Shown: positions 1-64,000 of the stretch, one piece after another | How the letters are laid out: every line of letters starts with the position of its first letter | How positions within the stretch are numbered: the first letter of the stretch is position 1 | IMG/VR virus record: IMGVR_UViG_3300033273_000613 | Location: 7,689-71,688 of that record | Source of the DNA: a virus | Reading direction: 5' to 3' (one strand) | DNA: 64,000 nt | The notes under the pieces: model-generated | The model's database searches: none | Seen by the model: the letters and a program-made list of their open reading frames with translations, nothing else | What the model was told of the DNA's origin: nothing | Position numbers and translations under genes: made by a program

Positions 1-3000
1 AAACCAATCATCTCCTTCATTTAATGATATATTATAAAGATCAATGAAATAATATTGTTGTTCTATACCATTACTAAACTGTAATAGATTTGCAGATACA
101 CCATTTTGTGAACTTACAATTACATAAACTAATCCTGTCTGACAGCTTACTAATTTTCTAGACTTACAGTTTTTGTTATTTTCTTGTTTACACTCATCAC
201 AATCATCATAATGAGTAACGTTATTCCAAATCACATCTATACTATTATCTTGAACTTGTAACGGAGTATCTAGATAATAACACTTGAAGTTGTAAAGGAA
301 TGACTGACCTTGTTGCGGGATATTATCAAACGTATAACCAATATTTAAATCAGTAAATGTACCGTCAGGATCACAACATTGTTTTAATCTCCAGACTTGT
401 GTAAACTTAGTTGGAGTATTACTAACAGTCTGTGTAGGAGTCTGCGTTAGTGTTGGTGTAGGCGTTTGTGTTTGTGTTGGACACGGTACTAGTTCATTAC
501 AACTAGGACAATCTTCAGAAAACTGAGATATACTACTTATTATTTCATCGTATACTGGTCCTCCAACAGAATCAACAAAAGAGACATTTTCAATAGAATA
601 ACAATATTGTCCATCACCAAAATCGTATAGATAGGTTGAATAATCATTGTACGGCCAATTCTCTTCTAATCCGTCAATACCTAATGGACCACACGGAATT
701 ACAACATTAATATTACCAAAGATACCACCTGATTCATCACAACAACTACCAAGTGCCAGTTCCCAAATAGAACATTTATAACCCCCGATCAGTCTAGACG
801 CCTTACAATTTGCAAAATCCCAATTTTCTCTAAATTCGTATTCATCAAGTGAAGTTGGTACTTGTGCTCTAAATTTGAAAGCGCATCCATTAATAATATA
901 AACTCTCCCATTTTCAGATACATCTTGTAATTGATCGGCTGGAATTTTTATTTTTTCAGGAATAGTACCAGTGCAACAGTCAGTCAACTCTATAGTGACT
1001 GGTAATTCTTCAGGTTCAACATCATCACCACAATCACATACTTCGTTATCACATAAAAATGGAATAACATCATCGAAGGTACCAAATGAAGGTGTCTGAC
1101 TAGATAAGTTAGTGTCTAAAAAGTAACAGGTTTCACCAACAACAACACCATCACCTTCTTGAATTTCTATTAATGTGTTTATTTCTACATTAATTGCGGT
1201 TCCACCACAACAAGGTACTGCCGCAACTATTTCATATTCTGGTTCTGGTGGAGGACATGGATCAATTAATTCTGTACATTCATCACAACCATTTTCGAAA
1301 TATACATCAACATAATCATATATACTATTTTCGTTGAGTGCCGTCTGGCTTGGGTTAAATCTCCAACAAGTATCGTCATACTCTACAGCTACAAAATCAG
1401 TTAATAACGACCAATCTTCAGGATAGTTTAATTTTACTGTTTGTTCAAGATCACAACATTTTCTAAAAGTTCCAAGTCTGTAAATAGTTGGTGGTGGAGG
1501 GGTATATCCACATTCTTCATGTTGACCACACTCTGATATACCAAAATTAAATGCGGGATTAAATGCTAGTACTACTACTACCTCTGGTTGAACACCACTA
1601 GGTACTATTGAAGCTTGAATACAAGTATCTTCATCCTTTATATTTACGGTATCAATATTTCCAAGGGTAGGTGGTTGTTGTACTATACCGAATTTGGAGA
1701 CTACCGTTCCAAGAGGTTCTTGGATAAATCCACCACCAGATTGTAGTAGAATGTAGTAATCACCACTATTACATCCTCTAAATGTCGCAACTTCACATAA
1801 ACTATCGATCGTATGTGCCTCATCGATACATTGTGAACAATTGGTATAATCATTAAGGGCAACCTTGAATTGAACATTTGGTACAGGTTGTTCATCGGAT
1901 ATCTCGATTACACTTACACATCTTATATCACCAACAATTACCCCGTTTTCTACACCATCGCAAATCGTATAACTATTAGCATTATCTGGTGGAGCTTGAC
2001 CTGTTGATGGATTTACATAAAAACTAAGGGCTACCCAATATGGGGTTGCAAATGTACCATTAAATTCTGGACAACAAGGTTGAATTTTGTAATACTTGAT
2101 TTCACATAATTGTGAACATTCATCTTCGTTACAAAACTCACATGATGTAAATGAATTAGGATGGAAAATTAATTTATTATTTTCAATGATCCCAACATTT
2201 AATTGTTGTAGGTTTGTAACATTACCCCAATATGATGTTGTAACATCTTTAATACAAACTCCATAAACATCACCACAAGAACTATTATATTCAGGTGTTG
2301 GAATGTTTAAAATTGATTGTAATGTCGACCCAATCGAATGAATTTGTGCAACGTTACCAAAAGGTGGATAATTTTGGAAATACTCTTCATTAGCATTTGT
2401 TATATCTAATACAAATATTTCACCAGTACAACATACCTCTATTAATCTATATTGTAATACTGGTGCCAATTGACACTGAGGTGTCCCGTCATCATTGTAT
2501 TGAATATTATATTCTTCTCCTTGAATAATAGTACTCCAGTTTGGTCCGTATTGATTCGTGATACTAAAAGCAAACTCACATATTGAATCGAATCCTGCAG
2601 GTACCTGTTCAGGTCTATAGTGAATAGGCCAGTAACCGATCGGCCCATTAGAACTTGTTTGATCTACATATAAGTGTTTTGGATCATAAGCAAATGTGTT
2701 CGGTATCGGGGGTGCACCTTGTTCTTCTAAATCGTCTAACCAAGTTAAAATATTATCAAAATCAAAGATGATTGAAGATTCAGTATCTACTGATAAATTA
2801 TTAGAATTTCCATAAAATAAATTAGTATAACTTGGATCGTACTCACCAACAAAACCACCATAAGTCATCAGAGCGTGTTGTATTCCAACATTTTCACCAG
2901 ATTGTATCCATGGTGGTAGTTCAATCCCATAAGTACTACTTATTAATTCCTCAACCTGACTTTGATTTTGAAGTGTTGAATTGATGAAATCTGCACCATA

Positions 3001-6000
3001 TTGAAGAATATAAGGATTCTTCATTAGGAATACCGTATTGACAGGATAATTGATTATAAAGTCATATGATACGTTAACGTACCACCACTCTGGAAAACAT
3101 TCAGATGATCCACCATCATCAATGTCTCTACCTGCAGTTCCTGGACATAAAACCTCTTCATATATTTCAGGACAACAAAATTTGAATCTGACAAGTACCC
3201 TTCTTAATTCCCATGGTTGTAGACAATTACATAAAGGTAAAGGATTAGTTGTACTCTCCAATAATCCAGTACCAAGACAATTATCAGGGAAAGAGAACGG
3301 TTGACTTATACCACCGTAATCAATACCAAATTCTTCTAGATACTGCCAATTCCAAAATCCTGGAGCATCTGGAGTATACTGTAAATAAACAAACTTTGTG
3401 GGATTCAAGTCATCACCACAATTTATTGGAGTATAAGACCCTTGAACTATTTTATAACAATTGATGTCTTGTACAGTATCAGTTTCCGTACTTATGGAGT
3501 ACTCTATATTATCTTGGAAAGGGAAAGGTATATCTACAATGTCGATATCAATATCGGTATATGTATACTGGAAGTCACCATAAGCAACGACTGTCGCACC
3601 ACTTAAGAAGTCTATTTCATTTTCGAATAATAAATAAGAATATTGACCGGGTTGTTGATTGAAAAATGTATTAAAATTATTGTATAACTGAAGTGGACTT
3701 AAATCTTGGTTTTGTGCAAGTAACCCATATGCTTGTTCAGGTGTTACATAGACAAAAACATTTTCTATTATATTGTTATCTTCACTACAACAAGACTGTA
3801 AATTTACTTGATAAGTTAAAAGTGGGTATTGATAACATTCGGGATTACTGTTCGGTGTTATACATACTCTAGCTAAGAAATCTTCGTAATTATTTTCACC
3901 AAAGTCCGTGGTATTACCCACAATAATACCTGAAACATATAATTGTGTTGGTGTTGGATCACTAGGTGATGAACCCATCCAAAAGGCTTCCTGTTCCCAA
4001 ATATCAATCTGTGCTTCAGTGACTGAATTGATTAATCTGATAGTCTGGAACCCATTTTGTATTATAGTTGATAAGAAATCATAGTTGTCATTTCCATTCA
4101 AATCATATCTGTTAATCCTAATCCCCATAGGAGATTCTAATTCACCTGTAAATGAAAGAACTGCATTATCACTCAAAAATACACCAACTTTACCTGGTTG
4201 GGTATCTGTAAAATCTCCACCCCATACTACTTCGTAATCAAAACATTGAACATCACTTTGAGGTGACGGGCAAATGTTTTGTTGAGTTTCTTGTACAACA
4301 TTTCCTGTTTGATATAATAACTTATAAAGTACATCATATATATTGGCTATTCTGACAAACGGAAGACTTTCTAATTCCCATGGGTAAAAATACTGGGTTG
4401 TTGCATATGGTCGACCAGTTATACAACAAGAAATCCCTGCGAAATTATCATCATTTTGAGTACCAAAATCTAAAATTTCAGTGTTAAATACACCAAAATA
4501 ATTAGAATATACATTTGGAGTTGCAGGTGTTGCCGAATTAATATTAGGACAATCTTGAATTGTTAATACTTCTTGATTAAAAATATTTATTAATTGGAAT
4601 CCCTCTAGTGTTTCGCCTCTAGCAGTTTCATCATCAATACCATCTTTAGTGTACTGATACACTGGTGTAATTCTATTAAAACCTAAACCTACTTGAATTA
4701 CAGGTATTTTAGATCCGTTATACGTTGGATCACCATATGCACATGATTTTCTATATGTCCTTTTATCACTGTAAGATGTTGGGGTATCACTAGGATCTAC
4801 ACCACAACCATAATTACCACTCGGTGGTTCACCCATAACAACTTTAGGTAAATCAGCCCTGTGGATTGGAATAGATCTTACACATGTGTAACCAGAATAA
4901 TTTTCAGTCCAGGCACCACCATCTTCAACAGCAATGGGGCCAGTTCTATATTTAAAACTCTTATAGTTACCAACAACATCTCGTGTTGCACCTGGTTCTA
5001 GGTAAATAAAATCAGTAAACCCATTTGGACCATCATCATCTGTCCAATAAACTTGTAAACCAGCAACGTGCTCCCAATACAAGAAGGTTTCATTAAAGAA
5101 GTTTCCATTTGGTGAAGGCTCATTCGAACCCGGAGTAGGATATCCACTCCAAGTCGCATCACCGGGTACTGTAAAATCTAAAACAAGCGGTTGACCTAAA
5201 GTGTTATTATAATACTCACTCCATCCATTACCTGTTTGGGTATTATCGAAATCCCAGTTAAGTGGGGTTGGTCCATAAACATTAATTAATATTTGATCAT
5301 TACAACTACAATCATTCGAAAAATCAAAAAATGGTTCAGCACAATCTTGATACGTTTTCGCCCTGTGCGGGAATACCGAACCTAAACCAAACTTAGATCC
5401 GTTAGATCTAGTATTAACCTCTCCTTTAAGACCCTGGTACTCCCAGATACCTGGATTATAGGCCTTTGAGTGAGGTGTAAGAACTGATCCAAAATTTTCG
5501 TCTAGTAAAACACCAAAAGGAACTCCATCTGGTGTACCATCAGCAGGTCCAAAATTGTATTCATAAAGTGGACCTCTAGCACCTGTTCCCTCATAATTTG
5601 TATAGTACTCCCATAAATTATCACAATACCCATAGTCATTACCATTTGGTCTCGGTAATTTGTCAAATCCATCAACGTTGTTGTATGCACATGCAGGTAT
5701 AGATAATTTATAAGTTGTTGGTTTTCTATCACCAGACCCTAACCAACCATTTACAAGTGCATAATTGTTTTGAATTGTCCAACCAAAGTTATTACCATTG
5801 AAGTCAAAATCATTAAATTGCTGTATTACCTCACCATTTTCGTTCAGGTTTGGTCTTCTATCTGAACCTCTACCTCTTTCATTCCAAATATCCGACCATA
5901 TATGATAAAAGTTTCCTGAGTTACATCCTTGGAAATACTCGTAGATACACTCACCTCCAAACCAAGGAGCTTCTTGTCCAGTGTCACCTAAAGGTAACTT

Positions 6001-9000
6001 ACTTAACGTATCGTCACAATTTTCACCTGTAGTTAATATATTAAAATGAAGTGGTGAATCTATGAAAAATGTAGAAATATTTGTAACTTCAACCAATCTC
6101 CAAAGACCACTGAAGTCAGATCCGTAGGAGACACCATCCTGTGTTATTTGCGCTTCACTTGAAAAATATCCACCCTCATTCTGTATTTGTTCGATTTGTT
6201 CCGCAGTTGCAAACCTATAAGTTTGTAACTTACCTTCACAGTTATATGAATCTCTATCAAAACCAAAATAATTACCTTCTGGTCCATACATGGAATCGGG
6301 ATCACATTGACAACAATGTTCTACAACTATGACTGTTCTTTCTTCTCCACCAGCCGTCGTTAAACTTAAACATGCGTTTGATATTCCATCACCACACGGT
6401 TCAATATAACAATTCCCGTAGTAGTTATTGACTGGGAGTACACAAGTATTACTTCCACATAATTGTTCAAATATAATATCGTAAACTTGTTCAAATTTAA
6501 ACTCTGGACCATCATTTATTATGATATTTTGAATTTGATTTTCTTCAAATTCATCAACAAAATAAGTGAAACAACCTTCAAATTCTTCGGGAGTCAATGA
6601 ATCTGAATCATCTGTCAGATCTATACTAGTAGAGAAAAATTGACAAGTACGTCCAAATAGATCCCATCCACCACCATTACTAATATCACTAGAAGGCATT
6701 TCATATTGAAAATCAGTAAATGCTAGGTTACTTGCCCAATATGGACCATTAGGTTTATAATCAATATCTTTGATTACTATGTATTGATCATTTGTCGAAG
6801 TAGAATATCCATTTACTTTGAACCTGAAAAGTCTGCCAGTCACACAAGATCTCCACACATTAAATCCTCTACATCTCGGACTTGTGAAATTTTCGTCATA
6901 ATCAACAAAAGGATTTTGATCATATGGATTTTCAATAATTGGATATTCAACATTCGTAGTCTGATAAGGATCAATTGTTGTTGCCTCTAAAACAGTTTCG
7001 TATAAACCGTAAAATCTGGATCCATTAAGGGTCCCAAATGGTGCACCAAATGTACCTACCCAAAATGACGATGTTCCATATGGTCCGTAGTATAATGGAC
7101 ATTCAATAGCATTCCAGGCTGATTGGTTATTTAAACCTTCATCAACATAAGTCGCATTTATATAATTCGCACTTACTACGTCTAATATCTCTACAGGTAT
7201 ACCGTCAACTCGGGTATACTTACATGTTAGATCACCACTACCATCATTTAACCCATTAATTTGTAAAACTTCTTCTAAAGATAAAGTTTCACCCCAACTC
7301 AAAACTTTAACAAGTAACTCAGTATCTTTCGGTACTATTTGATCATCTTCTATTTCACCAGACCCACTGTATGTATTAACATCACATAAAAGTCTTACTT
7401 TAACATATGGCTCATTCGGTTCAACATCTGGACAACTATAGACAGGTGGTTGTGAGAAATATTGAATCGGTGTACATCCTCCTCCAGCACAGTAATTATA
7501 TACACTATTTCCATCAGCATCTTCTTCCCAATCACCAGTAAAATTCCATTCACCAACTTCGTACACATTATAATACTCATAAGCGACACCGTTGTAGAAT
7601 GCTTGAACTAAATTTGGTTCAATAGGAAAATCAAATTCTTGTTCATTCCATATTACTGTCATCTCATCTGAAGGTAGATACAAAGTTTGAGGAACTATGT
7701 ACGGTATATATCGTAATTCATATTCTACTCCATTGATTTCAAAGTCATTATATCCAGGATTTAATCCAGACTCAGTGTAAGGTAATCCCTCTTGATCTTT
7801 TACCGCTAAGTCAGTACCCCCAGCGGGGATTGCTGCTGTTACAAAACCACCACCATTAATTAGACCATCAAAACTGGTATCATAATATGTTTTTAACCAG
7901 TGATCAAGTGTCCAATTAGAAGCTGCATTCTCGTTATAATAGGACTGTAATGGATATACATCTGAAAAGGCTTGATATAAAACTTGTGATCCCTCACCTA
8001 CAGCGTCCCTAACCTCAAAAAACCAGTGTAATTTATAACATCTATTAAAATATGTTAATGTATCTGGTTGATTCATAAACCCAACTTGGTAGGTATAATC
8101 ATACTTATAATTAATCAACCTATTCCAAGATAAAGCACTAAATGCACCTGCTAAGTGATCAGGATTTACAAATGGTGGTTCATTACCTTCACTAACTGGT
8201 CCATCCCAGTCAAGCCAATCAAGGTAGTTATTACTATAAGGAAACCATCCAAGATTTGGAGAATTAGGTAGAGGATTCGATGAATTATAAAAACCTGTTA
8301 TATCACCGATTGGATCACCCAAAAAGTTCCATATGACTTTGGGTTTTGTATTATCATTTTGGACATGACAGAAAAAAGGTAATTGTCCAGAAAGATTAGG
8401 ATCATACTCACCAAACGGATTAGTATAAAAACTATTACATGGACCTAAAATATTATTCTCTATACCACCAGGTTGAGAGTTACTACAATCAGTGAGAATC
8501 GCATAACCTCTATAGAATTTGTCGTGCCATTGCCAATCAGTTAAATCGTAATCATTCAACATTTTTTGATTACGAGCAATTCCTAAAGGAGGATATTGGG
8601 TTTTACAATTATTGTTTTTAGGATTTGTGAAATCTTCTTCATAAGTCCTACAACCAGATCCTTGTATTAAAGAGGGTTTGTCGTCTGATATAACACCTGG
8701 TAGATCAAGATAATCTGTTTTTTCACTAGATGGTGAATAACCAAGTGATGTAAATGCAAACTTATCATAATCTGTTGGTAGTGAGATACCTAATGGATTA
8801 TCTTTATTTTCTGTATACTCTGGTATCTCACCGTTGATATCAGTGATAGTATAACAAGTACTAATTTCAACCTCTTCACCAGTTATCGAATCCCTCGTTG
8901 TTTCTCTGACGATCCATTTATTACCCCAGTAAAATCTAGGATGAATCGTATATTCCCCGTTTTCTTTTTCTACATAATCAAAGTTGAAATCAAATTCATT

Positions 9001-9477
9001 GAATTGATCAAAACCATAGAAATTAAAACTTGTCTGATTATCCTCAACATAAGTCCACTTTTGTTTACCCTCAGCATTCCACATTGGAGGTAAACTCGGG
9101 TGAGGTGCACCAAAAATAAACTCTTCCTCTGAACCTATAGGGTAAAACTTATAGGTTGGGTCATCACCTTCACCCCAAAAACAGTTTCTTAACTTTACAC
9201 CGTAGTCATATTTTTCCGATGTAATATTTTTCTCCGAAGTTTCAGGTATATCTTCAACCCCATTAAGTACAATACAAGTCTGACAATCCGCATATACCGG
9301 AATATTAGTGACACTCAATTGGGCTGTGTCTGATTCCTCATCAACAACCCAACATTTTTCATTATAAAAAAAGTATTTACCAACTTCAATGTCAAAAGCA
9401 AACTCAAAGTTAGCAGTACCTCCCGTGACTACACAATTTGAATTTACAATTGAACATTTCCGTCTATAAAGTGCCAT
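1..9477 (-). CDS. Giant Cys-rich modular putative virion/fibre protein, >3159 aa, 3' end outside the window
   Basis: ATG at 9477 translates MALYRRKCSIVNSNCVVTGGTANFEFAFDIEVGKYFFYNEKCWVVDEE...YADCQTC. The same frame is open in every line I spot-checked down to position 1 (...ISLNEGDDWF). It contains the neighbours' Cys module and linkers, e.g. [28 protein letters not shown] near 420-520. It is absent from the ORF track, consistent with having no stop codon in the window. Confidence 0.88.
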   Translation of the reverse strand, partial: MALYRRKCSIVNSNCVVTGGTANFEFAFDIEVGKYFFYNEKCWVVDEESDTAQLSVTNIPVYADCQTCIVLNGVEDIPETSEKNITSEKYDYGVKLRNCFWGEGDDPTYKFYPIGSEEEFIFGAPHPSLPPMWNAEGKQKWTYVEDNQTSFNFYGFDQFNEFDFNFDYVEKENGEYTIHPRFYWGNKWIVRETTRDSITGEEVEISTCYTITDINGEIPEYTENKDNPLGISLPTDYDKFAFTSLGYSPSSEKTDYLDLPGVISDDKPSLIQGSGCRTYEEDFTNPKNNNCKTQYPPLGIARNQKMLNDYDLTDWQWHDKFYRGYAILTDCSNSQPGGIENNILGPCNSFYTNPFGEYDPNLSGQLPFFCHVQNDNTKPKVIWNFLGDPIGDITGFYNSSNPLPNSPNLGWFPYSNNYLDWLDWDGPVSEGNEPPFVNPDHLAGAFSALSWNRLINYKYDYTYQVGFMNQPDTLTYFNRCYKLHWFFEVRDAVGEGSQVLYQAFSDVYPLQSYYNENAASNWTLDHWLKTYYDTSFDGLINGGGFVTAAIPAGGTDLAVKDQEGLPYTESGLNPGYNDFEINGVEYELRYIPYIVPQTLYLPSDEMTVIWNEQEFDFPIEPNLVQAFYNGVAYEYYNVYEVGEWNFTGDWEEDADGNSVYNYCAGGGCTPIQYFSQPPVYSCPDVEPNEPYVKVRLLCDVNTYSGSGEIEDDQIVPKDTELLVKVLSWGETLSLEEVLQINGLNDGSGDLTCKYTRVDGIPVEILDVVSANYINATYVDEGLNNQSAWNAIECPLYYGPYGTSSFWVGTFGAPFGTLNGSRFYGLYETVLEATTIDPYQTTNVEYPIIENPYDQNPFVDYDENFTSPRCRGFNVWRSCVTGRLFRFKVNGYSTSTNDQYIVIKDIDYKPNGPYWASNLAFTDFQYEMPSSDISNGGGWDLFGRTCQFFSTSIDLTDDSDSLTPEEFEGCFTYFVDEFEENQIQNIIINDGPEFKFEQVYDIIFEQLCGSNTCVLPVNNYYGNCYIEPCGDGISNACLSLTTAGGEERTVIVVEHCCQCDPDSMYGPEGNYFGFDRDSYNCEGKLQTYRFATAEQIEQIQNEGGYFSSEAQITQDGVSYGSDFSGLWRLVEVTNISTFFIDSPLHFNILTTGENCDDTLSKLPLGDTGQEAPWFGGECIYEYFQGCNSGNFYHIWSDIWNERGRGSDRRPNLNENGEVIQQFNDFDFNGNNFGWTIQNNYALVNGWLGSGDRKPTTYKLSIPACAYNNVDGFDKLPRPNGNDYGYCDNLWEYYTNYEGTGARGPLYEYNFGPADGTPDGVPFGVLLDENFGSVLTPHSKAYNPGIWEYQGLKGEVNTRSNGSKFGLGSVFPHRAKTYQDCAEPFFDFSNDCSCNDQILINVYGPTPLNWDFDNTQTGNGWSEYYNNTLGQPLVLDFTVPGDATWSGYPTPGSNEPSPNGNFFNETFLYWEHVAGLQVYWTDDDGPNGFTDFIYLEPGATRDVVGNYKSFKYRTGPIAVEDGGAWTENYSGYTCVRSIPIHRADLPKVVMGEPPSGNYGCGVDPSDTPTSYSDKRTYRKSCAYGDPTYNGSKIPVIQVGLGFNRITPVYQYTKDGIDDETARGETLEGFQLINIFNQEVLTIQDCPNINSATPATPNVYSNYFGVFNTEILDFGTQNDDNFAGISCCITGRPYATTQYFYPWELESLPFVRIANIYDVLYKLLYQTGNVVQETQQNICPSPQSDVQCFDYEVVWGGDFTDTQPGKVGVFLSDNAVLSFTGELESPMGIRINRYDLNGNDNYDFLSTIIQNGFQTIRLINSVTEAQIDIWEQEAFWMGSSPSDPTPTQLYVSGIIVGNTTDFGENNYEDFLARVCITPNSNPECYQYPLLTYQVNLQSCCSEDNNIIENVFVYVTPEQAYGLLAQNQDLSPLQLYNNFNTFFNQQPGQYSYLLFENEIDFLSGATVVAYGDFQYTYTDIDIDIVDIPFPFQDNIEYSISTETDTVQDINCYKIVQGSYTPINCGDDLNPTKFVYLQYTPDAPGFWNWQYLEEFGIDYGGISQPFSFPDNCLGTGLLESTTNPLPLCNCLQPWELRRVLVRFKFCCPEIYEEVLCPGTAGRDIDDGGSSECFPEWWYVNVSYDFIINYPVNTVFLMKNPYILQYGADFINSTLQNQSQVEELISSTYGIELPPWIQSGENVGIQHALMTYGGFVGEYDPSYTNLFYGNSNNLSVDTESSIIFDFDNILTWLDDLEEQGAPPIPNTFAYDPKHLYVDQTSSNGPIGYWPIHYRPEQVPAGFDSICEFAFSITNQYGPNWSTIIQGEEYNIQYNDDGTPQCQLAPVLQYRLIEVCCTGEIFVLDITNANEEYFQNYPPFGNVAQIHSIGSTLQSILNIPTPEYNSSCGDVYGVCIKDVTTSYWGNVTNLQQLNVGIIENNKLIFHPNSFTSCEFCNEDECSQLCEIKYYKIQPCCPEFNGTFATPYWVALSFYVNPSTGQAPPDNANSYTICDGVENGVIVGDIRCVSVIEISDEQPVPNVQFKVALNDYTNCSQCIDEAHTIDSLCEVATFRGCNSGDYYILLQSGGGFIQEPLGTVVSKFGIVQQPPTLGNIDTVNIKDEDTCIQASIVPSGVQPEVVVVLAFNPAFNFGISECGQHEECGYTPPPPTIYRLGTFRKCCDLEQTVKLNYPEDWSLLTDFVAVEYDDTCWRFNPSQTALNENSIYDYVDVYFENGCDECTELIDPCPPPEPEYEIVAAVPCCGGTAINVEINTLIEIQEGDGVVVGETCYFLDTNLSSQTPSFGTFDDVIPFLCDNEVCDCGDDVEPEELPVTIELTDCCTGTIPEKIKIPADQLQDVSENGRVYIINGCAFKFRAQVPTSLDEYEFRENWDFANCKASRLIGGYKCSIWELALGSCCDESGGIFGNINVVIPCGPLGIDGLEENWPYNDYSTYLYDFGDGQYCYSIENVSFVDSVGGPVYDEIISSISQFSEDCPSCNELVPCPTQTQTPTPTLTQTPTQTVSNTPTKFTQVWRLKQCCDPDGTFTDLNIGYTFDNIPQQGQSFLYNFKCYYLDTPLQVQDNSIDVIWNNVTHYDDCDECKQENNKNCKSRKLVSCQTGLVYVIVSSQNGVSANLLQFSNGIEQQYYFIDLYNISLNEGDDWF

Positions 9478-9494
9478 AACTAAAGTCGATTACA

Positions 9495-9502
9495 TATAAA
9501 TA
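9495..9502 (-). promoter_or_regulatory. TATTTATA motif, candidate late promoter
   Basis: Intergenic, 17 nt upstream of the ATG at 9477; the same motif precedes other structural genes. Confidence 0.45.
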
Positions 9503-9529
9503 ACCAACAATCCAATTTTTATAAAAAAT

Positions 9530-11941
9530 TTATGATTCTTTTCTGAGACTTGCTTCGTAGTGATCAAATCTATCATGTTCTGTTGGTGATAAAAGAAGAA
9601 TCCCTGGTTTAATTACATTCTTTTTTGTCTCTTGAAACATGAATGACATCCAAGTTTGTTCGTGAGGAGAAGCCCATTTTGTATCTAAAAACATTTTTTT
9701 ATTTCCTGTTTTAGAAACTAACTGTGGCCAATTAGAATAATAAACTTCACCATCAGAATATGGTAATCCATTATGTATTTTTATATTATTAAATACAGTC
9801 CTAGGAGCATTAGGATCTAATCCTATCCTAGGAAGTTTACTATAGTCTGGCCAATACTCTTCTCTGACGGATTGTGGTACATTATACCAAGACCACTGGG
9901 TCGAGTTGTCACCATAGAACTCACTAAATGATAGTTTCAAAAAGTCAAAATCTTCTTTATTAATTATTTCTAAAATTGTATCATATAACTTAGCGTGATG
10001 TCTTGGGAAACCATTCCTACATGTACTATCTTTTCCAGAATAAAAGAACATGTCATCTTCGAAGAATAAATAATAATCATATTCATTTTCATCTGCATGT
10101 TCAGCGACAAATTGCCTTCCACCACAGACACCTAAATTTTCATCCATCTTTAAATGAATTGCATTATATTTGTCACACAAAATTTTATATTCATTATATG
10201 TACTTAAATCTGTTGAGTTATCGATCAAGTATATATCAGGTTTTTGCAAAAAATTCTGATCATAATACAACATAGACTTAAACAACGTTTCAACTTGTTT
10301 AGGACTATTAAAAGTAAGTATATATAAAGCAACTTTGTTTACATCTAAATCTGTATTTCCACCAATAATTCTCTTTTTTTCAGATTTTACCTCGTGTTCA
10401 TTGTTTTTTAGATCTTCGAAAAATTTTGATAATAAACCATTATAGTTTATTGAATAGTACTCATATAAACTAGGATTAGTATATAAAAGAATTGAAAAGA
10501 GTGACTCTTCTGTACCCATATATCCATTACCCAATGTGGTCGCCATTAATCCATAATATTCGTTATTAAATTTTTCAATAGCATCTTTTGATCCACCAAA
10601 GAATCCTCCTCTACACACTTTATCAACTTTAGCATTTGTTAATTCGCACATATACTTATAGTCAAATCCATGTATTTCATTATCAGCCTCATATGGGAAA
10701 GCAACAAAAGTAATTTTATTATTATCCTTCAAATTTCTCAAAACTCTGTCGTGAGTAAAATATCCAGGATGTACAGTATTTGAAATACCACCATCTAACC
10801 AGTATAATCTTTTGGAATTGAATTTGTCAAAAATCCTAGCATCATTAAGTAAAAATGGTTTTGACATAACTAACGGATTATACATTTCTAATCTACTCTG
10901 AGTTGAATCAACTAACCATCCAGCTTGATTTTTCCATTCAGGATTATTCCTTATCGATTGAATTTCATCATACATATGATTTTTGAACCAATCTTGAGTC
11001 CTTTTTATAAATTGAGTATTTTCAGTAGTCCTATTTGGATTATCAAATATTAGTTCACTCAAGTCATCATCACCGAATATAATCATGTTGTTCGGTATTG
11101 AAAGTATTTGTTTAAATTTTTCTATATAATGTTTATACGATCTGGACCACCCTTCACTAAGTTCATCTCTCTTAATATTCCATATACCCGTGACAATAGT
11201 AATATCACTATCATCACCTTCTTGATTGACCACTTTTTCACTTTCTTGTGTTATTTCAATTTCTAAAGAGTCTTGTAATCTATTAGTCAAAATTTTATTT
11301 GACTTACCTTTAACAATAAATTTACCTAGTTGACCACAAACTTCCTCTACATCGTAATGAATTCCTCTTTCTCTAAAAAAGTCTCTAATAGCCGCATCTA
11401 CACCAGGTAGATCATGTCTCAAATAATCGTGAAAAAATATCATCCCTCCCTCAACCATTCTATCATACACTTTTACTAAACTATCATATATTGAATCATA
11501 AAAATCACCATCTAAAAATGCAAAAGATATTTTTTCTGGGAGATCTTGTTGTTTAATATCTTTAAACCAACCTTTGACTATTCTATCAGGTGGATTGAGA
11601 TTATTCTGTCTAAAGTTGGATACTAATACGTCTTTGGTAGTCTTTAAAGTAAATGGTCTCCATCCAGTATTTTCTTCCCATTCACTTAATTCTGGTAAAC
11701 CTTCAAAAGAATCATAGACATATAACTTTTTATCACTTTGGTTAGTGTCTAACGTTTTTCTGAGATACTTGCTTGATTCTCCAACATAACATCCCAATTC
11801 AACAACGTCACCATCTAAATTACTTTCTAAAACTGTATTTAAGTTGATCACTAGGTGCATTATTTGCTCGTGGTTTATAATACTACCATCAACTTTTTTA
11901 TTATGAAACGTTAAAATTTCAGAAATTTTCCCACTCATCAT
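9530..11941 (-). CDS. Trimodular glycan-modifying enzyme: TylF/MycF-type O-methyltransferase + HtrL/YibB-like domain + GT2-like (GT-A) glycosyltransferase
   Basis: The N-terminus has TylF motifs GDVVELGCYVGES, YDSFEGLP, VKGWF, AFLDGDFYDS and FHDY. The middle has HtrL-like ITIVTGIWNIKR...RSYKHY, SKPFLL and YWLDGG. The C-terminus has GT-A motifs YILTFN, LIDNS, ENLGVCGGR and FFEDD. Confidence 0.8.
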   Translation of the reverse strand: MMSGKISEILTFHNKKVDGSIINHEQIMHLVINLNTVLESNLDGDVVELGCYVGESSKYLRKTLDTNQSDKKLYVYDSFEGLPELSEWEENTGWRPFTLKTTKDVLVSNFRQNNLNPPDRIVKGWFKDIKQQDLPEKISFAFLDGDFYDSIYDSLVKVYDRMVEGGMIFFHDYLRHDLPGVDAAIRDFFRERGIHYDVEEVCGQLGKFIVKGKSNKILTNRLQDSLEIEITQESEKVVNQEGDDSDITIVTGIWNIKRDELSEGWSRSYKHYIEKFKQILSIPNNMIIFGDDDLSELIFDNPNRTTENTQFIKRTQDWFKNHMYDEIQSIRNNPEWKNQAGWLVDSTQSRLEMYNPLVMSKPFLLNDARIFDKFNSKRLYWLDGGISNTVHPGYFTHDRVLRNLKDNNKITFVAFPYEADNEIHGFDYKYMCELTNAKVDKVCRGGFFGGSKDAIEKFNNEYYGLMATTLGNGYMGTEESLFSILLYTNPSLYEYYSINYNGLLSKFFEDLKNNEHEVKSEKKRIIGGNTDLDVNKVALYILTFNSPKQVETLFKSMLYYDQNFLQKPDIYLIDNSTDLSTYNEYKILCDKYNAIHLKMDENLGVCGGRQFVAEHADENEYDYYLFFEDDMFFYSGKDSTCRNGFPRHHAKLYDTILEIINKEDFDFLKLSFSEFYGDNSTQWSWYNVPQSVREEYWPDYSKLPRIGLDPNAPRTVFNNIKIHNGLPYSDGEVYYSNWPQLVSKTGNKKMFLDTKWASPHEQTWMSFMFQETKKNVIKPGILLLSPTEHDRFDHYEASLRKES

Positions 11942-11949
11942 TTTTTAAA

Positions 11950-13218
11950 TTATAAATTTCCAGTTAATCTTTCACACCACCCTTTTTCTGTGGAGTATGG
12001 CCAAACAACCCAATATGCCGGTTTTTCAGTAATATTAAATTCTCTCCAAATTTTACAGTATCCATCGGGATCCCTCATCATCCTATCAATTTCTGACTTA
12101 TCCGCATCTTTTCTGTAAATGGTTTTGTCATCACTATCATGGAATGCAACAACCCAGAATTCATAATCCTTTTCCGGAACAGAATCATAACCTACATCAA
12201 TACAATGTTTATATATTGTTGCAAAACTCTCTAACCATGATTCTTCATCACCGTAATGATCAATTCCTGGGTTTGGTGGATAGTGCTTGTCTAGAGTATA
12301 TTGTTGAATACCTCTTTTTCCAAAGTGTAATCCTGAATATTCCTCATATTCTTGAAGTGTTCTGACAGAACCAAATCCATATTCACCATCATGACCTTCT
12401 TGTTCCTCACCATCCATCGCAAAAAGTTTCCTGTTAGTTGCGTGAGATTTTTGGTTTCTACTTACCCATTGCTTATCATCGTCCCACTGTTTTGTACGAC
12501 CTTTTCTAGTATATTCGTGCCATATGAGAACTTTATGTGGGTGGAATAAATCATACCCCCAAGTGTAAGCCCTAGCAGCTATTGAAATTTCTTCTCCATG
12601 GAAATAATATTCTGGATTGTGTTGGACCTCTGTTGAAAACTTACCAAGAGTAAACGCGTAATGTGCAGAATAGAATCTAGACGGTACTGGAGTATCTAAT
12701 TCTTGCCAGTTCGGTATTGTTTCTGGTAAGAAGAATACTGCACCTTCCGGTATAAATCGGTCAAACGCCATTCTCCAGGGTTCTTGTACTCTAGCTTGAG
12801 GATCATTGTCTGGATCAAAAGATGATACGTAAGCAGTTAATAAAGGTTTTGGAATTCCCTGTTTTTGTAACTGTTTTACCATATCAATCATTTCAACATC
12901 CCAATTAGGTGCAAAACGCATGTGTGAGTCAATTTGTAATGTATATGTTTCACCACTATACACTTGTTGTACTTGGTGTCTTGCCCAACAGACTCCTTTA
13001 CTTTCTTGGTAAGGTACATCGATAATTCTAAATCTTTTATCTTTAGAATACTTATCTAAATTATCAAAACCATCTTCTGGATGGTATTGTCTACAAACAC
13101 CGATGACCAAGTTTTTAGGTCTTTTAGCGTTTTTAATCATATCTTCAATTGTCTTAACTAATTCAGGATCCCTGTAAGACGCTATTTGTACGAATATTGT
13201 TTCTTTTTTTCTAGGCAT
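11950..13218 (-). CDS. GT60-family (Gnt1/Gnt2-like) polypeptide N-acetylglucosaminyltransferase
   Basis: TIFVQIASYRDPEL, GVCWARH, LQIDSHMRF (the DSH motif), FHGEEISIAARAYTWGYDLFHP and IWHEY match the GT60 GlcNAc-transferase pattern. There is no signal anchor. Confidence 0.85.
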   Translation of the reverse strand: MPRKKETIFVQIASYRDPELVKTIEDMIKNAKRPKNLVIGVCRQYHPEDGFDNLDKYSKDKRFRIIDVPYQESKGVCWARHQVQQVYSGETYTLQIDSHMRFAPNWDVEMIDMVKQLQKQGIPKPLLTAYVSSFDPDNDPQARVQEPWRMAFDRFIPEGAVFFLPETIPNWQELDTPVPSRFYSAHYAFTLGKFSTEVQHNPEYYFHGEEISIAARAYTWGYDLFHPHKVLIWHEYTRKGRTKQWDDDKQWVSRNQKSHATNRKLFAMDGEEQEGHDGEYGFGSVRTLQEYEEYSGLHFGKRGIQQYTLDKHYPPNPGIDHYGDEESWLESFATIYKHCIDVGYDSVPEKDYEFWVVAFHDSDDKTIYRKDADKSEIDRMMRDPDGYCKIWREFNITEKPAYWVVWPYSTEKGWCERLTGNL

Positions 13219-13251
13219 TTTATTATATTTTACTTAGAAAAATTCGTAAAA

Positions 13252-13259
13252 TATAAATA
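13252..13259 (-). promoter_or_regulatory. TATTTATA motif overlapping an 11-bp inverted repeat upstream of the GT60 gene
   Basis: The motif is 33 nt upstream of the ATG at 13218; inverted-repeat arms are at 13223-13233 and 13246-13256. Confidence 0.35.
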
Positions 13260-13318
13260 ATTGTAAAGTGATTATTGAATCTAAAAACTAGAAAGTATAA
13301 TAGCCTTATTATCCACCA

Positions 13319-16300
13319 TCATTTTTCAGGACTACTAAAACTATTAAAGAATTGTATACCATCACCTATATGAGCCAAACCATGATAATAAGATTCAAAA
13401 TTAACAGTTGTGAATGGTTGAGTAATATTAATAGTTACATCACCATAGACAAACAAATACTCATTACCATCTATACCGTCTTTTAATCCTCTTTCAAATT
13501 GACCCGAATATGTGAATCCTGGTGTAAATCTATTATAGAATGCAATTGCGAAGTCTGCCTTTACATCTTTAATTGTAAATACTCCTAAACCAACCCCATA
13601 TTCAGAATTGTAACCACCACCATTAAATGAATATCTATATCCCTCATCACCAAATAAGATTCCAACTGTAGTACTAGTTGTTAATGGAATCACATTTGTT
13701 AATTGAGTCGGTGTCATACTAGGTGTCAAAGTAGGTGTTGGTGTCTGATTTGGTGTAGATGAAGGTGTTATCATATTTTCTTGATAATAAGTCGGTAAAT
13801 AGTCATTACATGAGTCACAGTCTTCGAACTTGATTACATTGTCAAGATATTCATATCCCGGAATCTCACCAGGAATTTCTTCAATAACCCACCAACAATA
13901 TAAATTATATATGATTCTATCATTAACACTTAGATCACCACTAATATTTACTATCTCATAATTATTATTTTCACAGCTAAACAAGACATATGACTTATAA
14001 CAAGAAACTTGTTCGGTACAAGTATAACAATTATTAAAATTAGTTTGATCAACATATTCATAACCAAAGAACGGACCAACAGCCAAACTTTCAAATAACT
14101 CATAACAACCAGCCTCACCAGTAGCTATTGTACCAACTGGTAAATATTCACTAGCATTTACATAAGTATATTCTGATGTACAACATGATTTAGCCAATCT
14201 TAATCTAAACGAAGGAGTTGAAGTTGGTGTTTTAGTAACAGTCACTGATGGTGTAGGTGTAACCGTTGGTCTTATAACCCTATTTGAACTATAACAAACA
14301 TCGCAATCAGTATACCAACTATTTACACTAGGAGCCTGATTATTTCTAGGAGATTCCAATTGCATAACTCGTTTGTAACAAGTTGAAGAATCCGGATCTT
14401 TAACAACACCATTAACCGGGAAGTCAGCAACTATATTAAAATACTTGTACTTTGTGTCATCATCACAAGAAACACATAAATAATAGAGATATGAATAACG
14501 TGCCGCGGTTGTACTAGCAGGTGTTCTTGTAAGTGTTTTAGTAGGTGTCAGAGTTGGTGTAGTAGTAGGTGTAGGTGTGAAACAGACATTATCATTCAAA
14601 CAATCACTAATCGTATTTCCTGTAAAGTATTGTGGTGTAAATAGTTCCGTACCATTACCTCCATTTATTCCCACTAAAGTAACACATTCACCACTAAATA
14701 CACCCACAATTCCAAAGTTAACTGGTATCTGAGCAACTGCACTGTAAATATTTCCACTACATATACCACTCAATTGTACTTTAACTAGGTTTGGTGTTGA
14801 AGTTGGTGTTGGTGTAATATCTTGTCTAGTTATCGATGGTGTTGGACTATTAGTAACTGTCGGAGTTGGGAACGGAGTCTTTGTAATTGTTTTAGTTGGC
14901 GTAGCAGTTGGTGTGACACTAGCTGTTGGTGTTGGTGTAACTCCATCACAAGTTAGATTATTCAATTGATAACATTGTGAACAGTTATCATAAGAATCAA
15001 TTACATATGGATATATTGAATTTGAGTTACCACTAAATTGGAAGAATGGATCAGGAAGTTGTGTATAACAATCTGAATCATGATAGAATACTTTATACTC
15101 ATCAGCAAAATAGTATGATTCAGGTACATTGAAGTAGTATAAGTCATTATAAGTGAGACCTGTCTGATCTGGTAGACAACAATTTTTAATAAACGCAGTC
15201 AAAATAAATCTAGTACTAGGACTTACAGTAGGTGTAAGACTAGATGTAATAGATGGCGTAGGAGTTGTCGTATTAGTTGGTGTTTGTGAAATTAATGGTG
15301 TTGGACATGGATAATTTTCAGAACATTGAGTCAATCCTGTGAAATTAGTATTACTAGCATATAATTGATTAAAAGGTTCAATAGATGGTACTATTTGTAA
15401 AATAGTGAAACACCGTTGAACTGTGTAAGTTAAATACGGGTAATCTAATATTACAATATCACCAACTTGTGAATTCTGACTAACATTACCTATTACATAA
15501 TTGACTGGTGGACAGTTTCCACTCAATGCTGCAATAACCCATTCCATTGACTTACTAGGTGTTGGTGTATTTGTTAATGATGTAGTAGGTGTCACTGATG
15601 GTATAAACGGAACATTGGTAGGTGTCGGAGTAATCGACGCAGTTGGCGAATTCGAAGGTGTGTTAGTTGGTGTCAATCCCGGGGTAGCAGTTGTAGATGG
15701 TGTAATAACTGGGGTTGACGAATTTGTATTACTTGGAGTTACTGTTGTTGTACTTGTAACTGTATTTGTATTAGTTGGTGTTACAGTTCTAGTTGGTGTT
15801 ACCGAAGGTGTCACACTACTTGTAGGTGTATTAGTCGGTGTTGTTGTTGGTGTACTACTATTTGTAGGTGTAGGACTAATACAAGTATTTCCAGTAAATG
15901 TACATGGATAAATTCCTGTGGCATATGAACTATTATAACCATCAGTAATATAAGTAAACAAAGTGAAACATTGTGCACTGAACCCAACAGTATCACCAGT
16001 TGTTAAACCTAAATGACTACTAATGTTAACACCCGCATATGTTAATGAACATTCATCATAAGCAACCCATTGTACAAAATCCGGTGTCGGACTTAGTGTT
16101 GGTGTAGGTGTTAGGGAGGCATTAGGTGTAACTGTAACCGTAGGTGTCACAGTATTTGTCGGTGTATTTGTTGGTGTGTTTGTTGATGTTGGTGTATTGG
16201 TAGGTGTGGGTGTACTTGTCTGGAATGTAGTTTTAGTTATTGATGGTGTTGGTGTATTTGTAGGCGTATTAGAAGGTGTTGCGGTATTTGTTGATGTTGG

Positions 16301-19300
16301 TGTAGGCGTTTGTGTAGATCCCTCTGAAGGTGATGGTGAAGGTGTTGGAGTTGAAGTTGAAGTTGGATCTGGAGTTTGATCGATAGACTTTGAAATCGTT
16401 GGGGTAACAGTCTGAGAATTTGTTGGTGTATTAGTAGGTGTCTGAGTTGTTGTCGATGTGTTTGTCGGTGTTGGTGTAGTTGTTTGTGAACTTGTTGGTG
16501 TATTTGTAGGTGTTACCGATGTTGTTGGACTGTTTGTTGGCGTATTTGTTGGACATACTCCATGTGCATTCTGACACTGAACTACAGTGTCATAATATAG
16601 ACCATAATATGTGGGTAAGGATGGTGCATCATAACTATATACTTCAGTAATAGTATAACAATCATATTCAACGCTGACGGTTTTTCCTGATGACCCATTA
16701 AGTATATTATAATAAATTACATCATTACTATCACAAACATTTACTAATTTACCTAGGACAATCGAAGTTGTTGTCGTAGGTGTTGGTGTCGCAGTTTCAG
16801 TATTAGTTGGTGTTGGTGTTGGAGTTAGACAAACCACAGCACTTGTACAAGTCTCACAATCGTCATACACCCCAAAGATAGTCGTATCATAATTACTATT
16901 ATATGGGATTACCTCAACTACCTCATAGCAATTATTTTCCTCTATGTTCCAGTAAACACGCCCAGGTTTAAGATATAAACCAAAGTTTGTGTATCCGTTG
17001 AAGAATGTATAATCACCGTAACAACAAGATCTCATGACGTAACTCTGTAAACCTCTAGTTAACGAAGGTGTAGGAGTCTGACTCGATGTTGGAGTATTAG
17101 TTTTAGTAATCGTTGGTGTCTGTGATACCGTAGCTGTCGGTGTGACTGTTGATGTGACAGATGGTGTAGGTGTTGGTGTAAGACATGGATGTGCTGAGAG
17201 ACATTCAGAGTCGCTACTAAATTGGAAATTAACTGGTCCCAAAACCTCTCCAAGAGGGACAAATTCATCTGAGAATATGTAGGTAATCTCCCAACAACTA
17301 TTACTATAAAAACCGAAATTCCCTATAATAGGGTCAGTAGCAGAATAGAAGACTTCACCAAACAATTGATAACTAGGAGAACCAGAAAAACATATTGGAA
17401 ACGCATAAACCAATTTTAATGTACTCGTCCTAGTTATTGATGGTGTTACACTATTAGTTGGGGTATTTGTAGCCGTATTAGTTGGTGTTTGAGTTTGTGT
17501 TCTTGTAGGTGTTGGTGTATTACAAACATTAGTATCGGTACACTCTGAACAAGTATCAAAATTAGTCGAAAGAGCAATCTCTGAAGTACCAGTATATCCA
17601 GTAACTTGTGTAGTCAATGTAAAACACTGTGAACTGACCTCTACGATATCACCCACTTGACTTCCAAATGGTGCAGATACAAATTTTACATCACCATTAC
17701 AACATCCACTTGCACTCCACACATAATAAGTTTGAGTTCTAGTTACTGTAGGTGTCTGAGAAGTTGTTGGCGTATTAGAAGGAGTTACAGTCGCTTTAGG
17801 TGTCTTTGTAACCGTTTGTGTTGGTGTCAATGTTGTTGTAGGTGTTGGTGTCAAAGTGGGACAAGGTTCCCTATCAGTACATGCAGTACATGCGGTATAA
17901 GATACGTACTCACCACTTTCGTAATCAATTAAATCATAACTGTTACCCGTAATTTCGATGATTGTATAACACTCTCCCTGATACCTAATAACTGTACCAA
18001 TTGTGAAATCATTTGGTGCCCTTAATAATAATTCATCCGCGTCTCCTTGGAAATCTGTACAACAGCTTATTACCCTTACACCTCTGGTGTCTGCACTAGC
18101 TGATGGTGTTGGTGCAGGAAGTTTACCAGAGTCAACACTAGAAGTTGGTGTAGGTGTAGGTGTTTGAGACCTAGTTGGTGTATTTGTCGGCGTGTTTGAT
18201 GATGTCACTGTAGGAGTTAGTGTGCTTGTTGGTGTCTGTGTCGGCGTTACACATACATTTTCTGCGATACATACATCACAGTTTTCGAAATGTTCAGTAT
18301 CAACGTAATTACCATCATTACAAGGACCGTCATATAAGAATGATAGGTTATGAAAACATTCACCTGAAAATATTACAGTATCATTATAATTGAAAATAGA
18401 AGGTACTGATAAAATTTTTGGATTACCACTACAGCACGATCTAGCAGCTACACATTTATAAAATATTGTCGATGTGGGTGTCGCGGCGGGAGTTTTAGTT
18501 ACAGTCTTAGTAGGTGTAGCTGTTTGTGACGGAGTAATACTTGGAGTCTGGGGTGGGGTCTTAGTGTTAGTAGGAGTATTAGTTTGTGTACTTGTTGTTG
18601 TAACAGTCGCAGTTGGTGTTGGGGTATTAGATGAAGATATAGTAGGTGTTAAATTAGGAGTGACACTATTTGTAGGTGTAGGTTGGGGTGTTTTAGTAAT
18701 TGTCGGTGTCTGAGTGACTACAGGCGTTTTAGTTTGTGTCGGTGTGTTAGTAGGTGTTAAAGTGTTTGTAACACTTACCGTTGGTGTTTGTGTAATTGTA
18801 CCAGTAATAGAAGGTGTATTAGTTACTGTAGGTGTTTGTGAAGGATCAGGTGGTCCACAAGGTGAAAATTGTGTACAGTATTCACAGTCTTCAAATATCG
18901 ATGTTATTTGTGGATACTGATTGTTTACTTCCTCATCAAAAATAACTTGTATACTATAACAATCACCATCGAAGAATATTGATTTATCAATTTCTGGATT
19001 TAAAAAGGTTGGTACATTAACCGCAATCCATTCTGTTACATCATAACAACAATTTTTTACAGCAACTACTGTTTTGTAAACAATTTCTTGTGTTGGTGTT
19101 AAAGTTTGGGTTGGGGTCGGAGTAGGTGTACATGGATTTTCAGCTTGACAAAGATTACAGTTTAAGTAAAAATTATCGATCTCTGGGTAAACAGTACCCT
19201 CAAAAACCGTATCAGGTAGTGGAACATTCATGAATGTGTAATAACATTCATTTTCATATTCGAAATAAAATGTATTGTTTAGTTGATTCTCACTTACATC

Positions 19301-20341
19301 TAATTTAAAGTAGATATCAGACTTTTCACCTGTACAACATTTGACGGCTGAAAAATAGAAATAATCCCTACAAGGGTACCTTTTCCTACAAGATTTACAG
19401 CTAGCATATACACCATTATTAGTTATTGTTGGATATGTACTTATTTCATATTGTGCAAATAGTTCTATTATATTGTAACATGTATTATTATAGGAAACAC
19501 TCAATGGATTGAAATCAGTACTAGTAACCTGAACATTAAAATAATGTACTTGATTAGTTGTGCCGCAACATTCCGTAGCCTTGTAAACAAATGTACAGGG
19601 ATTACGTTTTAGGCAAGATCGACAACTGACGGCAAAATCAGTTTGATCTATATAAATGTAACCTGGAGTCTCGAGTGGTGATATTTTTTCGATAACTTCC
19701 CAACAACTACCACCGTTACTAAAAATTTGATTACTTTCTGCTGGCGATGCGATATTGAAATATAGAGTGGTTTTATGATCACAACATAATCTAGCAAGGA
19801 CAGTATAATAATCATCAGGACAAGGACTAAATGCTAAACATGATTCGATGTTTTCATAAGCAGAATTTATAAATGGATGACGATAATCCATATCCAATGG
19901 ACCCGCCGATTTCAACCAGCACTTGTCATCATAAGAAACGTAATTACCATAAAGATTTGAAGGTATGTTTAAAAATAAAGTTTCACTCTCACCTTCCAAT
20001 TGACAAATTGAATTGAATAAAAATAAATCATACTCCTGATTCAGTGGTGTTGGTGAAGGTGTTACATCTGGTCCTCTATTGGCGTTTCTTATTATCTCAT
20101 CTTGGTCATATACTACAATATTTTTAGAGATAACATTACCACAATCTGACTCATTACTTTTAATAAATAAAGTATATGGTGTACCCTGTGTAGAACCATC
20201 TAAATTAATACTTACACCATAAATAAGCTCATCTCGTGTAAAATTTTCACCAATTGGCACTGTTTCGGTAGACCCCGTAAATATATCAAACGGACCTACA
20301 GCGTTTGAAGATAAAGTTAACCTTACTATTATTTGTGCCAT
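13319..20341 (-). CDS. Giant mucin-like putative virion protein (2340 aa) with about 18 Cys modules and Thr-Pro linkers
   Basis: Repeated CC...C[YWF]...CxxC...C modules alternate with (TP[TS]x)n tracts. The N-terminus is paralogous to that of 20382..26150. No signal peptide. Confidence 0.85.
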   Translation of the reverse strand: MAQIIVRLTLSSNAVGPFDIFTGSTETVPIGENFTRDELIYGVSINLDGSTQGTPYTLFIKSNESDCGNVISKNIVVYDQDEIIRNANRGPDVTPSPTPLNQEYDLFLFNSICQLEGESETLFLNIPSNLYGNYVSYDDKCWLKSAGPLDMDYRHPFINSAYENIESCLAFSPCPDDYYTVLARLCCDHKTTLYFNIASPAESNQIFSNGGSCWEVIEKISPLETPGYIYIDQTDFAVSCRSCLKRNPCTFVYKATECCGTTNQVHYFNVQVTSTDFNPLSVSYNNTCYNIIELFAQYEISTYPTITNNGVYASCKSCRKRYPCRDYFYFSAVKCCTGEKSDIYFKLDVSENQLNNTFYFEYENECYYTFMNVPLPDTVFEGTVYPEIDNFYLNCNLCQAENPCTPTPTPTQTLTPTQEIVYKTVVAVKNCCYDVTEWIAVNVPTFLNPEIDKSIFFDGDCYSIQVIFDEEVNNQYPQITSIFEDCEYCTQFSPCGPPDPSQTPTVTNTPSITGTITQTPTVSVTNTLTPTNTPTQTKTPVVTQTPTITKTPQPTPTNSVTPNLTPTISSSNTPTPTATVTTTSTQTNTPTNTKTPPQTPSITPSQTATPTKTVTKTPAATPTSTIFYKCVAARSCCSGNPKILSVPSIFNYNDTVIFSGECFHNLSFLYDGPCNDGNYVDTEHFENCDVCIAENVCVTPTQTPTSTLTPTVTSSNTPTNTPTRSQTPTPTPTSSVDSGKLPAPTPSASADTRGVRVISCCTDFQGDADELLLRAPNDFTIGTVIRYQGECYTIIEITGNSYDLIDYESGEYVSYTACTACTDREPCPTLTPTPTTTLTPTQTVTKTPKATVTPSNTPTTSQTPTVTRTQTYYVWSASGCCNGDVKFVSAPFGSQVGDIVEVSSQCFTLTTQVTGYTGTSEIALSTNFDTCSECTDTNVCNTPTPTRTQTQTPTNTATNTPTNSVTPSITRTSTLKLVYAFPICFSGSPSYQLFGEVFYSATDPIIGNFGFYSNSCWEITYIFSDEFVPLGEVLGPVNFQFSSDSECLSAHPCLTPTPTPSVTSTVTPTATVSQTPTITKTNTPTSSQTPTPSLTRGLQSYVMRSCCYGDYTFFNGYTNFGLYLKPGRVYWNIEENNCYEVVEVIPYNSNYDTTIFGVYDDCETCTSAVVCLTPTPTPTNTETATPTPTTTTSIVLGKLVNVCDSNDVIYYNILNGSSGKTVSVEYDCYTITEVYSYDAPSLPTYYGLYYDTVVQCQNAHGVCPTNTPTNSPTTSVTPTNTPTSSQTTTPTPTNTSTTTQTPTNTPTNSQTVTPTISKSIDQTPDPTSTSTPTPSPSPSEGSTQTPTPTSTNTATPSNTPTNTPTPSITKTTFQTSTPTPTNTPTSTNTPTNTPTNTVTPTVTVTPNASLTPTPTLSPTPDFVQWVAYDECSLTYAGVNISSHLGLTTGDTVGFSAQCFTLFTYITDGYNSSYATGIYPCTFTGNTCISPTPTNSSTPTTTPTNTPTSSVTPSVTPTRTVTPTNTNTVTSTTTVTPSNTNSSTPVITPSTTATPGLTPTNTPSNSPTASITPTPTNVPFIPSVTPTTSLTNTPTPSKSMEWVIAALSGNCPPVNYVIGNVSQNSQVGDIVILDYPYLTYTVQRCFTILQIVPSIEPFNQLYASNTNFTGLTQCSENYPCPTPLISQTPTNTTTPTPSITSSLTPTVSPSTRFILTAFIKNCCLPDQTGLTYNDLYYFNVPESYYFADEYKVFYHDSDCYTQLPDPFFQFSGNSNSIYPYVIDSYDNCSQCYQLNNLTCDGVTPTPTASVTPTATPTKTITKTPFPTPTVTNSPTPSITRQDITPTPTSTPNLVKVQLSGICSGNIYSAVAQIPVNFGIVGVFSGECVTLVGINGGNGTELFTPQYFTGNTISDCLNDNVCFTPTPTTTPTLTPTKTLTRTPASTTAARYSYLYYLCVSCDDDTKYKYFNIVADFPVNGVVKDPDSSTCYKRVMQLESPRNNQAPSVNSWYTDCDVCYSSNRVIRPTVTPTPSVTVTKTPTSTPSFRLRLAKSCCTSEYTYVNASEYLPVGTIATGEAGCYELFESLAVGPFFGYEYVDQTNFNNCYTCTEQVSCYKSYVLFSCENNNYEIVNISGDLSVNDRIIYNLYCWWVIEEIPGEIPGYEYLDNVIKFEDCDSCNDYLPTYYQENMITPSSTPNQTPTPTLTPSMTPTQLTNVIPLTTSTTVGILFGDEGYRYSFNGGGYNSEYGVGLGVFTIKDVKADFAIAFYNRFTPGFTYSGQFERGLKDGIDGNEYLFVYGDVTINITQPFTTVNFESYYHGLAHIGDGIQFFNSFSSPEK
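16192..16293. repeat. 102-bp direct repeat, copy 1 (101/102 identical to 37791..37892)
   Basis: Direct base-by-base comparison; encodes TNTATPSNT[P/L][23 protein letters not shown]. Confidence 0.92.
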
Positions 20342-20345
20342 CGAA

Positions 20346-20353
20346 TATAAATA
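20346..20353 (-). promoter_or_regulatory. TATTTATA motif, candidate late promoter
   Basis: TATTTATA-N4-ATG(20341). Confidence 0.55.
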
Positions 20354-20381
20354 TTATCTAAAATGGATTATTTACTTAATA

Positions 20382-23300
20382 TTACAAATCAAAGTAATTT
20401 TTTAAATTGTTAACGTAATATTGAATTATTTGACCTTCATAGCTTGTAAATTTATTAGCAAAGTTTAATTCACAATCAGTAACTCTCACATTTTGAGTAC
20501 CTAAAGTATCACTTAATTTGTGATAATAATCTTTAGGTTTAGTCTCAAACAGACCATTTGTTGTTGTTATTGTGACACTTAGATTTGATATTATATAATA
20601 CCAACTACTTGGCGTATATGGTGACAATCTTTCAATTTCAAATTGAATACCAAATCCTTCTTGGTTATTATAATCGAATAATGCCAATCCACCGTTAGAA
20701 TTTGTGAGGTTTGTATTAACACTAATAGCCTGATTATTTACTAGACTATTTATACCGTTGGTGTATGCTAACCAACTATCACCATTTTGATTAACCGCAG
20801 AAACTCTTAGAATTGATAGGTCATCAGCAATAGTGTCATTATAACTCCCCTTAAGACTAAAAGAAAGGTTAATATTAGTTATCGATGAATTAGTAAATTG
20901 ATTATCTAATGCAAATTTTTGATAAATTATATTAGGTCTTTTATCATCCCCTGCAACACTCATGAAATTTTGATCGTATTGTGGGTCAAAAATGAAATCG
21001 TTAGATGTAGTGGTAGTGTTAATTAAATTAAGATTATATTTTAATCTATTTGGTTCCAAATAATTCTGATCGATAGGTCCTAATGTATTTCTAACAGAAC
21101 CACATGTGTACGTTCTAAATCTACGATAAGACATATAAGCTGCAGCACCTTCAGTCTCATCATAATACGACTGATAGTCACCACATCTTAAACATTCACT
21201 AAAACGTGGATTTGGTAAGTTATTATCTAATGAATTTAGTTCAAGTTCAGGATATAATGTTTTCCATCTTGATCCAGAACATAGGAAAGTATGGTGTAAT
21301 CCAAAAGTATGACCTAATTCGTGTACACAGACTTCATCTAATTCACTATATATTAATTGATTTACCGAACCAACATTTAATTCTAAGGTAAATCCTGGTA
21401 ATTCCGCGATCCCTAAAATAGGTGAACTAGTTCCCTGTGAATTTGAGATTATTATACCTTTATGGAAACCCGTTTCCATAATACCACCGTAATTGTCGAT
21501 AAAGTAACTATGGTATTCTATTCTATCTAAACCATCTAAATCTGGGTTGTCCGCAATAAATATTTCATACTCGACATCAAATAAGATTTCGTCAGTATTT
21601 TCGATGGCTTCAACGATTCTTTCACCACATTCCGTAGCTACTTGAAGTATCAAGTTCTCCGAAGCAAAACTTAGAATTTCTTGCGCTACGTCAATTCTAA
21701 TCTTTATTGTACCATCGAATATCTGATTTTCTTCTGGATCATCAACCCCACTTGGAATTGGTACTACTGGCGGATCAATATCATCATCCTGGTTATCATA
21801 GAAACAACCTAATGAATAACATTCGTATCCAAATTCATATAATTTGACAAAGTCATAGACAATTTTATCACCGTTAGAATAAAATTTATCTAGTAAATTT
21901 TCACCCTCATATGGGAATGTTTCTTTTATAGGTTGACCTCTCCACCAATCATGGTACACAAAAATTCCATTTTCATAAACATCATTGTAACCAACTACTT
22001 TATATTTTGTCTCCCAGTTTTTAACCTTTTCATTATTATATGAAAGAGCTCTGATCTGTGTAAATTCACCATAATCTGCAGGTTCTCCTTTTAATTTTTG
22101 ATACGTAGTACCTGAGACTATATCACCAATAGTAAAAATACCTAATGGACCAGTCTGAACTTGTTGTGTTCGATGATTATAGAAATCAGTCAACGGGTGG
22201 AAAACATAAATATTACCCGTAGTTAAACCACTTAGATACAAATATCCAAATCTTGAAACATCACATAGATTTTTATGTATCTCACACAAGAAATTTTCAT
22301 CACTTAAATCATCTAGCGATCCAATTCTATGAACATAATCCGGATATGATGCTAATTCATCTAAATGTTCCCAGTCTTGACCTTCACCTACACCGATTGC
22401 AATTATTTCCTGGTGATAAACATATGTGTCAAATAAACCATAAGTAGTATTAACAATATTTGTTGGATCTAAAGCATTTCCTAAATATCCTGCATATGGT
22501 GATTTCATACCTTCTACTATAAATCTTGTTTGGAACCAAATCCTTGATGGGTCGTTTTCAGTATTGTTTGTACCTAAAGGAGATTGATTATCATTCATTC
22601 CCCAATTTAGATGTTCAGGATTTGTTATTAGTATTACAAGCTTTTTCGCATTAGAAGCATTATTTTTCCAACCATAGCCTTGATTAAATCCCATAATAAA
22701 AGGTGTAGTGTTACCATAATCTTCCGTTGTTTGTCCACCTCCTTCGTCTAATGAAAAGTTAGATTGGTCACCACCCTTAGTATAATTTTGCAAACTAAAG
22801 AATCCTGCTAGTTGTTCATTAATCCTCATTAAACCAGCAGGTAAATTATTTCCATATCTATTTTTAGTTATTGGGTCAGTATTTTTTGTTAAATTTGTTC
22901 CTTCGTCCTCAATACCTATACCCCACTCTTCATATTGTACCTGTAAATCATCCATCTGTTGGAAAAAACTAAAATAAGATGTGACTGGACCAAAGAAATT
23001 CATCCACGATTGGAATTGGTGGTATAAATTTTCGTAAAATGTAACACCCGCAGTTCCATCATAGAAAGGTTTGAAAGGTAATAATCCTCCTTTGAAGTCC
23101 CTTGTAATATCAGTATAAGGTGGATGATTTCCAGTGTCATAATATGTACTCACATCACCGAAAAACTGAATCGTTTTTTGCCAATCTTCAATACTTGTTA
23201 AATTTTTGAAGTATTGTTTATTTATTGTGAATGGTTGGCTAAATTCGTTTGTAGTATCATAAGTGAAGAAAACTGACGTTCTATCCGGATCTGTAGCACC

Positions 23301-26150
23301 TGTAAATGGCGACTCTTTAGGCCCACAACAAACTGAGGATTGAAATCTGACATATGGTAATAATTGATCATAAATTGTAGGACATAAACAAGGATCAGAC
23401 CCACCACCATCATCACCATCACCATCTCCTGGTGGTGTCGTTTGTGGCGGACATTGTCCTCCACAATCAAATGTCGGTGTTGTAGATGGTGTCCTTGTTA
23501 AAGTTGGAGTTGGACATGTTGAAGATTCAGGATAATTCTGTTGACAATCAGGACATCCATTTTCATACTGAGGATCCATCATCGTATTTAATAAAGGTGA
23601 TCCGAATACATTTAATTCGACTATTTCCCAACATGCACCGTATTGTGTACCAACATATAAGTAATAATCTTCAAAAACAAATCCTTGACCCACCTGTGAA
23701 CCAATCGGTACCCAAAATCTTTTTGTATAGTTTTCATTACAACAACTTTTAGCTAGTACTTTTACTCTGTATGCGGTTCTTGTCGGTGTTTTGGTTATGG
23801 TTGGTGTTGGAGAGTATGTCGGTGTTATACTAGGAGTAATAGTCGGAGTTGCCGTTGGTGTTGTAGAACAAACACTTAATGGATTATCACAATTTGGGTC
23901 AATGTCACACTCACAATGTGAACACGGGATATCATATTGACTATCAGAATAAACCGTCAAAGTCGCATTTGTTAAATTATCAATTGAGAATACTCCTGGC
24001 GGGTTTGCCATATAGATTTCTTGTACAATAAAACAACTGGTATTATTAATGTTAATCACATCATTTATAGATACGTTTAACGATATATCAACATAACCAA
24101 AGTATGGACCTGCAAATGAACAACATTCAACATACTGTAATATTTTTCTTATGGGTGTTGGTGTTGGTGTGGGAGTTTTAGTTGGTGATGGCGGTATATA
24201 TACACATTCAGTATCTGTACATTCAACAATCTCCGCATTTGTAACAGAACCTATTAGTAGTGTTTCCTGTTGACCTGTGTTCTGGACACATGTGAAACAC
24301 AAATCATTAGTCGGTAAATTAAAAAATACTTCTTCAACTGAAGGGTTAGTGAATATATAAGTACTACCCACTAAAGTGTTAAATAGAGTACTTACACCAG
24401 GTATATTAAAATATTGTCCACTTGTACATCCAACAAAAGATGAACTTGAACAAACTGGATTCGCCTGATTTATACAGTTTTCACAATTAGTATCAGAATT
24501 TTCATTCATAAAAATTACTGAACTCGGAAAATAAATAATAGGACCAAACGCGAAAGGATAATTAATTTCTGTGATTTTATAACAAATATTGTTAATTACT
24601 ACCACCCAACCAAGTTGCGGTGAAACACCTGGATCAAATAACATTCTTTTGATAATTGCATCATTAAAATCACAACAATTAGTAAGAACACATTTAATCG
24701 GATTTACTGGTGAGTTTGTTGGTGTGAAAGTTGGTGTAACACTTTTTGTTGGTGTTATTGATGGTTCAGGTGTGGGTGTAGGTGTAACAGGTGTTGTTGT
24801 AGGAGTAGGAGTTACACTAGCGGTAGGACATATTACATGACCACCAGACATCGTATCTAAACAATCATCACAATCATCAAATGTTAGATCATAATTCAAT
24901 GGAGGATACCCATAATCCTGTTCAATAATAAATGTAACAATCCAACAATTTCCCCAAAGGAAAACTGCACTACCTAATGAAAGACCAGGAGGTCCGCTTC
25001 TTTGCAATACTTGATCATCAGCAGTTGATGGGCAACACAAATTTTTTATAACATATGTAAATGTAGGTGGAGGAGTACATAGACTACATTTCAAATATGG
25101 ATTCAATATATCAGTAACATTAATAGCATTAGCAGGTGTCTGTATATTAGTCTCCGCACTTATATAGTAACAATGCCCATTAGTATATGTAAATATATTA
25201 TTTCCTGGACCTAAAGGTGCTGTAGGATGTAGAGCAGATGATTCACAAGTTACAAATATTTCTTCAGGTGTAACACCTTCAAAACATGACTTTGCCTTAT
25301 AAAGTTCAGTACAAGGAATATATTTTCTACAATCCTTACAACCCTTGAAAAGAGTTGAATTTACAAATGGTACATTAGCGAAAGTTCCAGGTATTACTGA
25401 TACAATTACCCAACAACTTAAATCGTGGTTATCATCACCAAATGATATTGCATAACCTAAAACTGGTGGAATCCATTGTGGTGATGGAATACCAATATTC
25501 GTATTACTAATCCAGTAACTGAAGTTATAATTTACCGTTATGGTTGGGGCTGTAGGATCACAACAATTTCTTAAGTATACTCCGTAATAAAATGGTGGGG
25601 GGGCCTGTCTATTTTTTTCCGCTTCTGATATTATACTTCCTTGACATTCAACACAAGTCTCAAAAAATCCGTCACTAATATATTCAACTTTTGGATCAAC
25701 TTTTAATGGTCCGTTTTCTCTTAAATAACATTCATTATTATAAAGTATAACATTAGTAGACTCTAAACTTCTTTTTACATTAAAAAACTTTCTTTCAACC
25801 GTAGTACCTTCACTAAGACATTTTTTGTAAAGATACAGGTCATAATTTAGGTAAGGTGTTGCCGATGGTGTTGTCGGTATTCGTAGGTTTTCTCTAGATT
25901 CAGTCTCATCATCGTATATAACCACTTTTTTAGATATTGTTGGACTATCACAGGACTCCTTATCCTCTTTCACATATATTGTATACTCAATACCCTCTTC
26001 ACTACCTACTAGATCAACTTCTTTACCCGCCTGTAAATCAAATCGTGTGGTTGCAGAAATTATTGGGTCATTACTCATTGAGTCCACATATACATTAAAT
26101 GGACCTAAGGCATTCGAACCAATTGTTAATCTAAGTATTATTTTTCCCAT
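20382..26150 (-). CDS. Giant modular protein (1922 aa): Cys modules and TP linkers, vWA-like domain, C-terminal metzincin zinc metalloprotease
   Basis: HELGHTFGLHH (HExxHxxGxxH) at 21291-21323 with a Met-turn-like AYMSY. vWA-like KKLVILITN...IIAIGVG...DWEHLDELASYPDYVHRI. Cys modules fill the N-terminal half. Confidence 0.85.
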   Translation of the reverse strand: MGKIILRLTIGSNALGPFNVYVDSMSNDPIISATTRFDLQAGKEVDLVGSEEGIEYTIYVKEDKESCDSPTISKKVVIYDDETESRENLRIPTTPSATPYLNYDLYLYKKCLSEGTTVERKFFNVKRSLESTNVILYNNECYLRENGPLKVDPKVEYISDGFFETCVECQGSIISEAEKNRQAPPPFYYGVYLRNCCDPTAPTITVNYNFSYWISNTNIGIPSPQWIPPVLGYAISFGDDNHDLSCWVIVSVIPGTFANVPFVNSTLFKGCKDCRKYIPCTELYKAKSCFEGVTPEEIFVTCESSALHPTAPLGPGNNIFTYTNGHCYYISAETNIQTPANAINVTDILNPYLKCSLCTPPPTFTYVIKNLCCPSTADDQVLQRSGPPGLSLGSAVFLWGNCWIVTFIIEQDYGYPPLNYDLTFDDCDDCLDTMSGGHVICPTASVTPTPTTTPVTPTPTPEPSITPTKSVTPTFTPTNSPVNPIKCVLTNCCDFNDAIIKRMLFDPGVSPQLGWVVVINNICYKITEINYPFAFGPIIYFPSSVIFMNENSDTNCENCINQANPVCSSSSFVGCTSGQYFNIPGVSTLFNTLVGSTYIFTNPSVEEVFFNLPTNDLCFTCVQNTGQQETLLIGSVTNAEIVECTDTECVYIPPSPTKTPTPTPTPIRKILQYVECCSFAGPYFGYVDISLNVSINDVININNTSCFIVQEIYMANPPGVFSIDNLTNATLTVYSDSQYDIPCSHCECDIDPNCDNPLSVCSTTPTATPTITPSITPTYSPTPTITKTPTRTAYRVKVLAKSCCNENYTKRFWVPIGSQVGQGFVFEDYYLYVGTQYGACWEIVELNVFGSPLLNTMMDPQYENGCPDCQQNYPESSTCPTPTLTRTPSTTPTFDCGGQCPPQTTPPGDGDGDDGGGSDPCLCPTIYDQLLPYVRFQSSVCCGPKESPFTGATDPDRTSVFFTYDTTNEFSQPFTINKQYFKNLTSIEDWQKTIQFFGDVSTYYDTGNHPPYTDITRDFKGGLLPFKPFYDGTAGVTFYENLYHQFQSWMNFFGPVTSYFSFFQQMDDLQVQYEEWGIGIEDEGTNLTKNTDPITKNRYGNNLPAGLMRINEQLAGFFSLQNYTKGGDQSNFSLDEGGGQTTEDYGNTTPFIMGFNQGYGWKNNASNAKKLVILITNPEHLNWGMNDNQSPLGTNNTENDPSRIWFQTRFIVEGMKSPYAGYLGNALDPTNIVNTTYGLFDTYVYHQEIIAIGVGEGQDWEHLDELASYPDYVHRIGSLDDLSDENFLCEIHKNLCDVSRFGYLYLSGLTTGNIYVFHPLTDFYNHRTQQVQTGPLGIFTIGDIVSGTTYQKLKGEPADYGEFTQIRALSYNNEKVKNWETKYKVVGYNDVYENGIFVYHDWWRGQPIKETFPYEGENLLDKFYSNGDKIVYDFVKLYEFGYECYSLGCFYDNQDDDIDPPVVPIPSGVDDPEENQIFDGTIKIRIDVAQEILSFASENLILQVATECGERIVEAIENTDEILFDVEYEIFIADNPDLDGLDRIEYHSYFIDNYGGIMETGFHKGIIISNSQGTSSPILGIAELPGFTLELNVGSVNQLIYSELDEVCVHELGHTFGLHHTFLCSGSRWKTLYPELELNSLDNNLPNPRFSECLRCGDYQSYYDETEGAAAYMSYRRFRTYTCGSVRNTLGPIDQNYLEPNRLKYNLNLINTTTTSNDFIFDPQYDQNFMSVAGDDKRPNIIYQKFALDNQFTNSSITNINLSFSLKGSYNDTIADDLSILRVSAVNQNGDSWLAYTNGINSLVNNQAISVNTNLTNSNGGLALFDYNNQEGFGIQFEIERLSPYTPSSWYYIISNLSVTITTTNGLFETKPKDYYHKLSDTLGTQNVRVTDCELNFANKFTSYEGQIIQYYVNNLKNYFDL

Positions 26151-26153
26151 CTT

Positions 26154-26471
26154 TTAGTGGTCGTGTCCACACACTCTAAATTCACCCATACTAAATTCTC
26201 TAACCGTCTCTGGGTATACGATATTTATGTTTTCATTTAATTTACCTGAAAACCTGGCTTGTTGGTTTGTCTTACCAAATATATCATCATCTATTATATT
26301 AAAAGAAATTTCGGGTAATTTATAAGATCTTACTAGTTTATTTTTATTAGTTATCTCTTTATATGTAAAATTAATAGGTAATACATTTTCACCGTTGAAC
26401 TCTACTCGGTCAAATTCTTCTGAATCAATTATAAATTTAATTTTTTTGTTATTTTTTGTAATTTTTAACAT
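26154..26471 (-). CDS. Small hypothetical protein ending in FRVCGHDH
   Basis: 105-aa ORF packed between its neighbours with 3-nt gaps. Confidence 0.75.
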   Translation of the reverse strand: MLKITKNNKKIKFIIDSEEFDRVEFNGENVLPINFTYKEITNKNKLVRSYKLPEISFNIIDDDIFGKTNQQARFSGKLNENINIVYPETVREFSMGEFRVCGHDH

Positions 26472-26474
26472 AAT

Positions 26475-26834
26475 TTAAGCATTATCTATATATTGAGTTA
26501 TGACATTATATTCAGTCACTGGTGTGACTTGCTTTAGTTCCGTAAATTTACCTTCTAAACTACTAAAAGACTTACCATCAAATTCACCTGTTGAGTTTCC
26601 TTCATTATCGACGATAAAAGATGCACCTTTTTTCATGTAATCATAAAAATCACTTATTACATTAACATATAAAAATGAATATCCATTTTTTGTTTTATTT
26701 TTGAATGTACACTTTGTGTATTTTCCGTCAACAAAAATATTTCCGGCACCATCAGATTCTGATCCTACAAAAGAAACTTTTATATCATCTTCTTGTCTCC
26801 CTAGATTATTAAACCCTGTTGTAACGTTAACCAT
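26475..26834 (-). CDS. Small hypothetical protein
   Basis: 119-aa ORF tightly packed on the coding strand; no motif recognised. Confidence 0.75.
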   Translation of the reverse strand: MVNVTTGFNNLGRQEDDIKVSFVGSESDGAGNIFVDGKYTKCTFKNKTKNGYSFLYVNVISDFYDYMKKGASFIVDNEGNSTGEFDGKSFSSLEGKFTELKQVTPVTEYNVITQYIDNA

Positions 26835-26844
26835 TTTTATAAAC

Positions 26845-29800
26845 TTAGTCTTTATAATAATTATATAAATAATAATTTAAGGTCCTCTTAATTATATTCA
26901 ATTCATAAGAATTATATAATTCTGTTCTGTTCGCAGTTGTCGCATAACTTTGTACGATTTCACCATTTGAAGTTGTATTAAACAGATCTGTTGGTAATTT
27001 TTCTAATACTGTACCGTCAGAAAGGTGGAACTTAATCTTTATATCTGTTCTAGTTAAGGTTAATCCAACCCAAAAACCAGAGCTTAAAATTCTTTCTCTA
27101 CTTATTTTTAACCCAAAACCGTATTGGTCGTTGTAATCGAAAACATTAAATAGATTATCACCAGAAATAGTTATTGTTTTATAACCAGTAGTAGTTCCCG
27201 TAGCACCACTTAGAATATTATAAGTATTTGTGTTACCAGAATTTATTAAATCTATTGTAGTAAATAATGATGTTTGATCCCATGCATCTTTATAATCGAT
27301 TTCTATATAATCTAACTGTGGATCACCTATTTCTACATTATCTAAAAAACCAATATAACTAATGTTTATCTTATCACCAACATTAGGTATATCTTGACCC
27401 TTTAAAGTGGTAAATGTAGCATCAGAATCAATTAGATTTTCATCTAAAACTGCTTGAGCATTAGGTGGACAATCATAAAATATCGTATTAAATGAACCTT
27501 TAGACATAATTGAAAGTTTTTTTGAGTCGAGTCCCGACAATTCACCGTAATATGCCATATATTTTATTTGATTTCCTGTAGTATCTCCGCTAGATGTCAA
27601 CTCAGGAGGTAAATAAACCTCACCACCTGCAGTATCTAACCCATCAATTAACAAATCATTAAATACACTTGACCATCCTTGTTCAGTTGTAGGTTTCAAA
27701 CCTAAATTACATCCCAAAAGATGTCCAAACAATTTTCTATCCCAACTACCACTATTTGTTAGATCGCTCACTACCATTGTAGAATACACACTTTCTTCGA
27801 AAACTTGTCCTGTAGCAGTATTTTCCACATCTAAATCACCAGGTACTGAAATTTCAGGACAAATACTGAAAATTATATGAGGAGAACCACCAGAATAATT
27901 TTTAGGTGAACCTCCAAGTATATTTTCATAGTATTCTCTAAAACTAGTATTATTTCCCACATCATATGGTGGTATCACATCGAAATCAAAAATTTCCCAA
28001 CTTATATCAAAATTAAACCCGTAGTTACCAATGACCGCATTTTCTTCAATGTGTGAACTAAAATAATTCAAAGCCGAAATTATACTGGTATTAATAGATG
28101 TACTATCAACACCAGTTCCATCACCATAAAAACTATTCAAGTAGATAAACAATTTTATTCTAACGGTACCCGTAAAATTAATAGTCGGTTGGGTATCTGA
28201 AGGATCTACAATATCAAACTCATAATCGATCAAACCTCCATTATCATCTATGAACGGTATTTGGTGCGATCTAAAAAGATTATACCCCAAACTCCAATCG
28301 TCAAAATCAACTACCTGATAGAATGTTTCACCATTTGTTAGTGTATTATTATCATATTCAAATCCAGTATTATATGTTAATCCAGATATTTTATCCCCAA
28401 TACTAGGATTGATACCTATAGGTTCTATAGATGTGAAAAAATAAGTAAAGTTTGTACCCAAACCACTCAGAAATAATGTTTTACTTGAGAAAAAGCTAAA
28501 TTCCACATCTTTATAATTCTTATGTACCGCACTCAGAGTATAATTAGGTTCTGTACTTCCACTATAAAAATCATATATCAGTTCTAGTCCTTGTGGTGAA
28601 ATTTCTTTTCCATTTTCAGAAGTATCACCAGTCAAATTTAATATCTTTCCAGTATCTAAAACAATTGATAGGTCATAATTTATATTGTTTTTATTAAAAA
28701 ATAAAGTTTTGGGTTTTCCAATAAATTCAGGGCTAAATTCTCCACCTGTAATTTGATTTGGCGGTATAGTAAATTCTACCACTACAGTATCTCTCTCTTG
28801 ATTTAATACACCAATTTTGTAATAGTTTTCCGAAGCATCAGTTGAAATAAAAAATGTTGAATTAGTTGAACCTGATTTTGCATCAAGATACCCAAAAGCA
28901 TCATACGCATAAGAATTCCCTGTTATATAATCATCGTCAAGTGTTATACTTTTTTTGATCGTTTCCTGGGAAGTTTCTAGAGTTACTTTAACTGTCGTCG
29001 ATTCGCCCACAGTTAGATATACATCTCCATCATCGGCCAAATCGATATCCTGCATTATTGTATAATTCTCACTATTATAAAATGTATAAAGGGTTGAGAC
29101 GTCTGGGGTTTCAACAAAAGAAAAATTAATATGATTTGTAATAGTATATCTCTCAACTAAATGAGTAGTTGAATAGGTTTCTCCGCTTATCACAACATCA
29201 TTAGCAACTCTTAAAACATAAAAATAATTTTCGTCAACTTTAAAATCTTTTACATTTATAATTGAAAATTTACCTAATAGTGTTTCTGATAACAAAGTTC
29301 TGGTTTTATTGAACGTACTTAAATTAATCGCATTGATATATGTTGGAGGTTCTGTTTGATTTTCTTCTAGATCTATTTCAATTATATAAAGTATATTATC
29401 ACTAGATTCATTTAAACCAAAAAAATGATTTTGTGAATATAATGCAGGTTTACAACCTTTTACCTCATAAGATGTAAATCTATCATTAAATGGGAAAATA
29501 ACTCCCGGATGTGAGGTTTTTTTAACACCATCCCATTCAAATATCGAGTTGAATTCTTTTGCCTTTCTTGTGTACGTTGATCCTGTCGTTCTGATTTCTA
29601 GGTTCATATCGTCCATTTCTAGAATAACATTACCTGCGAAAGCAGATACATTCTGTGGAAGATAATATATTCTAATCATAAAATTAGACAAATTGTCATA
29701 GTCTAAAATACCTTTAGAAATTAAATTACTAATATTCAATTGGATACTTTGTTGTGTAGTATTACCCGATATTAAATTTTCTGGTTGAGATTCTGGTTCA

Positions 29801-31356
29801 GTTTTAAAATATACAACTTCATAGTCACTACTAACCGGATTGGGGTCATTTTCCTTTCTCGCATAAATAACATATCCCATTGTATCTGTCCATGTTACAT
29901 CATTCGGATCGATATAAAAATCCCAATAAGATATCATCATATATTTTTCGATTCCAGTTGTAGCGGTGAAATTAAGTGTCATTCCAGTGATCTCTCCTTC
30001 TGAGAATTCACCATTTGTCATGTAGGAAAATAAGTTTAAATTCAAACCGGTGTACACACTAAATCCTTCGGCATTAGTTTGTCCCCTATTAATGAATTGA
30101 CATCCAATAGGATCAGTAGTTAAAGGATAATCTCTGTAAGTTGTGTTTGCAGAATATATTGTATTAGTCCTATCCATCAATGCAGGTGCATTGAATGGTG
30201 CATTATACAGAGGTGACGGGTCCATTTGGTAAGACATAATCGCAGAATAACCTGGTGCTTCTCCAGAGTATGCAATAAAGAACTGTCCTTCATTGTAACT
30301 TGGCTGTGTATTTGCAATTGACAAAAATCTAGTAAGACCATCGATAGCATCAACAGGTAGATCGGGAAAAAGATCTATCCAACCACCTACTAAATTATTA
30401 AAACTATGATCCAATCCCAAGCAATGACCTAATTCGTGAAGTTGTACTTGTGCCCACCAATAATCATTTTCTAATTTTGGTATATTAGTCCACAAATTTA
30501 AATTGATTATTGAATATGGTGTATGCATATACCCAAAACCAGTATAAAAACCATCCTCATAATCAGTATAAATGACCTGATAGTGACATCCCGTCTCTTT
30601 ATATAAACCACCTAGATTAAAATAATGGTTATAAGAGATAATTGCAGGTAAAAAATTCATGATTCCGGGATTATCATTATATTCTTGAACAACATCGTTA
30701 TGAACTGTATACTTAGTACCAGGTCTATAAAAAGCATCTTCTTCATTTGTTATAATATTGAGGTCATATTCATATGAATAATCATCAAAACTATTATTAA
30801 AATACGTTTTCATAAGTTCAAGAATATCTGTAAACCTAGATAAACACTCATTGTAATTGTCAAATCTTAGAAATATATCATAATCTACGTCAACTCTTTG
30901 TCTGAGAACTCTATTTGGAAATGTGGTACCTGTCAATTCATTTTCATTGATATACTTCATATCGTAAACTATTAGCTCACCATCACCAAAAACATCAAAT
31001 GGTGGTTTATATTTGTTTTTCATTCTAGCAAGCATAAAATCCGAAGTCCAAGTAGACCATTCTGAATTATCATATTCATCTTTTGTAATAACTAAAAATT
31101 GTGATTCAGTAACTTTAATATTATTACCATCCTCTTTCTTAGCAGGAATAGCTGAAAATCTTTGTTTTGTAGCTCTATACCCTTTAAAGTCTGATAAGAA
31201 AAGTTCGACTTCAACATATTCTCCTGGGTGAAATAAGTATCTACCGTCCTTAGAAGTTAAATCACTATAAGGAGTATTAAACTCGGATCCAACAACCCTA
31301 TAAACCAATCCACTGGAAATCCCTGAAAGATATAAATTGTTTGTATTAGTTCCCAT
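26845..31356 (-). CDS. 1503-aa protein with one intact and one degenerate metzincin-like domain
   Basis: HELGHCLGLDH at 30406-30438 with AIMSY. The second copy has HLLGCNLGLKP at 27691-27723 with SIMSK. The central region is beta-rich. Confidence 0.82.
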   Translation of the reverse strand: MGTNTNNLYLSGISSGLVYRVVGSEFNTPYSDLTSKDGRYLFHPGEYVEVELFLSDFKGYRATKQRFSAIPAKKEDGNNIKVTESQFLVITKDEYDNSEWSTWTSDFMLARMKNKYKPPFDVFGDGELIVYDMKYINENELTGTTFPNRVLRQRVDVDYDIFLRFDNYNECLSRFTDILELMKTYFNNSFDDYSYEYDLNIITNEEDAFYRPGTKYTVHNDVVQEYNDNPGIMNFLPAIISYNHYFNLGGLYKETGCHYQVIYTDYEDGFYTGFGYMHTPYSIINLNLWTNIPKLENDYWWAQVQLHELGHCLGLDHSFNNLVGGWIDLFPDLPVDAIDGLTRFLSIANTQPSYNEGQFFIAYSGEAPGYSAIMSYQMDPSPLYNAPFNAPALMDRTNTIYSANTTYRDYPLTTDPIGCQFINRGQTNAEGFSVYTGLNLNLFSYMTNGEFSEGEITGMTLNFTATTGIEKYMMISYWDFYIDPNDVTWTDTMGYVIYARKENDPNPVSSDYEVVYFKTEPESQPENLISGNTTQQSIQLNISNLISKGILDYDNLSNFMIRIYYLPQNVSAFAGNVILEMDDMNLEIRTTGSTYTRKAKEFNSIFEWDGVKKTSHPGVIFPFNDRFTSYEVKGCKPALYSQNHFFGLNESSDNILYIIEIDLEENQTEPPTYINAINLSTFNKTRTLLSETLLGKFSIINVKDFKVDENYFYVLRVANDVVISGETYSTTHLVERYTITNHINFSFVETPDVSTLYTFYNSENYTIMQDIDLADDGDVYLTVGESTTVKVTLETSQETIKKSITLDDDYITGNSYAYDAFGYLDAKSGSTNSTFFISTDASENYYKIGVLNQERDTVVVEFTIPPNQITGGEFSPEFIGKPKTLFFNKNNINYDLSIVLDTGKILNLTGDTSENGKEISPQGLELIYDFYSGSTEPNYTLSAVHKNYKDVEFSFFSSKTLFLSGLGTNFTYFFTSIEPIGINPSIGDKISGLTYNTGFEYDNNTLTNGETFYQVVDFDDWSLGYNLFRSHQIPFIDDNGGLIDYEFDIVDPSDTQPTINFTGTVRIKLFIYLNSFYGDGTGVDSTSINTSIISALNYFSSHIEENAVIGNYGFNFDISWEIFDFDVIPPYDVGNNTSFREYYENILGGSPKNYSGGSPHIIFSICPEISVPGDLDVENTATGQVFEESVYSTMVVSDLTNSGSWDRKLFGHLLGCNLGLKPTTEQGWSSVFNDLLIDGLDTAGGEVYLPPELTSSGDTTGNQIKYMAYYGELSGLDSKKLSIMSKGSFNTIFYDCPPNAQAVLDENLIDSDATFTTLKGQDIPNVGDKINISYIGFLDNVEIGDPQLDYIEIDYKDAWDQTSLFTTIDLINSGNTNTYNILSGATGTTTGYKTITISGDNLFNVFDYNDQYGFGLKISRERILSSGFWVGLTLTRTDIKIKFHLSDGTVLEKLPTDLFNTTSNGEIVQSYATTANRTELYNSYELNIIKRTLNYYLYNYYKD

Positions 31357-31360
31357 ATCA

Positions 31361-31368
31361 AATAAATA
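31361..31368 (-). promoter_or_regulatory. TATTTATT motif, candidate late promoter
   Basis: TATTTATT-N4-ATG(31356). Confidence 0.5.
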
Positions 31369-31386
31369 TGTAAACTATCTATATTA

Positions 31387-34300
31387 TTAGTCCTCGGTGT
31401 AACCTATAAAGTTATTTGCAACTTTTACATCTGATTCGACATTTGGTGAATATATAGTTTTGATTTTGAGGTACCATCCGTCTACCTCCCATATACTATT
31501 AGTATACACCGCCAGATTTTCAGAACCTAATATATTTGGTATTACCAATTTACTATTTTGTGTTCCACTAAATGGCCAGAATTCACTACTGTCATCATAG
31601 TAGTATTGAGAAACTGAAACACCCACAATACTGGCTATATATGTAGCATATACATAACCTTGTGAAGGTGTTGGTGAATTTGTAGGAAATGGAGTACTAT
31701 AAAGTACATCTGTGGTCGAAGGTGTCAATGAGTTTGTTACTGTTACTGATGGTGTTACAGATGGTGTGTAAGTATTTGTTGGTGTTATAGTATTTGTCGG
31801 TGTTACTGTATTAGTCGGAGTCTTCGTTGGTGTTGGTGTTATACATTCATTATTGAAATTATTACACTCATCACAATCCTCAAATTCATTTATTGGTGAC
31901 TTAAATTCGTAACCAACGTATATTATGTCAGCAATTGCTATCACCTTATAACAAGTATTATCTACAAGTACTACATTGTTATCAATTGCGTATGTCTTAG
32001 ACAAGTTGACTGTGATTACATCACCATCACAACATCCACTCAATTGTACACCAACATAATTTATCGGACTTTCAGTAATCGATGGTGTCACTGTGGTAGT
32101 ATTGGAAGGTGTATTTGTAGGTGTCTGGGTCTGTGTCGGGGTCTGGGTTGGTGTTTCAGTTTGAGTTTGTGTTTGAGTTGGAGTTTGAGTTGGAGTTTCG
32201 GATGGTGTAACCGTATTTGTCGGAGTATTTGTTGGTGTTGGAGTGTTGGTAGCACCTAACGATTTAGTTGGCGAAGCGGTCGGAGTAATTGTCGGCGTAT
32301 TGGATGGTGTTTGAGTATTTGTTGGGGTATTACTTGGTGTTATTGTATTTGTCGGTGTCTGAGTAGTAGTTGGTGTATTAGTCATAGTCTGAGTCGGTGT
32401 CAAACTAGCAGTATTAGATGGGGTATTTGTTGGTGTTGCAGAATTAGATGGTGTAATAGATGGTGATAAAGTAATTGTTGTAGTTACGGTTGGTGAAACT
32501 GTAATTGATGGTGTTGGACTTTGAGTGTTAGTCGGTGTATTTGTTGGTGTTTCAGATGGAGTTACTGAAGATGTTGGTGTAAGAGTATTTGTCGTAGAAG
32601 GAGTATTTGTTGGTGTCTCAGATGGTGTCACACTATTAGTTGGCGTATTTGTTGGTGTAGGTGTATTTGTTGGTGTTTCTGTATTACTCGGCGTTTGTGT
32701 CGGTGTAGGTGTGTTCGAAGCCGTCTGTGAAGGTGTTATTGTTGGTGTCTGTGTAGACGTAATAGATGGTGTCACAGTATTTGTTGGTGTGTTAGTTGGA
32801 GTCTGTGTCTGAGTCGATGTCTGAGTAGGTGTTTGAGTACTAGTCGCAGTTTGTGAAGGTGTAACTGTATTTGTTGGAGTATTAGTTGGAGTCTGTGACG
32901 TTGTTACTGTTGGTGTTGGTGTAGGACAGATAACCTCAGAAGTACATCCACTACATGATGTATAAACATCTGACTCAACTAATTCACCATTATCCCTATC
33001 AGATAATTGTATAACTTCGTAACATTCATCGTTATATTCTATAATGTCATTAATAGAAATCAATCCGTTGACAAGAACTTCCTTTACATCATTTCTACAA
33101 CAAGAACTTATCATTACTGATTTTATAAGATCCTCTAACTTACCACTAGGAGTAATTGTAGGAGTATTAGTTGGTGTTGGAGTATTGGTTATAGTTGCTG
33201 TTAATGTTGGTAAGATACCTTCTCTTAATGTTGAAGAACATTCAATATCATAATCGATACTCATATTCAATGACATGGTAGCATCTTCTAGCGGATCTAC
33301 GTCATCAATAACTTCTGACTTGACAGTAACAAGATTCGTCAGTAAATCCACATCATACTCACTGAAATATTCAATTGATGATAGTATCGATGAAACTGCC
33401 GATGCCCATTGGTTATCGGATGGATAATCGTAGATATTAGTAGAGTTGTAGAAATTAACTGTTTCGTCAATTGTTATACCATCACCCAATATGGTAACTC
33501 TAGCCGTAAATGTTGCATTAATGAGTACACAACCAGCGTTACCATAGGTTACCTCAGTAAATCCTTCATCAAACATATTTTTGATAGATCTCTTACCTGA
33601 TGTGGTTATATTAAAGTCACTACTAGAAATTTCTATTATCTGACTAGATTCTACATTAATTGATCCTTTTAATTCAACACTTTGTTCTAATAAACAACCA
33701 CTACTATCTATAACTGTTACAGTGTAAATACCAGAAGTTAAGTTCTCATATATACTCTGATCAGAAGCATTACCACCATTGAAACCATAAAAATATGGTG
33801 GTGTTCCATCGGTTACTAGTACTTCAATTCTTCCATCATTACCATTTACTGGTTGTTGAACTATTAATGTAAAGTTTATACCACTACTTGTACCAATAGT
33901 GAAATAATCCTCTAAACTACATCCATTATCGTTTGTTAAAGTCGCCACATATGTAGAAGGCGCTAGATTAACTACATTAAATGATGCTGTGGTTGTACCT
34001 ATATTTTGGAATACAATTTGTTGATTTACCGTATTTTTAACTATGATATCATACGTTGAGGTAATTCCTAATAACTCATCTAGTAACTGATCATTATTAC
34101 TGAATATTAATATATATGCAGACCCATTATTTTGACCACATGTAGTATCTGCAATAGTTTTTTGAATAGTAAATGGTATCTCAGCGTCACCTATTGTTAA
34201 TTCAGATTCGAATGGACAAATATATTCTTTTTCAGTAGTATTATTTATTGTACCCGCAGTAATACTCCAAGGTCCTGAAGCCAAACCAGTTTGATATGTA

Positions 34301-37300
34301 TCAAATTGGTTAGTTACAACATCAAACTCTACCTCACCGTAATTAGAAGTGGGTGAAGAACACACACCATGATATCTAAATAATGTTTGACCCACTACAA
34401 ATTGACCATCAACTTGAATACTTATCGTACCATCATTTCCACAACCAGCATCAGTCTTAGTAATTTCAACACTATTTAAACCTCCAAGATCGTTAATTGT
34501 AAAATTAGTAACCGTATTATTGTTTGATTGACAACCATCAACATCTCTAACTAGAATAGTGTGAGCACCTGCACATAACCCTGTAAGTGTCACTTCATTA
34601 CCATCAACTTCCACAAATTCTCCCTGGTCCAACTTTACCTCGAATGGTGCCGTACCACCAGAAATTGTGAAATCAATTTCACCATTACAATCAAGACATT
34701 GTACTGCTCGAAGTATAATGTCATTTACAGTCAGTAAATTGACTGATGACATAAAAAAGTTTTCGGTAACCGCACAATCATTCGAATCTATTATTGTAAA
34801 TGAAGTCTGACCAACACTGTAACCTGTGAAAGCATATTCATTATTTTCGGTCTCGGCACTAAATCCATTAGGGAAGTATAATTTGTACGGAGATTCACCC
34901 GCAGTGATATTAATATTTACAGAACCACCAGTCAAATTACATTGTGGAACACCTTCAACAGTATAGTCATACTCAACTAAAGTCGAACTTTCTAAAATTA
35001 CTGTCTGCGATACTGAAGTAGTATTATCACTACCCACGATACCAACATAGTAAGCTCCTGGAGATAAGTTGTTATATGAAAATTCGGGGGTAAATAAGTT
35101 AAATTGACCGACTAAAATTTGATCTCTATAAAGATATGAACTTACAGGGTAATTATCAACAGTTGTAGTACCACTTATCAATCCGTTATCATTACCACAT
35201 GTGGTATTTCTAACTTCATTAATTGATATGGATGTACATCCTTGAACTGCCAAGCTTATAGACCTTACTTCACCTATAGAATCTGTAAAAGTAAAACCAT
35301 ATACACCATTAGGTAATCCATCAAATACAATGTTATTATATATTTGTTCTGGATAGTCACCTAATGCCGACTCAGGTGCTGGTCCATTATATTGTATAGT
35401 ATATGGTTGAACCCCTCCATTAATTACTATTGCAATTATACCACCATTTTCATTTTCACATGTACCTGTTACAGATCCAGTAATTTCGTAATTTACCCTA
35501 GTCTGATTTGTACATTCAACATAACCACTAACATCAACACCATAAAATTCCTGACTAGTATCAACACACACATTTATACCACTAGTAAAACCTGTAACTA
35601 TCGCACCTGAAGTACAATCAGTATATGAAAAACTACCTATTGTAGCTCCATTATAACAACCAATTCTTGAACATTTCGGACAGTCATCTGAATTACAGAT
35701 ATCGGAAGTCAAACTAGAAATAGTGAATTGTGGTATATCAAAAACAGGCTCACTTAAGAAGTAACATTCACCACCTTGTATAAATCCATAGTTATTGGTG
35801 TAGCCAGCGTTTAAATCAAAATTATCTAATGCACTATTAATTTGACCCAAAGAAAATCCTGTAACTGATGGGCTCACATACACATCAAAGTTTTTAAGTC
35901 CTGAACCTATCTGGTACTTAACATCTAAGTCTAAATATGTAGAATTAAGATGTAATTCATCATATTTATTTTCACTAATTAAAGCTTGTAGATTTAAATT
36001 TTGAGGACCTACATTATAGATACTTTCTCCATATTTATTTTCATAATATCCAGGACTTAAGGTACTTCCCTCAATTGACGCCACCACATGTTGTACGAAC
36101 GGAACACTATCCCTATTGTTTTCAATTACCGGGTATACTAATACATTTATAGATCCACCACTTGTTTGTACCTGGTTCCATACTTTCAAATAAGTCTCAT
36201 AGTCATGAACAAATCTTTCTGTTGGTTCGAAGTATAAACCTTCAGAATCACTAAAATCTGTGAGTTCATTTTGCCAACCATTACCATCTAATCTGAATGG
36301 ATTGTTATATAAATCTGATTTTTTTGACCCACTAGAATCCGTAGATGTAGATCCGTGATAAAGCCCTACATTACCACTAGATTGATTTGTTACTATAATT
36401 GATGTATAATTAGTATCCTCACCGGCAAAATTACCATATACATTAGTAAATGTATCTTCTTGTCCACTTTCTGGTGTAAATGGTATACCATTACTTCTCG
36501 AATCACTAACACCATATGAACCTTCTAAACGATATCCAAAACTAACACGTTTATAGATGTCACTTTCAGTTGATCCACTTTCACTTAAGTTAAATGATGG
36601 ATTTTTAGGTACACACTTACCATCGTCATTTGATTTACACCATCTAGAATCATATTTACTGTGTTCTACAGATTCACCATTAGCACCAAAAGCAGTAATA
36701 GTATTACCATTTACTGTACCAGCCGAAAGAGAACCTAAGTATGGATATGATGCATACCATAACCAGGTCTGTCCATTATCAAGTACACCACCAGTTACAA
36801 TTTCATAAAGATTTCCAGACTCATATTCATTATTATTAACTTTACCTTGATACCACGATCTTATATTTTCGGAAGCATTTTTTAACTGGGTTGCAGTAAG
36901 ATTTGTAGAATCATAAAATACATATATTTTCTGACTGTTCGCTGGGACACTAACAATTAATCTATTAGAACTATTACAACAATTTTTGGCAACCCATGAA
37001 TTTTGTAAATTAGTTGGAGTTATAGTTGGCGTTACTGATGGTGTTAAATTTGGACTTAAGGTAGGTGTCTGTGTGGGATCTGCAGTCCTGGTAGGTGTCG
37101 AAGTAATACAAGGGAAGCTTGTAGTACATTCTGTACAAGAGTCATAATCCAGATCATAATATAACAGTCCAGATTTAACACCTTTTGGAAGTGAAACTAC
37201 TGAATAGCACTTATCATTTAATCTAAGAGATTGACCAACTGTTGCATCTCCATTAACTAAAATTTCTAACACAGGATCTGATGGATCACAACAATTAGAA

Positions 37301-40300
37301 ATAATAGCTATTTTCGTTGCTGGTGAAGGTGTCGGAGTTAAGGTATTTGTAGGTGTGGGTGAAAGAGTAGAATTAATAGATACTGTTGGTGTATTTGTTT
37401 GTGATGGTGTGGGTGTTGGAGTTGAACATGGGTTACTAATACTACATTCTTCAAATGAACTATACGTTGTGTCTATTACTGCCATACCTATCGCAGGTCC
37501 ACTAGTATATGATAACGCATAGTAACATTTACCAGTAAATCCAAAATAATCACCTGGATTTACATTGTTACTTAAAAATAATGTTATTGTATCATTATTA
37601 CAAACACCTGAAACACTTACTAGATTATAAAATATTTTTTTAGTTTCACTTAATGTTGGTGTTGCAGTTGGTGTTAAACTTGATGTTGGGGTTACACTAG
37701 AGGTTGGTGAATTTGTCGGTGTTAATGACGCAGTATTTGTTAATGAAGCAGTTATACTACTTGTAACTGTAGGGGTATTAGTAGGCGTCTGTGTATTGGT
37801 AGGTGTGGGTGTACTTGTCTGGAATGTAGTTTTAGTTATTGATGGTGTTGGTGTATTTGTAAGCGTATTAGAAGGTGTTGCGGTATTTGTTGGTGTATTT
37901 GTTGGCGTATTCGTATTTGTTGGTGTTATTGATGGTGTTACAGTAGGTGTAGGTGTAGGACATGGTTGAGATTCTCTGATACATACCGAACAATTAGTAA
38001 ATGTATCAGAAAGATTGTATGTTAGTTTTTCAGTAGGATTTAATGTAGGATCATACTGAACAATAAAACATTTACCATTTTGGTCAGGATATGTAGATCC
38101 AGTATATATGAATACTTGACCAAGGGGAATTTGATCGTTTATATAAAAACCATCAGGGAATGGCTGGGTAATTCCGTCACAGCAATCTACAGGGTTAACT
38201 TTATAGTATTCATATATAATTGGAGAAATAGAAACAGTTTGTGTAACTGTAGGAGTATTAGTCGGAGTACTTGTTGGACAATTAGAGATATTTTCAGGAC
38301 AATTGTCACATATTCTAGTTGTAACATTATTAACTAAATGATCATAAAAACTACCAGTAATCGTATAATTATCTCTCCATTCCCAACAATAACCGTCAAA
38401 AGTAAAACCATCACCATACTCAAGGTCACCAATTAACGTACTTAAAACTTTAAACGTACCCGTTTCATCATTACAACAATTATAAAAAGTACCATAAACG
38501 TAAGCAGGTGTCTTAGTTAGGGTGGTTGTTGGTGTTGCTGTGGGTGTAAGTATTAAATTATTAAGTGCAGTTGCACAATTTGAGTACCATAATAATCCAC
38601 TAGTGATTGTAGGAGCAATATTATATTCTGTCGTATCTACTAATCCAAATACACTTCCTTTATAAATGAAAGCATCATTACTACCAGCGGACTCATAATA
38701 ACTCTTCGATATAAAATGAGTGGTAACTTTTTCACTTTCACCACTACCAACACAAATATTAAACGTATAACTTGTAAATGGTGGAGCCTTTTTATTTACT
38801 GTGGGTGGTGGAGTCTTAGTGGGTGTAATCGATGGCGTATTTGTTTGGGTAACAGTAGCAGTAGGTGTTATAGATGGGGTTATTGATGGTGTCGGAGTAT
38901 TAGATGGTGTTACTGAAGGTGTGGGTGATGGACAAAGATTTGTACAATGTTGGTTAGAACATACATTTTTGACTATGTCATCCGCATCCAGAGTGATAAT
39001 TGGTGTGATCGTAAGATCTTCTTTGTAGAATTCATAGCAAGTCCCAAAATAAATGAAACCGTCTTTTAAGAAATAATCTAAACTTATACCTAAAGCAACT
39101 ATTGTGGTATACTCTTCGTAATTTGCCAGTGATGGGTCAATTATGACCCCGAAATTTTTAAGTCCTGCTCCGTTTTGTTCACTTTCAGATAGATAATATT
39201 GATACGCAACAGTAGACGTCAGTGCCGAATATACATTTGTATATGTTAATGCACTAAGATTTAAATTTTGAGATCCTACCGATTGTATACTTTCACCAAA
39301 TTCATCTAGAAATCCTTGTTGGGTTATTGTTTCACCTAAGTACGATGCAATATTATGCATCTGAAATGCATTATTCCTAGTGTCACCGTTAGGGACAGTA
39401 TAGACATATGTATTGGTTTCACCACTTAGGTCCTGGATTTCTGACCATACTTTTAGATAGGATTCATAATCATGAATAAAACGATTACTAGGTTCTTTTA
39501 CATTCTCACTATCCCATCCTGACCCATCCAAAGTAAACGGATCAGTGTATAGATCTTCTTGAGTTTTGTTCCCATGATAAAATCCAATATTCCCACTACT
39601 TTCTTCAATTACAGTTATAACTAAGTAGTCATCAATTCCACCATCAAAAGAACCTGAACCAGATCTAGAAGTTTGATTTAATTCACTGTGATTAAAAGGT
39701 ACACCATTAGAAACCGAAGTATTTATACCAGTATCTAAGTCTTGACCTCGGTTAATCCTTCTAAAAATAGAATTACTATCATTAACTTCTGTCTTAAATG
39801 GTGCACATCGATACCCTGATATTGAAGGGTCACATGATCCACTAACAAAAAGACTGTTTTGTATAATATCGGTAAATTCTGTTATATCCTCAGATAAAAC
39901 AGATAACGTACCACCAGTTAATGAACCTAAATACGGATACGTTGACCACCACAACCAGTTTTCACCATTTCTTTGTGATCCTTGGTTACCAATAACCATC
40001 TCATAAAGATTACCCGGTTGCCATTGTCTTTTGACTATGTATTCACTATACCATCTTCTAATTGTTTTTGAAGCATTCTTGATATGATCAAGATTTGAAA
40101 TGGTACCATCATAAAATACAAATATTTTCTTGGGATTTACGGGGGCCTCAACATAAATGTCTTGAGAAGGGTTACAACAATTCCTAGCAATGTACTTTGT
40201 AATATGTTGAGTCGAAGTTACTGTCGGTGTCGCTTGAATTGTAGTAGTTAACGATGGTGTTTGTGTTTGTGTATGTGATGGGGTTATGGTAGGTGTGGGG

Positions 40301-41709
40301 GTTGGTGTACTTGACTCCAAAATTGAGCACTCTTGGCAAGAATTATACTTATCTTCTTCTACATCATCTTCTGTAAGGTTAGTAAAACTATTAAATGAAA
40401 AACAGTCATTACCAACTGAGAAATGAGTATAAGGATATAACTGATTGGAATTACTAAGATTAATTTTAAGTACCGTTGTTGATCCTGTGTATGAAGAACT
40501 ACATGAATTTACCCTAAAGTTCAAAGTATTACCACTAGTGATAAATTCGTCACTAAATGATTCACATTCTTCACAAGTTTCATGTACTGTTTGTATGAAA
40601 TAACTTTCAGAAGTTTCAGTCGTTTGATCAATTATAGTTGCACATACGGTTTCTCCTGACGCATTTATGTATGTTACAACTTTCCCAATAGTAAAGTTAG
40701 CCTCATCTTCGGTACCGTAAACTTTTAATATCTCATCATTTAAAGTTGGGTCACAGTTATTCGACGTAAAATAATAGGTATTTCTAGATACACCAGTAAA
40801 GTTAAAATTTTGAGTCGGGCTAGGTGTAGGTGTACTAAATGGTGTACCAGATGGCGTTTGAGTTTTTGTTACTGTAACAGTATTAGTCGGTGTATTTGTT
40901 ACTGTGTTTGTTGGTGTAGGTGTTGGGGTTGGGGTTCCGCATTCACAATAGAACGGATCATTACACCCAAAAGAGAGTGGTCCAGTTGTTGTACCATCAA
41001 AAGTAGTGGAACTCACATATGAGGTTTCACCAGTAAATGTGTAACACCCATCAGGTAAGTTAGAATCATTTTCAACAAAATATGTACCTGTTGGTGACGC
41101 GGCAAAACTTCCCTGACTTATTCGATAAACGGAATTTGGTGGACAACATTGTCTCAAATAATACCATGATGGTGTACTTGTGATTGTTGGTGTTATAGAA
41201 GTAGTTGGAGTTATTGTTGGTGTTGGCGTAGAAGTAGGTGTTGGTGTTGGTGGAGTATAATAAACTTTTAGTGATGGCTGCTCAGTACCACCCGAAACTC
41301 TATATTCACCACCCAAAATTGAGATTACTCTAGTATTCCATCTAAGTGTACTAATATTCGCAGTGGTGATACTTAAACCGTGTAATTCTGTAGGACCACC
41401 AAAAGTTGTTGCAGTTAAAGATCCAACAGGTGCAGACACATTATAATAAGTTCCCGCAGTTGCACCTAAACTTATATTAAATCTAACATCTGTTGCTGAT
41501 GTCGTAGTACCGTACATAACTTTGATTTCAACACCGTTGATTGTAGAACCTGCAGGTATAGATGACCAATCATGCCCATCCATTGCAACTCTAGACCCAA
41601 CAGTTGTTGCCTTAGCAAGACCAGAGGCACCATCTAAAAGATTTGCTGCGTCAGTAAAACCACCCGTACTAACATTATTAGTACCTCTTATAAAACCTGT
41701 ATCTGCCAT
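31387..41709 (-). CDS. Giant mucin-like putative virion protein (3440 aa): Cys modules, long TP tracts, a duplicated ~340-aa domain and SprB-like repeats
   Basis: Cys modules and TP tracts throughout. Two homologous domains begin [10 protein letters not shown] and [10 protein letters not shown]. About 7 SprB-like repeats, e.g. [16 protein letters not shown]...[16 protein letters not shown]. Confidence 0.85.
32066..32925 (-). repeat. Longest low-complexity Thr-Pro coding tract (~285 aa), degenerate TP[TS]x repeats
   Basis: Translation [19 protein letters not shown]...TPSITESP; codons are synonymously diverged. Confidence 0.85.
37791..37892. repeat. 102-bp direct repeat, copy 2
   Basis: Identical to 16192..16293 except A37862 versus G16263. 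Confidence 0.92.
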
Positions 41710-41713
41710 TAGT

Positions 41714-41721
41714 TATAAATA
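41714..41721 (-). promoter_or_regulatory. TATTTATA motif, candidate late promoter
   Basis: TATTTATA-N4-ATG(41709). Confidence 0.55.
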
Positions 41722-41776
41722 CTGATAAAATTATTTATTAAGTGTAGGTTTATATCTTATAATTCATCATAATTTT

Positions 41777-44700
41777 TTATTTTATAGTTATAAAAAATGG
41801 ATTCTTAGCTATATTCAATTTTTTTGAATCTTCTTTTGTTTTACCAGGAAAATATCCTGTCTGACCATTATAACCAAAAGATCTCACACCTTCTAAATTA
41901 TTTTTTAATGCAAATTCAAGGGCACTTTCTTTTGTTTCGAATAACGGCTCACCATCAATAAATCTTAAAATACCAGTACTATTATCGATACAGTTTATTG
42001 AAAGTTCAACTCTAAGATTTATACTGAAAGTTGGTTGAAATATTATCGTCTCACATCCAGAGTTTTGTATTTTTACTATATTTTCTTGAACCGTATACAC
42101 TAGTCCGTAGGCCAAAACACTATCTAAATTATTAATTACGGAGTCATACCAATCGGTACTTGAAGGTACTTGAGTATTTCCTAATCCAGTAAAGAATAGT
42201 TCGTCCGCTGTTGTTATATCACCGAATGCCATATTAACATACCAATTAGTTACAATTGAATTCAGTGAACATAGGTTGATATCATAACCATTATTATCAA
42301 TGACATTCTGTAAAACAGTATTTAATACTTCTATTTGATTATCTAAAGTAATATCAAGTTCAGCTTCCCTAGTTAAACAATCATATAAAAATAACGGACC
42401 AGTTAATGTACAAGGATTCTGTATGATAGGTATAATTTCACATCCACGTTGTTTTCTCCATACTACTTTTTGACGATCTAATACATTGTTTTCAAATTTT
42501 TGACCTCCTGTCCATAGTGTTGTTGCAGGGATAACTTGTTCAACAATTTTCATCCAATAGTCACCAATTCCATTTGTGAAATCGATCATTTTCTGATAAT
42601 TGTATTTATTAGAAGGTATGTTAACAGTTTCTTCAGAATTTATATAGTCCCAATATAATTTTTGAAGTGATGGATAATTGTATGTAGAAGTCTGTCTGGT
42701 TCTTACATTTATCATGTTTCGATAAAATGTTTGTGCAAACTCAAAGAAAGTTTTTTCTTTCGGTTTAGGACTAATTATTGTCCTATCGATCCCTTCAGTA
42801 TTTTGGAAATCACCAGTTAACCCTGAAGATGGAATTGGGTAGTTATATTTCACCGACATATCCCAAATGTCGTATATCGCACCTTGCCCAATATTTAAAA
42901 AAGCTTCAATATTTTTAGAATTTAGTACTAATCTTTCGTCGTTAACTTGATAGTAACTACTAAAGGTTCCTGATCTTTCATTTCTTAATCCTAGTTCACT
43001 GTCAGCCCAAGACTTTCTATTATCAATAACCCTTGTCAATGAAAACCCTAAATTCATATATGGAAATTCAGTAAAGTTTTTCAAATATTTACCACCATAT
43101 GTAAATTGTTCAAATTCTGTTTGAACTGTAGGATTCATACCCGTAAAAACTGAACCACTATTATTTATTATTTCTATACTACGGTGGTCAGGAGTTTGTT
43201 CGTACCAACCAGCACCTTGTTGATAGAAAAATTGATCAGATTGATTCGTAAAACTAGGGTAACCAAAATCATCAACTGGATAGTCCTTCCTTGTCGTATT
43301 AACATCAATTAATAATGACTGTGTTGTAAAACCAGTATAAGGTACACCATCAATTGTGTACTGATTAGACGGATCTAATACAATTTCTTCTTGAATTTTT
43401 GTTCCTCCCGAAAATGAATTAAATTCATCACTGAATAACTCCATATTTATAGGACCATCCGCCAAATAAATAGTTTCATTTATTTCTATTAATGCTTTAG
43501 GAGCACCAATAAGTCTAAAAATGTATTCAATCGATTTTTTAGTACCCTTAGATTTGAATAGATTAGCAGAATTTAAAATTAAGTTTCTGTAAAATTGGAA
43601 ATTAACTTCTGCAGGTGTACTGTCTTTTGACTTTCCTCCATATACCGACCCTTCTTTCGTGTTAAAAATGGACTCTAAAAAATTATCGTTACTGATAGGT
43701 GAAATATTGTCATTCCACCCTAAAGTTAGGGATAAATTTTTAAGTAATTGTGAAGGTATGTCATCTTCAACTATATAATTTACTGAATTTATATGTCCAA
43801 GAGCATCTATAAATTTTTTAATATCGTCAAAGCTTCTTCCGTATAATTGAAGAACCTTTTCCATTTTCTGATCGTCAGTATCAAAGTCTTTAAATGCCCC
43901 GGTAGTTAGAAATCTGGATATTAAATCTGTTTTAAAATCGTCTAGGTCACCACCAATTTCACTAAGTTTTTTTAGATATGTATCATATTTTTCACTTATA
44001 ATATCGAGATTCCATTTACCTAATAATGGCCATGTAACCGATTTATTTGTCTTAAAAAACTTACCACTTATATCTTGTTCAACAACTTGAAATTTACATG
44101 TATATTGTGGAACTGATTCTCTATTTAAAATGAACTTTTCTACCTCATCAAAATTATTAGAAAACTCTTTTTCAGTCTCTAAATTATTTGGTTTGATATG
44201 TAGTGTCTCAATACTTGTAGAATTATTATTAAACGGGTTTCCACTCACAACAAATCTCAGATATCCATCGTTAAAGTTTTCAGACGGATCAAAATCTAAA
44301 ACTACATATTCATCATTAAAATTCTCAGATAAATAAAGTGCATACTTAAGATAGTTAGTTGATAGATCTCTTAATTTTGATACTTCGACTGGGGTAAGCG
44401 ATACGTTACGAAATGAATTCCGTGTGAAATCGATATCAAATGGATTTTCGATTTTATTTACATTTACCTTAAACTCGGTTGAGTTGTCGTCAATATCAAA
44501 AACAATGTCGTAAGCAGTAAACCCAGTATTATAATTAATATCAACATATTCTATTTCAAGAGATGCTGGAAAATGATTTATTATTTTGGTTACTGATGCT
44601 GATAATCTTTTTTGTAAAGAACCATAGAGTGCAAAATTAGTAACTTGTGTTAAATCATAGTTAGGATATACTGAAAAATTTTTTTGGACTATTAATTTAG

Positions 44701-44923
44701 CCTCTTCAATATTTTTAATCTGTAAAGTTGAAAGTGTTATTGGTTCAGAAAATGTACCTATCTCAAACGTTCTATTCTTTTTTTCACCAATAGACTCTGT
44801 AAATTCAAAATTACCCTGTGTCAATCCACCACCATCAGTAATTTGAGTACCTACTAAATTTCTAGAAAAGGTGTCATCCCCATTTGGCGGGGCTGGTGGA
44901 TATCTATATTTATTGTCAGCCAT
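41777..44923 (-). CDS. Putative baseplate wedge protein (gp7/P2 gpI-like core), 1048 aa
   Basis: IPSQLLKNLSLTLGW...LFKSKGTKKSIEYIFRLIG resembles the KGT motif of gpI/gp7-type wedge proteins; it lies in the baseplate cluster. Confidence 0.55.
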   Translation of the reverse strand: MADNKYRYPPAPPNGDDTFSRNLVGTQITDGGGLTQGNFEFTESIGEKKNRTFEIGTFSEPITLSTLQIKNIEEAKLIVQKNFSVYPNYDLTQVTNFALYGSLQKRLSASVTKIINHFPASLEIEYVDINYNTGFTAYDIVFDIDDNSTEFKVNVNKIENPFDIDFTRNSFRNVSLTPVEVSKLRDLSTNYLKYALYLSENFNDEYVVLDFDPSENFNDGYLRFVVSGNPFNNNSTSIETLHIKPNNLETEKEFSNNFDEVEKFILNRESVPQYTCKFQVVEQDISGKFFKTNKSVTWPLLGKWNLDIISEKYDTYLKKLSEIGGDLDDFKTDLISRFLTTGAFKDFDTDDQKMEKVLQLYGRSFDDIKKFIDALGHINSVNYIVEDDIPSQLLKNLSLTLGWNDNISPISNDNFLESIFNTKEGSVYGGKSKDSTPAEVNFQFYRNLILNSANLFKSKGTKKSIEYIFRLIGAPKALIEINETIYLADGPINMELFSDEFNSFSGGTKIQEEIVLDPSNQYTIDGVPYTGFTTQSLLIDVNTTRKDYPVDDFGYPSFTNQSDQFFYQQGAGWYEQTPDHRSIEIINNSGSVFTGMNPTVQTEFEQFTYGGKYLKNFTEFPYMNLGFSLTRVIDNRKSWADSELGLRNERSGTFSSYYQVNDERLVLNSKNIEAFLNIGQGAIYDIWDMSVKYNYPIPSSGLTGDFQNTEGIDRTIISPKPKEKTFFEFAQTFYRNMINVRTRQTSTYNYPSLQKLYWDYINSEETVNIPSNKYNYQKMIDFTNGIGDYWMKIVEQVIPATTLWTGGQKFENNVLDRQKVVWRKQRGCEIIPIIQNPCTLTGPLFLYDCLTREAELDITLDNQIEVLNTVLQNVIDNNGYDINLCSLNSIVTNWYVNMAFGDITTADELFFTGLGNTQVPSSTDWYDSVINNLDSVLAYGLVYTVQENIVKIQNSGCETIIFQPTFSINLRVELSINCIDNSTGILRFIDGEPLFETKESALEFALKNNLEGVRSFGYNGQTGYFPGKTKEDSKKLNIAKNPFFITIK

Positions 44924-45831
44924 TACTCAATAATTGATGTGAAGTTTTTACTGAAATCAATATTATTATTTCTATTTTGTCTTACTTCGTAAAGCAGGTT
45001 ATTGAATTCGTCTCTGATCTCGAATAAGTTGTATTGTTTATATATATTAAGATCCTTATCATATAATGTGTATATTCCATCTTCAATACTCTTAGTTTGA
45101 TTACCATAAAGAGCAATTGCTAGTGTATCTATGTCATGTTCAGCTAACTCTACATCAATTGATATTGGGTTGAAGAAGGTATTTGTGACTATAATATTTT
45201 GGTCTGGGTTCCCTATAAATGGCGTCGCACTTGGCTTATTAGAAGGTGCACTAGACGGTGATACTGTACAAAATATTAAATCACTACCACTATCTACATA
45301 ACGATACCTTACCGTTTTTTGTGTAGTATTAGTTTGATTAGTAACTACTGGTTCACAAAAGAAAGACGAAGTGATAATTCTGAACATATTTGTGATTTTA
45401 GTACCGTCATTATTTAAATATTCAACTCTATAACCTACCAACCCATCTGAAGTAAATCTACTTCTAAACTCAGATGGTACTTCGTTTATATCTATAATAA
45501 TACCTTTAACATTTGGTAATGCAGAAAGTACCCCACAATCACGAATTGATGTTCTAATTTCTATTGGTTTTATATAGAGTGTATATATACCTATTTTATC
45601 AAACTCGCTCGATGGTAAAGATAGGTTATATAATCCACCAATAATCTCAACATTAGGATTACCACCAGTGCTTTCATTGTGATAAATTGGTGACAAAACA
45701 TCTACAGCATTTAATTTTTTTAACTGTGTATCTTGACTAACATCTCTACTTGGAGAGTAATTAAGTATTATTTCCACATCTTCTGGTGAAACATCAGATG
45801 GTCTTTGTATTCCGTAACTTCCAAGTGCCAT
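44923..45831 (-). CDS. Hypothetical protein, probable virion structural
   Basis: 302-aa ORF, translationally coupled (TAATG) to the next gene. Confidence 0.75.
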   Translation of the reverse strand: MALGSYGIQRPSDVSPEDVEIILNYSPSRDVSQDTQLKKLNAVDVLSPIYHNESTGGNPNVEIIGGLYNLSLPSSEFDKIGIYTLYIKPIEIRTSIRDCGVLSALPNVKGIIIDINEVPSEFRSRFTSDGLVGYRVEYLNNDGTKITNMFRIITSSFFCEPVVTNQTNTTQKTVRYRYVDSGSDLIFCTVSPSSAPSNKPSATPFIGNPDQNIIVTNTFFNPISIDVELAEHDIDTLAIALYGNQTKSIEDGIYTLYDKDLNIYKQYNLFEIRDEFNNLLYEVRQNRNNNIDFSKNFTSIIE

Positions 45832-45832
45832 T

Positions 45833-46786
45833 TTATTCTGTATTTATTTTAAAGTATTTATATCCGTAATTTTGGAGATCACCTAAATTATCAACTTCAC
45901 CTAGTCTTTGTAAGTTTTCTAATCCTGAGAGTTTCCCTCTATCGATAAATATTTCAGATTGAATTTCTGGAGAATCAACAATTCCTAAAAGTACTTCTTC
46001 TTTTACCGCACCTGAATAAACTACCTGATCATACAAACCTTTAGTTGTAACTACATACACAGTCTGACCGTTTGGATAATCATAATAATCAATATTATTA
46101 ATTGTATATGCAGTATATTGATTATTCATTTCGGTTATATTCCCATAAATCTCACCATCTCTATATATTGGACTTAATGGAATAAATTTTACACTACCAT
46201 ATCTCTTTAACTCAGATAATCTAGAATTTGTAAATCCCGTAACTAAATTTTCAATATCATCATACATCTGATCCATTTCAGCAGATAAAGATAAATTAGA
46301 TATATAAGGTACTGATATTGTTTGTTTTATTTCATTTACACCCCACTTACTTTTTTGTGTATATTTTATAGTATAGCTTGAAGGTGTTTGTGGGTATAGA
46401 TGTGTAACAAAATTTTGATCGGACGGATTAAATTCTTCTATAAAATTGTCTCCCCAGTCGATCGTATACTCCGAATCTTTATTAAATTTTTTATTGTTGA
46501 TTGTGTTATCAACAAATAATATCTCATAGTTATTAAATGGATTACCCGATATAGTAAAACTTAGTAACTTATTTAATGTTTCTACCTCACCATCAAATGC
46601 AGTGTAAAAACCTATGTCATCGATTTTTTGATCCAGATTAATTTGAAGTTCGATATTTCCTAATAACCCATTACTTAAAACATATTCCATTGGTGAGTAA
46701 TATCCAAAATCATTACTTTGATAAACTTGATCAATGATTTCTTTTGATATACTTTCTGGTGATATTTTAAAGTAAAAATGGTTCAT
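45833..46786 (-). CDS. Hypothetical structural protein with a PKD-like segment
   Basis: YTIDWGD...VTHLY...SYTI is a PKD-type pattern; ATGA overlap with the upstream gene. Confidence 0.7.
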   Translation of the reverse strand: MNHFYFKISPESISKEIIDQVYQSNDFGYYSPMEYVLSNGLLGNIELQINLDQKIDDIGFYTAFDGEVETLNKLLSFTISGNPFNNYEILFVDNTINNKKFNKDSEYTIDWGDNFIEEFNPSDQNFVTHLYPQTPSSYTIKYTQKSKWGVNEIKQTISVPYISNLSLSAEMDQMYDDIENLVTGFTNSRLSELKRYGSVKFIPLSPIYRDGEIYGNITEMNNQYTAYTINNIDYYDYPNGQTVYVVTTKGLYDQVVYSGAVKEEVLLGIVDSPEIQSEIFIDRGKLSGLENLQRLGEVDNLGDLQNYGYKYFKINTE

Positions 46787-47619
46787 GGATTTATATAAAT
46801 ATACCAGTTTATTGGGTTTAAATTATTCCCTATTTTATTTTCAAATTCATTAAATATTGAATATGTGTAATTTTCATAATTTAGAAATACTTTATAATAA
46901 AAGACGTCTTCTTTTCTAAAATTAAACTTGGAAGCCATCTGAGATTGAGGAATATTTGTAAATCTCTGGAATTGACCAATCTTTGCGTTGAAAAATTTAC
47001 ACGACATATAAAATGTATCAATCTTATTCGTATCAAAATCCCTTGTAAAGTAAAAGAAGTATCCTTCTTTATCTCCAACAAAATCTAATTTAAATTTTGG
47101 TATTCTGACACCAACATTATTTGGTACTAATTCTGTACCTATATTTCTTTCTACCTTATCACCTTGTTGTGTAGGTATTATTACCGTAAAATATATTTTT
47201 TGTTCAAAGCTTTCTTTACTATCATAAAAATCTAACTTGAAAAAACTTCTTTTAAATGAATTTGCATTATAGTATATCTCTTTATCAGTAAACGATTCAC
47301 CAGTAAATGATGGGTTAGTTGTAAAATTATATGATTCAACCCAAAGGTTTGAATCAGAATAACTTGTTTGTGAAACATCAGTAGAATAATCGAAAAAATA
47401 AAAATTATAGTTTATGTCAGTTTCTGTGACACCTTCAGAGACTGGTCCATGTGAAAATCTTTGTGTCTCAAATTTTTTTATAGGATTAATTAATTGTTTT
47501 GTAACTTCATCTTCGTATTGTGAAATTAAATCCTCTTGACCTGTAAGGTCATAATCGATTTTCAAAGGAATATTTATTCTTTGATCTAATTCTGATATTT
47601 TGATCCTATACTTATTCAC
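46783..47619 (-). CDS. Hypothetical protein, probable virion structural
   Basis: 278-aa ORF overlapping both neighbours. Confidence 0.75.
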   Translation of the reverse strand: MNKYRIKISELDQRINIPLKIDYDLTGQEDLISQYEDEVTKQLINPIKKFETQRFSHGPVSEGVTETDINYNFYFFDYSTDVSQTSYSDSNLWVESYNFTTNPSFTGESFTDKEIYYNANSFKRSFFKLDFYDSKESFEQKIYFTVIIPTQQGDKVERNIGTELVPNNVGVRIPKFKLDFVGDKEGYFFYFTRDFDTNKIDTFYMSCKFFNAKIGQFQRFTNIPQSQMASKFNFRKEDVFYYKVFLNYENYTYSIFNEFENKIGNNLNPINWYIYINP

Positions 47620-49321
47620 AGTTGTCAGTAGTTGGCGCTATTATCACATCATTGAAAATGTTCCAGTTTCTCTTCATCGGTGTCTGAAGGAATATAATTT
47701 CTTTAAATGGATAATGAGATCCGTTTATAAATGGGTTATCGATTCCGTTTCCATCAGTGTCTACAAATCCATAGGGATATAAATCTCTCCATCTCCATTG
47801 TTGATTATATTCCGAATAAAAGGAATAGTATGGTATTAGATCAACTTTATCTCTATCACCTGTCTCAACGTAATCAGAAAAAACTCTTAAATTTATTTCA
47901 TGATGTGGTTCGTAAGCATAACCAGACAATAGTGCAGTAAGATTATTATTATCACTATCGTTGAAATGATCTGGATTTAAATTTATCTTATGATTACACT
48001 TTGACAGAACTTTCTCTTCCTGGTTAAATGCATTCCATTCGCAGATATCACCTTTTAAATCACTTTCTTTATCTAATTCACCATTATAGTAAAAATTCCT
48101 TGAATTATATTGGTATAATATAGATGGTATATTATCTCTGTTATCTGCATTACCTGCGGACCACCAACCAGAAATACCATCATCTAGAAAATTATGTTCC
48201 CACCCAACTTGAATATTTGTGTTACTACCAAAAAGTGGTTTGTTGAACCATCCAACATAACCATTCTTAATTATTGTTAGAAATATTTTAGTTAATGGTA
48301 ATCCGTTATTATCAACTAATCCTGAAATATCAATATCATTCTTAAGAGTAAAACTTACCGTTTGTGAGTCATTAAGAACTGAAAGTCTCTGAACTTGATT
48401 AGGTGTTAATGCCGAATACTCAACTTTACTTTGCACGTAAAACGGATTATTCTCGTATCCCATTTTAGCAATTTGACATTCTGAAGATTCAGTAATCAAC
48501 TTATGTTTTCTACAATAATAAACACTTTTAGTTTCTTCACTATTATCAATATCAATGATTCTTTTAAAGTTACCTATTGTATTTTCTGAAACATTTTGAT
48601 AACCAAAATCAAAAATACTAAATACTCTATTTTCATTTCCGAATGATTCATCACCTAACCTATAAACCTCAAAAAACTTTATACCAGAAATTGGGTCTTT
48701 TAGTTCGATATATTCACCTTTACTTAGTCCATGATCGAATCCACAGTAAAAGTAAAATAAATTTTTACCATTGTATTTTCTTTTTTTCAAAATAAATGGT
48801 ACGCCATCAGATACTACAAAATTATTATTTAAATTAGTTTCTTCATCTTCGAATTGTAAATTTTGATCATAGTCATTGGTAGAAGGATATGTCACGTAAA
48901 TTTTCCAATTGTAGGATGAAGCACTACTAGAAACAAATGGTATATGTCCTTGCGGTATAGATGTCCTGAAAAATGTGAATTCATCCGCAGGCGGAAACCC
49001 TTTGAATGATTCTCCTAATTCAATACTGTTTTCAGCATTTACGTAAAATAATGAATTTAAAAATGGACTATATGTTGAAGTTCCCGAAATAGAATTATTA
49101 AACAAATTAGTTATTTTACCACTTAAACTTATTTTATTACTTGTTTGTCTTTCTCTGTCAAATTGTTCAGCAATGTTCAAAATAGTTGTCCTATCTTTTT
49201 CCACATAATTTTTCTCACCACCTTTTAATTCGATATTAATTTGAGAATTAACATCTGTGGACCCAGCAAAACGCTCACTACCTTTTACTATTCGGATAAT
49301 ATCATTTTTTTTATTACTCAT
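47612..49321 (-). CDS. Hypothetical protein, probable virion structural
   Basis: 569-aa ORF with ATGA coupling to the upstream gene. Confidence 0.75.
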   Translation of the reverse strand: MSNKKNDIIRIVKGSERFAGSTDVNSQINIELKGGEKNYVEKDRTTILNIAEQFDRERQTSNKISLSGKITNLFNNSISGTSTYSPFLNSLFYVNAENSIELGESFKGFPPADEFTFFRTSIPQGHIPFVSSSASSYNWKIYVTYPSTNDYDQNLQFEDEETNLNNNFVVSDGVPFILKKRKYNGKNLFYFYCGFDHGLSKGEYIELKDPISGIKFFEVYRLGDESFGNENRVFSIFDFGYQNVSENTIGNFKRIIDIDNSEETKSVYYCRKHKLITESSECQIAKMGYENNPFYVQSKVEYSALTPNQVQRLSVLNDSQTVSFTLKNDIDISGLVDNNGLPLTKIFLTIIKNGYVGWFNKPLFGSNTNIQVGWEHNFLDDGISGWWSAGNADNRDNIPSILYQYNSRNFYYNGELDKESDLKGDICEWNAFNQEEKVLSKCNHKINLNPDHFNDSDNNNLTALLSGYAYEPHHEINLRVFSDYVETGDRDKVDLIPYYSFYSEYNQQWRWRDLYPYGFVDTDGNGIDNPFINGSHYPFKEIIFLQTPMKRNWNIFNDVIIAPTTDNCE

Positions 49322-52300
49322 ACTATTCCTTCAAATAAATATTGACTGATAAATCTATTCAATGCACTTTTACCTACTTCTAAACCAAAATAAAATTGAT
49401 ACGGATTACCAACTTTGTAATTATTACCAGGTGGTAACTCGTCTAATTCAGGATCGTTTGGTGACGCATTAAAAATGTAACCATAGGATGGACCCGATTG
49501 TGGGACAACATATCCTGAACTACTAAGTGGTGAACTTTGATAATTTGCTGTGAATATTTCATCGGTATACCAGGAATTTAATTCGGTACCAAATAAACCA
49601 CCCTCCTTAATTTCCCATCTATAATATGGAACTAATTGTGATCCCGGATAACCGAAATAATTAGTAGGGCTTGTACTTGGATCCGTACCAAAAGTTGTTA
49701 TTCCAGGATTTAATACTTTTCTATTAATTAGTTCTGATTGAAACCATATACCTAATCTGTCTTCTTGAACCGTTACACTATCTACGTAGTTACCACCAAT
49801 ATATGGAATTACACCAAATTCAGAATTTATACTAAATAATTGTGCCAGATCACCATCAACTCTATCTTCATTGAATAATCCACTTTCATCCCTAGAGAAT
49901 AATCCTTTAACCGACGCATCTCCACTACTACGCATAAGTTCAATAAAATTAGCACTTACTAACCTACTTAATAGAAATAGATTTATGATATCTGAAACCT
50001 CTTGGTATGACGTACTTTCAATCTTATCTAACAGATAAGACTCAAATTCAGGTGAAAATATAACATCTTTCAAGAATGATTCTCTAGGTCCTAGGTCCAT
50101 GATCGTTGTTGGGAACCAGATATTTCTCTTATTTGCACCTGCCCAACTTTGACTCGGGGTTTGACCTATAAAGTTCCCATCATAATATGGTGTCGACCTG
50201 TAGAAAAATGAATTTGTATCAGTATTAAAGTAAAGTGGCCCATCATTCGCACCATACCTACCACAATAATCATAGTCTGAAACTTCATTAACATTATACA
50301 CATCTCTTTTTTGGAATGATGGTAAATACAATGAACCATTTAACCAGTTGTTTTGGAATACGTGACTTAATACTCCCCTACATATAGCAAAATTAAGTAT
50401 TATTCTAGCCCTATATTCGAATAACATATAAAGATCAATAGGTATTGATGCTATAAATGCAGGTAATACAAAGACGTAACATCCATTTTCAACCCTAAGA
50501 CCGAAATCAGCTAACCCAAAATCAGCCCCAGCAAGATTAATGACAGGTGCAATACAGGGATCTTCAATTGTAAAGTCTTCTCCGTTTCCTTGATAACATG
50601 ATAAAGCGACCATACCACTACATGTGAAACTTTCTGTTAAAGCGTTTAGTACTGGAGGTAGTTCGTCAGCCATATCACCCAAATTACCTGTTGATTCATT
50701 TTGTACGGTACCTTGAGCACCTCCGGTCTCAGCAGTAATTTGACCAATGTCACTTATTAGATAAACTCTAAATCCAGGATTCATATATAATGGTAGTCTT
50801 TGATCATATCTAGTAGTACCATCATTAGGGATTGTTATTGAATCTGACACTGGTAACCTATCAGATCTAAAAAATCTCAAATTATACATAGCAGTGTGAG
50901 GTGTATAATCGTTATAAAAGTATGTCCCGGCTATTGTACCACAATCACTTCTTTTTTGCATGTGACCAAAGGGTTGTGAAGCATTATTTATTGTTGATTT
51001 AGAGAATTGAAGGGATGCACCCTCAACCCTCTTATACCAGTTATGACTACCTGGAAAACCGTATCCTTGGAGTCCTATTAACCGGTTATTTAAACCGTTC
51101 GGATCACTAACGGGTAGAGGAGAGTTATAAGTTACACCTAAAAGTGCGGTATAACCATCAATGGTAATACCTTCATTATCGTATGTACTAAAATTTTGAT
51201 TAATTTTATCTGCCATCTGATAACCCAAAGAAGAATAGTTAGTAAACCCAGTTGTAACAAGAGGATCTAAGCTTCCAGTATCAGGATTAGTTGTCAAAAG
51301 ACTCATTTCATCGTCTATTATAAATGGTTTAAAAAATAGACTGTGTCCTGCAGCTCCTGAATTTGCTGCAATTTCAATATCTGCACCTCCACCAGCAGCA
51401 ACGTTATTTGTATCAAACCTCTGAGGACCTACGTTATAATTAAAAGTATAATGAGCAACAGGTGAAAAATAATCAACTACGTCATTTACCTGTGGGTTGT
51501 CTATAACATGTTTTTGAATTGGCATGTTCATGTAAAAATCCCCTTCAATTATGAAAGGAGTTTGTTGATTAGAAGTATTAAAACCGTAATTAATCGAACC
51601 TACACTACTTTGATAGAAAAAGAGTCTACTTAAGTTATATTTTATTTTTTGTCTAGGTGAGTGAACGTCGACACCCCTTGTCAAAAAATATACTTTTTGA
51701 TCTAGGAAATTTGGATATTTAATACCTATAGTTGAGTTAACCTCATAATAGGAAAGTAAACTATTCATTACTGTATTTGCATTTTCTCCACATACCGGAG
51801 GTTGATATTCTGGTGGCATCGCATTACCTCCAGTACACATAACCTTTTGTTCATAATTAAATATATAGTTATACAGTAGACTTGTAGTCTGGTTAATATA
51901 TGAAGCATTGAGCATAGTTTGAACCTCTTGGAGAGTATATCCTGTCAATACCTGAAAATACTCTATTCCTGCGGTGAATTTATAATCAGTAGTTGAAGCC
52001 GTATTAAAAAATTGAACATTAGCAGTCTGTTCTATACCATCCTCATCGATAAAATTAAATGTTCTAGTAAATAAAGATGTTTCATTATAAACGGTAGTCG
52101 CAGTTCTACCAAATCTTAAAAATTGATTTCCTTCAGGGTAATAATTTAAATTTCTATCTACATATGTTTCATCTTTAGGGTCTTGAAATGATAACAGTTG
52201 TCCGGCGTTAAAGTTGGTATCGGGATCAACTACCAATATTAATACTTGATCTGTCCATTTATCATTAGGACTAGTAGAAACAGATCCTCCACCCCCACCA

Positions 52301-54630
52301 AGTGCAACACCACCACCACTACTACCAGAATCAAATTGATCGTTAATCATTTCACCTTGGACAATATTTTGCATTCCACTGTTGTTTTTGAAATATCTTG
52401 CCCTCTGATTCATTAAGTTCAAATGCTGAGGATATGTAGGATTTTTCGCACATCTCCAGCTTATAATTCTATATGCACAATATTCAATTCCGTCACCTTC
52501 TAAATTTGGTGCCCATCCGAATTGTTCTGAAGGAAAAACTGGTGATCCATACCATCTAGCATATGCAGCCTCTCTACCTAAATTTGGTGCCGGTGGAACA
52601 TCATTTATAATCGTATTACCAGCAAAGGCCATCATCCTTTCGTCATTTTGTTCGTCAGTTAAAGGATCATAAAGTAAAAGTGGTAGGGTACTTTCATCAA
52701 TATATTCACCTGGTTCTAAACTGCCACATGTAAATCCGCTATATGCACTTATTTCATTGAAATCTGATAATGTACTCACATTTCTTACATTAGCCAATGC
52801 AGTGTTCAAGTTTGGATAAGCATTAGGATCTTGTGGTAAAGGAGTAATATTACAGTTACATGCCTCACAATCGGGATAAATAATCATGGGTAACTTTAGT
52901 CCCATAAATGGGTTATCATCCTCATCTCTTAGATCAACCTCTGGATCTTCACAATCTAAATCTGGTGCTAAATTTCTAAATGGGTAATTTAGAATACCCA
53001 TTTTTTTCTGTTTTATTTTACAAATAAATCTTCTTACCTTATTCATAAATCCAGTGATAAGATTAGATATCTTTATAAAAATTGGGTATAGCCACGCCAA
53101 AACATGATTAACACATATGATTACTATAACCATAGGTGTTACCAATCTAATCATTATATTGAAAACAAAGAAAAGAAAATCAAAATTTCTTACACCATCA
53201 TTAACAGGTAATTTATTTATACTCCCTTGGCACGTTCTGTCGTCAATCTCTTTTATACCTAGGTGTCTCGCCCTATTGATACCCCACTTAAATCTGTCGA
53301 TATGCGATGATACAGTGTAAACTTTATTATATGAAAATTTATAAAATGAGTCCTCACAAAGTATCGCAGCATCTTTATCATAGTAATCGTTCCAATCTAA
53401 TGAAAAAGCATATGATTTATTTGTGAATTCATCTTGAGGTCTTGAGAAAGTATTGGTCCAGTGTTCACGAACATTTGGTATGAGATAATTAGCTCTTAAT
53501 ATTGGCTTTTGTAATCCCCCATCTGATTGCCATTTTATCTTAAATCTATATTTTGCCTTACTAGGTATACCTACTGATGAATCGTTTGAAATTATTGTTT
53601 CACCAAATTCGTTCGTAGTTAAATAATCTAAATTCATAGGTAAATCTATAAGCCACGTACCAGCGTCATCTATTAAGTTACCATTATTTTCTAAATTATA
53701 TTGTTCTAATACTGGATCACCGTTTTCATCTAAATCAATTGTTTGTCTAATACACAAAATTTGACCTGGACTTGTAATCAAATCACATAAATTTCCAGTA
53801 TTAGGTTTTGGTTTACAGTTTTTCTTTAAAAAATCACTGTCATCAGTAGAAAACATAGATCCCATAAAAATAGCAGTCGGAACTATCTCATACCCCAACT
53901 CTCTTAAATCAAAATCAACCCTAGTTATACCAACATCACAAGTTTCATCATCACCCCAAAATGATGATACATCAATATCAACAACATCATGCACTATCTG
54001 TGGTAATGAATCTAGATTTTCTGAAGCTTTAAAAAACTGTCCGTCAAATTGAGTTTGTACCGCTTTACCCATTCTAATCAAATCTGGTGGTCTGAGAGAA
54101 AATTGACCTATATTAGATAAGTCCAAATCTAAGACTACCTTTTGTTGACCCAATGGGACTCCAACAATCATAAAATCACCAGAATTGTTTGTTTTTACGG
54201 TGTACTTATAATATTTTTCATATATATGTAACACCTCTTTTCTTGTAAGAACATCATTCCTAGATGGGAATGTTCCTGTTGGCGTGTGTGAAAAATTTTC
54301 TTTTTCGTAGGGTAAAAGATTATATCTATACCCATCTTCATTTTTGTCATTAGGAGTACGATAAGGGTATAGAGTAGATATTACTGGGTCATTCTCATCA
54401 ATACTGTCAATTGGAACAAAAACCGATACATTCGCGTTTGGTACACCGAATCCTCCATTAGCAACTACCCTACCTGTCACTACTCCATAATCTGCACAAA
54501 ATCTATTATAGACATCTTCTTGCCTTAACTTCAAAGATAATATCTCTAAGAAATCAAAATCTTGATCAATTTTTACCTTGAGGTTTCTATCGACACCAAT
54601 CTTCGTTTTTACTCTAATATTTTTTGGCAT
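49318..54630 (-). CDS. 1770-aa putative baseplate/tail-associated protein with hydrophobic helical segments
   Basis: Follows the gp6/J-like gene. N-terminal GVVTGRVVANGGFGVPNANVSVF resembles a carboxypeptidase-regulatory-like beta-sandwich. Hydrophobic FDFLFFVFNIMIRLVTPMVIVIICVNHVLAWLYPIFI. Confidence 0.7.
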   Translation of the reverse strand: MPKNIRVKTKIGVDRNLKVKIDQDFDFLEILSLKLRQEDVYNRFCADYGVVTGRVVANGGFGVPNANVSVFVPIDSIDENDPVISTLYPYRTPNDKNEDGYRYNLLPYEKENFSHTPTGTFPSRNDVLTRKEVLHIYEKYYKYTVKTNNSGDFMIVGVPLGQQKVVLDLDLSNIGQFSLRPPDLIRMGKAVQTQFDGQFFKASENLDSLPQIVHDVVDIDVSSFWGDDETCDVGITRVDFDLRELGYEIVPTAIFMGSMFSTDDSDFLKKNCKPKPNTGNLCDLITSPGQILCIRQTIDLDENGDPVLEQYNLENNGNLIDDAGTWLIDLPMNLDYLTTNEFGETIISNDSSVGIPSKAKYRFKIKWQSDGGLQKPILRANYLIPNVREHWTNTFSRPQDEFTNKSYAFSLDWNDYYDKDAAILCEDSFYKFSYNKVYTVSSHIDRFKWGINRARHLGIKEIDDRTCQGSINKLPVNDGVRNFDFLFFVFNIMIRLVTPMVIVIICVNHVLAWLYPIFIKISNLITGFMNKVRRFICKIKQKKMGILNYPFRNLAPDLDCEDPEVDLRDEDDNPFMGLKLPMIIYPDCEACNCNITPLPQDPNAYPNLNTALANVRNVSTLSDFNEISAYSGFTCGSLEPGEYIDESTLPLLLYDPLTDEQNDERMMAFAGNTIINDVPPAPNLGREAAYARWYGSPVFPSEQFGWAPNLEGDGIEYCAYRIISWRCAKNPTYPQHLNLMNQRARYFKNNSGMQNIVQGEMINDQFDSGSSGGGVALGGGGGSVSTSPNDKWTDQVLILVVDPDTNFNAGQLLSFQDPKDETYVDRNLNYYPEGNQFLRFGRTATTVYNETSLFTRTFNFIDEDGIEQTANVQFFNTASTTDYKFTAGIEYFQVLTGYTLQEVQTMLNASYINQTTSLLYNYIFNYEQKVMCTGGNAMPPEYQPPVCGENANTVMNSLLSYYEVNSTIGIKYPNFLDQKVYFLTRGVDVHSPRQKIKYNLSRLFFYQSSVGSINYGFNTSNQQTPFIIEGDFYMNMPIQKHVIDNPQVNDVVDYFSPVAHYTFNYNVGPQRFDTNNVAAGGGADIEIAANSGAAGHSLFFKPFIIDDEMSLLTTNPDTGSLDPLVTTGFTNYSSLGYQMADKINQNFSTYDNEGITIDGYTALLGVTYNSPLPVSDPNGLNNRLIGLQGYGFPGSHNWYKRVEGASLQFSKSTINNASQPFGHMQKRSDCGTIAGTYFYNDYTPHTAMYNLRFFRSDRLPVSDSITIPNDGTTRYDQRLPLYMNPGFRVYLISDIGQITAETGGAQGTVQNESTGNLGDMADELPPVLNALTESFTCSGMVALSCYQGNGEDFTIEDPCIAPVINLAGADFGLADFGLRVENGCYVFVLPAFIASIPIDLYMLFEYRARIILNFAICRGVLSHVFQNNWLNGSLYLPSFQKRDVYNVNEVSDYDYCGRYGANDGPLYFNTDTNSFFYRSTPYYDGNFIGQTPSQSWAGANKRNIWFPTTIMDLGPRESFLKDVIFSPEFESYLLDKIESTSYQEVSDIINLFLLSRLVSANFIELMRSSGDASVKGLFSRDESGLFNEDRVDGDLAQLFSINSEFGVIPYIGGNYVDSVTVQEDRLGIWFQSELINRKVLNPGITTFGTDPSTSPTNYFGYPGSQLVPYYRWEIKEGGLFGTELNSWYTDEIFTANYQSSPLSSSGYVVPQSGPSYGYIFNASPNDPELDELPPGNNYKVGNPYQFYFGLEVGKSALNRFISQYLFEGIV

Positions 54631-54643
54631 AAAAGATTTTTAT

Positions 54644-54651
54644 AATAAATA
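54644..54651 (-). promoter_or_regulatory. TATTTATT motif, candidate late promoter
   Basis: Intergenic, 13 nt upstream of the ATG at 54630. Confidence 0.4.
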
Positions 54652-54692
54652 GTTAAAGCAAAAATTTAGTAAAATAACTAAAAAAGTGTATA

Positions 54693-56531
54693 TTATGTAA
54701 ATTGAACCGTAGTTAAGTTTTTAACCCTAACTTTAATATCTTTATCGGGGAATCTAATTTGATATATTTGATTTGGTTCTGCGAAGATTATATCATCAAT
54801 TAATCTTATTTCCCTTGTTTGTGAATCTATATACTGTTGAGACGTTTCCGATGATGAATATCTTCCTCCGACTTTATTAAAAAATTTCAAATCCGCAATA
54901 TTTGTAATACCTGGTATATCTTGAATTATCCTACGTAAATCAGATACATTTATATTTTTTCCTAATTCATTATTCGTAGGTCTAAGATAATTAGATACTG
55001 TTGTAACGATATTTGTGATAACATCACCTTGATTTTGTGCAGAATCTAGAATTACTGAAGTCTCTAATTCTAGGTCTATAACTTTTGCACTAGAAATAGA
55101 TATATAATCATTGATCATTCTATAATTGGATAAATATTTCGCGATATTTTCCTTTAATGTGTTAGAAACTAACTCAGTTAAAGATCCGTTAGTATCATAT
55201 GACAATACTTGAATATTAATTTTATTATCCACTTCAGTTATAGACGCCTTAGCTGGTGATCCAAATCTACTTGGCATAGTCTTGATTAGTGAATTATAAT
55301 CATTAATTGTAACCGCTCTTTTTTGTGCTGAAAAATTATAAGAAACCATATTTCTCACTTCTTCAGTAGTAGGGAGATCTGCACCACCTATAGCCGCTGT
55401 AACATTATTACACCTCAAACTTTTAATCACATTTTGATTAACATTATCTGATGGACCATTTAGATTGAAATTGATAGTACCAACTTGATTTATAGTATTA
55501 ACACCTACATTTGATGTTTGACCACCACCTATTCTATATCTTACAAAAAGTGTCGTATTCGCCTTCACTGTAAGACCTAGTCCAATATTATTTTGGTAAT
55601 CCTGTAACCTCAGAGGTATTCCAGTTCTTGCAAACTGGGCCAACTGATCGTCTGGTGTTGTTGTACCACCACCAAACTGTATTTTACAATAACCTAATGG
55701 TGTGTATTCACTTATAAATCTATTTTCTGTTTGAATATATCGGCCAACTTTTATACCTGGATTATCACTTGTTTTAGTAGTATCTTCAATAAATACAGTA
55801 TCTTCAACAAGTGCATCAACTTCATACCATTTTGTTGGTGATGTTATAAATTCCTCATATGACGGAGGTGAGGTATAAGAGGTACCGTCTTTCTGTATAA
55901 TACCTGAAATTGATAGTACATTTTTTTCAGGTAAGAAAAATTCAAAAAATGGCTTTACGTCAGTTGGAGATATAACTCTTTTAAATGTTTTAGTAACTCC
56001 GTTAACAACAACTTCTCTTTTGGTAATAGTATAATTTATAAGTTTGTTGTTGTTGTCAAAATTTGGGATTTTGGTTCGATTTGGGAATCCTTTACTATTA
56101 TATTGTGATGCAAAATTAATTTCATCTACATTTTCGAATATTTGTCCACCACCAATAAATTGTGATCCTGGACGTATTAATCCTAAATATCTTTCATCCT
56201 CTGAGTCACCAAAGGCTGGAACAGTTATAGAAACATCTATTATTGCAACTGAAGGTCTATTACCTGGAATTTTTAATCCGTATGTTCTAGCAATATTATA
56301 AATCGATGATTTTTGTTGAGCGTATTGTAGAACAGTTTCTTGTATACTACGGTCTATATGATAATGTAAATTATCACCTATTGCAGCATTTAGATCTAAT
56401 AAAACAGAAAAAACGGATGCGTCGTTAAAATTATCAATAAGTTCAGGATAATACTGTTGTGTAAAATTAATTAGATCTTGTCTTAAACCTTCAAAATCTC
56501 TTTCCGTATAAGATATTTTTCTATTAGCCAT
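54693..56531 (-). CDS. Baseplate wedge subunit (T4 gp6 / baseplate J-like)
   Basis: YTERDFEGLRQDL, DNFNDAS, IARTYG, YRIGGG, AAIGGAD and QKRAVTINDY are gp6/J-type motifs; it follows the gp25-like gene. Confidence 0.85.
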   Translation of the reverse strand: MANRKISYTERDFEGLRQDLINFTQQYYPELIDNFNDASVFSVLLDLNAAIGDNLHYHIDRSIQETVLQYAQQKSSIYNIARTYGLKIPGNRPSVAIIDVSITVPAFGDSEDERYLGLIRPGSQFIGGGQIFENVDEINFASQYNSKGFPNRTKIPNFDNNNKLINYTITKREVVVNGVTKTFKRVISPTDVKPFFEFFLPEKNVLSISGIIQKDGTSYTSPPSYEEFITSPTKWYEVDALVEDTVFIEDTTKTSDNPGIKVGRYIQTENRFISEYTPLGYCKIQFGGGTTTPDDQLAQFARTGIPLRLQDYQNNIGLGLTVKANTTLFVRYRIGGGQTSNVGVNTINQVGTINFNLNGPSDNVNQNVIKSLRCNNVTAAIGGADLPTTEEVRNMVSYNFSAQKRAVTINDYNSLIKTMPSRFGSPAKASITEVDNKINIQVLSYDTNGSLTELVSNTLKENIAKYLSNYRMINDYISISSAKVIDLELETSVILDSAQNQGDVITNIVTTVSNYLRPTNNELGKNINVSDLRRIIQDIPGITNIADLKFFNKVGGRYSSSETSQQYIDSQTREIRLIDDIIFAEPNQIYQIRFPDKDIKVRVKNLTTVQFT

Positions 56532-56536
56532 GTTTG

Positions 56537-57016
56537 TTATATATTAATAATTATAAAGTCTCTACTTTCAAAAGAATCATTTTGTATTGTGTAATCAATT
56601 CTTAATTTTGCAGTATATTCTTCTGTACCTCTCCCGGGTAATCTATATATGTCAAAGATATCATATGTCTGTTCTTCATTTGGTCTATTAACATTACCTA
56701 TCAATCTTTTATCATCTTCATTATATGGTTCTATTGAGATGTTATTGACCTGAACATTTGGTATATAGGTGTTGACAGCTGTTTTAATATCTTCCCTAAT
56801 TAAATCGAATGAAGTCCCATCCATAGGTTCGAATATAAATTCATAAATACGAGTTCCAAAGTCAGGTAAATAATACCTACTTCCTTTTCTACTCAAAATT
56901 AAATGGATCAAGTTTGACCTTATCTCTTCATCAGGATTTTGTGATAAGGAAAGATATTTCCCATCAATACTTTGTCTGAATGGAAAATTTATACCGTATG
57001 TTTTACCGTCTGCCAT
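56537..57016 (-). CDS. Baseplate wedge/sheath initiator, gp25-like
   Basis: IRSNLIHLILSRKGSRYYLPDFGTRIYEFIFEP is the GPW/gp25 signature. Confidence 0.9.
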   Translation of the reverse strand: MADGKTYGINFPFRQSIDGKYLSLSQNPDEEIRSNLIHLILSRKGSRYYLPDFGTRIYEFIFEPMDGTSFDLIREDIKTAVNTYIPNVQVNNISIEPYNEDDKRLIGNVNRPNEEQTYDIFDIYRLPGRGTEEYTAKLRIDYTIQNDSFESRDFIIINI

Positions 57017-57020
57017 TTAA

Positions 57021-57028
57021 TATAAATA
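57021..57028 (-). promoter_or_regulatory. TATTTATA motif, candidate late promoter heading the structural module
   Basis: TATTTATA-N4-ATG(57016), directly downstream of the terminator. Confidence 0.6.
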
Positions 57029-57044
57029 CATAACAAATTTTTTT

Positions 57045-57074
57045 AATAAAAAAACCCATCTTTTGATGGGTTTT
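57045..57074 (-). terminator. Rho-independent terminator after nrdA
   Basis: Minus strand reads AAAACCCATC-AAAA-GATGGGTTTT then TTTATT, starting 5 nt after the nrdA stop. Confidence 0.85.
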
Positions 57075-57079
57075 AATTC

Positions 57080-58786
57080 TTAACCTTCACAAGCCACACA
57101 TTGTAGATCATTTAGATTTAATTTTTTTCTAGCAAATGCCTGTGCCGAATTCATTGAATGTTGATAATAAAGTGTCTTAACTCCCAACTTCCAAGAATCG
57201 ATAAGTAATTTATTCACATCTTTTGTTGGCATGTCAGGAGACACCATCAAATTCAACGATTGTGATTGGTCTATAAAATCCTGTCTTATAGCTGCCTGAT
57301 TTATTATAGATGCCTGATTTATTTCTGCAAAAGTTCTAAATACCTCTTTCTGTTCGTCAGTTAAAAAATCCAAATGTTGTACTGAACCATCATTTTTCTT
57401 AATACTATTCCAAGTTGTTTTAGTATTTTTACCAATATCAATTAACAGTCTCTCTAATATTGGATTTTTAATAGTAACTTTCATTTTAGCAACATCTTTT
57501 ACATAACAGTTTGACCATATAGGTTCAATTGACTGTGATACTTGACCTAAAATAAAGGCTGATGATGTTGTAGGTGCAATCGCATTTAGTGTTACATTTC
57601 TTCTACCGTATCCCTCAAGATATTCTGGTTCACCATATTTTTCAGCTAACTCACTGGACGCATTATATGATTTTTCTTTAATTAATTTAAATACTTCAAC
57701 ATTTAATTTAGCCGTATCTCTACTGTCAAAGGGTAAATTTTTTGATTGTAGTAGTGAATGCCATCCTAAAACTCCCAATCCTAAAGCTCTTTGTCTTTTT
57801 GCAAAGTTGTATGATTTTTCTAAATAAAAAAATGCTCTTTTACCTTCTATTGTACCATTATCTCTAATTTCTTCGATCTTAGATAGAAACTCTGTAACAA
57901 CTGCATCTAGGAAATATGTCAACACCTCAACAGCGTCAGTATCTTTCCACTCATCATAATGTAACAAATTCATAGAAGATAAAACACAAACAAAAGATTC
58001 TTCCTCTGAATTATGTAAAGCAATCTCTGAACAAAGATTAGAATTATATATTTTTGCACCTTTATCTTGATACACTTCAGGTGATTTTTTATTCATTGTA
58101 TCGGTAAACATAATATATGGGTAACCGATTTCACCTCTCCTTTGGATAACTTTCGCCCATACTGCTCTTTTATCCTGATCACCTTCGATCATCTCTCTCA
58201 TAAATTCATCTGTTACAGTGACTGCATGTGTTAAATCTTGAATTGGAAATCCTTCGGTACCAATTTCTAAAAATTCGAGAATATCTGGATGTTCTATAGG
58301 TAGATATGGTGAGAATCTACCTCTTCTAGTTGATCCTTGTGAGATATTATCAACTACACTTTCGAAGAGATTCATAAAGTGAACTGCTCCAGGTGCATGA
58401 CCATTATCAGTAACTTCAGATCCTCTACCTCTAATGTTACCAAAATAACCAGAAGTTCCTCCACCCATTTTACTCATTTCACCAACCTCAGCCTGTGTGT
58501 ATAGTATAGATTCTATATTGTCACCAATATTAGATCCAAAACAACTTACTGGTAATCCTCTTTTTTTACCAAAGTTTGCCCAAACTGGTGATGATAAAGA
58601 ATACCATCCTTTACCCATATACTCATAAAACTTTTCAGCAAATCCATCAATATCCAACAATTTTTCTGCATGGTTTGCTATTGTCTTTATTCTTTCGAGG
58701 GGTTCCTCACCCTCACTCAAGTAACCTCTTCTTAAGAATGTTACTGATTCTTCATTTATCCAATCAAATGGTACTCTTTCTTTCAT
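57080..58786 (-). CDS. nrdA: Class I ribonucleotide reductase alpha subunit, minimal form without ATP-cone (class Id-like)
   Basis: PVSCF, SNLCSEI (NxCxE), CVLSS, AIAPT, KTLYY and C-terminal CVACEG; only 568 aa. Confidence 0.95.
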   Translation of the reverse strand: MKERVPFDWINEESVTFLRRGYLSEGEEPLERIKTIANHAEKLLDIDGFAEKFYEYMGKGWYSLSSPVWANFGKKRGLPVSCFGSNIGDNIESILYTQAEVGEMSKMGGGTSGYFGNIRGRGSEVTDNGHAPGAVHFMNLFESVVDNISQGSTRRGRFSPYLPIEHPDILEFLEIGTEGFPIQDLTHAVTVTDEFMREMIEGDQDKRAVWAKVIQRRGEIGYPYIMFTDTMNKKSPEVYQDKGAKIYNSNLCSEIALHNSEEESFVCVLSSMNLLHYDEWKDTDAVEVLTYFLDAVVTEFLSKIEEIRDNGTIEGKRAFFYLEKSYNFAKRQRALGLGVLGWHSLLQSKNLPFDSRDTAKLNVEVFKLIKEKSYNASSELAEKYGEPEYLEGYGRRNVTLNAIAPTTSSAFILGQVSQSIEPIWSNCYVKDVAKMKVTIKNPILERLLIDIGKNTKTTWNSIKKNDGSVQHLDFLTDEQKEVFRTFAEINQASIINQAAIRQDFIDQSQSLNLMVSPDMPTKDVNKLLIDSWKLGVKTLYYQHSMNSAQAFARKKLNLNDLQCVACEG

Positions 58787-58803
58787 TTTTATTATATATC
58801 GTA

Positions 58804-60084
58804 TTAAAATAAATCGTTCATTGTGATAGACTTAGCCTTTTTACTATAATTGATACTTCTCTTGTTAAAGAAGTCTGTGTGTTTAGTAGTTAAGATTTCG
58901 TCATCAAACCACTCAGTGGTTTCTAGTAAAGTATCGTTAATAACAAATATATTATCAATACCTATGGAGTTTAAAGATAGATTAAATCTGTTTTTAATAA
59001 ACTCCATTGTTTGTTTTTTACTAAGGAAGTCCAGATCTCCTTTCTCAAAGATCCAGTTTATAATTTCTATTTCAGCCTCATACGCTTCTTTAGTAGCTAA
59101 AATTAAATCATCGATTAACTCTTCAGTCCACCATTCTGGATTTTCTTGTTTGATTAGGTTTACCAAATCAAATCCAAACTCAGCGTGTATGTTTTCTTCT
59201 TTAGATGTAGCTTCAACCGCATTACTTATACCTTTTAACATATTTTTATGTTTATTAAATGACATAATCACCAAGAATTGAGAAAATAATGAAACATTCT
59301 CAACGAACATTGAAAATAAGACCACTGATTCAAAATACTCTCTGTTTTCAACTGCCTTTGATGTTGTAATAGATTTTTCCAAGTATTTAATTCTTCTTCT
59401 GATTGCTGGTACTTGTAGTAAATTTTCAAATTCTTTATTCAATCCTAGTAATTGTATTAAATGTGAGTATGCATCAGCATGTCTAACTTCGGACTCCGCA
59501 AATGTAGCACCTACATTACCTATTTCTGGTTTAGGCATTCTCTTGTAGATATCACCCCAAAATGATTTGACTGCGACTTCAATTTGTGAAATTGCCAACA
59601 TAGCCCTTTCTAATGCGGTCTTTTCCTTTTCATTCAAATGCACTTTGAAATCTTGAATATCTGAAGTAAAGTTAAATTCTGTGTGTACCCAGTATGAGTG
59701 TCTGATAGCATCAACGTATTCGTTTAGGTTTGGGTACTCATAAGGTTTTAAATTAGTTCTTTTAGAGAAGATATTTCTTCTTCTTCTTTCCCTATAAAGT
59801 ATGTACTCCTTAGCAATATCATTCAAACCATTATCCATCAATTTATTCTCAACCATATCGTGAATGTCATCGACATGTGGAACTCTATCTTTATTCTTCC
59901 TAAACAAAGCTTTTGTGGATATTCTAGCTATTTTTGCAGCCATTTCTTCATCGGTGGCACTAATAGAATCCATTGCTTTAAGTATTGCTCTCTCTATCTT
60001 TTCTGATTGAAAGGGTACTCTATTACCAGTTCTTTTTATTACGTAACGTATGTCTTTGTTGATCATGTTTAATAAGTCTTCCAT
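58804..60084 (-). CDS. nrdB: Ribonucleotide reductase beta subunit with N-terminal ATP-cone (class Id-like)
   Basis: ATP-cone YVIKRTG...KIERAILKA...VENKLM...AKEYILYR; metal ligands QIEVAVK, ESEVRHADAY, VEN and EENIH; C-terminal DFF. Confidence 0.95.
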   Translation of the reverse strand: MEDLLNMINKDIRYVIKRTGNRVPFQSEKIERAILKAMDSISATDEEMAAKIARISTKALFRKNKDRVPHVDDIHDMVENKLMDNGLNDIAKEYILYRERRRRNIFSKRTNLKPYEYPNLNEYVDAIRHSYWVHTEFNFTSDIQDFKVHLNEKEKTALERAMLAISQIEVAVKSFWGDIYKRMPKPEIGNVGATFAESEVRHADAYSHLIQLLGLNKEFENLLQVPAIRRRIKYLEKSITTSKAVENREYFESVVLFSMFVENVSLFSQFLVIMSFNKHKNMLKGISNAVEATSKEENIHAEFGFDLVNLIKQENPEWWTEELIDDLILATKEAYEAEIEIINWIFEKGDLDFLSKKQTMEFIKNRFNLSLNSIGIDNIFVINDTLLETTEWFDDEILTTKHTDFFNKRSINYSKKAKSITMNDLF

Positions 60085-60098
60085 TTTGTTGTTATATT

Positions 60099-61481
60099 TT
60101 AGTTTTGTTGATTTTCTCTTTCTTTTCTTTTGGACATCAATTCCTTTAGTCGATCTCTTTTCCTTTCTTCTTTTTGCTCTTCCATTCCTAATAATGTTAC
60201 ACTCTGATCTGTATTGATTTCCAACATTTCATTATCAAATTTACAGTTTTCAAACACTATTCCGTCTTTACCTATTCTTGATTTTGTAATTGCGATGGTT
60301 GCTAAATTCATTTCTTTTTGTTGTAGTGTTTTGGCAACTGATATAATTACGTGACCTACTTGTGCTTTCTTAATCGACCCACCCATTTGATCAGTTGTTA
60401 CCACATCTGAAGAAATTGAACTTCTATTACCTTGTGTCGCAGTCCATCCAACAATGTTTAATTCGTGACACAAAGATTCAAATCCTCTCATAACAGATCC
60501 TTCACTCTTCCACTCATCACCTAAGACTTTATCAGGATTGATACAGTCAATATAATCCAGTACTACCAAATCAATTTTAAATCCTTCCGCAATCATTTTT
60601 CTTATTTGATTTTTAATCTGAGATATATTAAGACTATCTGATGGAAGTTTTTTAAGAATTAATTTATTTGTTACAGTTTCTTTTATTTCCCTTACTTTTC
60701 CCAAAACTTTGTCTTTATGTTCACTTAACTGATCTGGTGGTATTTGGGTCCACATAGTAAAATGTTTTCTTTGGATTATCTTGGGATTATCTTCAAAAAA
60801 TATTTGTAATACATTATAACCTAGGTTGAAAGCATTATTTGCAATTTTACTTAAGATTGTTGTTTTACCAACACCTGTCGGTGCTAGGATAACTCCTATT
60901 TCACCTTTAGCTAGTCCTCCTTTTAAAAGGTTATCAATACCAACAATTCCCATAGGTACAGGGTGTCTATAATCATCTTGTAATACCTCATCTAGGTTAA
61001 AGAACACATCTGATGTACCCATATCAGTTTCACCAACTTGTAAGGCTTCTCTGACCATCTCTTCAACCATATCATAGGATTCAAAATCTCCTTTATCAAT
61101 TATGGTTTGAGCTTTCTGCATTACTTTTTTTAATTCTTGTTGTTTACAGAATTTCAAAGCCTTCTCTTGTACAAAACTATCACCATCGTTAGACGTATCT
61201 TTAATGTTTTGTAAAGTATCGATTACTACCTTTCTAGCAATATCTGAAGTAATTTCAGACTTAGCAATTTGTTCAAGAGTATTATACGATGGGGTATGTT
61301 CATATTTGTGATAATATTCTTTGATCATTTGAATGATCAATTTAAAATACTGATTATCAAAATATTTTTGTTCAATTACATCAATTATACTATTTGCAAA
61401 TTCATTATCTAGTAAAATATTATTAATAAGTTGAATTTGAAACGTGTTTCCAAGATATCCGAAATTGATGTTTTTATTCAT
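60099..61481 (-). CDS. dnaB: DnaB-like (T4 gp41-type) replicative helicase
   Basis: Walker A APTGVGKT, Walker B VVLDYID, WTATQGNR and KSRIG. Confidence 0.9.
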   Translation of the reverse strand: MNKNINFGYLGNTFQIQLINNILLDNEFANSIIDVIEQKYFDNQYFKLIIQMIKEYYHKYEHTPSYNTLEQIAKSEITSDIARKVVIDTLQNIKDTSNDGDSFVQEKALKFCKQQELKKVMQKAQTIIDKGDFESYDMVEEMVREALQVGETDMGTSDVFFNLDEVLQDDYRHPVPMGIVGIDNLLKGGLAKGEIGVILAPTGVGKTTILSKIANNAFNLGYNVLQIFFEDNPKIIQRKHFTMWTQIPPDQLSEHKDKVLGKVREIKETVTNKLILKKLPSDSLNISQIKNQIRKMIAEGFKIDLVVLDYIDCINPDKVLGDEWKSEGSVMRGFESLCHELNIVGWTATQGNRSSISSDVVTTDQMGGSIKKAQVGHVIISVAKTLQQKEMNLATIAITKSRIGKDGIVFENCKFDNEMLEINTDQSVTLLGMEEQKEERKRDRLKELMSKRKERENQQN

Positions 61482-61519
61482 AAGATTTTAGTAATGTAGA
61501 CAAATAATAAATAGTCATA

Positions 61520-61969
61520 TCAAAGGTTATAATCCATGTATTCATAGCTTAAATTTTTCTCTGAAAAAATGTCAGTTAAATCTTTAAGTATATTTTTTAC
61601 TCTGGGTCTAATGTCAAGGGTATATCTTACCTTTGGGGGGTATAATTTGGCATTCCAACTTCTCTGACAAATTGTCTTATCACCGTTTTTTATTGATAGA
61701 TAAAAGTACTCGTCTTCATCAGTTTTAGAAGTTTCAATACTCTGAGGATCCATGATTATTTGTGACAAGTGGTTTGATAAATAATCGTGTGTACCGTCCT
61801 TCATTTTTTCTTGCAGGTTTTCACCTAAATCTTTAACATAATCATAAAGCTCTAAACTTTTATTAGATTCTTCATTATAACCTTTAACATTAAAAAATCT
61901 TTGTATAACAATATTTTCGTTTAAATTAATTACGAATTCAAGTTTTGTTAAATCATTTTTTTCTTTCAT
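61520..61969 (-). CDS. Hypothetical protein in the replication module
   Basis: 149-aa ORF between exonuclease and helicase; no motif recognised. Confidence 0.75.
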   Translation of the reverse strand: MKEKNDLTKLEFVINLNENIVIQRFFNVKGYNEESNKSLELYDYVKDLGENLQEKMKDGTHDYLSNHLSQIIMDPQSIETSKTDEDEYFYLSIKNGDKTICQRSWNAKLYPPKVRYTLDIRPRVKNILKDLTDIFSEKNLSYEYMDYNL

Positions 61970-61973
61970 AATT

Positions 61974-63002
61974 TTATTTTTTATTTTGATTAAATTTCTT
62001 TTTTTCTTTTCTAGTCAGTTTTAAAAAAGGAGTGATAAAACTAGTCCAACTATCATCTTTTGGTAGATATTTAAATAATCCATCTTCTTTCATCATCCTA
62101 ATTAGGTTTTTATAACCCCTATCTTCTGGATCGATGACATCACTATGTATTTCATTTAAAATTTCTTTTTCTTCTAGTTTCAAGTAATCCGTATTTAAAT
62201 CTACTAATTTTTTGTTTGTATCAAAAAAACTTAGTCCATAAACACCAGTTTTTGTTTTACCTAATAGTATATTTTCTAAAGTTTTATTTTTTGGGTTTTC
62301 TTTATATAATTTTTTTGTTTTTTCTATTATTTCTTCTATGGATATTTTAGTATTCAATATTTCTGGGAAAAAATTCGATATTTTTTTTTCACCTAAATTG
62401 TAAATACCAAATACATTATCTGATCTATCACCTCTAATTATTTTGTAAGTTACTACATTATAGTGAGGAATTTCTATTTTATCAATCTTGACTTTTTCAT
62501 TTTTAGTAATAAAAATCTTGTCTAAAGGTGAATAAATTTTTACATCATCATTTATCAATTGTGTCAAATCTTTATCAGATGAAAAAATTGTTTTTTCTTC
62601 ATCATTAGATATTTTACAATAATAAGAAATCATATCATCCGCTTCTAGTTCATCGACCTGTACTTGTCTCACAAAAACCTCTTCTAAATATTCTTTGACC
62701 CTATTAATTTGATATTCGTGCGAATCTTTTTTAGGGTCGTTAAATCTGTAATCAGATCTATCATTATCTTTATAATGTGACGATATGATTCTCCTTCTAG
62801 ACGAGTTATTCTCACCATCCCAAAACACAATAACTTTGTCATAGTGATATTCCTCTAGGAATTTTTTTAATGTATTTAAAAAATGAAATATCCCACCAAT
62901 GTGATTACCCTTAAAGTAAAAATCCCTTACACCGTGAAACCCTATTTTGAATAGGTTGTTTCCATCAATTAACAATGATTTCACTTCAATCTTTTTCTTC
63001 AA
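61974..63002 (-). CDS. 5'-3' exonuclease / flap endonuclease (T4 RNase H / Pol I N-terminal-like)
   Basis: LLIDGNN, VFWDG, EADDMI, SSDKDLTQL and GDRSDNVFGI. The true start may be the GTG at 62984. Confidence 0.9.
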   Translation of the reverse strand: MKKKIEVKSLLIDGNNLFKIGFHGVRDFYFKGNHIGGIFHFLNTLKKFLEEYHYDKVIVFWDGENNSSRRRIISSHYKDNDRSDYRFNDPKKDSHEYQINRVKEYLEEVFVRQVQVDELEADDMISYYCKISNDEEKTIFSSDKDLTQLINDDVKIYSPLDKIFITKNEKVKIDKIEIPHYNVVTYKIIRGDRSDNVFGIYNLGEKKISNFFPEILNTKISIEEIIEKTKKLYKENPKNKTLENILLGKTKTGVYGLSFFDTNKKLVDLNTDYLKLEEKEILNEIHSDVIDPEDRGYKNLIRMMKEDGLFKYLPKDDSWTSFITPFLKLTRKEKKKFNQNKK

Positions 63003-63984
63003 CTAAACTAAAATCACTACCAATACCTATAGTATTCTTCCAATATTCAGATTGTTCTGATTTATATTTTTCAATCGATTTTTTTTCCTCAGTACTATCT
63101 TTACCAGCCAAAAAACCATGTGGAGTAACCAAAATTCTACCATCTTCATACCCTAATCCATTTATATGATTTTTCATTACCGAAACTTTAGTTCTAGATG
63201 CAAACTTAACTTTTCTTTTATCTTTTACCGCAGTAATTTTAGTTGTACCAGCATTCTTTTGATTTCCGAAAAGAAATACCAAAGAGGAATTTAACCAGAT
63301 TGCTTCACCACCTTTCGCCTTTATTTTAGGTTGTCCAAATGGATTATCTGGTAATTCTACCCATGGTTGATTAACAATCACTAATGTATTCTCAAACTTA
63401 GAGTCAGATCTTCTAGATCCTGAAATTCTTTGGTTTATGCCCATTCCGATCTTGTCGGCTAAAACCGCAGCATTATGTTGTTTTCCACCCTTACCATCAT
63501 AGGTCATCTTACATGGAACTGAACCTACAGAATCCCACAAAAACAACATATCATATTCTATTTCACCTTTGTCTTGAGCATCTATCAACTGATTTATATA
63601 TTCAGTAATTTGTTCAATATATTCAAAGTTATTGTTGAAAAGAAAAAACCCGTCCCAATCAAGTTCACCTGTTTCTTCATCTACAACTTCTTCACATTCT
63701 AAACCCATTATCTTAGCATGATCAAAAGACCATTTCTGTTCAGTAATTATAAAAACTGGAAGAATATCCTTTTTTTGTGCATCAACAGCCGCTTTTACTA
63801 GTGCAGTTGTTTTACCAGTATCTGAGTGACCCAAAAACATATTCAAATGTCCAATTGCAGGTCCTGGAACTCCAACCGCATCCAAAAATTCAGATCCTAA
63901 ATCTAAAAATCTCTGTGCTTTAAACTTCGCAGAAGAAGAAAATTTTTTCTTCAACGACTTAAAATCTTTTTTCTTAATTGCCAT
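62986..63984 (-). CDS. uvsX: RecA/UvsX-like recombinase
   Basis: Walker A GHSDTGKT, Walker B FLWDSVG, IVNQ, KGGEAI and MKNH. Confidence 0.85.
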   Translation of the reverse strand: MAIKKKDFKSLKKKFSSSAKFKAQRFLDLGSEFLDAVGVPGPAIGHLNMFLGHSDTGKTTALVKAAVDAQKKDILPVFIITEQKWSFDHAKIMGLECEEVVDEETGELDWDGFFLFNNNFEYIEQITEYINQLIDAQDKGEIEYDMLFLWDSVGSVPCKMTYDGKGGKQHNAAVLADKIGMGINQRISGSRRSDSKFENTLVIVNQPWVELPDNPFGQPKIKAKGGEAIWLNSSLVFLFGNQKNAGTTKITAVKDKRKVKFASRTKVSVMKNHINGLGYEDGRILVTPHGFLAGKDSTEEKKSIEKYKSEQSEYWKNTIGIGSDFSLVEEKD

Positions 63985-64000
63985 TTTTAAATTAATTAAA

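Follow-up and report, generated by a model that had tools for sequence, protein, structure and literature searches.

Why would a large phage carry two glycan-modifying enzymes in the middle of a block of giant genes, and on what would those enzymes act? Our window, the whole 64,000-nucleotide stretch of DNA analysed here, comes from the tail/baseplate region of a large phage that has not been cultured, the block being placed by two baseplate wedge genes on the minus strand, one gp6/J-like (54693-56531; phrog_219, E 2.7e-22) and one gp25/W-like (56537-57016; phrog_261, E 2.5e-19), both recognised in PHROGs. The contig covers about 24% of the genome (near-complete relatives are about 295 kb), and the host is probably one of the Bacteroidota; in the nearest cultured relative, Flavobacterium phage immuto, a tail fibre and a tail spike are annotated past the homologous wedge gene. 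Both enzymes are encoded seven ORFs (1048 to 2340 aa) past the baseplate-proximal genes, amid giant ORFs, and the same arrangement of glycosyltransferase genes in or beside the structural module is found in the Xanthomonas jumbo phage XacN1. A first, sequence-only reading of this DNA had put the enzymes downstream of baseplate genes and between giant ORFs with Thr-Pro (TP) tracts. Both placements hold up, the former through the PHROGs matches and the latter through the ORF list and our tract counts.

Results

The gene at 11950-13218 (minus strand) encodes a 422-aa glycosyltransferase. Profile searches confirm the GT60 family proposed in the earlier reading: the Pfam 'GlcNAc' family PF11397 is matched at E 4.3e-70, with 237.3 bits against a cut-off of 21, and the PHROGs glycosyltransferase family phrog_24687 at E 4.7e-167. 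The AF2 model (pLDDT 95.3) has a GT-A catalytic domain followed by a C-terminal beta-rich domain of about 90 aa. Residues D97-S98-H99 form a DxH motif, the variant of the DxD metal-binding motif described as characteristic of GT27 and GT60 (PMC7185993). In an alignment of 43 relatives each of the three is kept by at least 90%, and H234, invariant in the same alignment, is a candidate third metal ligand. Among the matches listed in a Foldseek search of the PDB, the modelled fold appears closest to animal and Toxoplasma polypeptide GalNAc-transferases (GT27): ranks 1-44 are all polypeptide GalNAc-transferases (best E 3.9e-11), and the best matches superpose with a TM of about 0.49 over about 285 residues at 12-18% identity. 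Going by family and modelled fold, we propose that the product is an initiating polypeptide HexNAc transferase. GT60 enzymes of Dictyostelium and T. cruzi are described as beginning mucin-type O-glycans on Thr-rich domains (PMC8724618, PMC3769586), and the account of the family in PMC7185993 has it reported from prokaryotes and protists only. The environmental phage lineage concerned is abundant, with more than 7,400 GT60 relatives and 465 IMG/VR stretches.

The neighbouring gene (9530-11941, minus strand) encodes an enzyme of 803 aa with three domains: a TylF-type O-methyltransferase domain (residues 20-201, about 11339-11884), an HtrL_YibB GT-A domain (residues 245-495, about 10457-11209) and a GT2-like GT-A domain (residues 541-686, about 9884-10321). 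The first two, as named in the sequence-only reading, score well above their Pfam cut-offs, TylF (PF05711) at E 1.5e-28 with 100.2 bits against 23 and HtrL_YibB (PF09612) at E 1.9e-13 with 51.1 bits against 24.1. The GT2 assignment does not carry over at the level of sequence, the third domain scoring under the Pfam cut-offs at E 1e-3 to 3e-3 (18 bits against 23.3 for GT2, 19.5 against 27.5 for TAGT). This domain, which carries a conserved E388-D389-D390, is GT-A by fold only, in a model of residues 241-803 (pLDDT 89.9) where two GT-A domains are visible; the HtrL_YibB domain likewise has a GT-A-like modelled fold and is a predicted glycosyltransferase. The best PDB matches of the model are two-GT-domain enzymes, with R699 of mimivirus at the top and LH3, LARGE1, PmHS2 and K4CP also among them. 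From these families and folds, we propose a role in glycan elongation and O-methylation. The fusion to a TylF methyltransferase is unusual, being found in just one of 80 relatives; the others have a free-standing HtrL/GT2 protein or a fusion to an FkbM-type methyltransferase.

To describe the giant ORFs, all on the minus strand, we define a TP tract by 20-aa windows in which T+P+S make up at least 60% with at least three P. Directly upstream of the GT60 gene, ORF 13319-20341 encodes a proposed acceptor of 2340 aa, in which 14 TP tracts (907 aa) alternate with Cys-rich modules of about 60 aa. It shares a paralogous N-terminus with ORF 20382-26150 (1922 aa), in which we count four tracts (163 aa) and six Cys modules, with HExxHxxGxxH at residue 1610. 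A second proposed acceptor, ORF 31387-41709 (3440 aa), has 12 tracts (880 aa), among them the longest, of 303 aa, and 13 Cys modules. The third, ORF 1-9477, lies directly downstream of the enzyme pair; its N-terminal 3159 aa fall in the window, with one tract of 33 aa, and it extends past the ends of both window and contig, its part on the contig being at least 5725 aa with 17 tracts (16 beyond the window) that total 1294 aa. Altogether the contig holds 3,244 tract residues (T 36%, P 18%, S 11%), in long tandem Thr/Ser/Pro-rich tracts as in mucin-type acceptors, and about 55 small Cys-rich modules are spaced by TP tracts across the four proteins. The residue preceding P in the tracts is T 472 times, S 35, C 21, P 9 and N 5. 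Counts of TP motifs are far above those in 200 composition-preserving shuffles, TPTNT for example occurring 28, 20 and 16 times where the shuffles average about 0.1. Against our reading of these tracts, TP linkers are present in many proteins that have no known glycosylation.

The earlier reading took the giants to be TP-rich virion proteins. Their richness in TP is borne out in four of them and not in ORF 26845-31356 (1503 aa, with HExxHxxGxxH at residue 307), which belongs to the block, shows no TP tract in the 20-aa-window scan and is not a proposed acceptor. Because the giants match no named structural family in Pfam or in PHROGs, where phrog_15511, of unknown function, is the sole match, we infer their virion location from gene position.

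How constant is the association of enzymes and tracts? Within 10 kb on either side of the GT60 gene, 69 of 80 IMG/VR relatives have TP tracts of at least 40 aa, and in 78 of 82 phage loci, XacN1 and Xoo-sp13 included, the flanks retrieved around GT60 hold a homologue of HtrL/GT2. On the strict criterion that the ORF directly upstream of GT60 has a TP tract of at least 40 aa, the count is 19 of the 67 phage loci having an upstream flank. These loci are close kin (71-90% identity), so their synteny does not constitute independent evidence. A comparison of five genomes, however small, separates presence from absence: a TPTPTPT-coding pattern occurs 7 times in G001, a 98%-complete relative, and 16 times in XacN1, both GT60-positive, and 0 times in the GT60-negative relatives Mel-JY01, immuto and LR756508, with a reversed-pattern control at 0 in all. 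The latter three also show no TP tract within 20 kb on either side of the baseplate gene. At this scale, the co-occurrence of GT60 and TP-rich genes anticipated in the sequence-only reading is seen. Counting against our reading, G001 has both enzymes with HtrL/GT2 17.5 kb from GT60, and its TP-tract ORFs are spread over at least five regions. In relatives, the space from GT60 to HtrL/GT2 is taken up by genes for GT10, GT1-like enzymes, FkbM and CmcI-like methyltransferases, a carbamoyltransferase and an NTP-transferase, and FkbM-HtrL-GT2 fusions also occur. Such variable tailoring genes fit a diversifying glycan, and, if our interpretation is correct, their position between conserved enzymes suggests diversifying selection on it.

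Judged by sequence, the GT60 and HtrL/GT2 pair is conserved across distant phages and bacteria. XacN1 and Xoo-sp13, both Xanthomonas jumbo phages, resemble our phage in having the two enzymes, at 47-48% identity for GT60 and 37-43% for HtrL/GT2. The XacN1 homologues are ORF334 (GT60) and ORF330 (HtrL/GT2), and the gene order runs from the baseplate wedge through ORF325, GT9, HtrL/GT2 and the carbamoyltransferase to GT60, so that here too the enzymes are near baseplate wedge genes and a giant TP-tract ORF (ORF325, 3313 aa with two TP tracts). Unlike in our phage, the pair is split by the carbamoyltransferase and two ORFs and is without a methyltransferase fusion. At least two virion glycoproteins have been reported for XacN1, with ORF328 and ORF334 proposed as the responsible glycosyltransferases (PMC5852040); the passages of that paper on these proteins do not tie ORF334 to GT60 or to TP tracts.

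The association extends beyond phages to bacteria, whose loci provide evidence separate from that of the phages. In 80 bacterial or MAG loci, strict TP-repeat ORFs reach 5.57 per 100 kb in the zone up to 2.5 kb from the GT60 module, fall to 2.59 between 2.5 and 5 kb and to 0.20 farther out, and are thus about 28-fold denser in the nearest zone than in the farthest. Eighteen of the 80 loci have such an ORF within 2.5 kb, eight of which additionally carry HtrL/GT2, and 25 have one within 5 kb. Going by record titles, the loci with TP ORFs come from about ten phyla or classes (Gemmatimonadota, Acidobacteriota, Verrucomicrobiota, Actinomycetota, Planctomycetes, Bacteroidia, and Delta-, Alpha-, Beta- and Gammaproteobacteria). 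Many of the bacterial TP ORFs are small, with a Tat-like start (RRxLL/RRxFV) followed by 100-230 aa of TP repeats, and share an operon with HtrL/GT2 and GT60; some of the small proteins end in a C-terminal hydrophobic anchor-like tail. Tat export would be in keeping with modification before the proteins leave the cytoplasm. On one 230-kb contig binned as Saprospiraceae (L084), GT60 is 73% identical, and the adjoining ORF begins with RRKALK, contains a TPS-rich tract and matches a T9SS sorting domain (35.6 bits, cut-off 23). The other 55 loci have no strict TP ORF within 5 kb, and hence the GT60 family may have other acceptors.

Discussion

The explanation that we favour, and to which as a whole we give slightly better than even credence, is that the two-gene cassette O-glycosylates the TP tracts of the giant fibre proteins. 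GT60 would move the first HexNAc, most likely alpha-GlcNAc from UDP-GlcNAc, onto Thr (and Ser) of (T/S)-P-(T/S)-x tracts in the host cytoplasm; the HtrL-like and GT2-like GT-A domains of the neighbouring enzyme would attach more sugars, and its TylF-type domain would O-methylate a sugar. The acceptors would be the TP-tract residues of the four giants encoded around the enzymes, which, going by gene position, would be baseplate-attached fibres, and the outcome would be mucin-like spacers sheathed in glycan. That the same enzyme pair adjoins TP-repeat proteins in numerous bacteria unrelated to one another makes it probable that the phage coats its own fibres with sugars. The core of the sequence-only reading, that GT60 acts on TP tracts and that its neighbour elaborates the glycan, is in this way supported in part, by the fold, the pairing of the enzymes, the bacterial enrichment, the co-occurrence in phages and the XacN1 glycoproteins. 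That reading further predicted that extension would precede methyl capping and that the fibres would be stiff and protease-resistant.

Could the acceptor lie outside the virion? It might be a secreted or cell-surface TP-repeat protein of phage or host, serving for example to remodel the infected cell, while the TP tracts of the giants are plain linkers. We consider this unlikely, even though in the bacterial cassettes the enzymes go together with small TP proteins that seem to be Tat-exported, the L084 ORF beside GT60 has its sorting domain and TPS-rich tract, and a review of jumbo phages takes phage glycosyltransferase clusters as surface-polysaccharide modification systems (PMC7824862). Our contig has no small secreted TP ORF and has giant TP proteins on either side of the pair, and the post-baseplate position is kept in XacN1, with its reported virion glycoproteins (PMC5852040).

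We think it quite unlikely that the cassette makes a non-protein glycan (LPS, capsule, another polysaccharide or a lipid-linked oligosaccharide), with the TP neighbours coincidental. The closest GT60 folds, among the matches listed, all belong to peptide-acceptor enzymes, TP ORFs are concentrated near the bacterial module, and a Pfam scan of the glycan enzymes, of every ORF from 1 to 54630 and of the relatives' scanned neighbours returned no Wzx/Wzy-type polysaccharide export or polymerase domain. These points outweigh, in our judgement, that HtrL_YibB is named for a gene in the E. coli LPS core region, that the two-GT-A architecture is similar to that of the polysaccharide polymerases K4CP, PmHS2 and LARGE1, and that the majority of the bacterial loci are without a nearby TP ORF.

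A further possibility retains the tracts and changes the residue: GT60 would glycosylate hydroxyproline rather than Thr, in the manner of Skp1 Gnt1 or of extensin, the hydroxyproline being made in the TP tracts by a prolyl 4-hydroxylase of the phage or of its host. The family PF11397 was built around the GlcNAc-transferase of Skp1, which acts on hydroxyproline and not on Thr (Pfam description), Pro is abundant in the tracts, and G001 has two 2OG-FeII_Oxy_3 (PF13640) ORFs (E 3.8e-20 and 2.0e-15). However, these ORFs are about 210 kb away from GT60, PF13640 was matched in one of five records searched (the other four being 24-82% complete), and no oxygenase is found among the scanned neighbours of the cassette in a Congregibacter-labelled MAG; moreover, phages often carry 2OG-FeII-type oxygenases for other purposes. 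We therefore hold modification of hydroxyproline to be very unlikely. Extremely improbable, finally, is that the enzymes glycosylate and methylate modified bases of phage DNA: weak, sub-threshold matches of the third domain to TAGT and to the beta-glucosyl-HMC glucosyltransferase phrog_842 (each E 1e-3), and an XacN1 GT60 gene that is a few kb from those for DNA polymerase and RNase H, are opposed by the lack of any thymidylate-synthase/hydroxymethylase match (PF00303) in G001, by fold neighbours that are peptide transferases and by bacterial cassettes that adjoin TP proteins and not DNA-modification genes (a Tet_JBP search gave no match, but its control matched nowhere either).

What would follow from glycosylation of the giants' Thr-rich tracts? 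If this is correct, a simple two-gene system, predicted to be soluble, puts O-glycans on recognisable TP tracts in the bacterial cytoplasm, which would be of use in glyco-engineering. It would also account for giant TP-rich fibre genes in an abundant environmental phage lineage, give the uncharacterised HtrL_YibB family a testable function, and give a likely one to bacterial GT60 members, including the cassettes with Tat-signal TP-repeat proteins, while a diversifying glycan would matter for how phage and host recognise each other and for escape from proteases or defences. More generally, and tentatively, with somewhat less than even confidence, we suggest that GT60 and HtrL/GT2 (with variable tailoring enzymes) constitute a widespread, undescribed prokaryotic system of mucin-type O-glycosylation, acting on TP repeats in the cytoplasm, which bacteria of many phyla use for Tat-exported TP surface proteins and which large phages captured for their fibres. 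If so, phages clothe tail fibres of several thousand residues in a brush of glycan that varies from strain to strain, and the eukaryotic GT60/GT27 machinery of mucin initiation is rooted in bacteria and their viruses.

Among known systems, Dictyostelium Gnt2 and T. cruzi OGNT2 share with the phage enzyme the GT60/PF11397 family and the DxH motif (PMC7185993), and the acceptors described for protist GT60s are likewise Thr-rich, Pro-containing and repetitive (PMC3769586, PMC8724618). The protist enzymes, however, are Golgi membrane proteins acting on secreted mucins, whereas the phage enzyme is soluble by prediction, putatively cytoplasmic, and has its extra C-terminal beta domain of about 90 aa. 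The closest solved folds among the matches listed (E about 4e-11) are GT27 enzymes of animals and Toxoplasma, which start mucin-type O-glycosylation of tandem repeats rich in Thr/Ser and Pro; in the phage enzyme no ricin-type lectin domain is evident, and the donor is probably different. LARGE1, which lengthens the glycan on the mucin-like domain of dystroglycan, resembles the 803-aa enzyme, as do K4CP and PmHS2, in having tandem GT-A domains in a single chain, but at only 9-12% identity and with a whole-chain superposition rmsd above 15 A, and a polymerising activity of the phage enzyme is speculative.

To our knowledge, very few systems are known in which a phage glycosylates its virion with its own enzymes, and none has a mucin-type initiator. 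In mycobacteriophages, glycans are reportedly attached at the C-termini of the subunits of capsid and tail tube (Freeman et al. 2023), and we know of no GT60 initiator or mucin-like TP tracts in that case. Phage-encoded glycosyltransferases there are described as modifying the phages' own structural proteins in the cytoplasm (PMC12619734), and for a cluster F1 mycobacteriophage an HtrL/YibB protein is listed near glycosyltransferase genes (PMC10453261). Giant-virus systems differ from ours in belonging to eukaryotic viruses and in their glycosyltransferase families and acceptor motifs, the likeness being in the GT-A fold. In chlorovirus PBCV-1 (Vp54/A064R) and in the fibrils of mimivirus, virus-encoded cytoplasmic multi-domain glycosyltransferases, some with a methyltransferase, decorate virion surface proteins. 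PBCV-1 is also cited in the XacN1 paper (PMC5852040). The system described here would be a form of the already known virus-encoded glycosylation of virions, in this case with a mucin-type initiator.

Results

The long open reading frames (ORFs) of the window all lie on the minus strand of its source contig, a single sequence of 71,688 bases (the window being bases 7689-71688) that by the CheckV estimate amounts to ~24% of the genome. In the direction of transcription the order begins with a UvsX-like recombinase, an exonuclease and a DnaB-like helicase, continues with the small and large subunits of ribonucleotide reductase, two baseplate wedge genes (56537-57016, then 54693-56531) and six ORFs that match no Pfam or PHROGs family, and reaches giants of 3440, 1503, 1922 and 2340 aa, the GT60 gene (11950-13218, 422 aa) and the gene of its three-domain partner enzyme (9530-11941, 803 aa). 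Beyond these lies a last giant of at least 5725 aa, which spans window positions 1-9477 and a further 7,686 bases past the window start (G000:C1:3-17177, in contig coordinates) and runs off the contig end; within its first 3,000 residues there is neither a Thr-Pro-rich (TP) tract nor a family match. To our knowledge, an ORF of this length ranks among the longest in phages. Microcystis phage Mel-JY01, Flavobacterium phage immuto and an uncultured 484-kb phage are the closest known phages and are distant, their wedge protein being 27-29% and their helicase 26-29% identical. In immuto, the genes past the homologous wedge gene carry tail-fibre and tail-spike annotations, and these, with the layout of the Xanthomonas jumbo phage XacN1, are our sole basis for regarding the giants as proteins of fibres.

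As the sequence-only reading had it, TP tracts are present and very large, with 47 tracts and 3,244 residues in four giants: 14 tracts (907 residues) in ORF 13319-20341, 12 (880) in ORF 31387-41709, 4 (163) in ORF 20382-26150 and 17 (1294) in the last giant over the whole contig. The block of TP-rich giants proposed there thus stands for four giants and fails for ORF 26845-31356, which has no tract at all. Threonine makes up 36% of the tracts, proline 18% and serine 11%, and the residue preceding proline is most often T (472), then S (35), C (21), P (9) and N (5). Counts of the pentapeptides named in that reading run from 5 to 29 per protein, where shuffles average at most 0.11. GC skew is positive only across the TP-richest coding stretches (14001-20000 and 32001-34000), which fits ACN and CCN codons on the minus strand; we rejected the skew turn as an origin signal and take it as a compositional by-product.

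Alternating with the tracts is a module of ~60 aa with the pattern CC...C(Y/F)...C..C...C, of which an HMM built from 23 modules finds 55 copies in four giants (18, 18, 13 and 6), a count that is partly circular because the HMM was trained on the same proteins. The module has no Pfam match, its sole family match being phrog_15511, of no known function, and it could represent a novel small domain, disulfide-bonded or metal-binding. A similar Cys module terminates a 1147-aa TP-rich ORF in another fetched locus (L103). Two giants carry an HExxHxxGxxH motif, ORF 20382-26150 at residue 1610 (~21291-21323) and ORF 26845-31356 at residue 307 (~30406-30438), both with sub-threshold Pfam matches to Reprolysin_5 and Matrixin; judging by this metzincin-type zinc-peptidase motif, complete in both, they may be fibre-borne proteases. 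Apart from these metallopeptidase matches and phrog_15511, the giants match no named family in Pfam or PHROGs. Two TP-free parts searched against the Protein Atlas gave no score above 0.84; the clusters matched were viral hypothetical and SprB-repeat ones, which we treat as leads only.

Profile searches bore out the domain calls of the sequence-only reading, with the exception of the third domain of the partner enzyme. Relatives of the GT60 enzyme are present in 465 of 468 candidate stretches in IMG/VR and account for 7,416 of 8,000 candidate proteins scored; 4,581 cluster representatives match at E ≤1e-3 and 930 at E ≤1e-30. Forty-three aligned relatives (34-91% identity) conserve D97-S98-H99 at 90% or more and H234 without exception. 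A DxH in place of DxD is a trait of families GT27 and GT60 according to the sections of PMC7185993 drawn on here, which place GT60 only in prokaryotes and protists. Searched by sequence alone against solved structures, the protein has no match at E up to 1. Its AlphaFold model (pLDDT 95.3, pTM 0.90) finds only polypeptide GalNAc-transferases at ranks 1-44 of the Foldseek matches listed from the PDB (best E 3.9e-11; TM ~0.49 across ~285 columns), the first other enzyme being TarS at rank 46, and so the GT60 enzyme looks like a peptide-acceptor transferase. The model also has an extra beta-rich domain at residues 330-422. Excerpts from PMC8724618 and PMC3769586 describe GT60 as the family of pp-alpha-GlcNAc-transferases by which mucin-type O-glycans are initiated in Dictyostelium and T. 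cruzi; for T. cruzi they report an activity that needs Mn2+, assayed on the acceptor peptide KPPTTTTTTTTKPP.

Among phage loci, the fetched flanks hold an HtrL homologue in 78 of 82 cases and the GT2-like part in 74; the four lacking HtrL (L040, L041, L042 and L067) are of the type of G001, a 98%-complete relative in which the gene lies 17.5 kb off. The co-occurrence check proposed in the sequence-only reading gave at least 40 tract residues within ±10 kb in 69 of 80 IMG/VR loci by a lenient criterion, most of the 11 misses having little or no upstream flank. By a strict one, a tract of at least 40 aa in an ORF ending <400 bp upstream of GT60 is found in 19 of the 67 loci with at least 1.5 kb of upstream flank. 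Since the phage loci are close kin, these counts describe conserved synteny rather than independent association. In G001 tract-bearing ORFs occur in at least five regions, and one of 1319 aa with 340 tract residues lies directly upstream of GT60. Over whole records, the TPTPTPT-coding pattern occurs 7 times in G001 and 16 times in XacN1, and 0 times in each of Mel-JY01, immuto and LR756508, all without GT60; a reversed-pattern control gives 0 in all five, which is a small sample of genomes. Within ±20 kb of the baseplate gene in the latter three, we found no TP tract besides a marginal 25-aa T/S/G-rich stretch in Mel-JY01.

Bacterial relatives of GT60 number at least 560 among 600 candidate stretches (one genome per species), and we fetched the best 80 (36-73% identity). 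The closest of these (70-73%) lie on contigs binned as Saprospiraceae or Bacteroidia, a hint either at the host or at mis-binned phage contigs. Twenty-nine of the 80 loci, from Gemmatimonadota, Acidobacteriota, Delta-, Alpha- and Gammaproteobacteria and others, hold GT60 paired with HtrL/GT2. Strict TP-repeat ORFs number 19 in 341 kb (5.57 per 100 kb) at up to 2.5 kb from the module, 8 in 309 kb (2.59) at 2.5-5 kb and 1 in 489 kb (0.20) farther out. Such an ORF lies at up to 2.5 kb in 18 of the 80 loci, made up of 8 of the 29 that have the pair and 10 of the 51 that have GT60 alone, and at up to 5 kb in 25; in the other 55 none was found within 5 kb, so on this evidence the family is sure to occur in other contexts as well.

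In MAGs labelled Deltaproteobacteria, Vicinamibacterales, Congregibacter, Luminiphilus, Wenzhouxiangella and Alphaproteobacteria, the first operon gene encodes a small protein whose RR(K/R)LLQALG-type Tat-like start leads through a conserved LPxxWxKP(L/V)I segment into 40-230 aa of TP repeats. A small TP-repeat protein with a Tat-like signal stands with HtrL/GT2 and GT60 in L117 (6549-11221), L118 (6928-11218), L133 (6825-13486), L138 (6895-11254) and L119, and with GT60 alone, within the fetched flanks, in L124, L140 and L144. Two GT60 paralogues are found in the Congregibacter-labelled operon and at L133, and the L133 and L138 proteins have an anchor-like tail, hydrophobic and basic, at their end. 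In the Acidimicrobiaceae and alphaproteobacterial loci, the ORF placed directly after GT60 begins with an RRQF(V/I)-type motif and runs on into TP repeats. Upstream of the pair in Gemmatimonadota (L096, 8438-9232; L097; L098, 9227-9967; L099) is an ORF with a PqqD-like N-terminal domain (peptide-chaperone-like; 24-32 bits, below cut-offs) and a TP/SP-rich tail. NCBIfam gives these bacterial TP proteins weak, sub-threshold Tat and PqqD-like matches and one T9SS domain above cut-off, the Tat-like label resting mainly on the visible RRxLL/RRxFV motif. The ORFs are stop-to-stop frames in high-GC DNA, of which single cases could be spurious; that their N-terminal motifs and positions recur speaks for most of them being real. 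In L084, a 230-kb contig of 34% GC binned as Saprospiraceae with a GT60 of 73% identity, the ORF beside GT60 (8528-9709, minus strand) begins with RRKALK and carries a long TPS-rich tract and, at its C-terminus, a T9SS sorting domain that scores above cut-off. It appears that the same cassette makes up an undescribed system for TP-repeat proteins that is widespread in bacteria.

Discussion

What does the GT60 enzyme modify? We give slightly better than even chances to protein O-glycosylation by the phage, in which GT60 and its partner modify the TP tracts of the giants; the observation behind the sequence-only reading is confirmed and its interpretation partly supported. From the enzyme families, folds, tracts and associations observed, we infer each chemical step and also the virion location of the giants. 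The giants would be translated in the cytoplasm, and GT60 would put the first HexNAc on Pro-flanked Thr or Ser. The HtrL and GT2-like domains would then add one or more sugars, a repeating unit being conceivable from the likeness to two-domain polymerases, and the TylF domain would O-methylate a sugar hydroxyl. Between the Cys-rich modules of baseplate-attached fibres, the modified tracts would serve as spacers that are extended and protected.

The alternative that survives best, which we consider unlikely, is that the acceptor is a TP protein outside the virion. The bacterial Tat-like TP proteins and the T9SS-tagged TPS protein adjoining GT60 in L084 favour it; the latter is both a hint of a Bacteroidota host and a candidate acceptor of this kind.

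A non-protein glycan as the product we regard as distinctly unlikely, the main point for it being the architecture of the partner enzyme. Its third domain, called GT2-like in the sequence-only reading, falls below the Pfam GT2 and TAGT thresholds and is GT-A by fold only, in a model in which residues 241-803 form two GT-A domains (pLDDT 89.9). The best PDB matches are two-GT-domain proteins (mimivirus R699, human LH3, LARGE1, heparosan synthase 2 and the chondroitin polymerase K4CP), and an architecture like that of polysaccharide polymerases favours such a product; since the whole-chain rmsd is large, the resemblance is one of architecture, not of detail. 

The HtrL/GT2 part of the partner enzyme is free-standing (557-564 aa) in all five long relatives searched, and the TylF fusion recurs in only 1 of 80 IMG/VR loci (L048). 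In L006 (6507-8888) and L100 (1433-4036) a non-homologous FkbM-type methyltransferase is fused N-terminally to HtrL/GT2, in the position of TylF; that one partner carries fused methyltransferases of two unrelated families speaks for a coupling of methylation to the product of HtrL/GT2.

Somewhat less likely again is hydroxyproline as the site of the acceptor atom. Two G001 ORFs (623 and 198 aa; G001:C1:288908-289207 and 291415-291681) match PF13640, a 2OG-Fe(II) oxygenase family that includes prolyl hydroxylases, but among the records searched such matches occur only in G001 and lie far from GT60. DNA hypermodification is very improbable, since PF00303 (thymidylate-synthase/hydroxymethylase) has no match in the 98%-complete G001 and matches only G003 and G004 among five related records; we give no weight to the lack of a PF12851 (Tet_JBP) match, its control likewise matching nothing anywhere.

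The proposed glycosylation of the giants by the phage can be set beside several known systems. The adjacent enzyme pair is the minimal form of the cassette. Environmental relatives have 1-7 variable genes between GT60 and HtrL/GT2 (L008, 2545-6528; L007, 11269-14236; L062, 11708-17866; L079, 13808-14788; L094, 1876-3453), those scanned including GT10 fucosyltransferase-like, GT1-like, FkbM and CmcI-like methyltransferase, carbamoyltransferase and nucleotidyltransferase (NTP-transferase) genes and several ORFs without a family, a set that resembles the variable middle of O-antigen loci. In the literature searched, which excluded subscription papers and supplements, we found no description of a bacterial or phage GT60 system with TP-repeat acceptors, nor of operons joining a small Tat-like TP-repeat protein to GT60. 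A 2025 paper (PMC12619734, cited from part of its text) describes freshwater moraphages, jumbo phages of 200-307 kb with Bacteroidota hosts and four core GT orthogroups; these may be of the same lineage as our phage.

The Xanthomonas jumbo phages XacN1 and Xoo-sp13 keep the pair, at 47-48% identity for GT60 and 37-43% for HtrL/GT2. A GT60 homologue at 45% identity is also present in the cultured Stenotrophomonas phages CM1 and RAS14. XacN1 has, in order, a baseplate hub, two wedges, the 3313-aa ORF325, two small ORFs, a GT9 and one ORF, and then on the opposite strand HtrL/GT2, two ORFs, a carbamoyltransferase and GT60. ORF325 has two TP tracts near its C-terminus and its Xoo-sp13 homologue one. 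With the low-complexity filter on, our giants have no BLASTP match to ORF325 at E 1e-3, so the likeness is one of gene layout rather than of demonstrated homology. The portion of PMC5852040 used here reports at least two virion glycoproteins in XacN1 and proposes the phage's two annotated glycosyltransferases, ORF328 and ORF334, as their makers; ORF334 is the GT60 homologue. Virus-encoded virion glycosylation is known, and what would be new here is a mucin-type (GT60) initiator.
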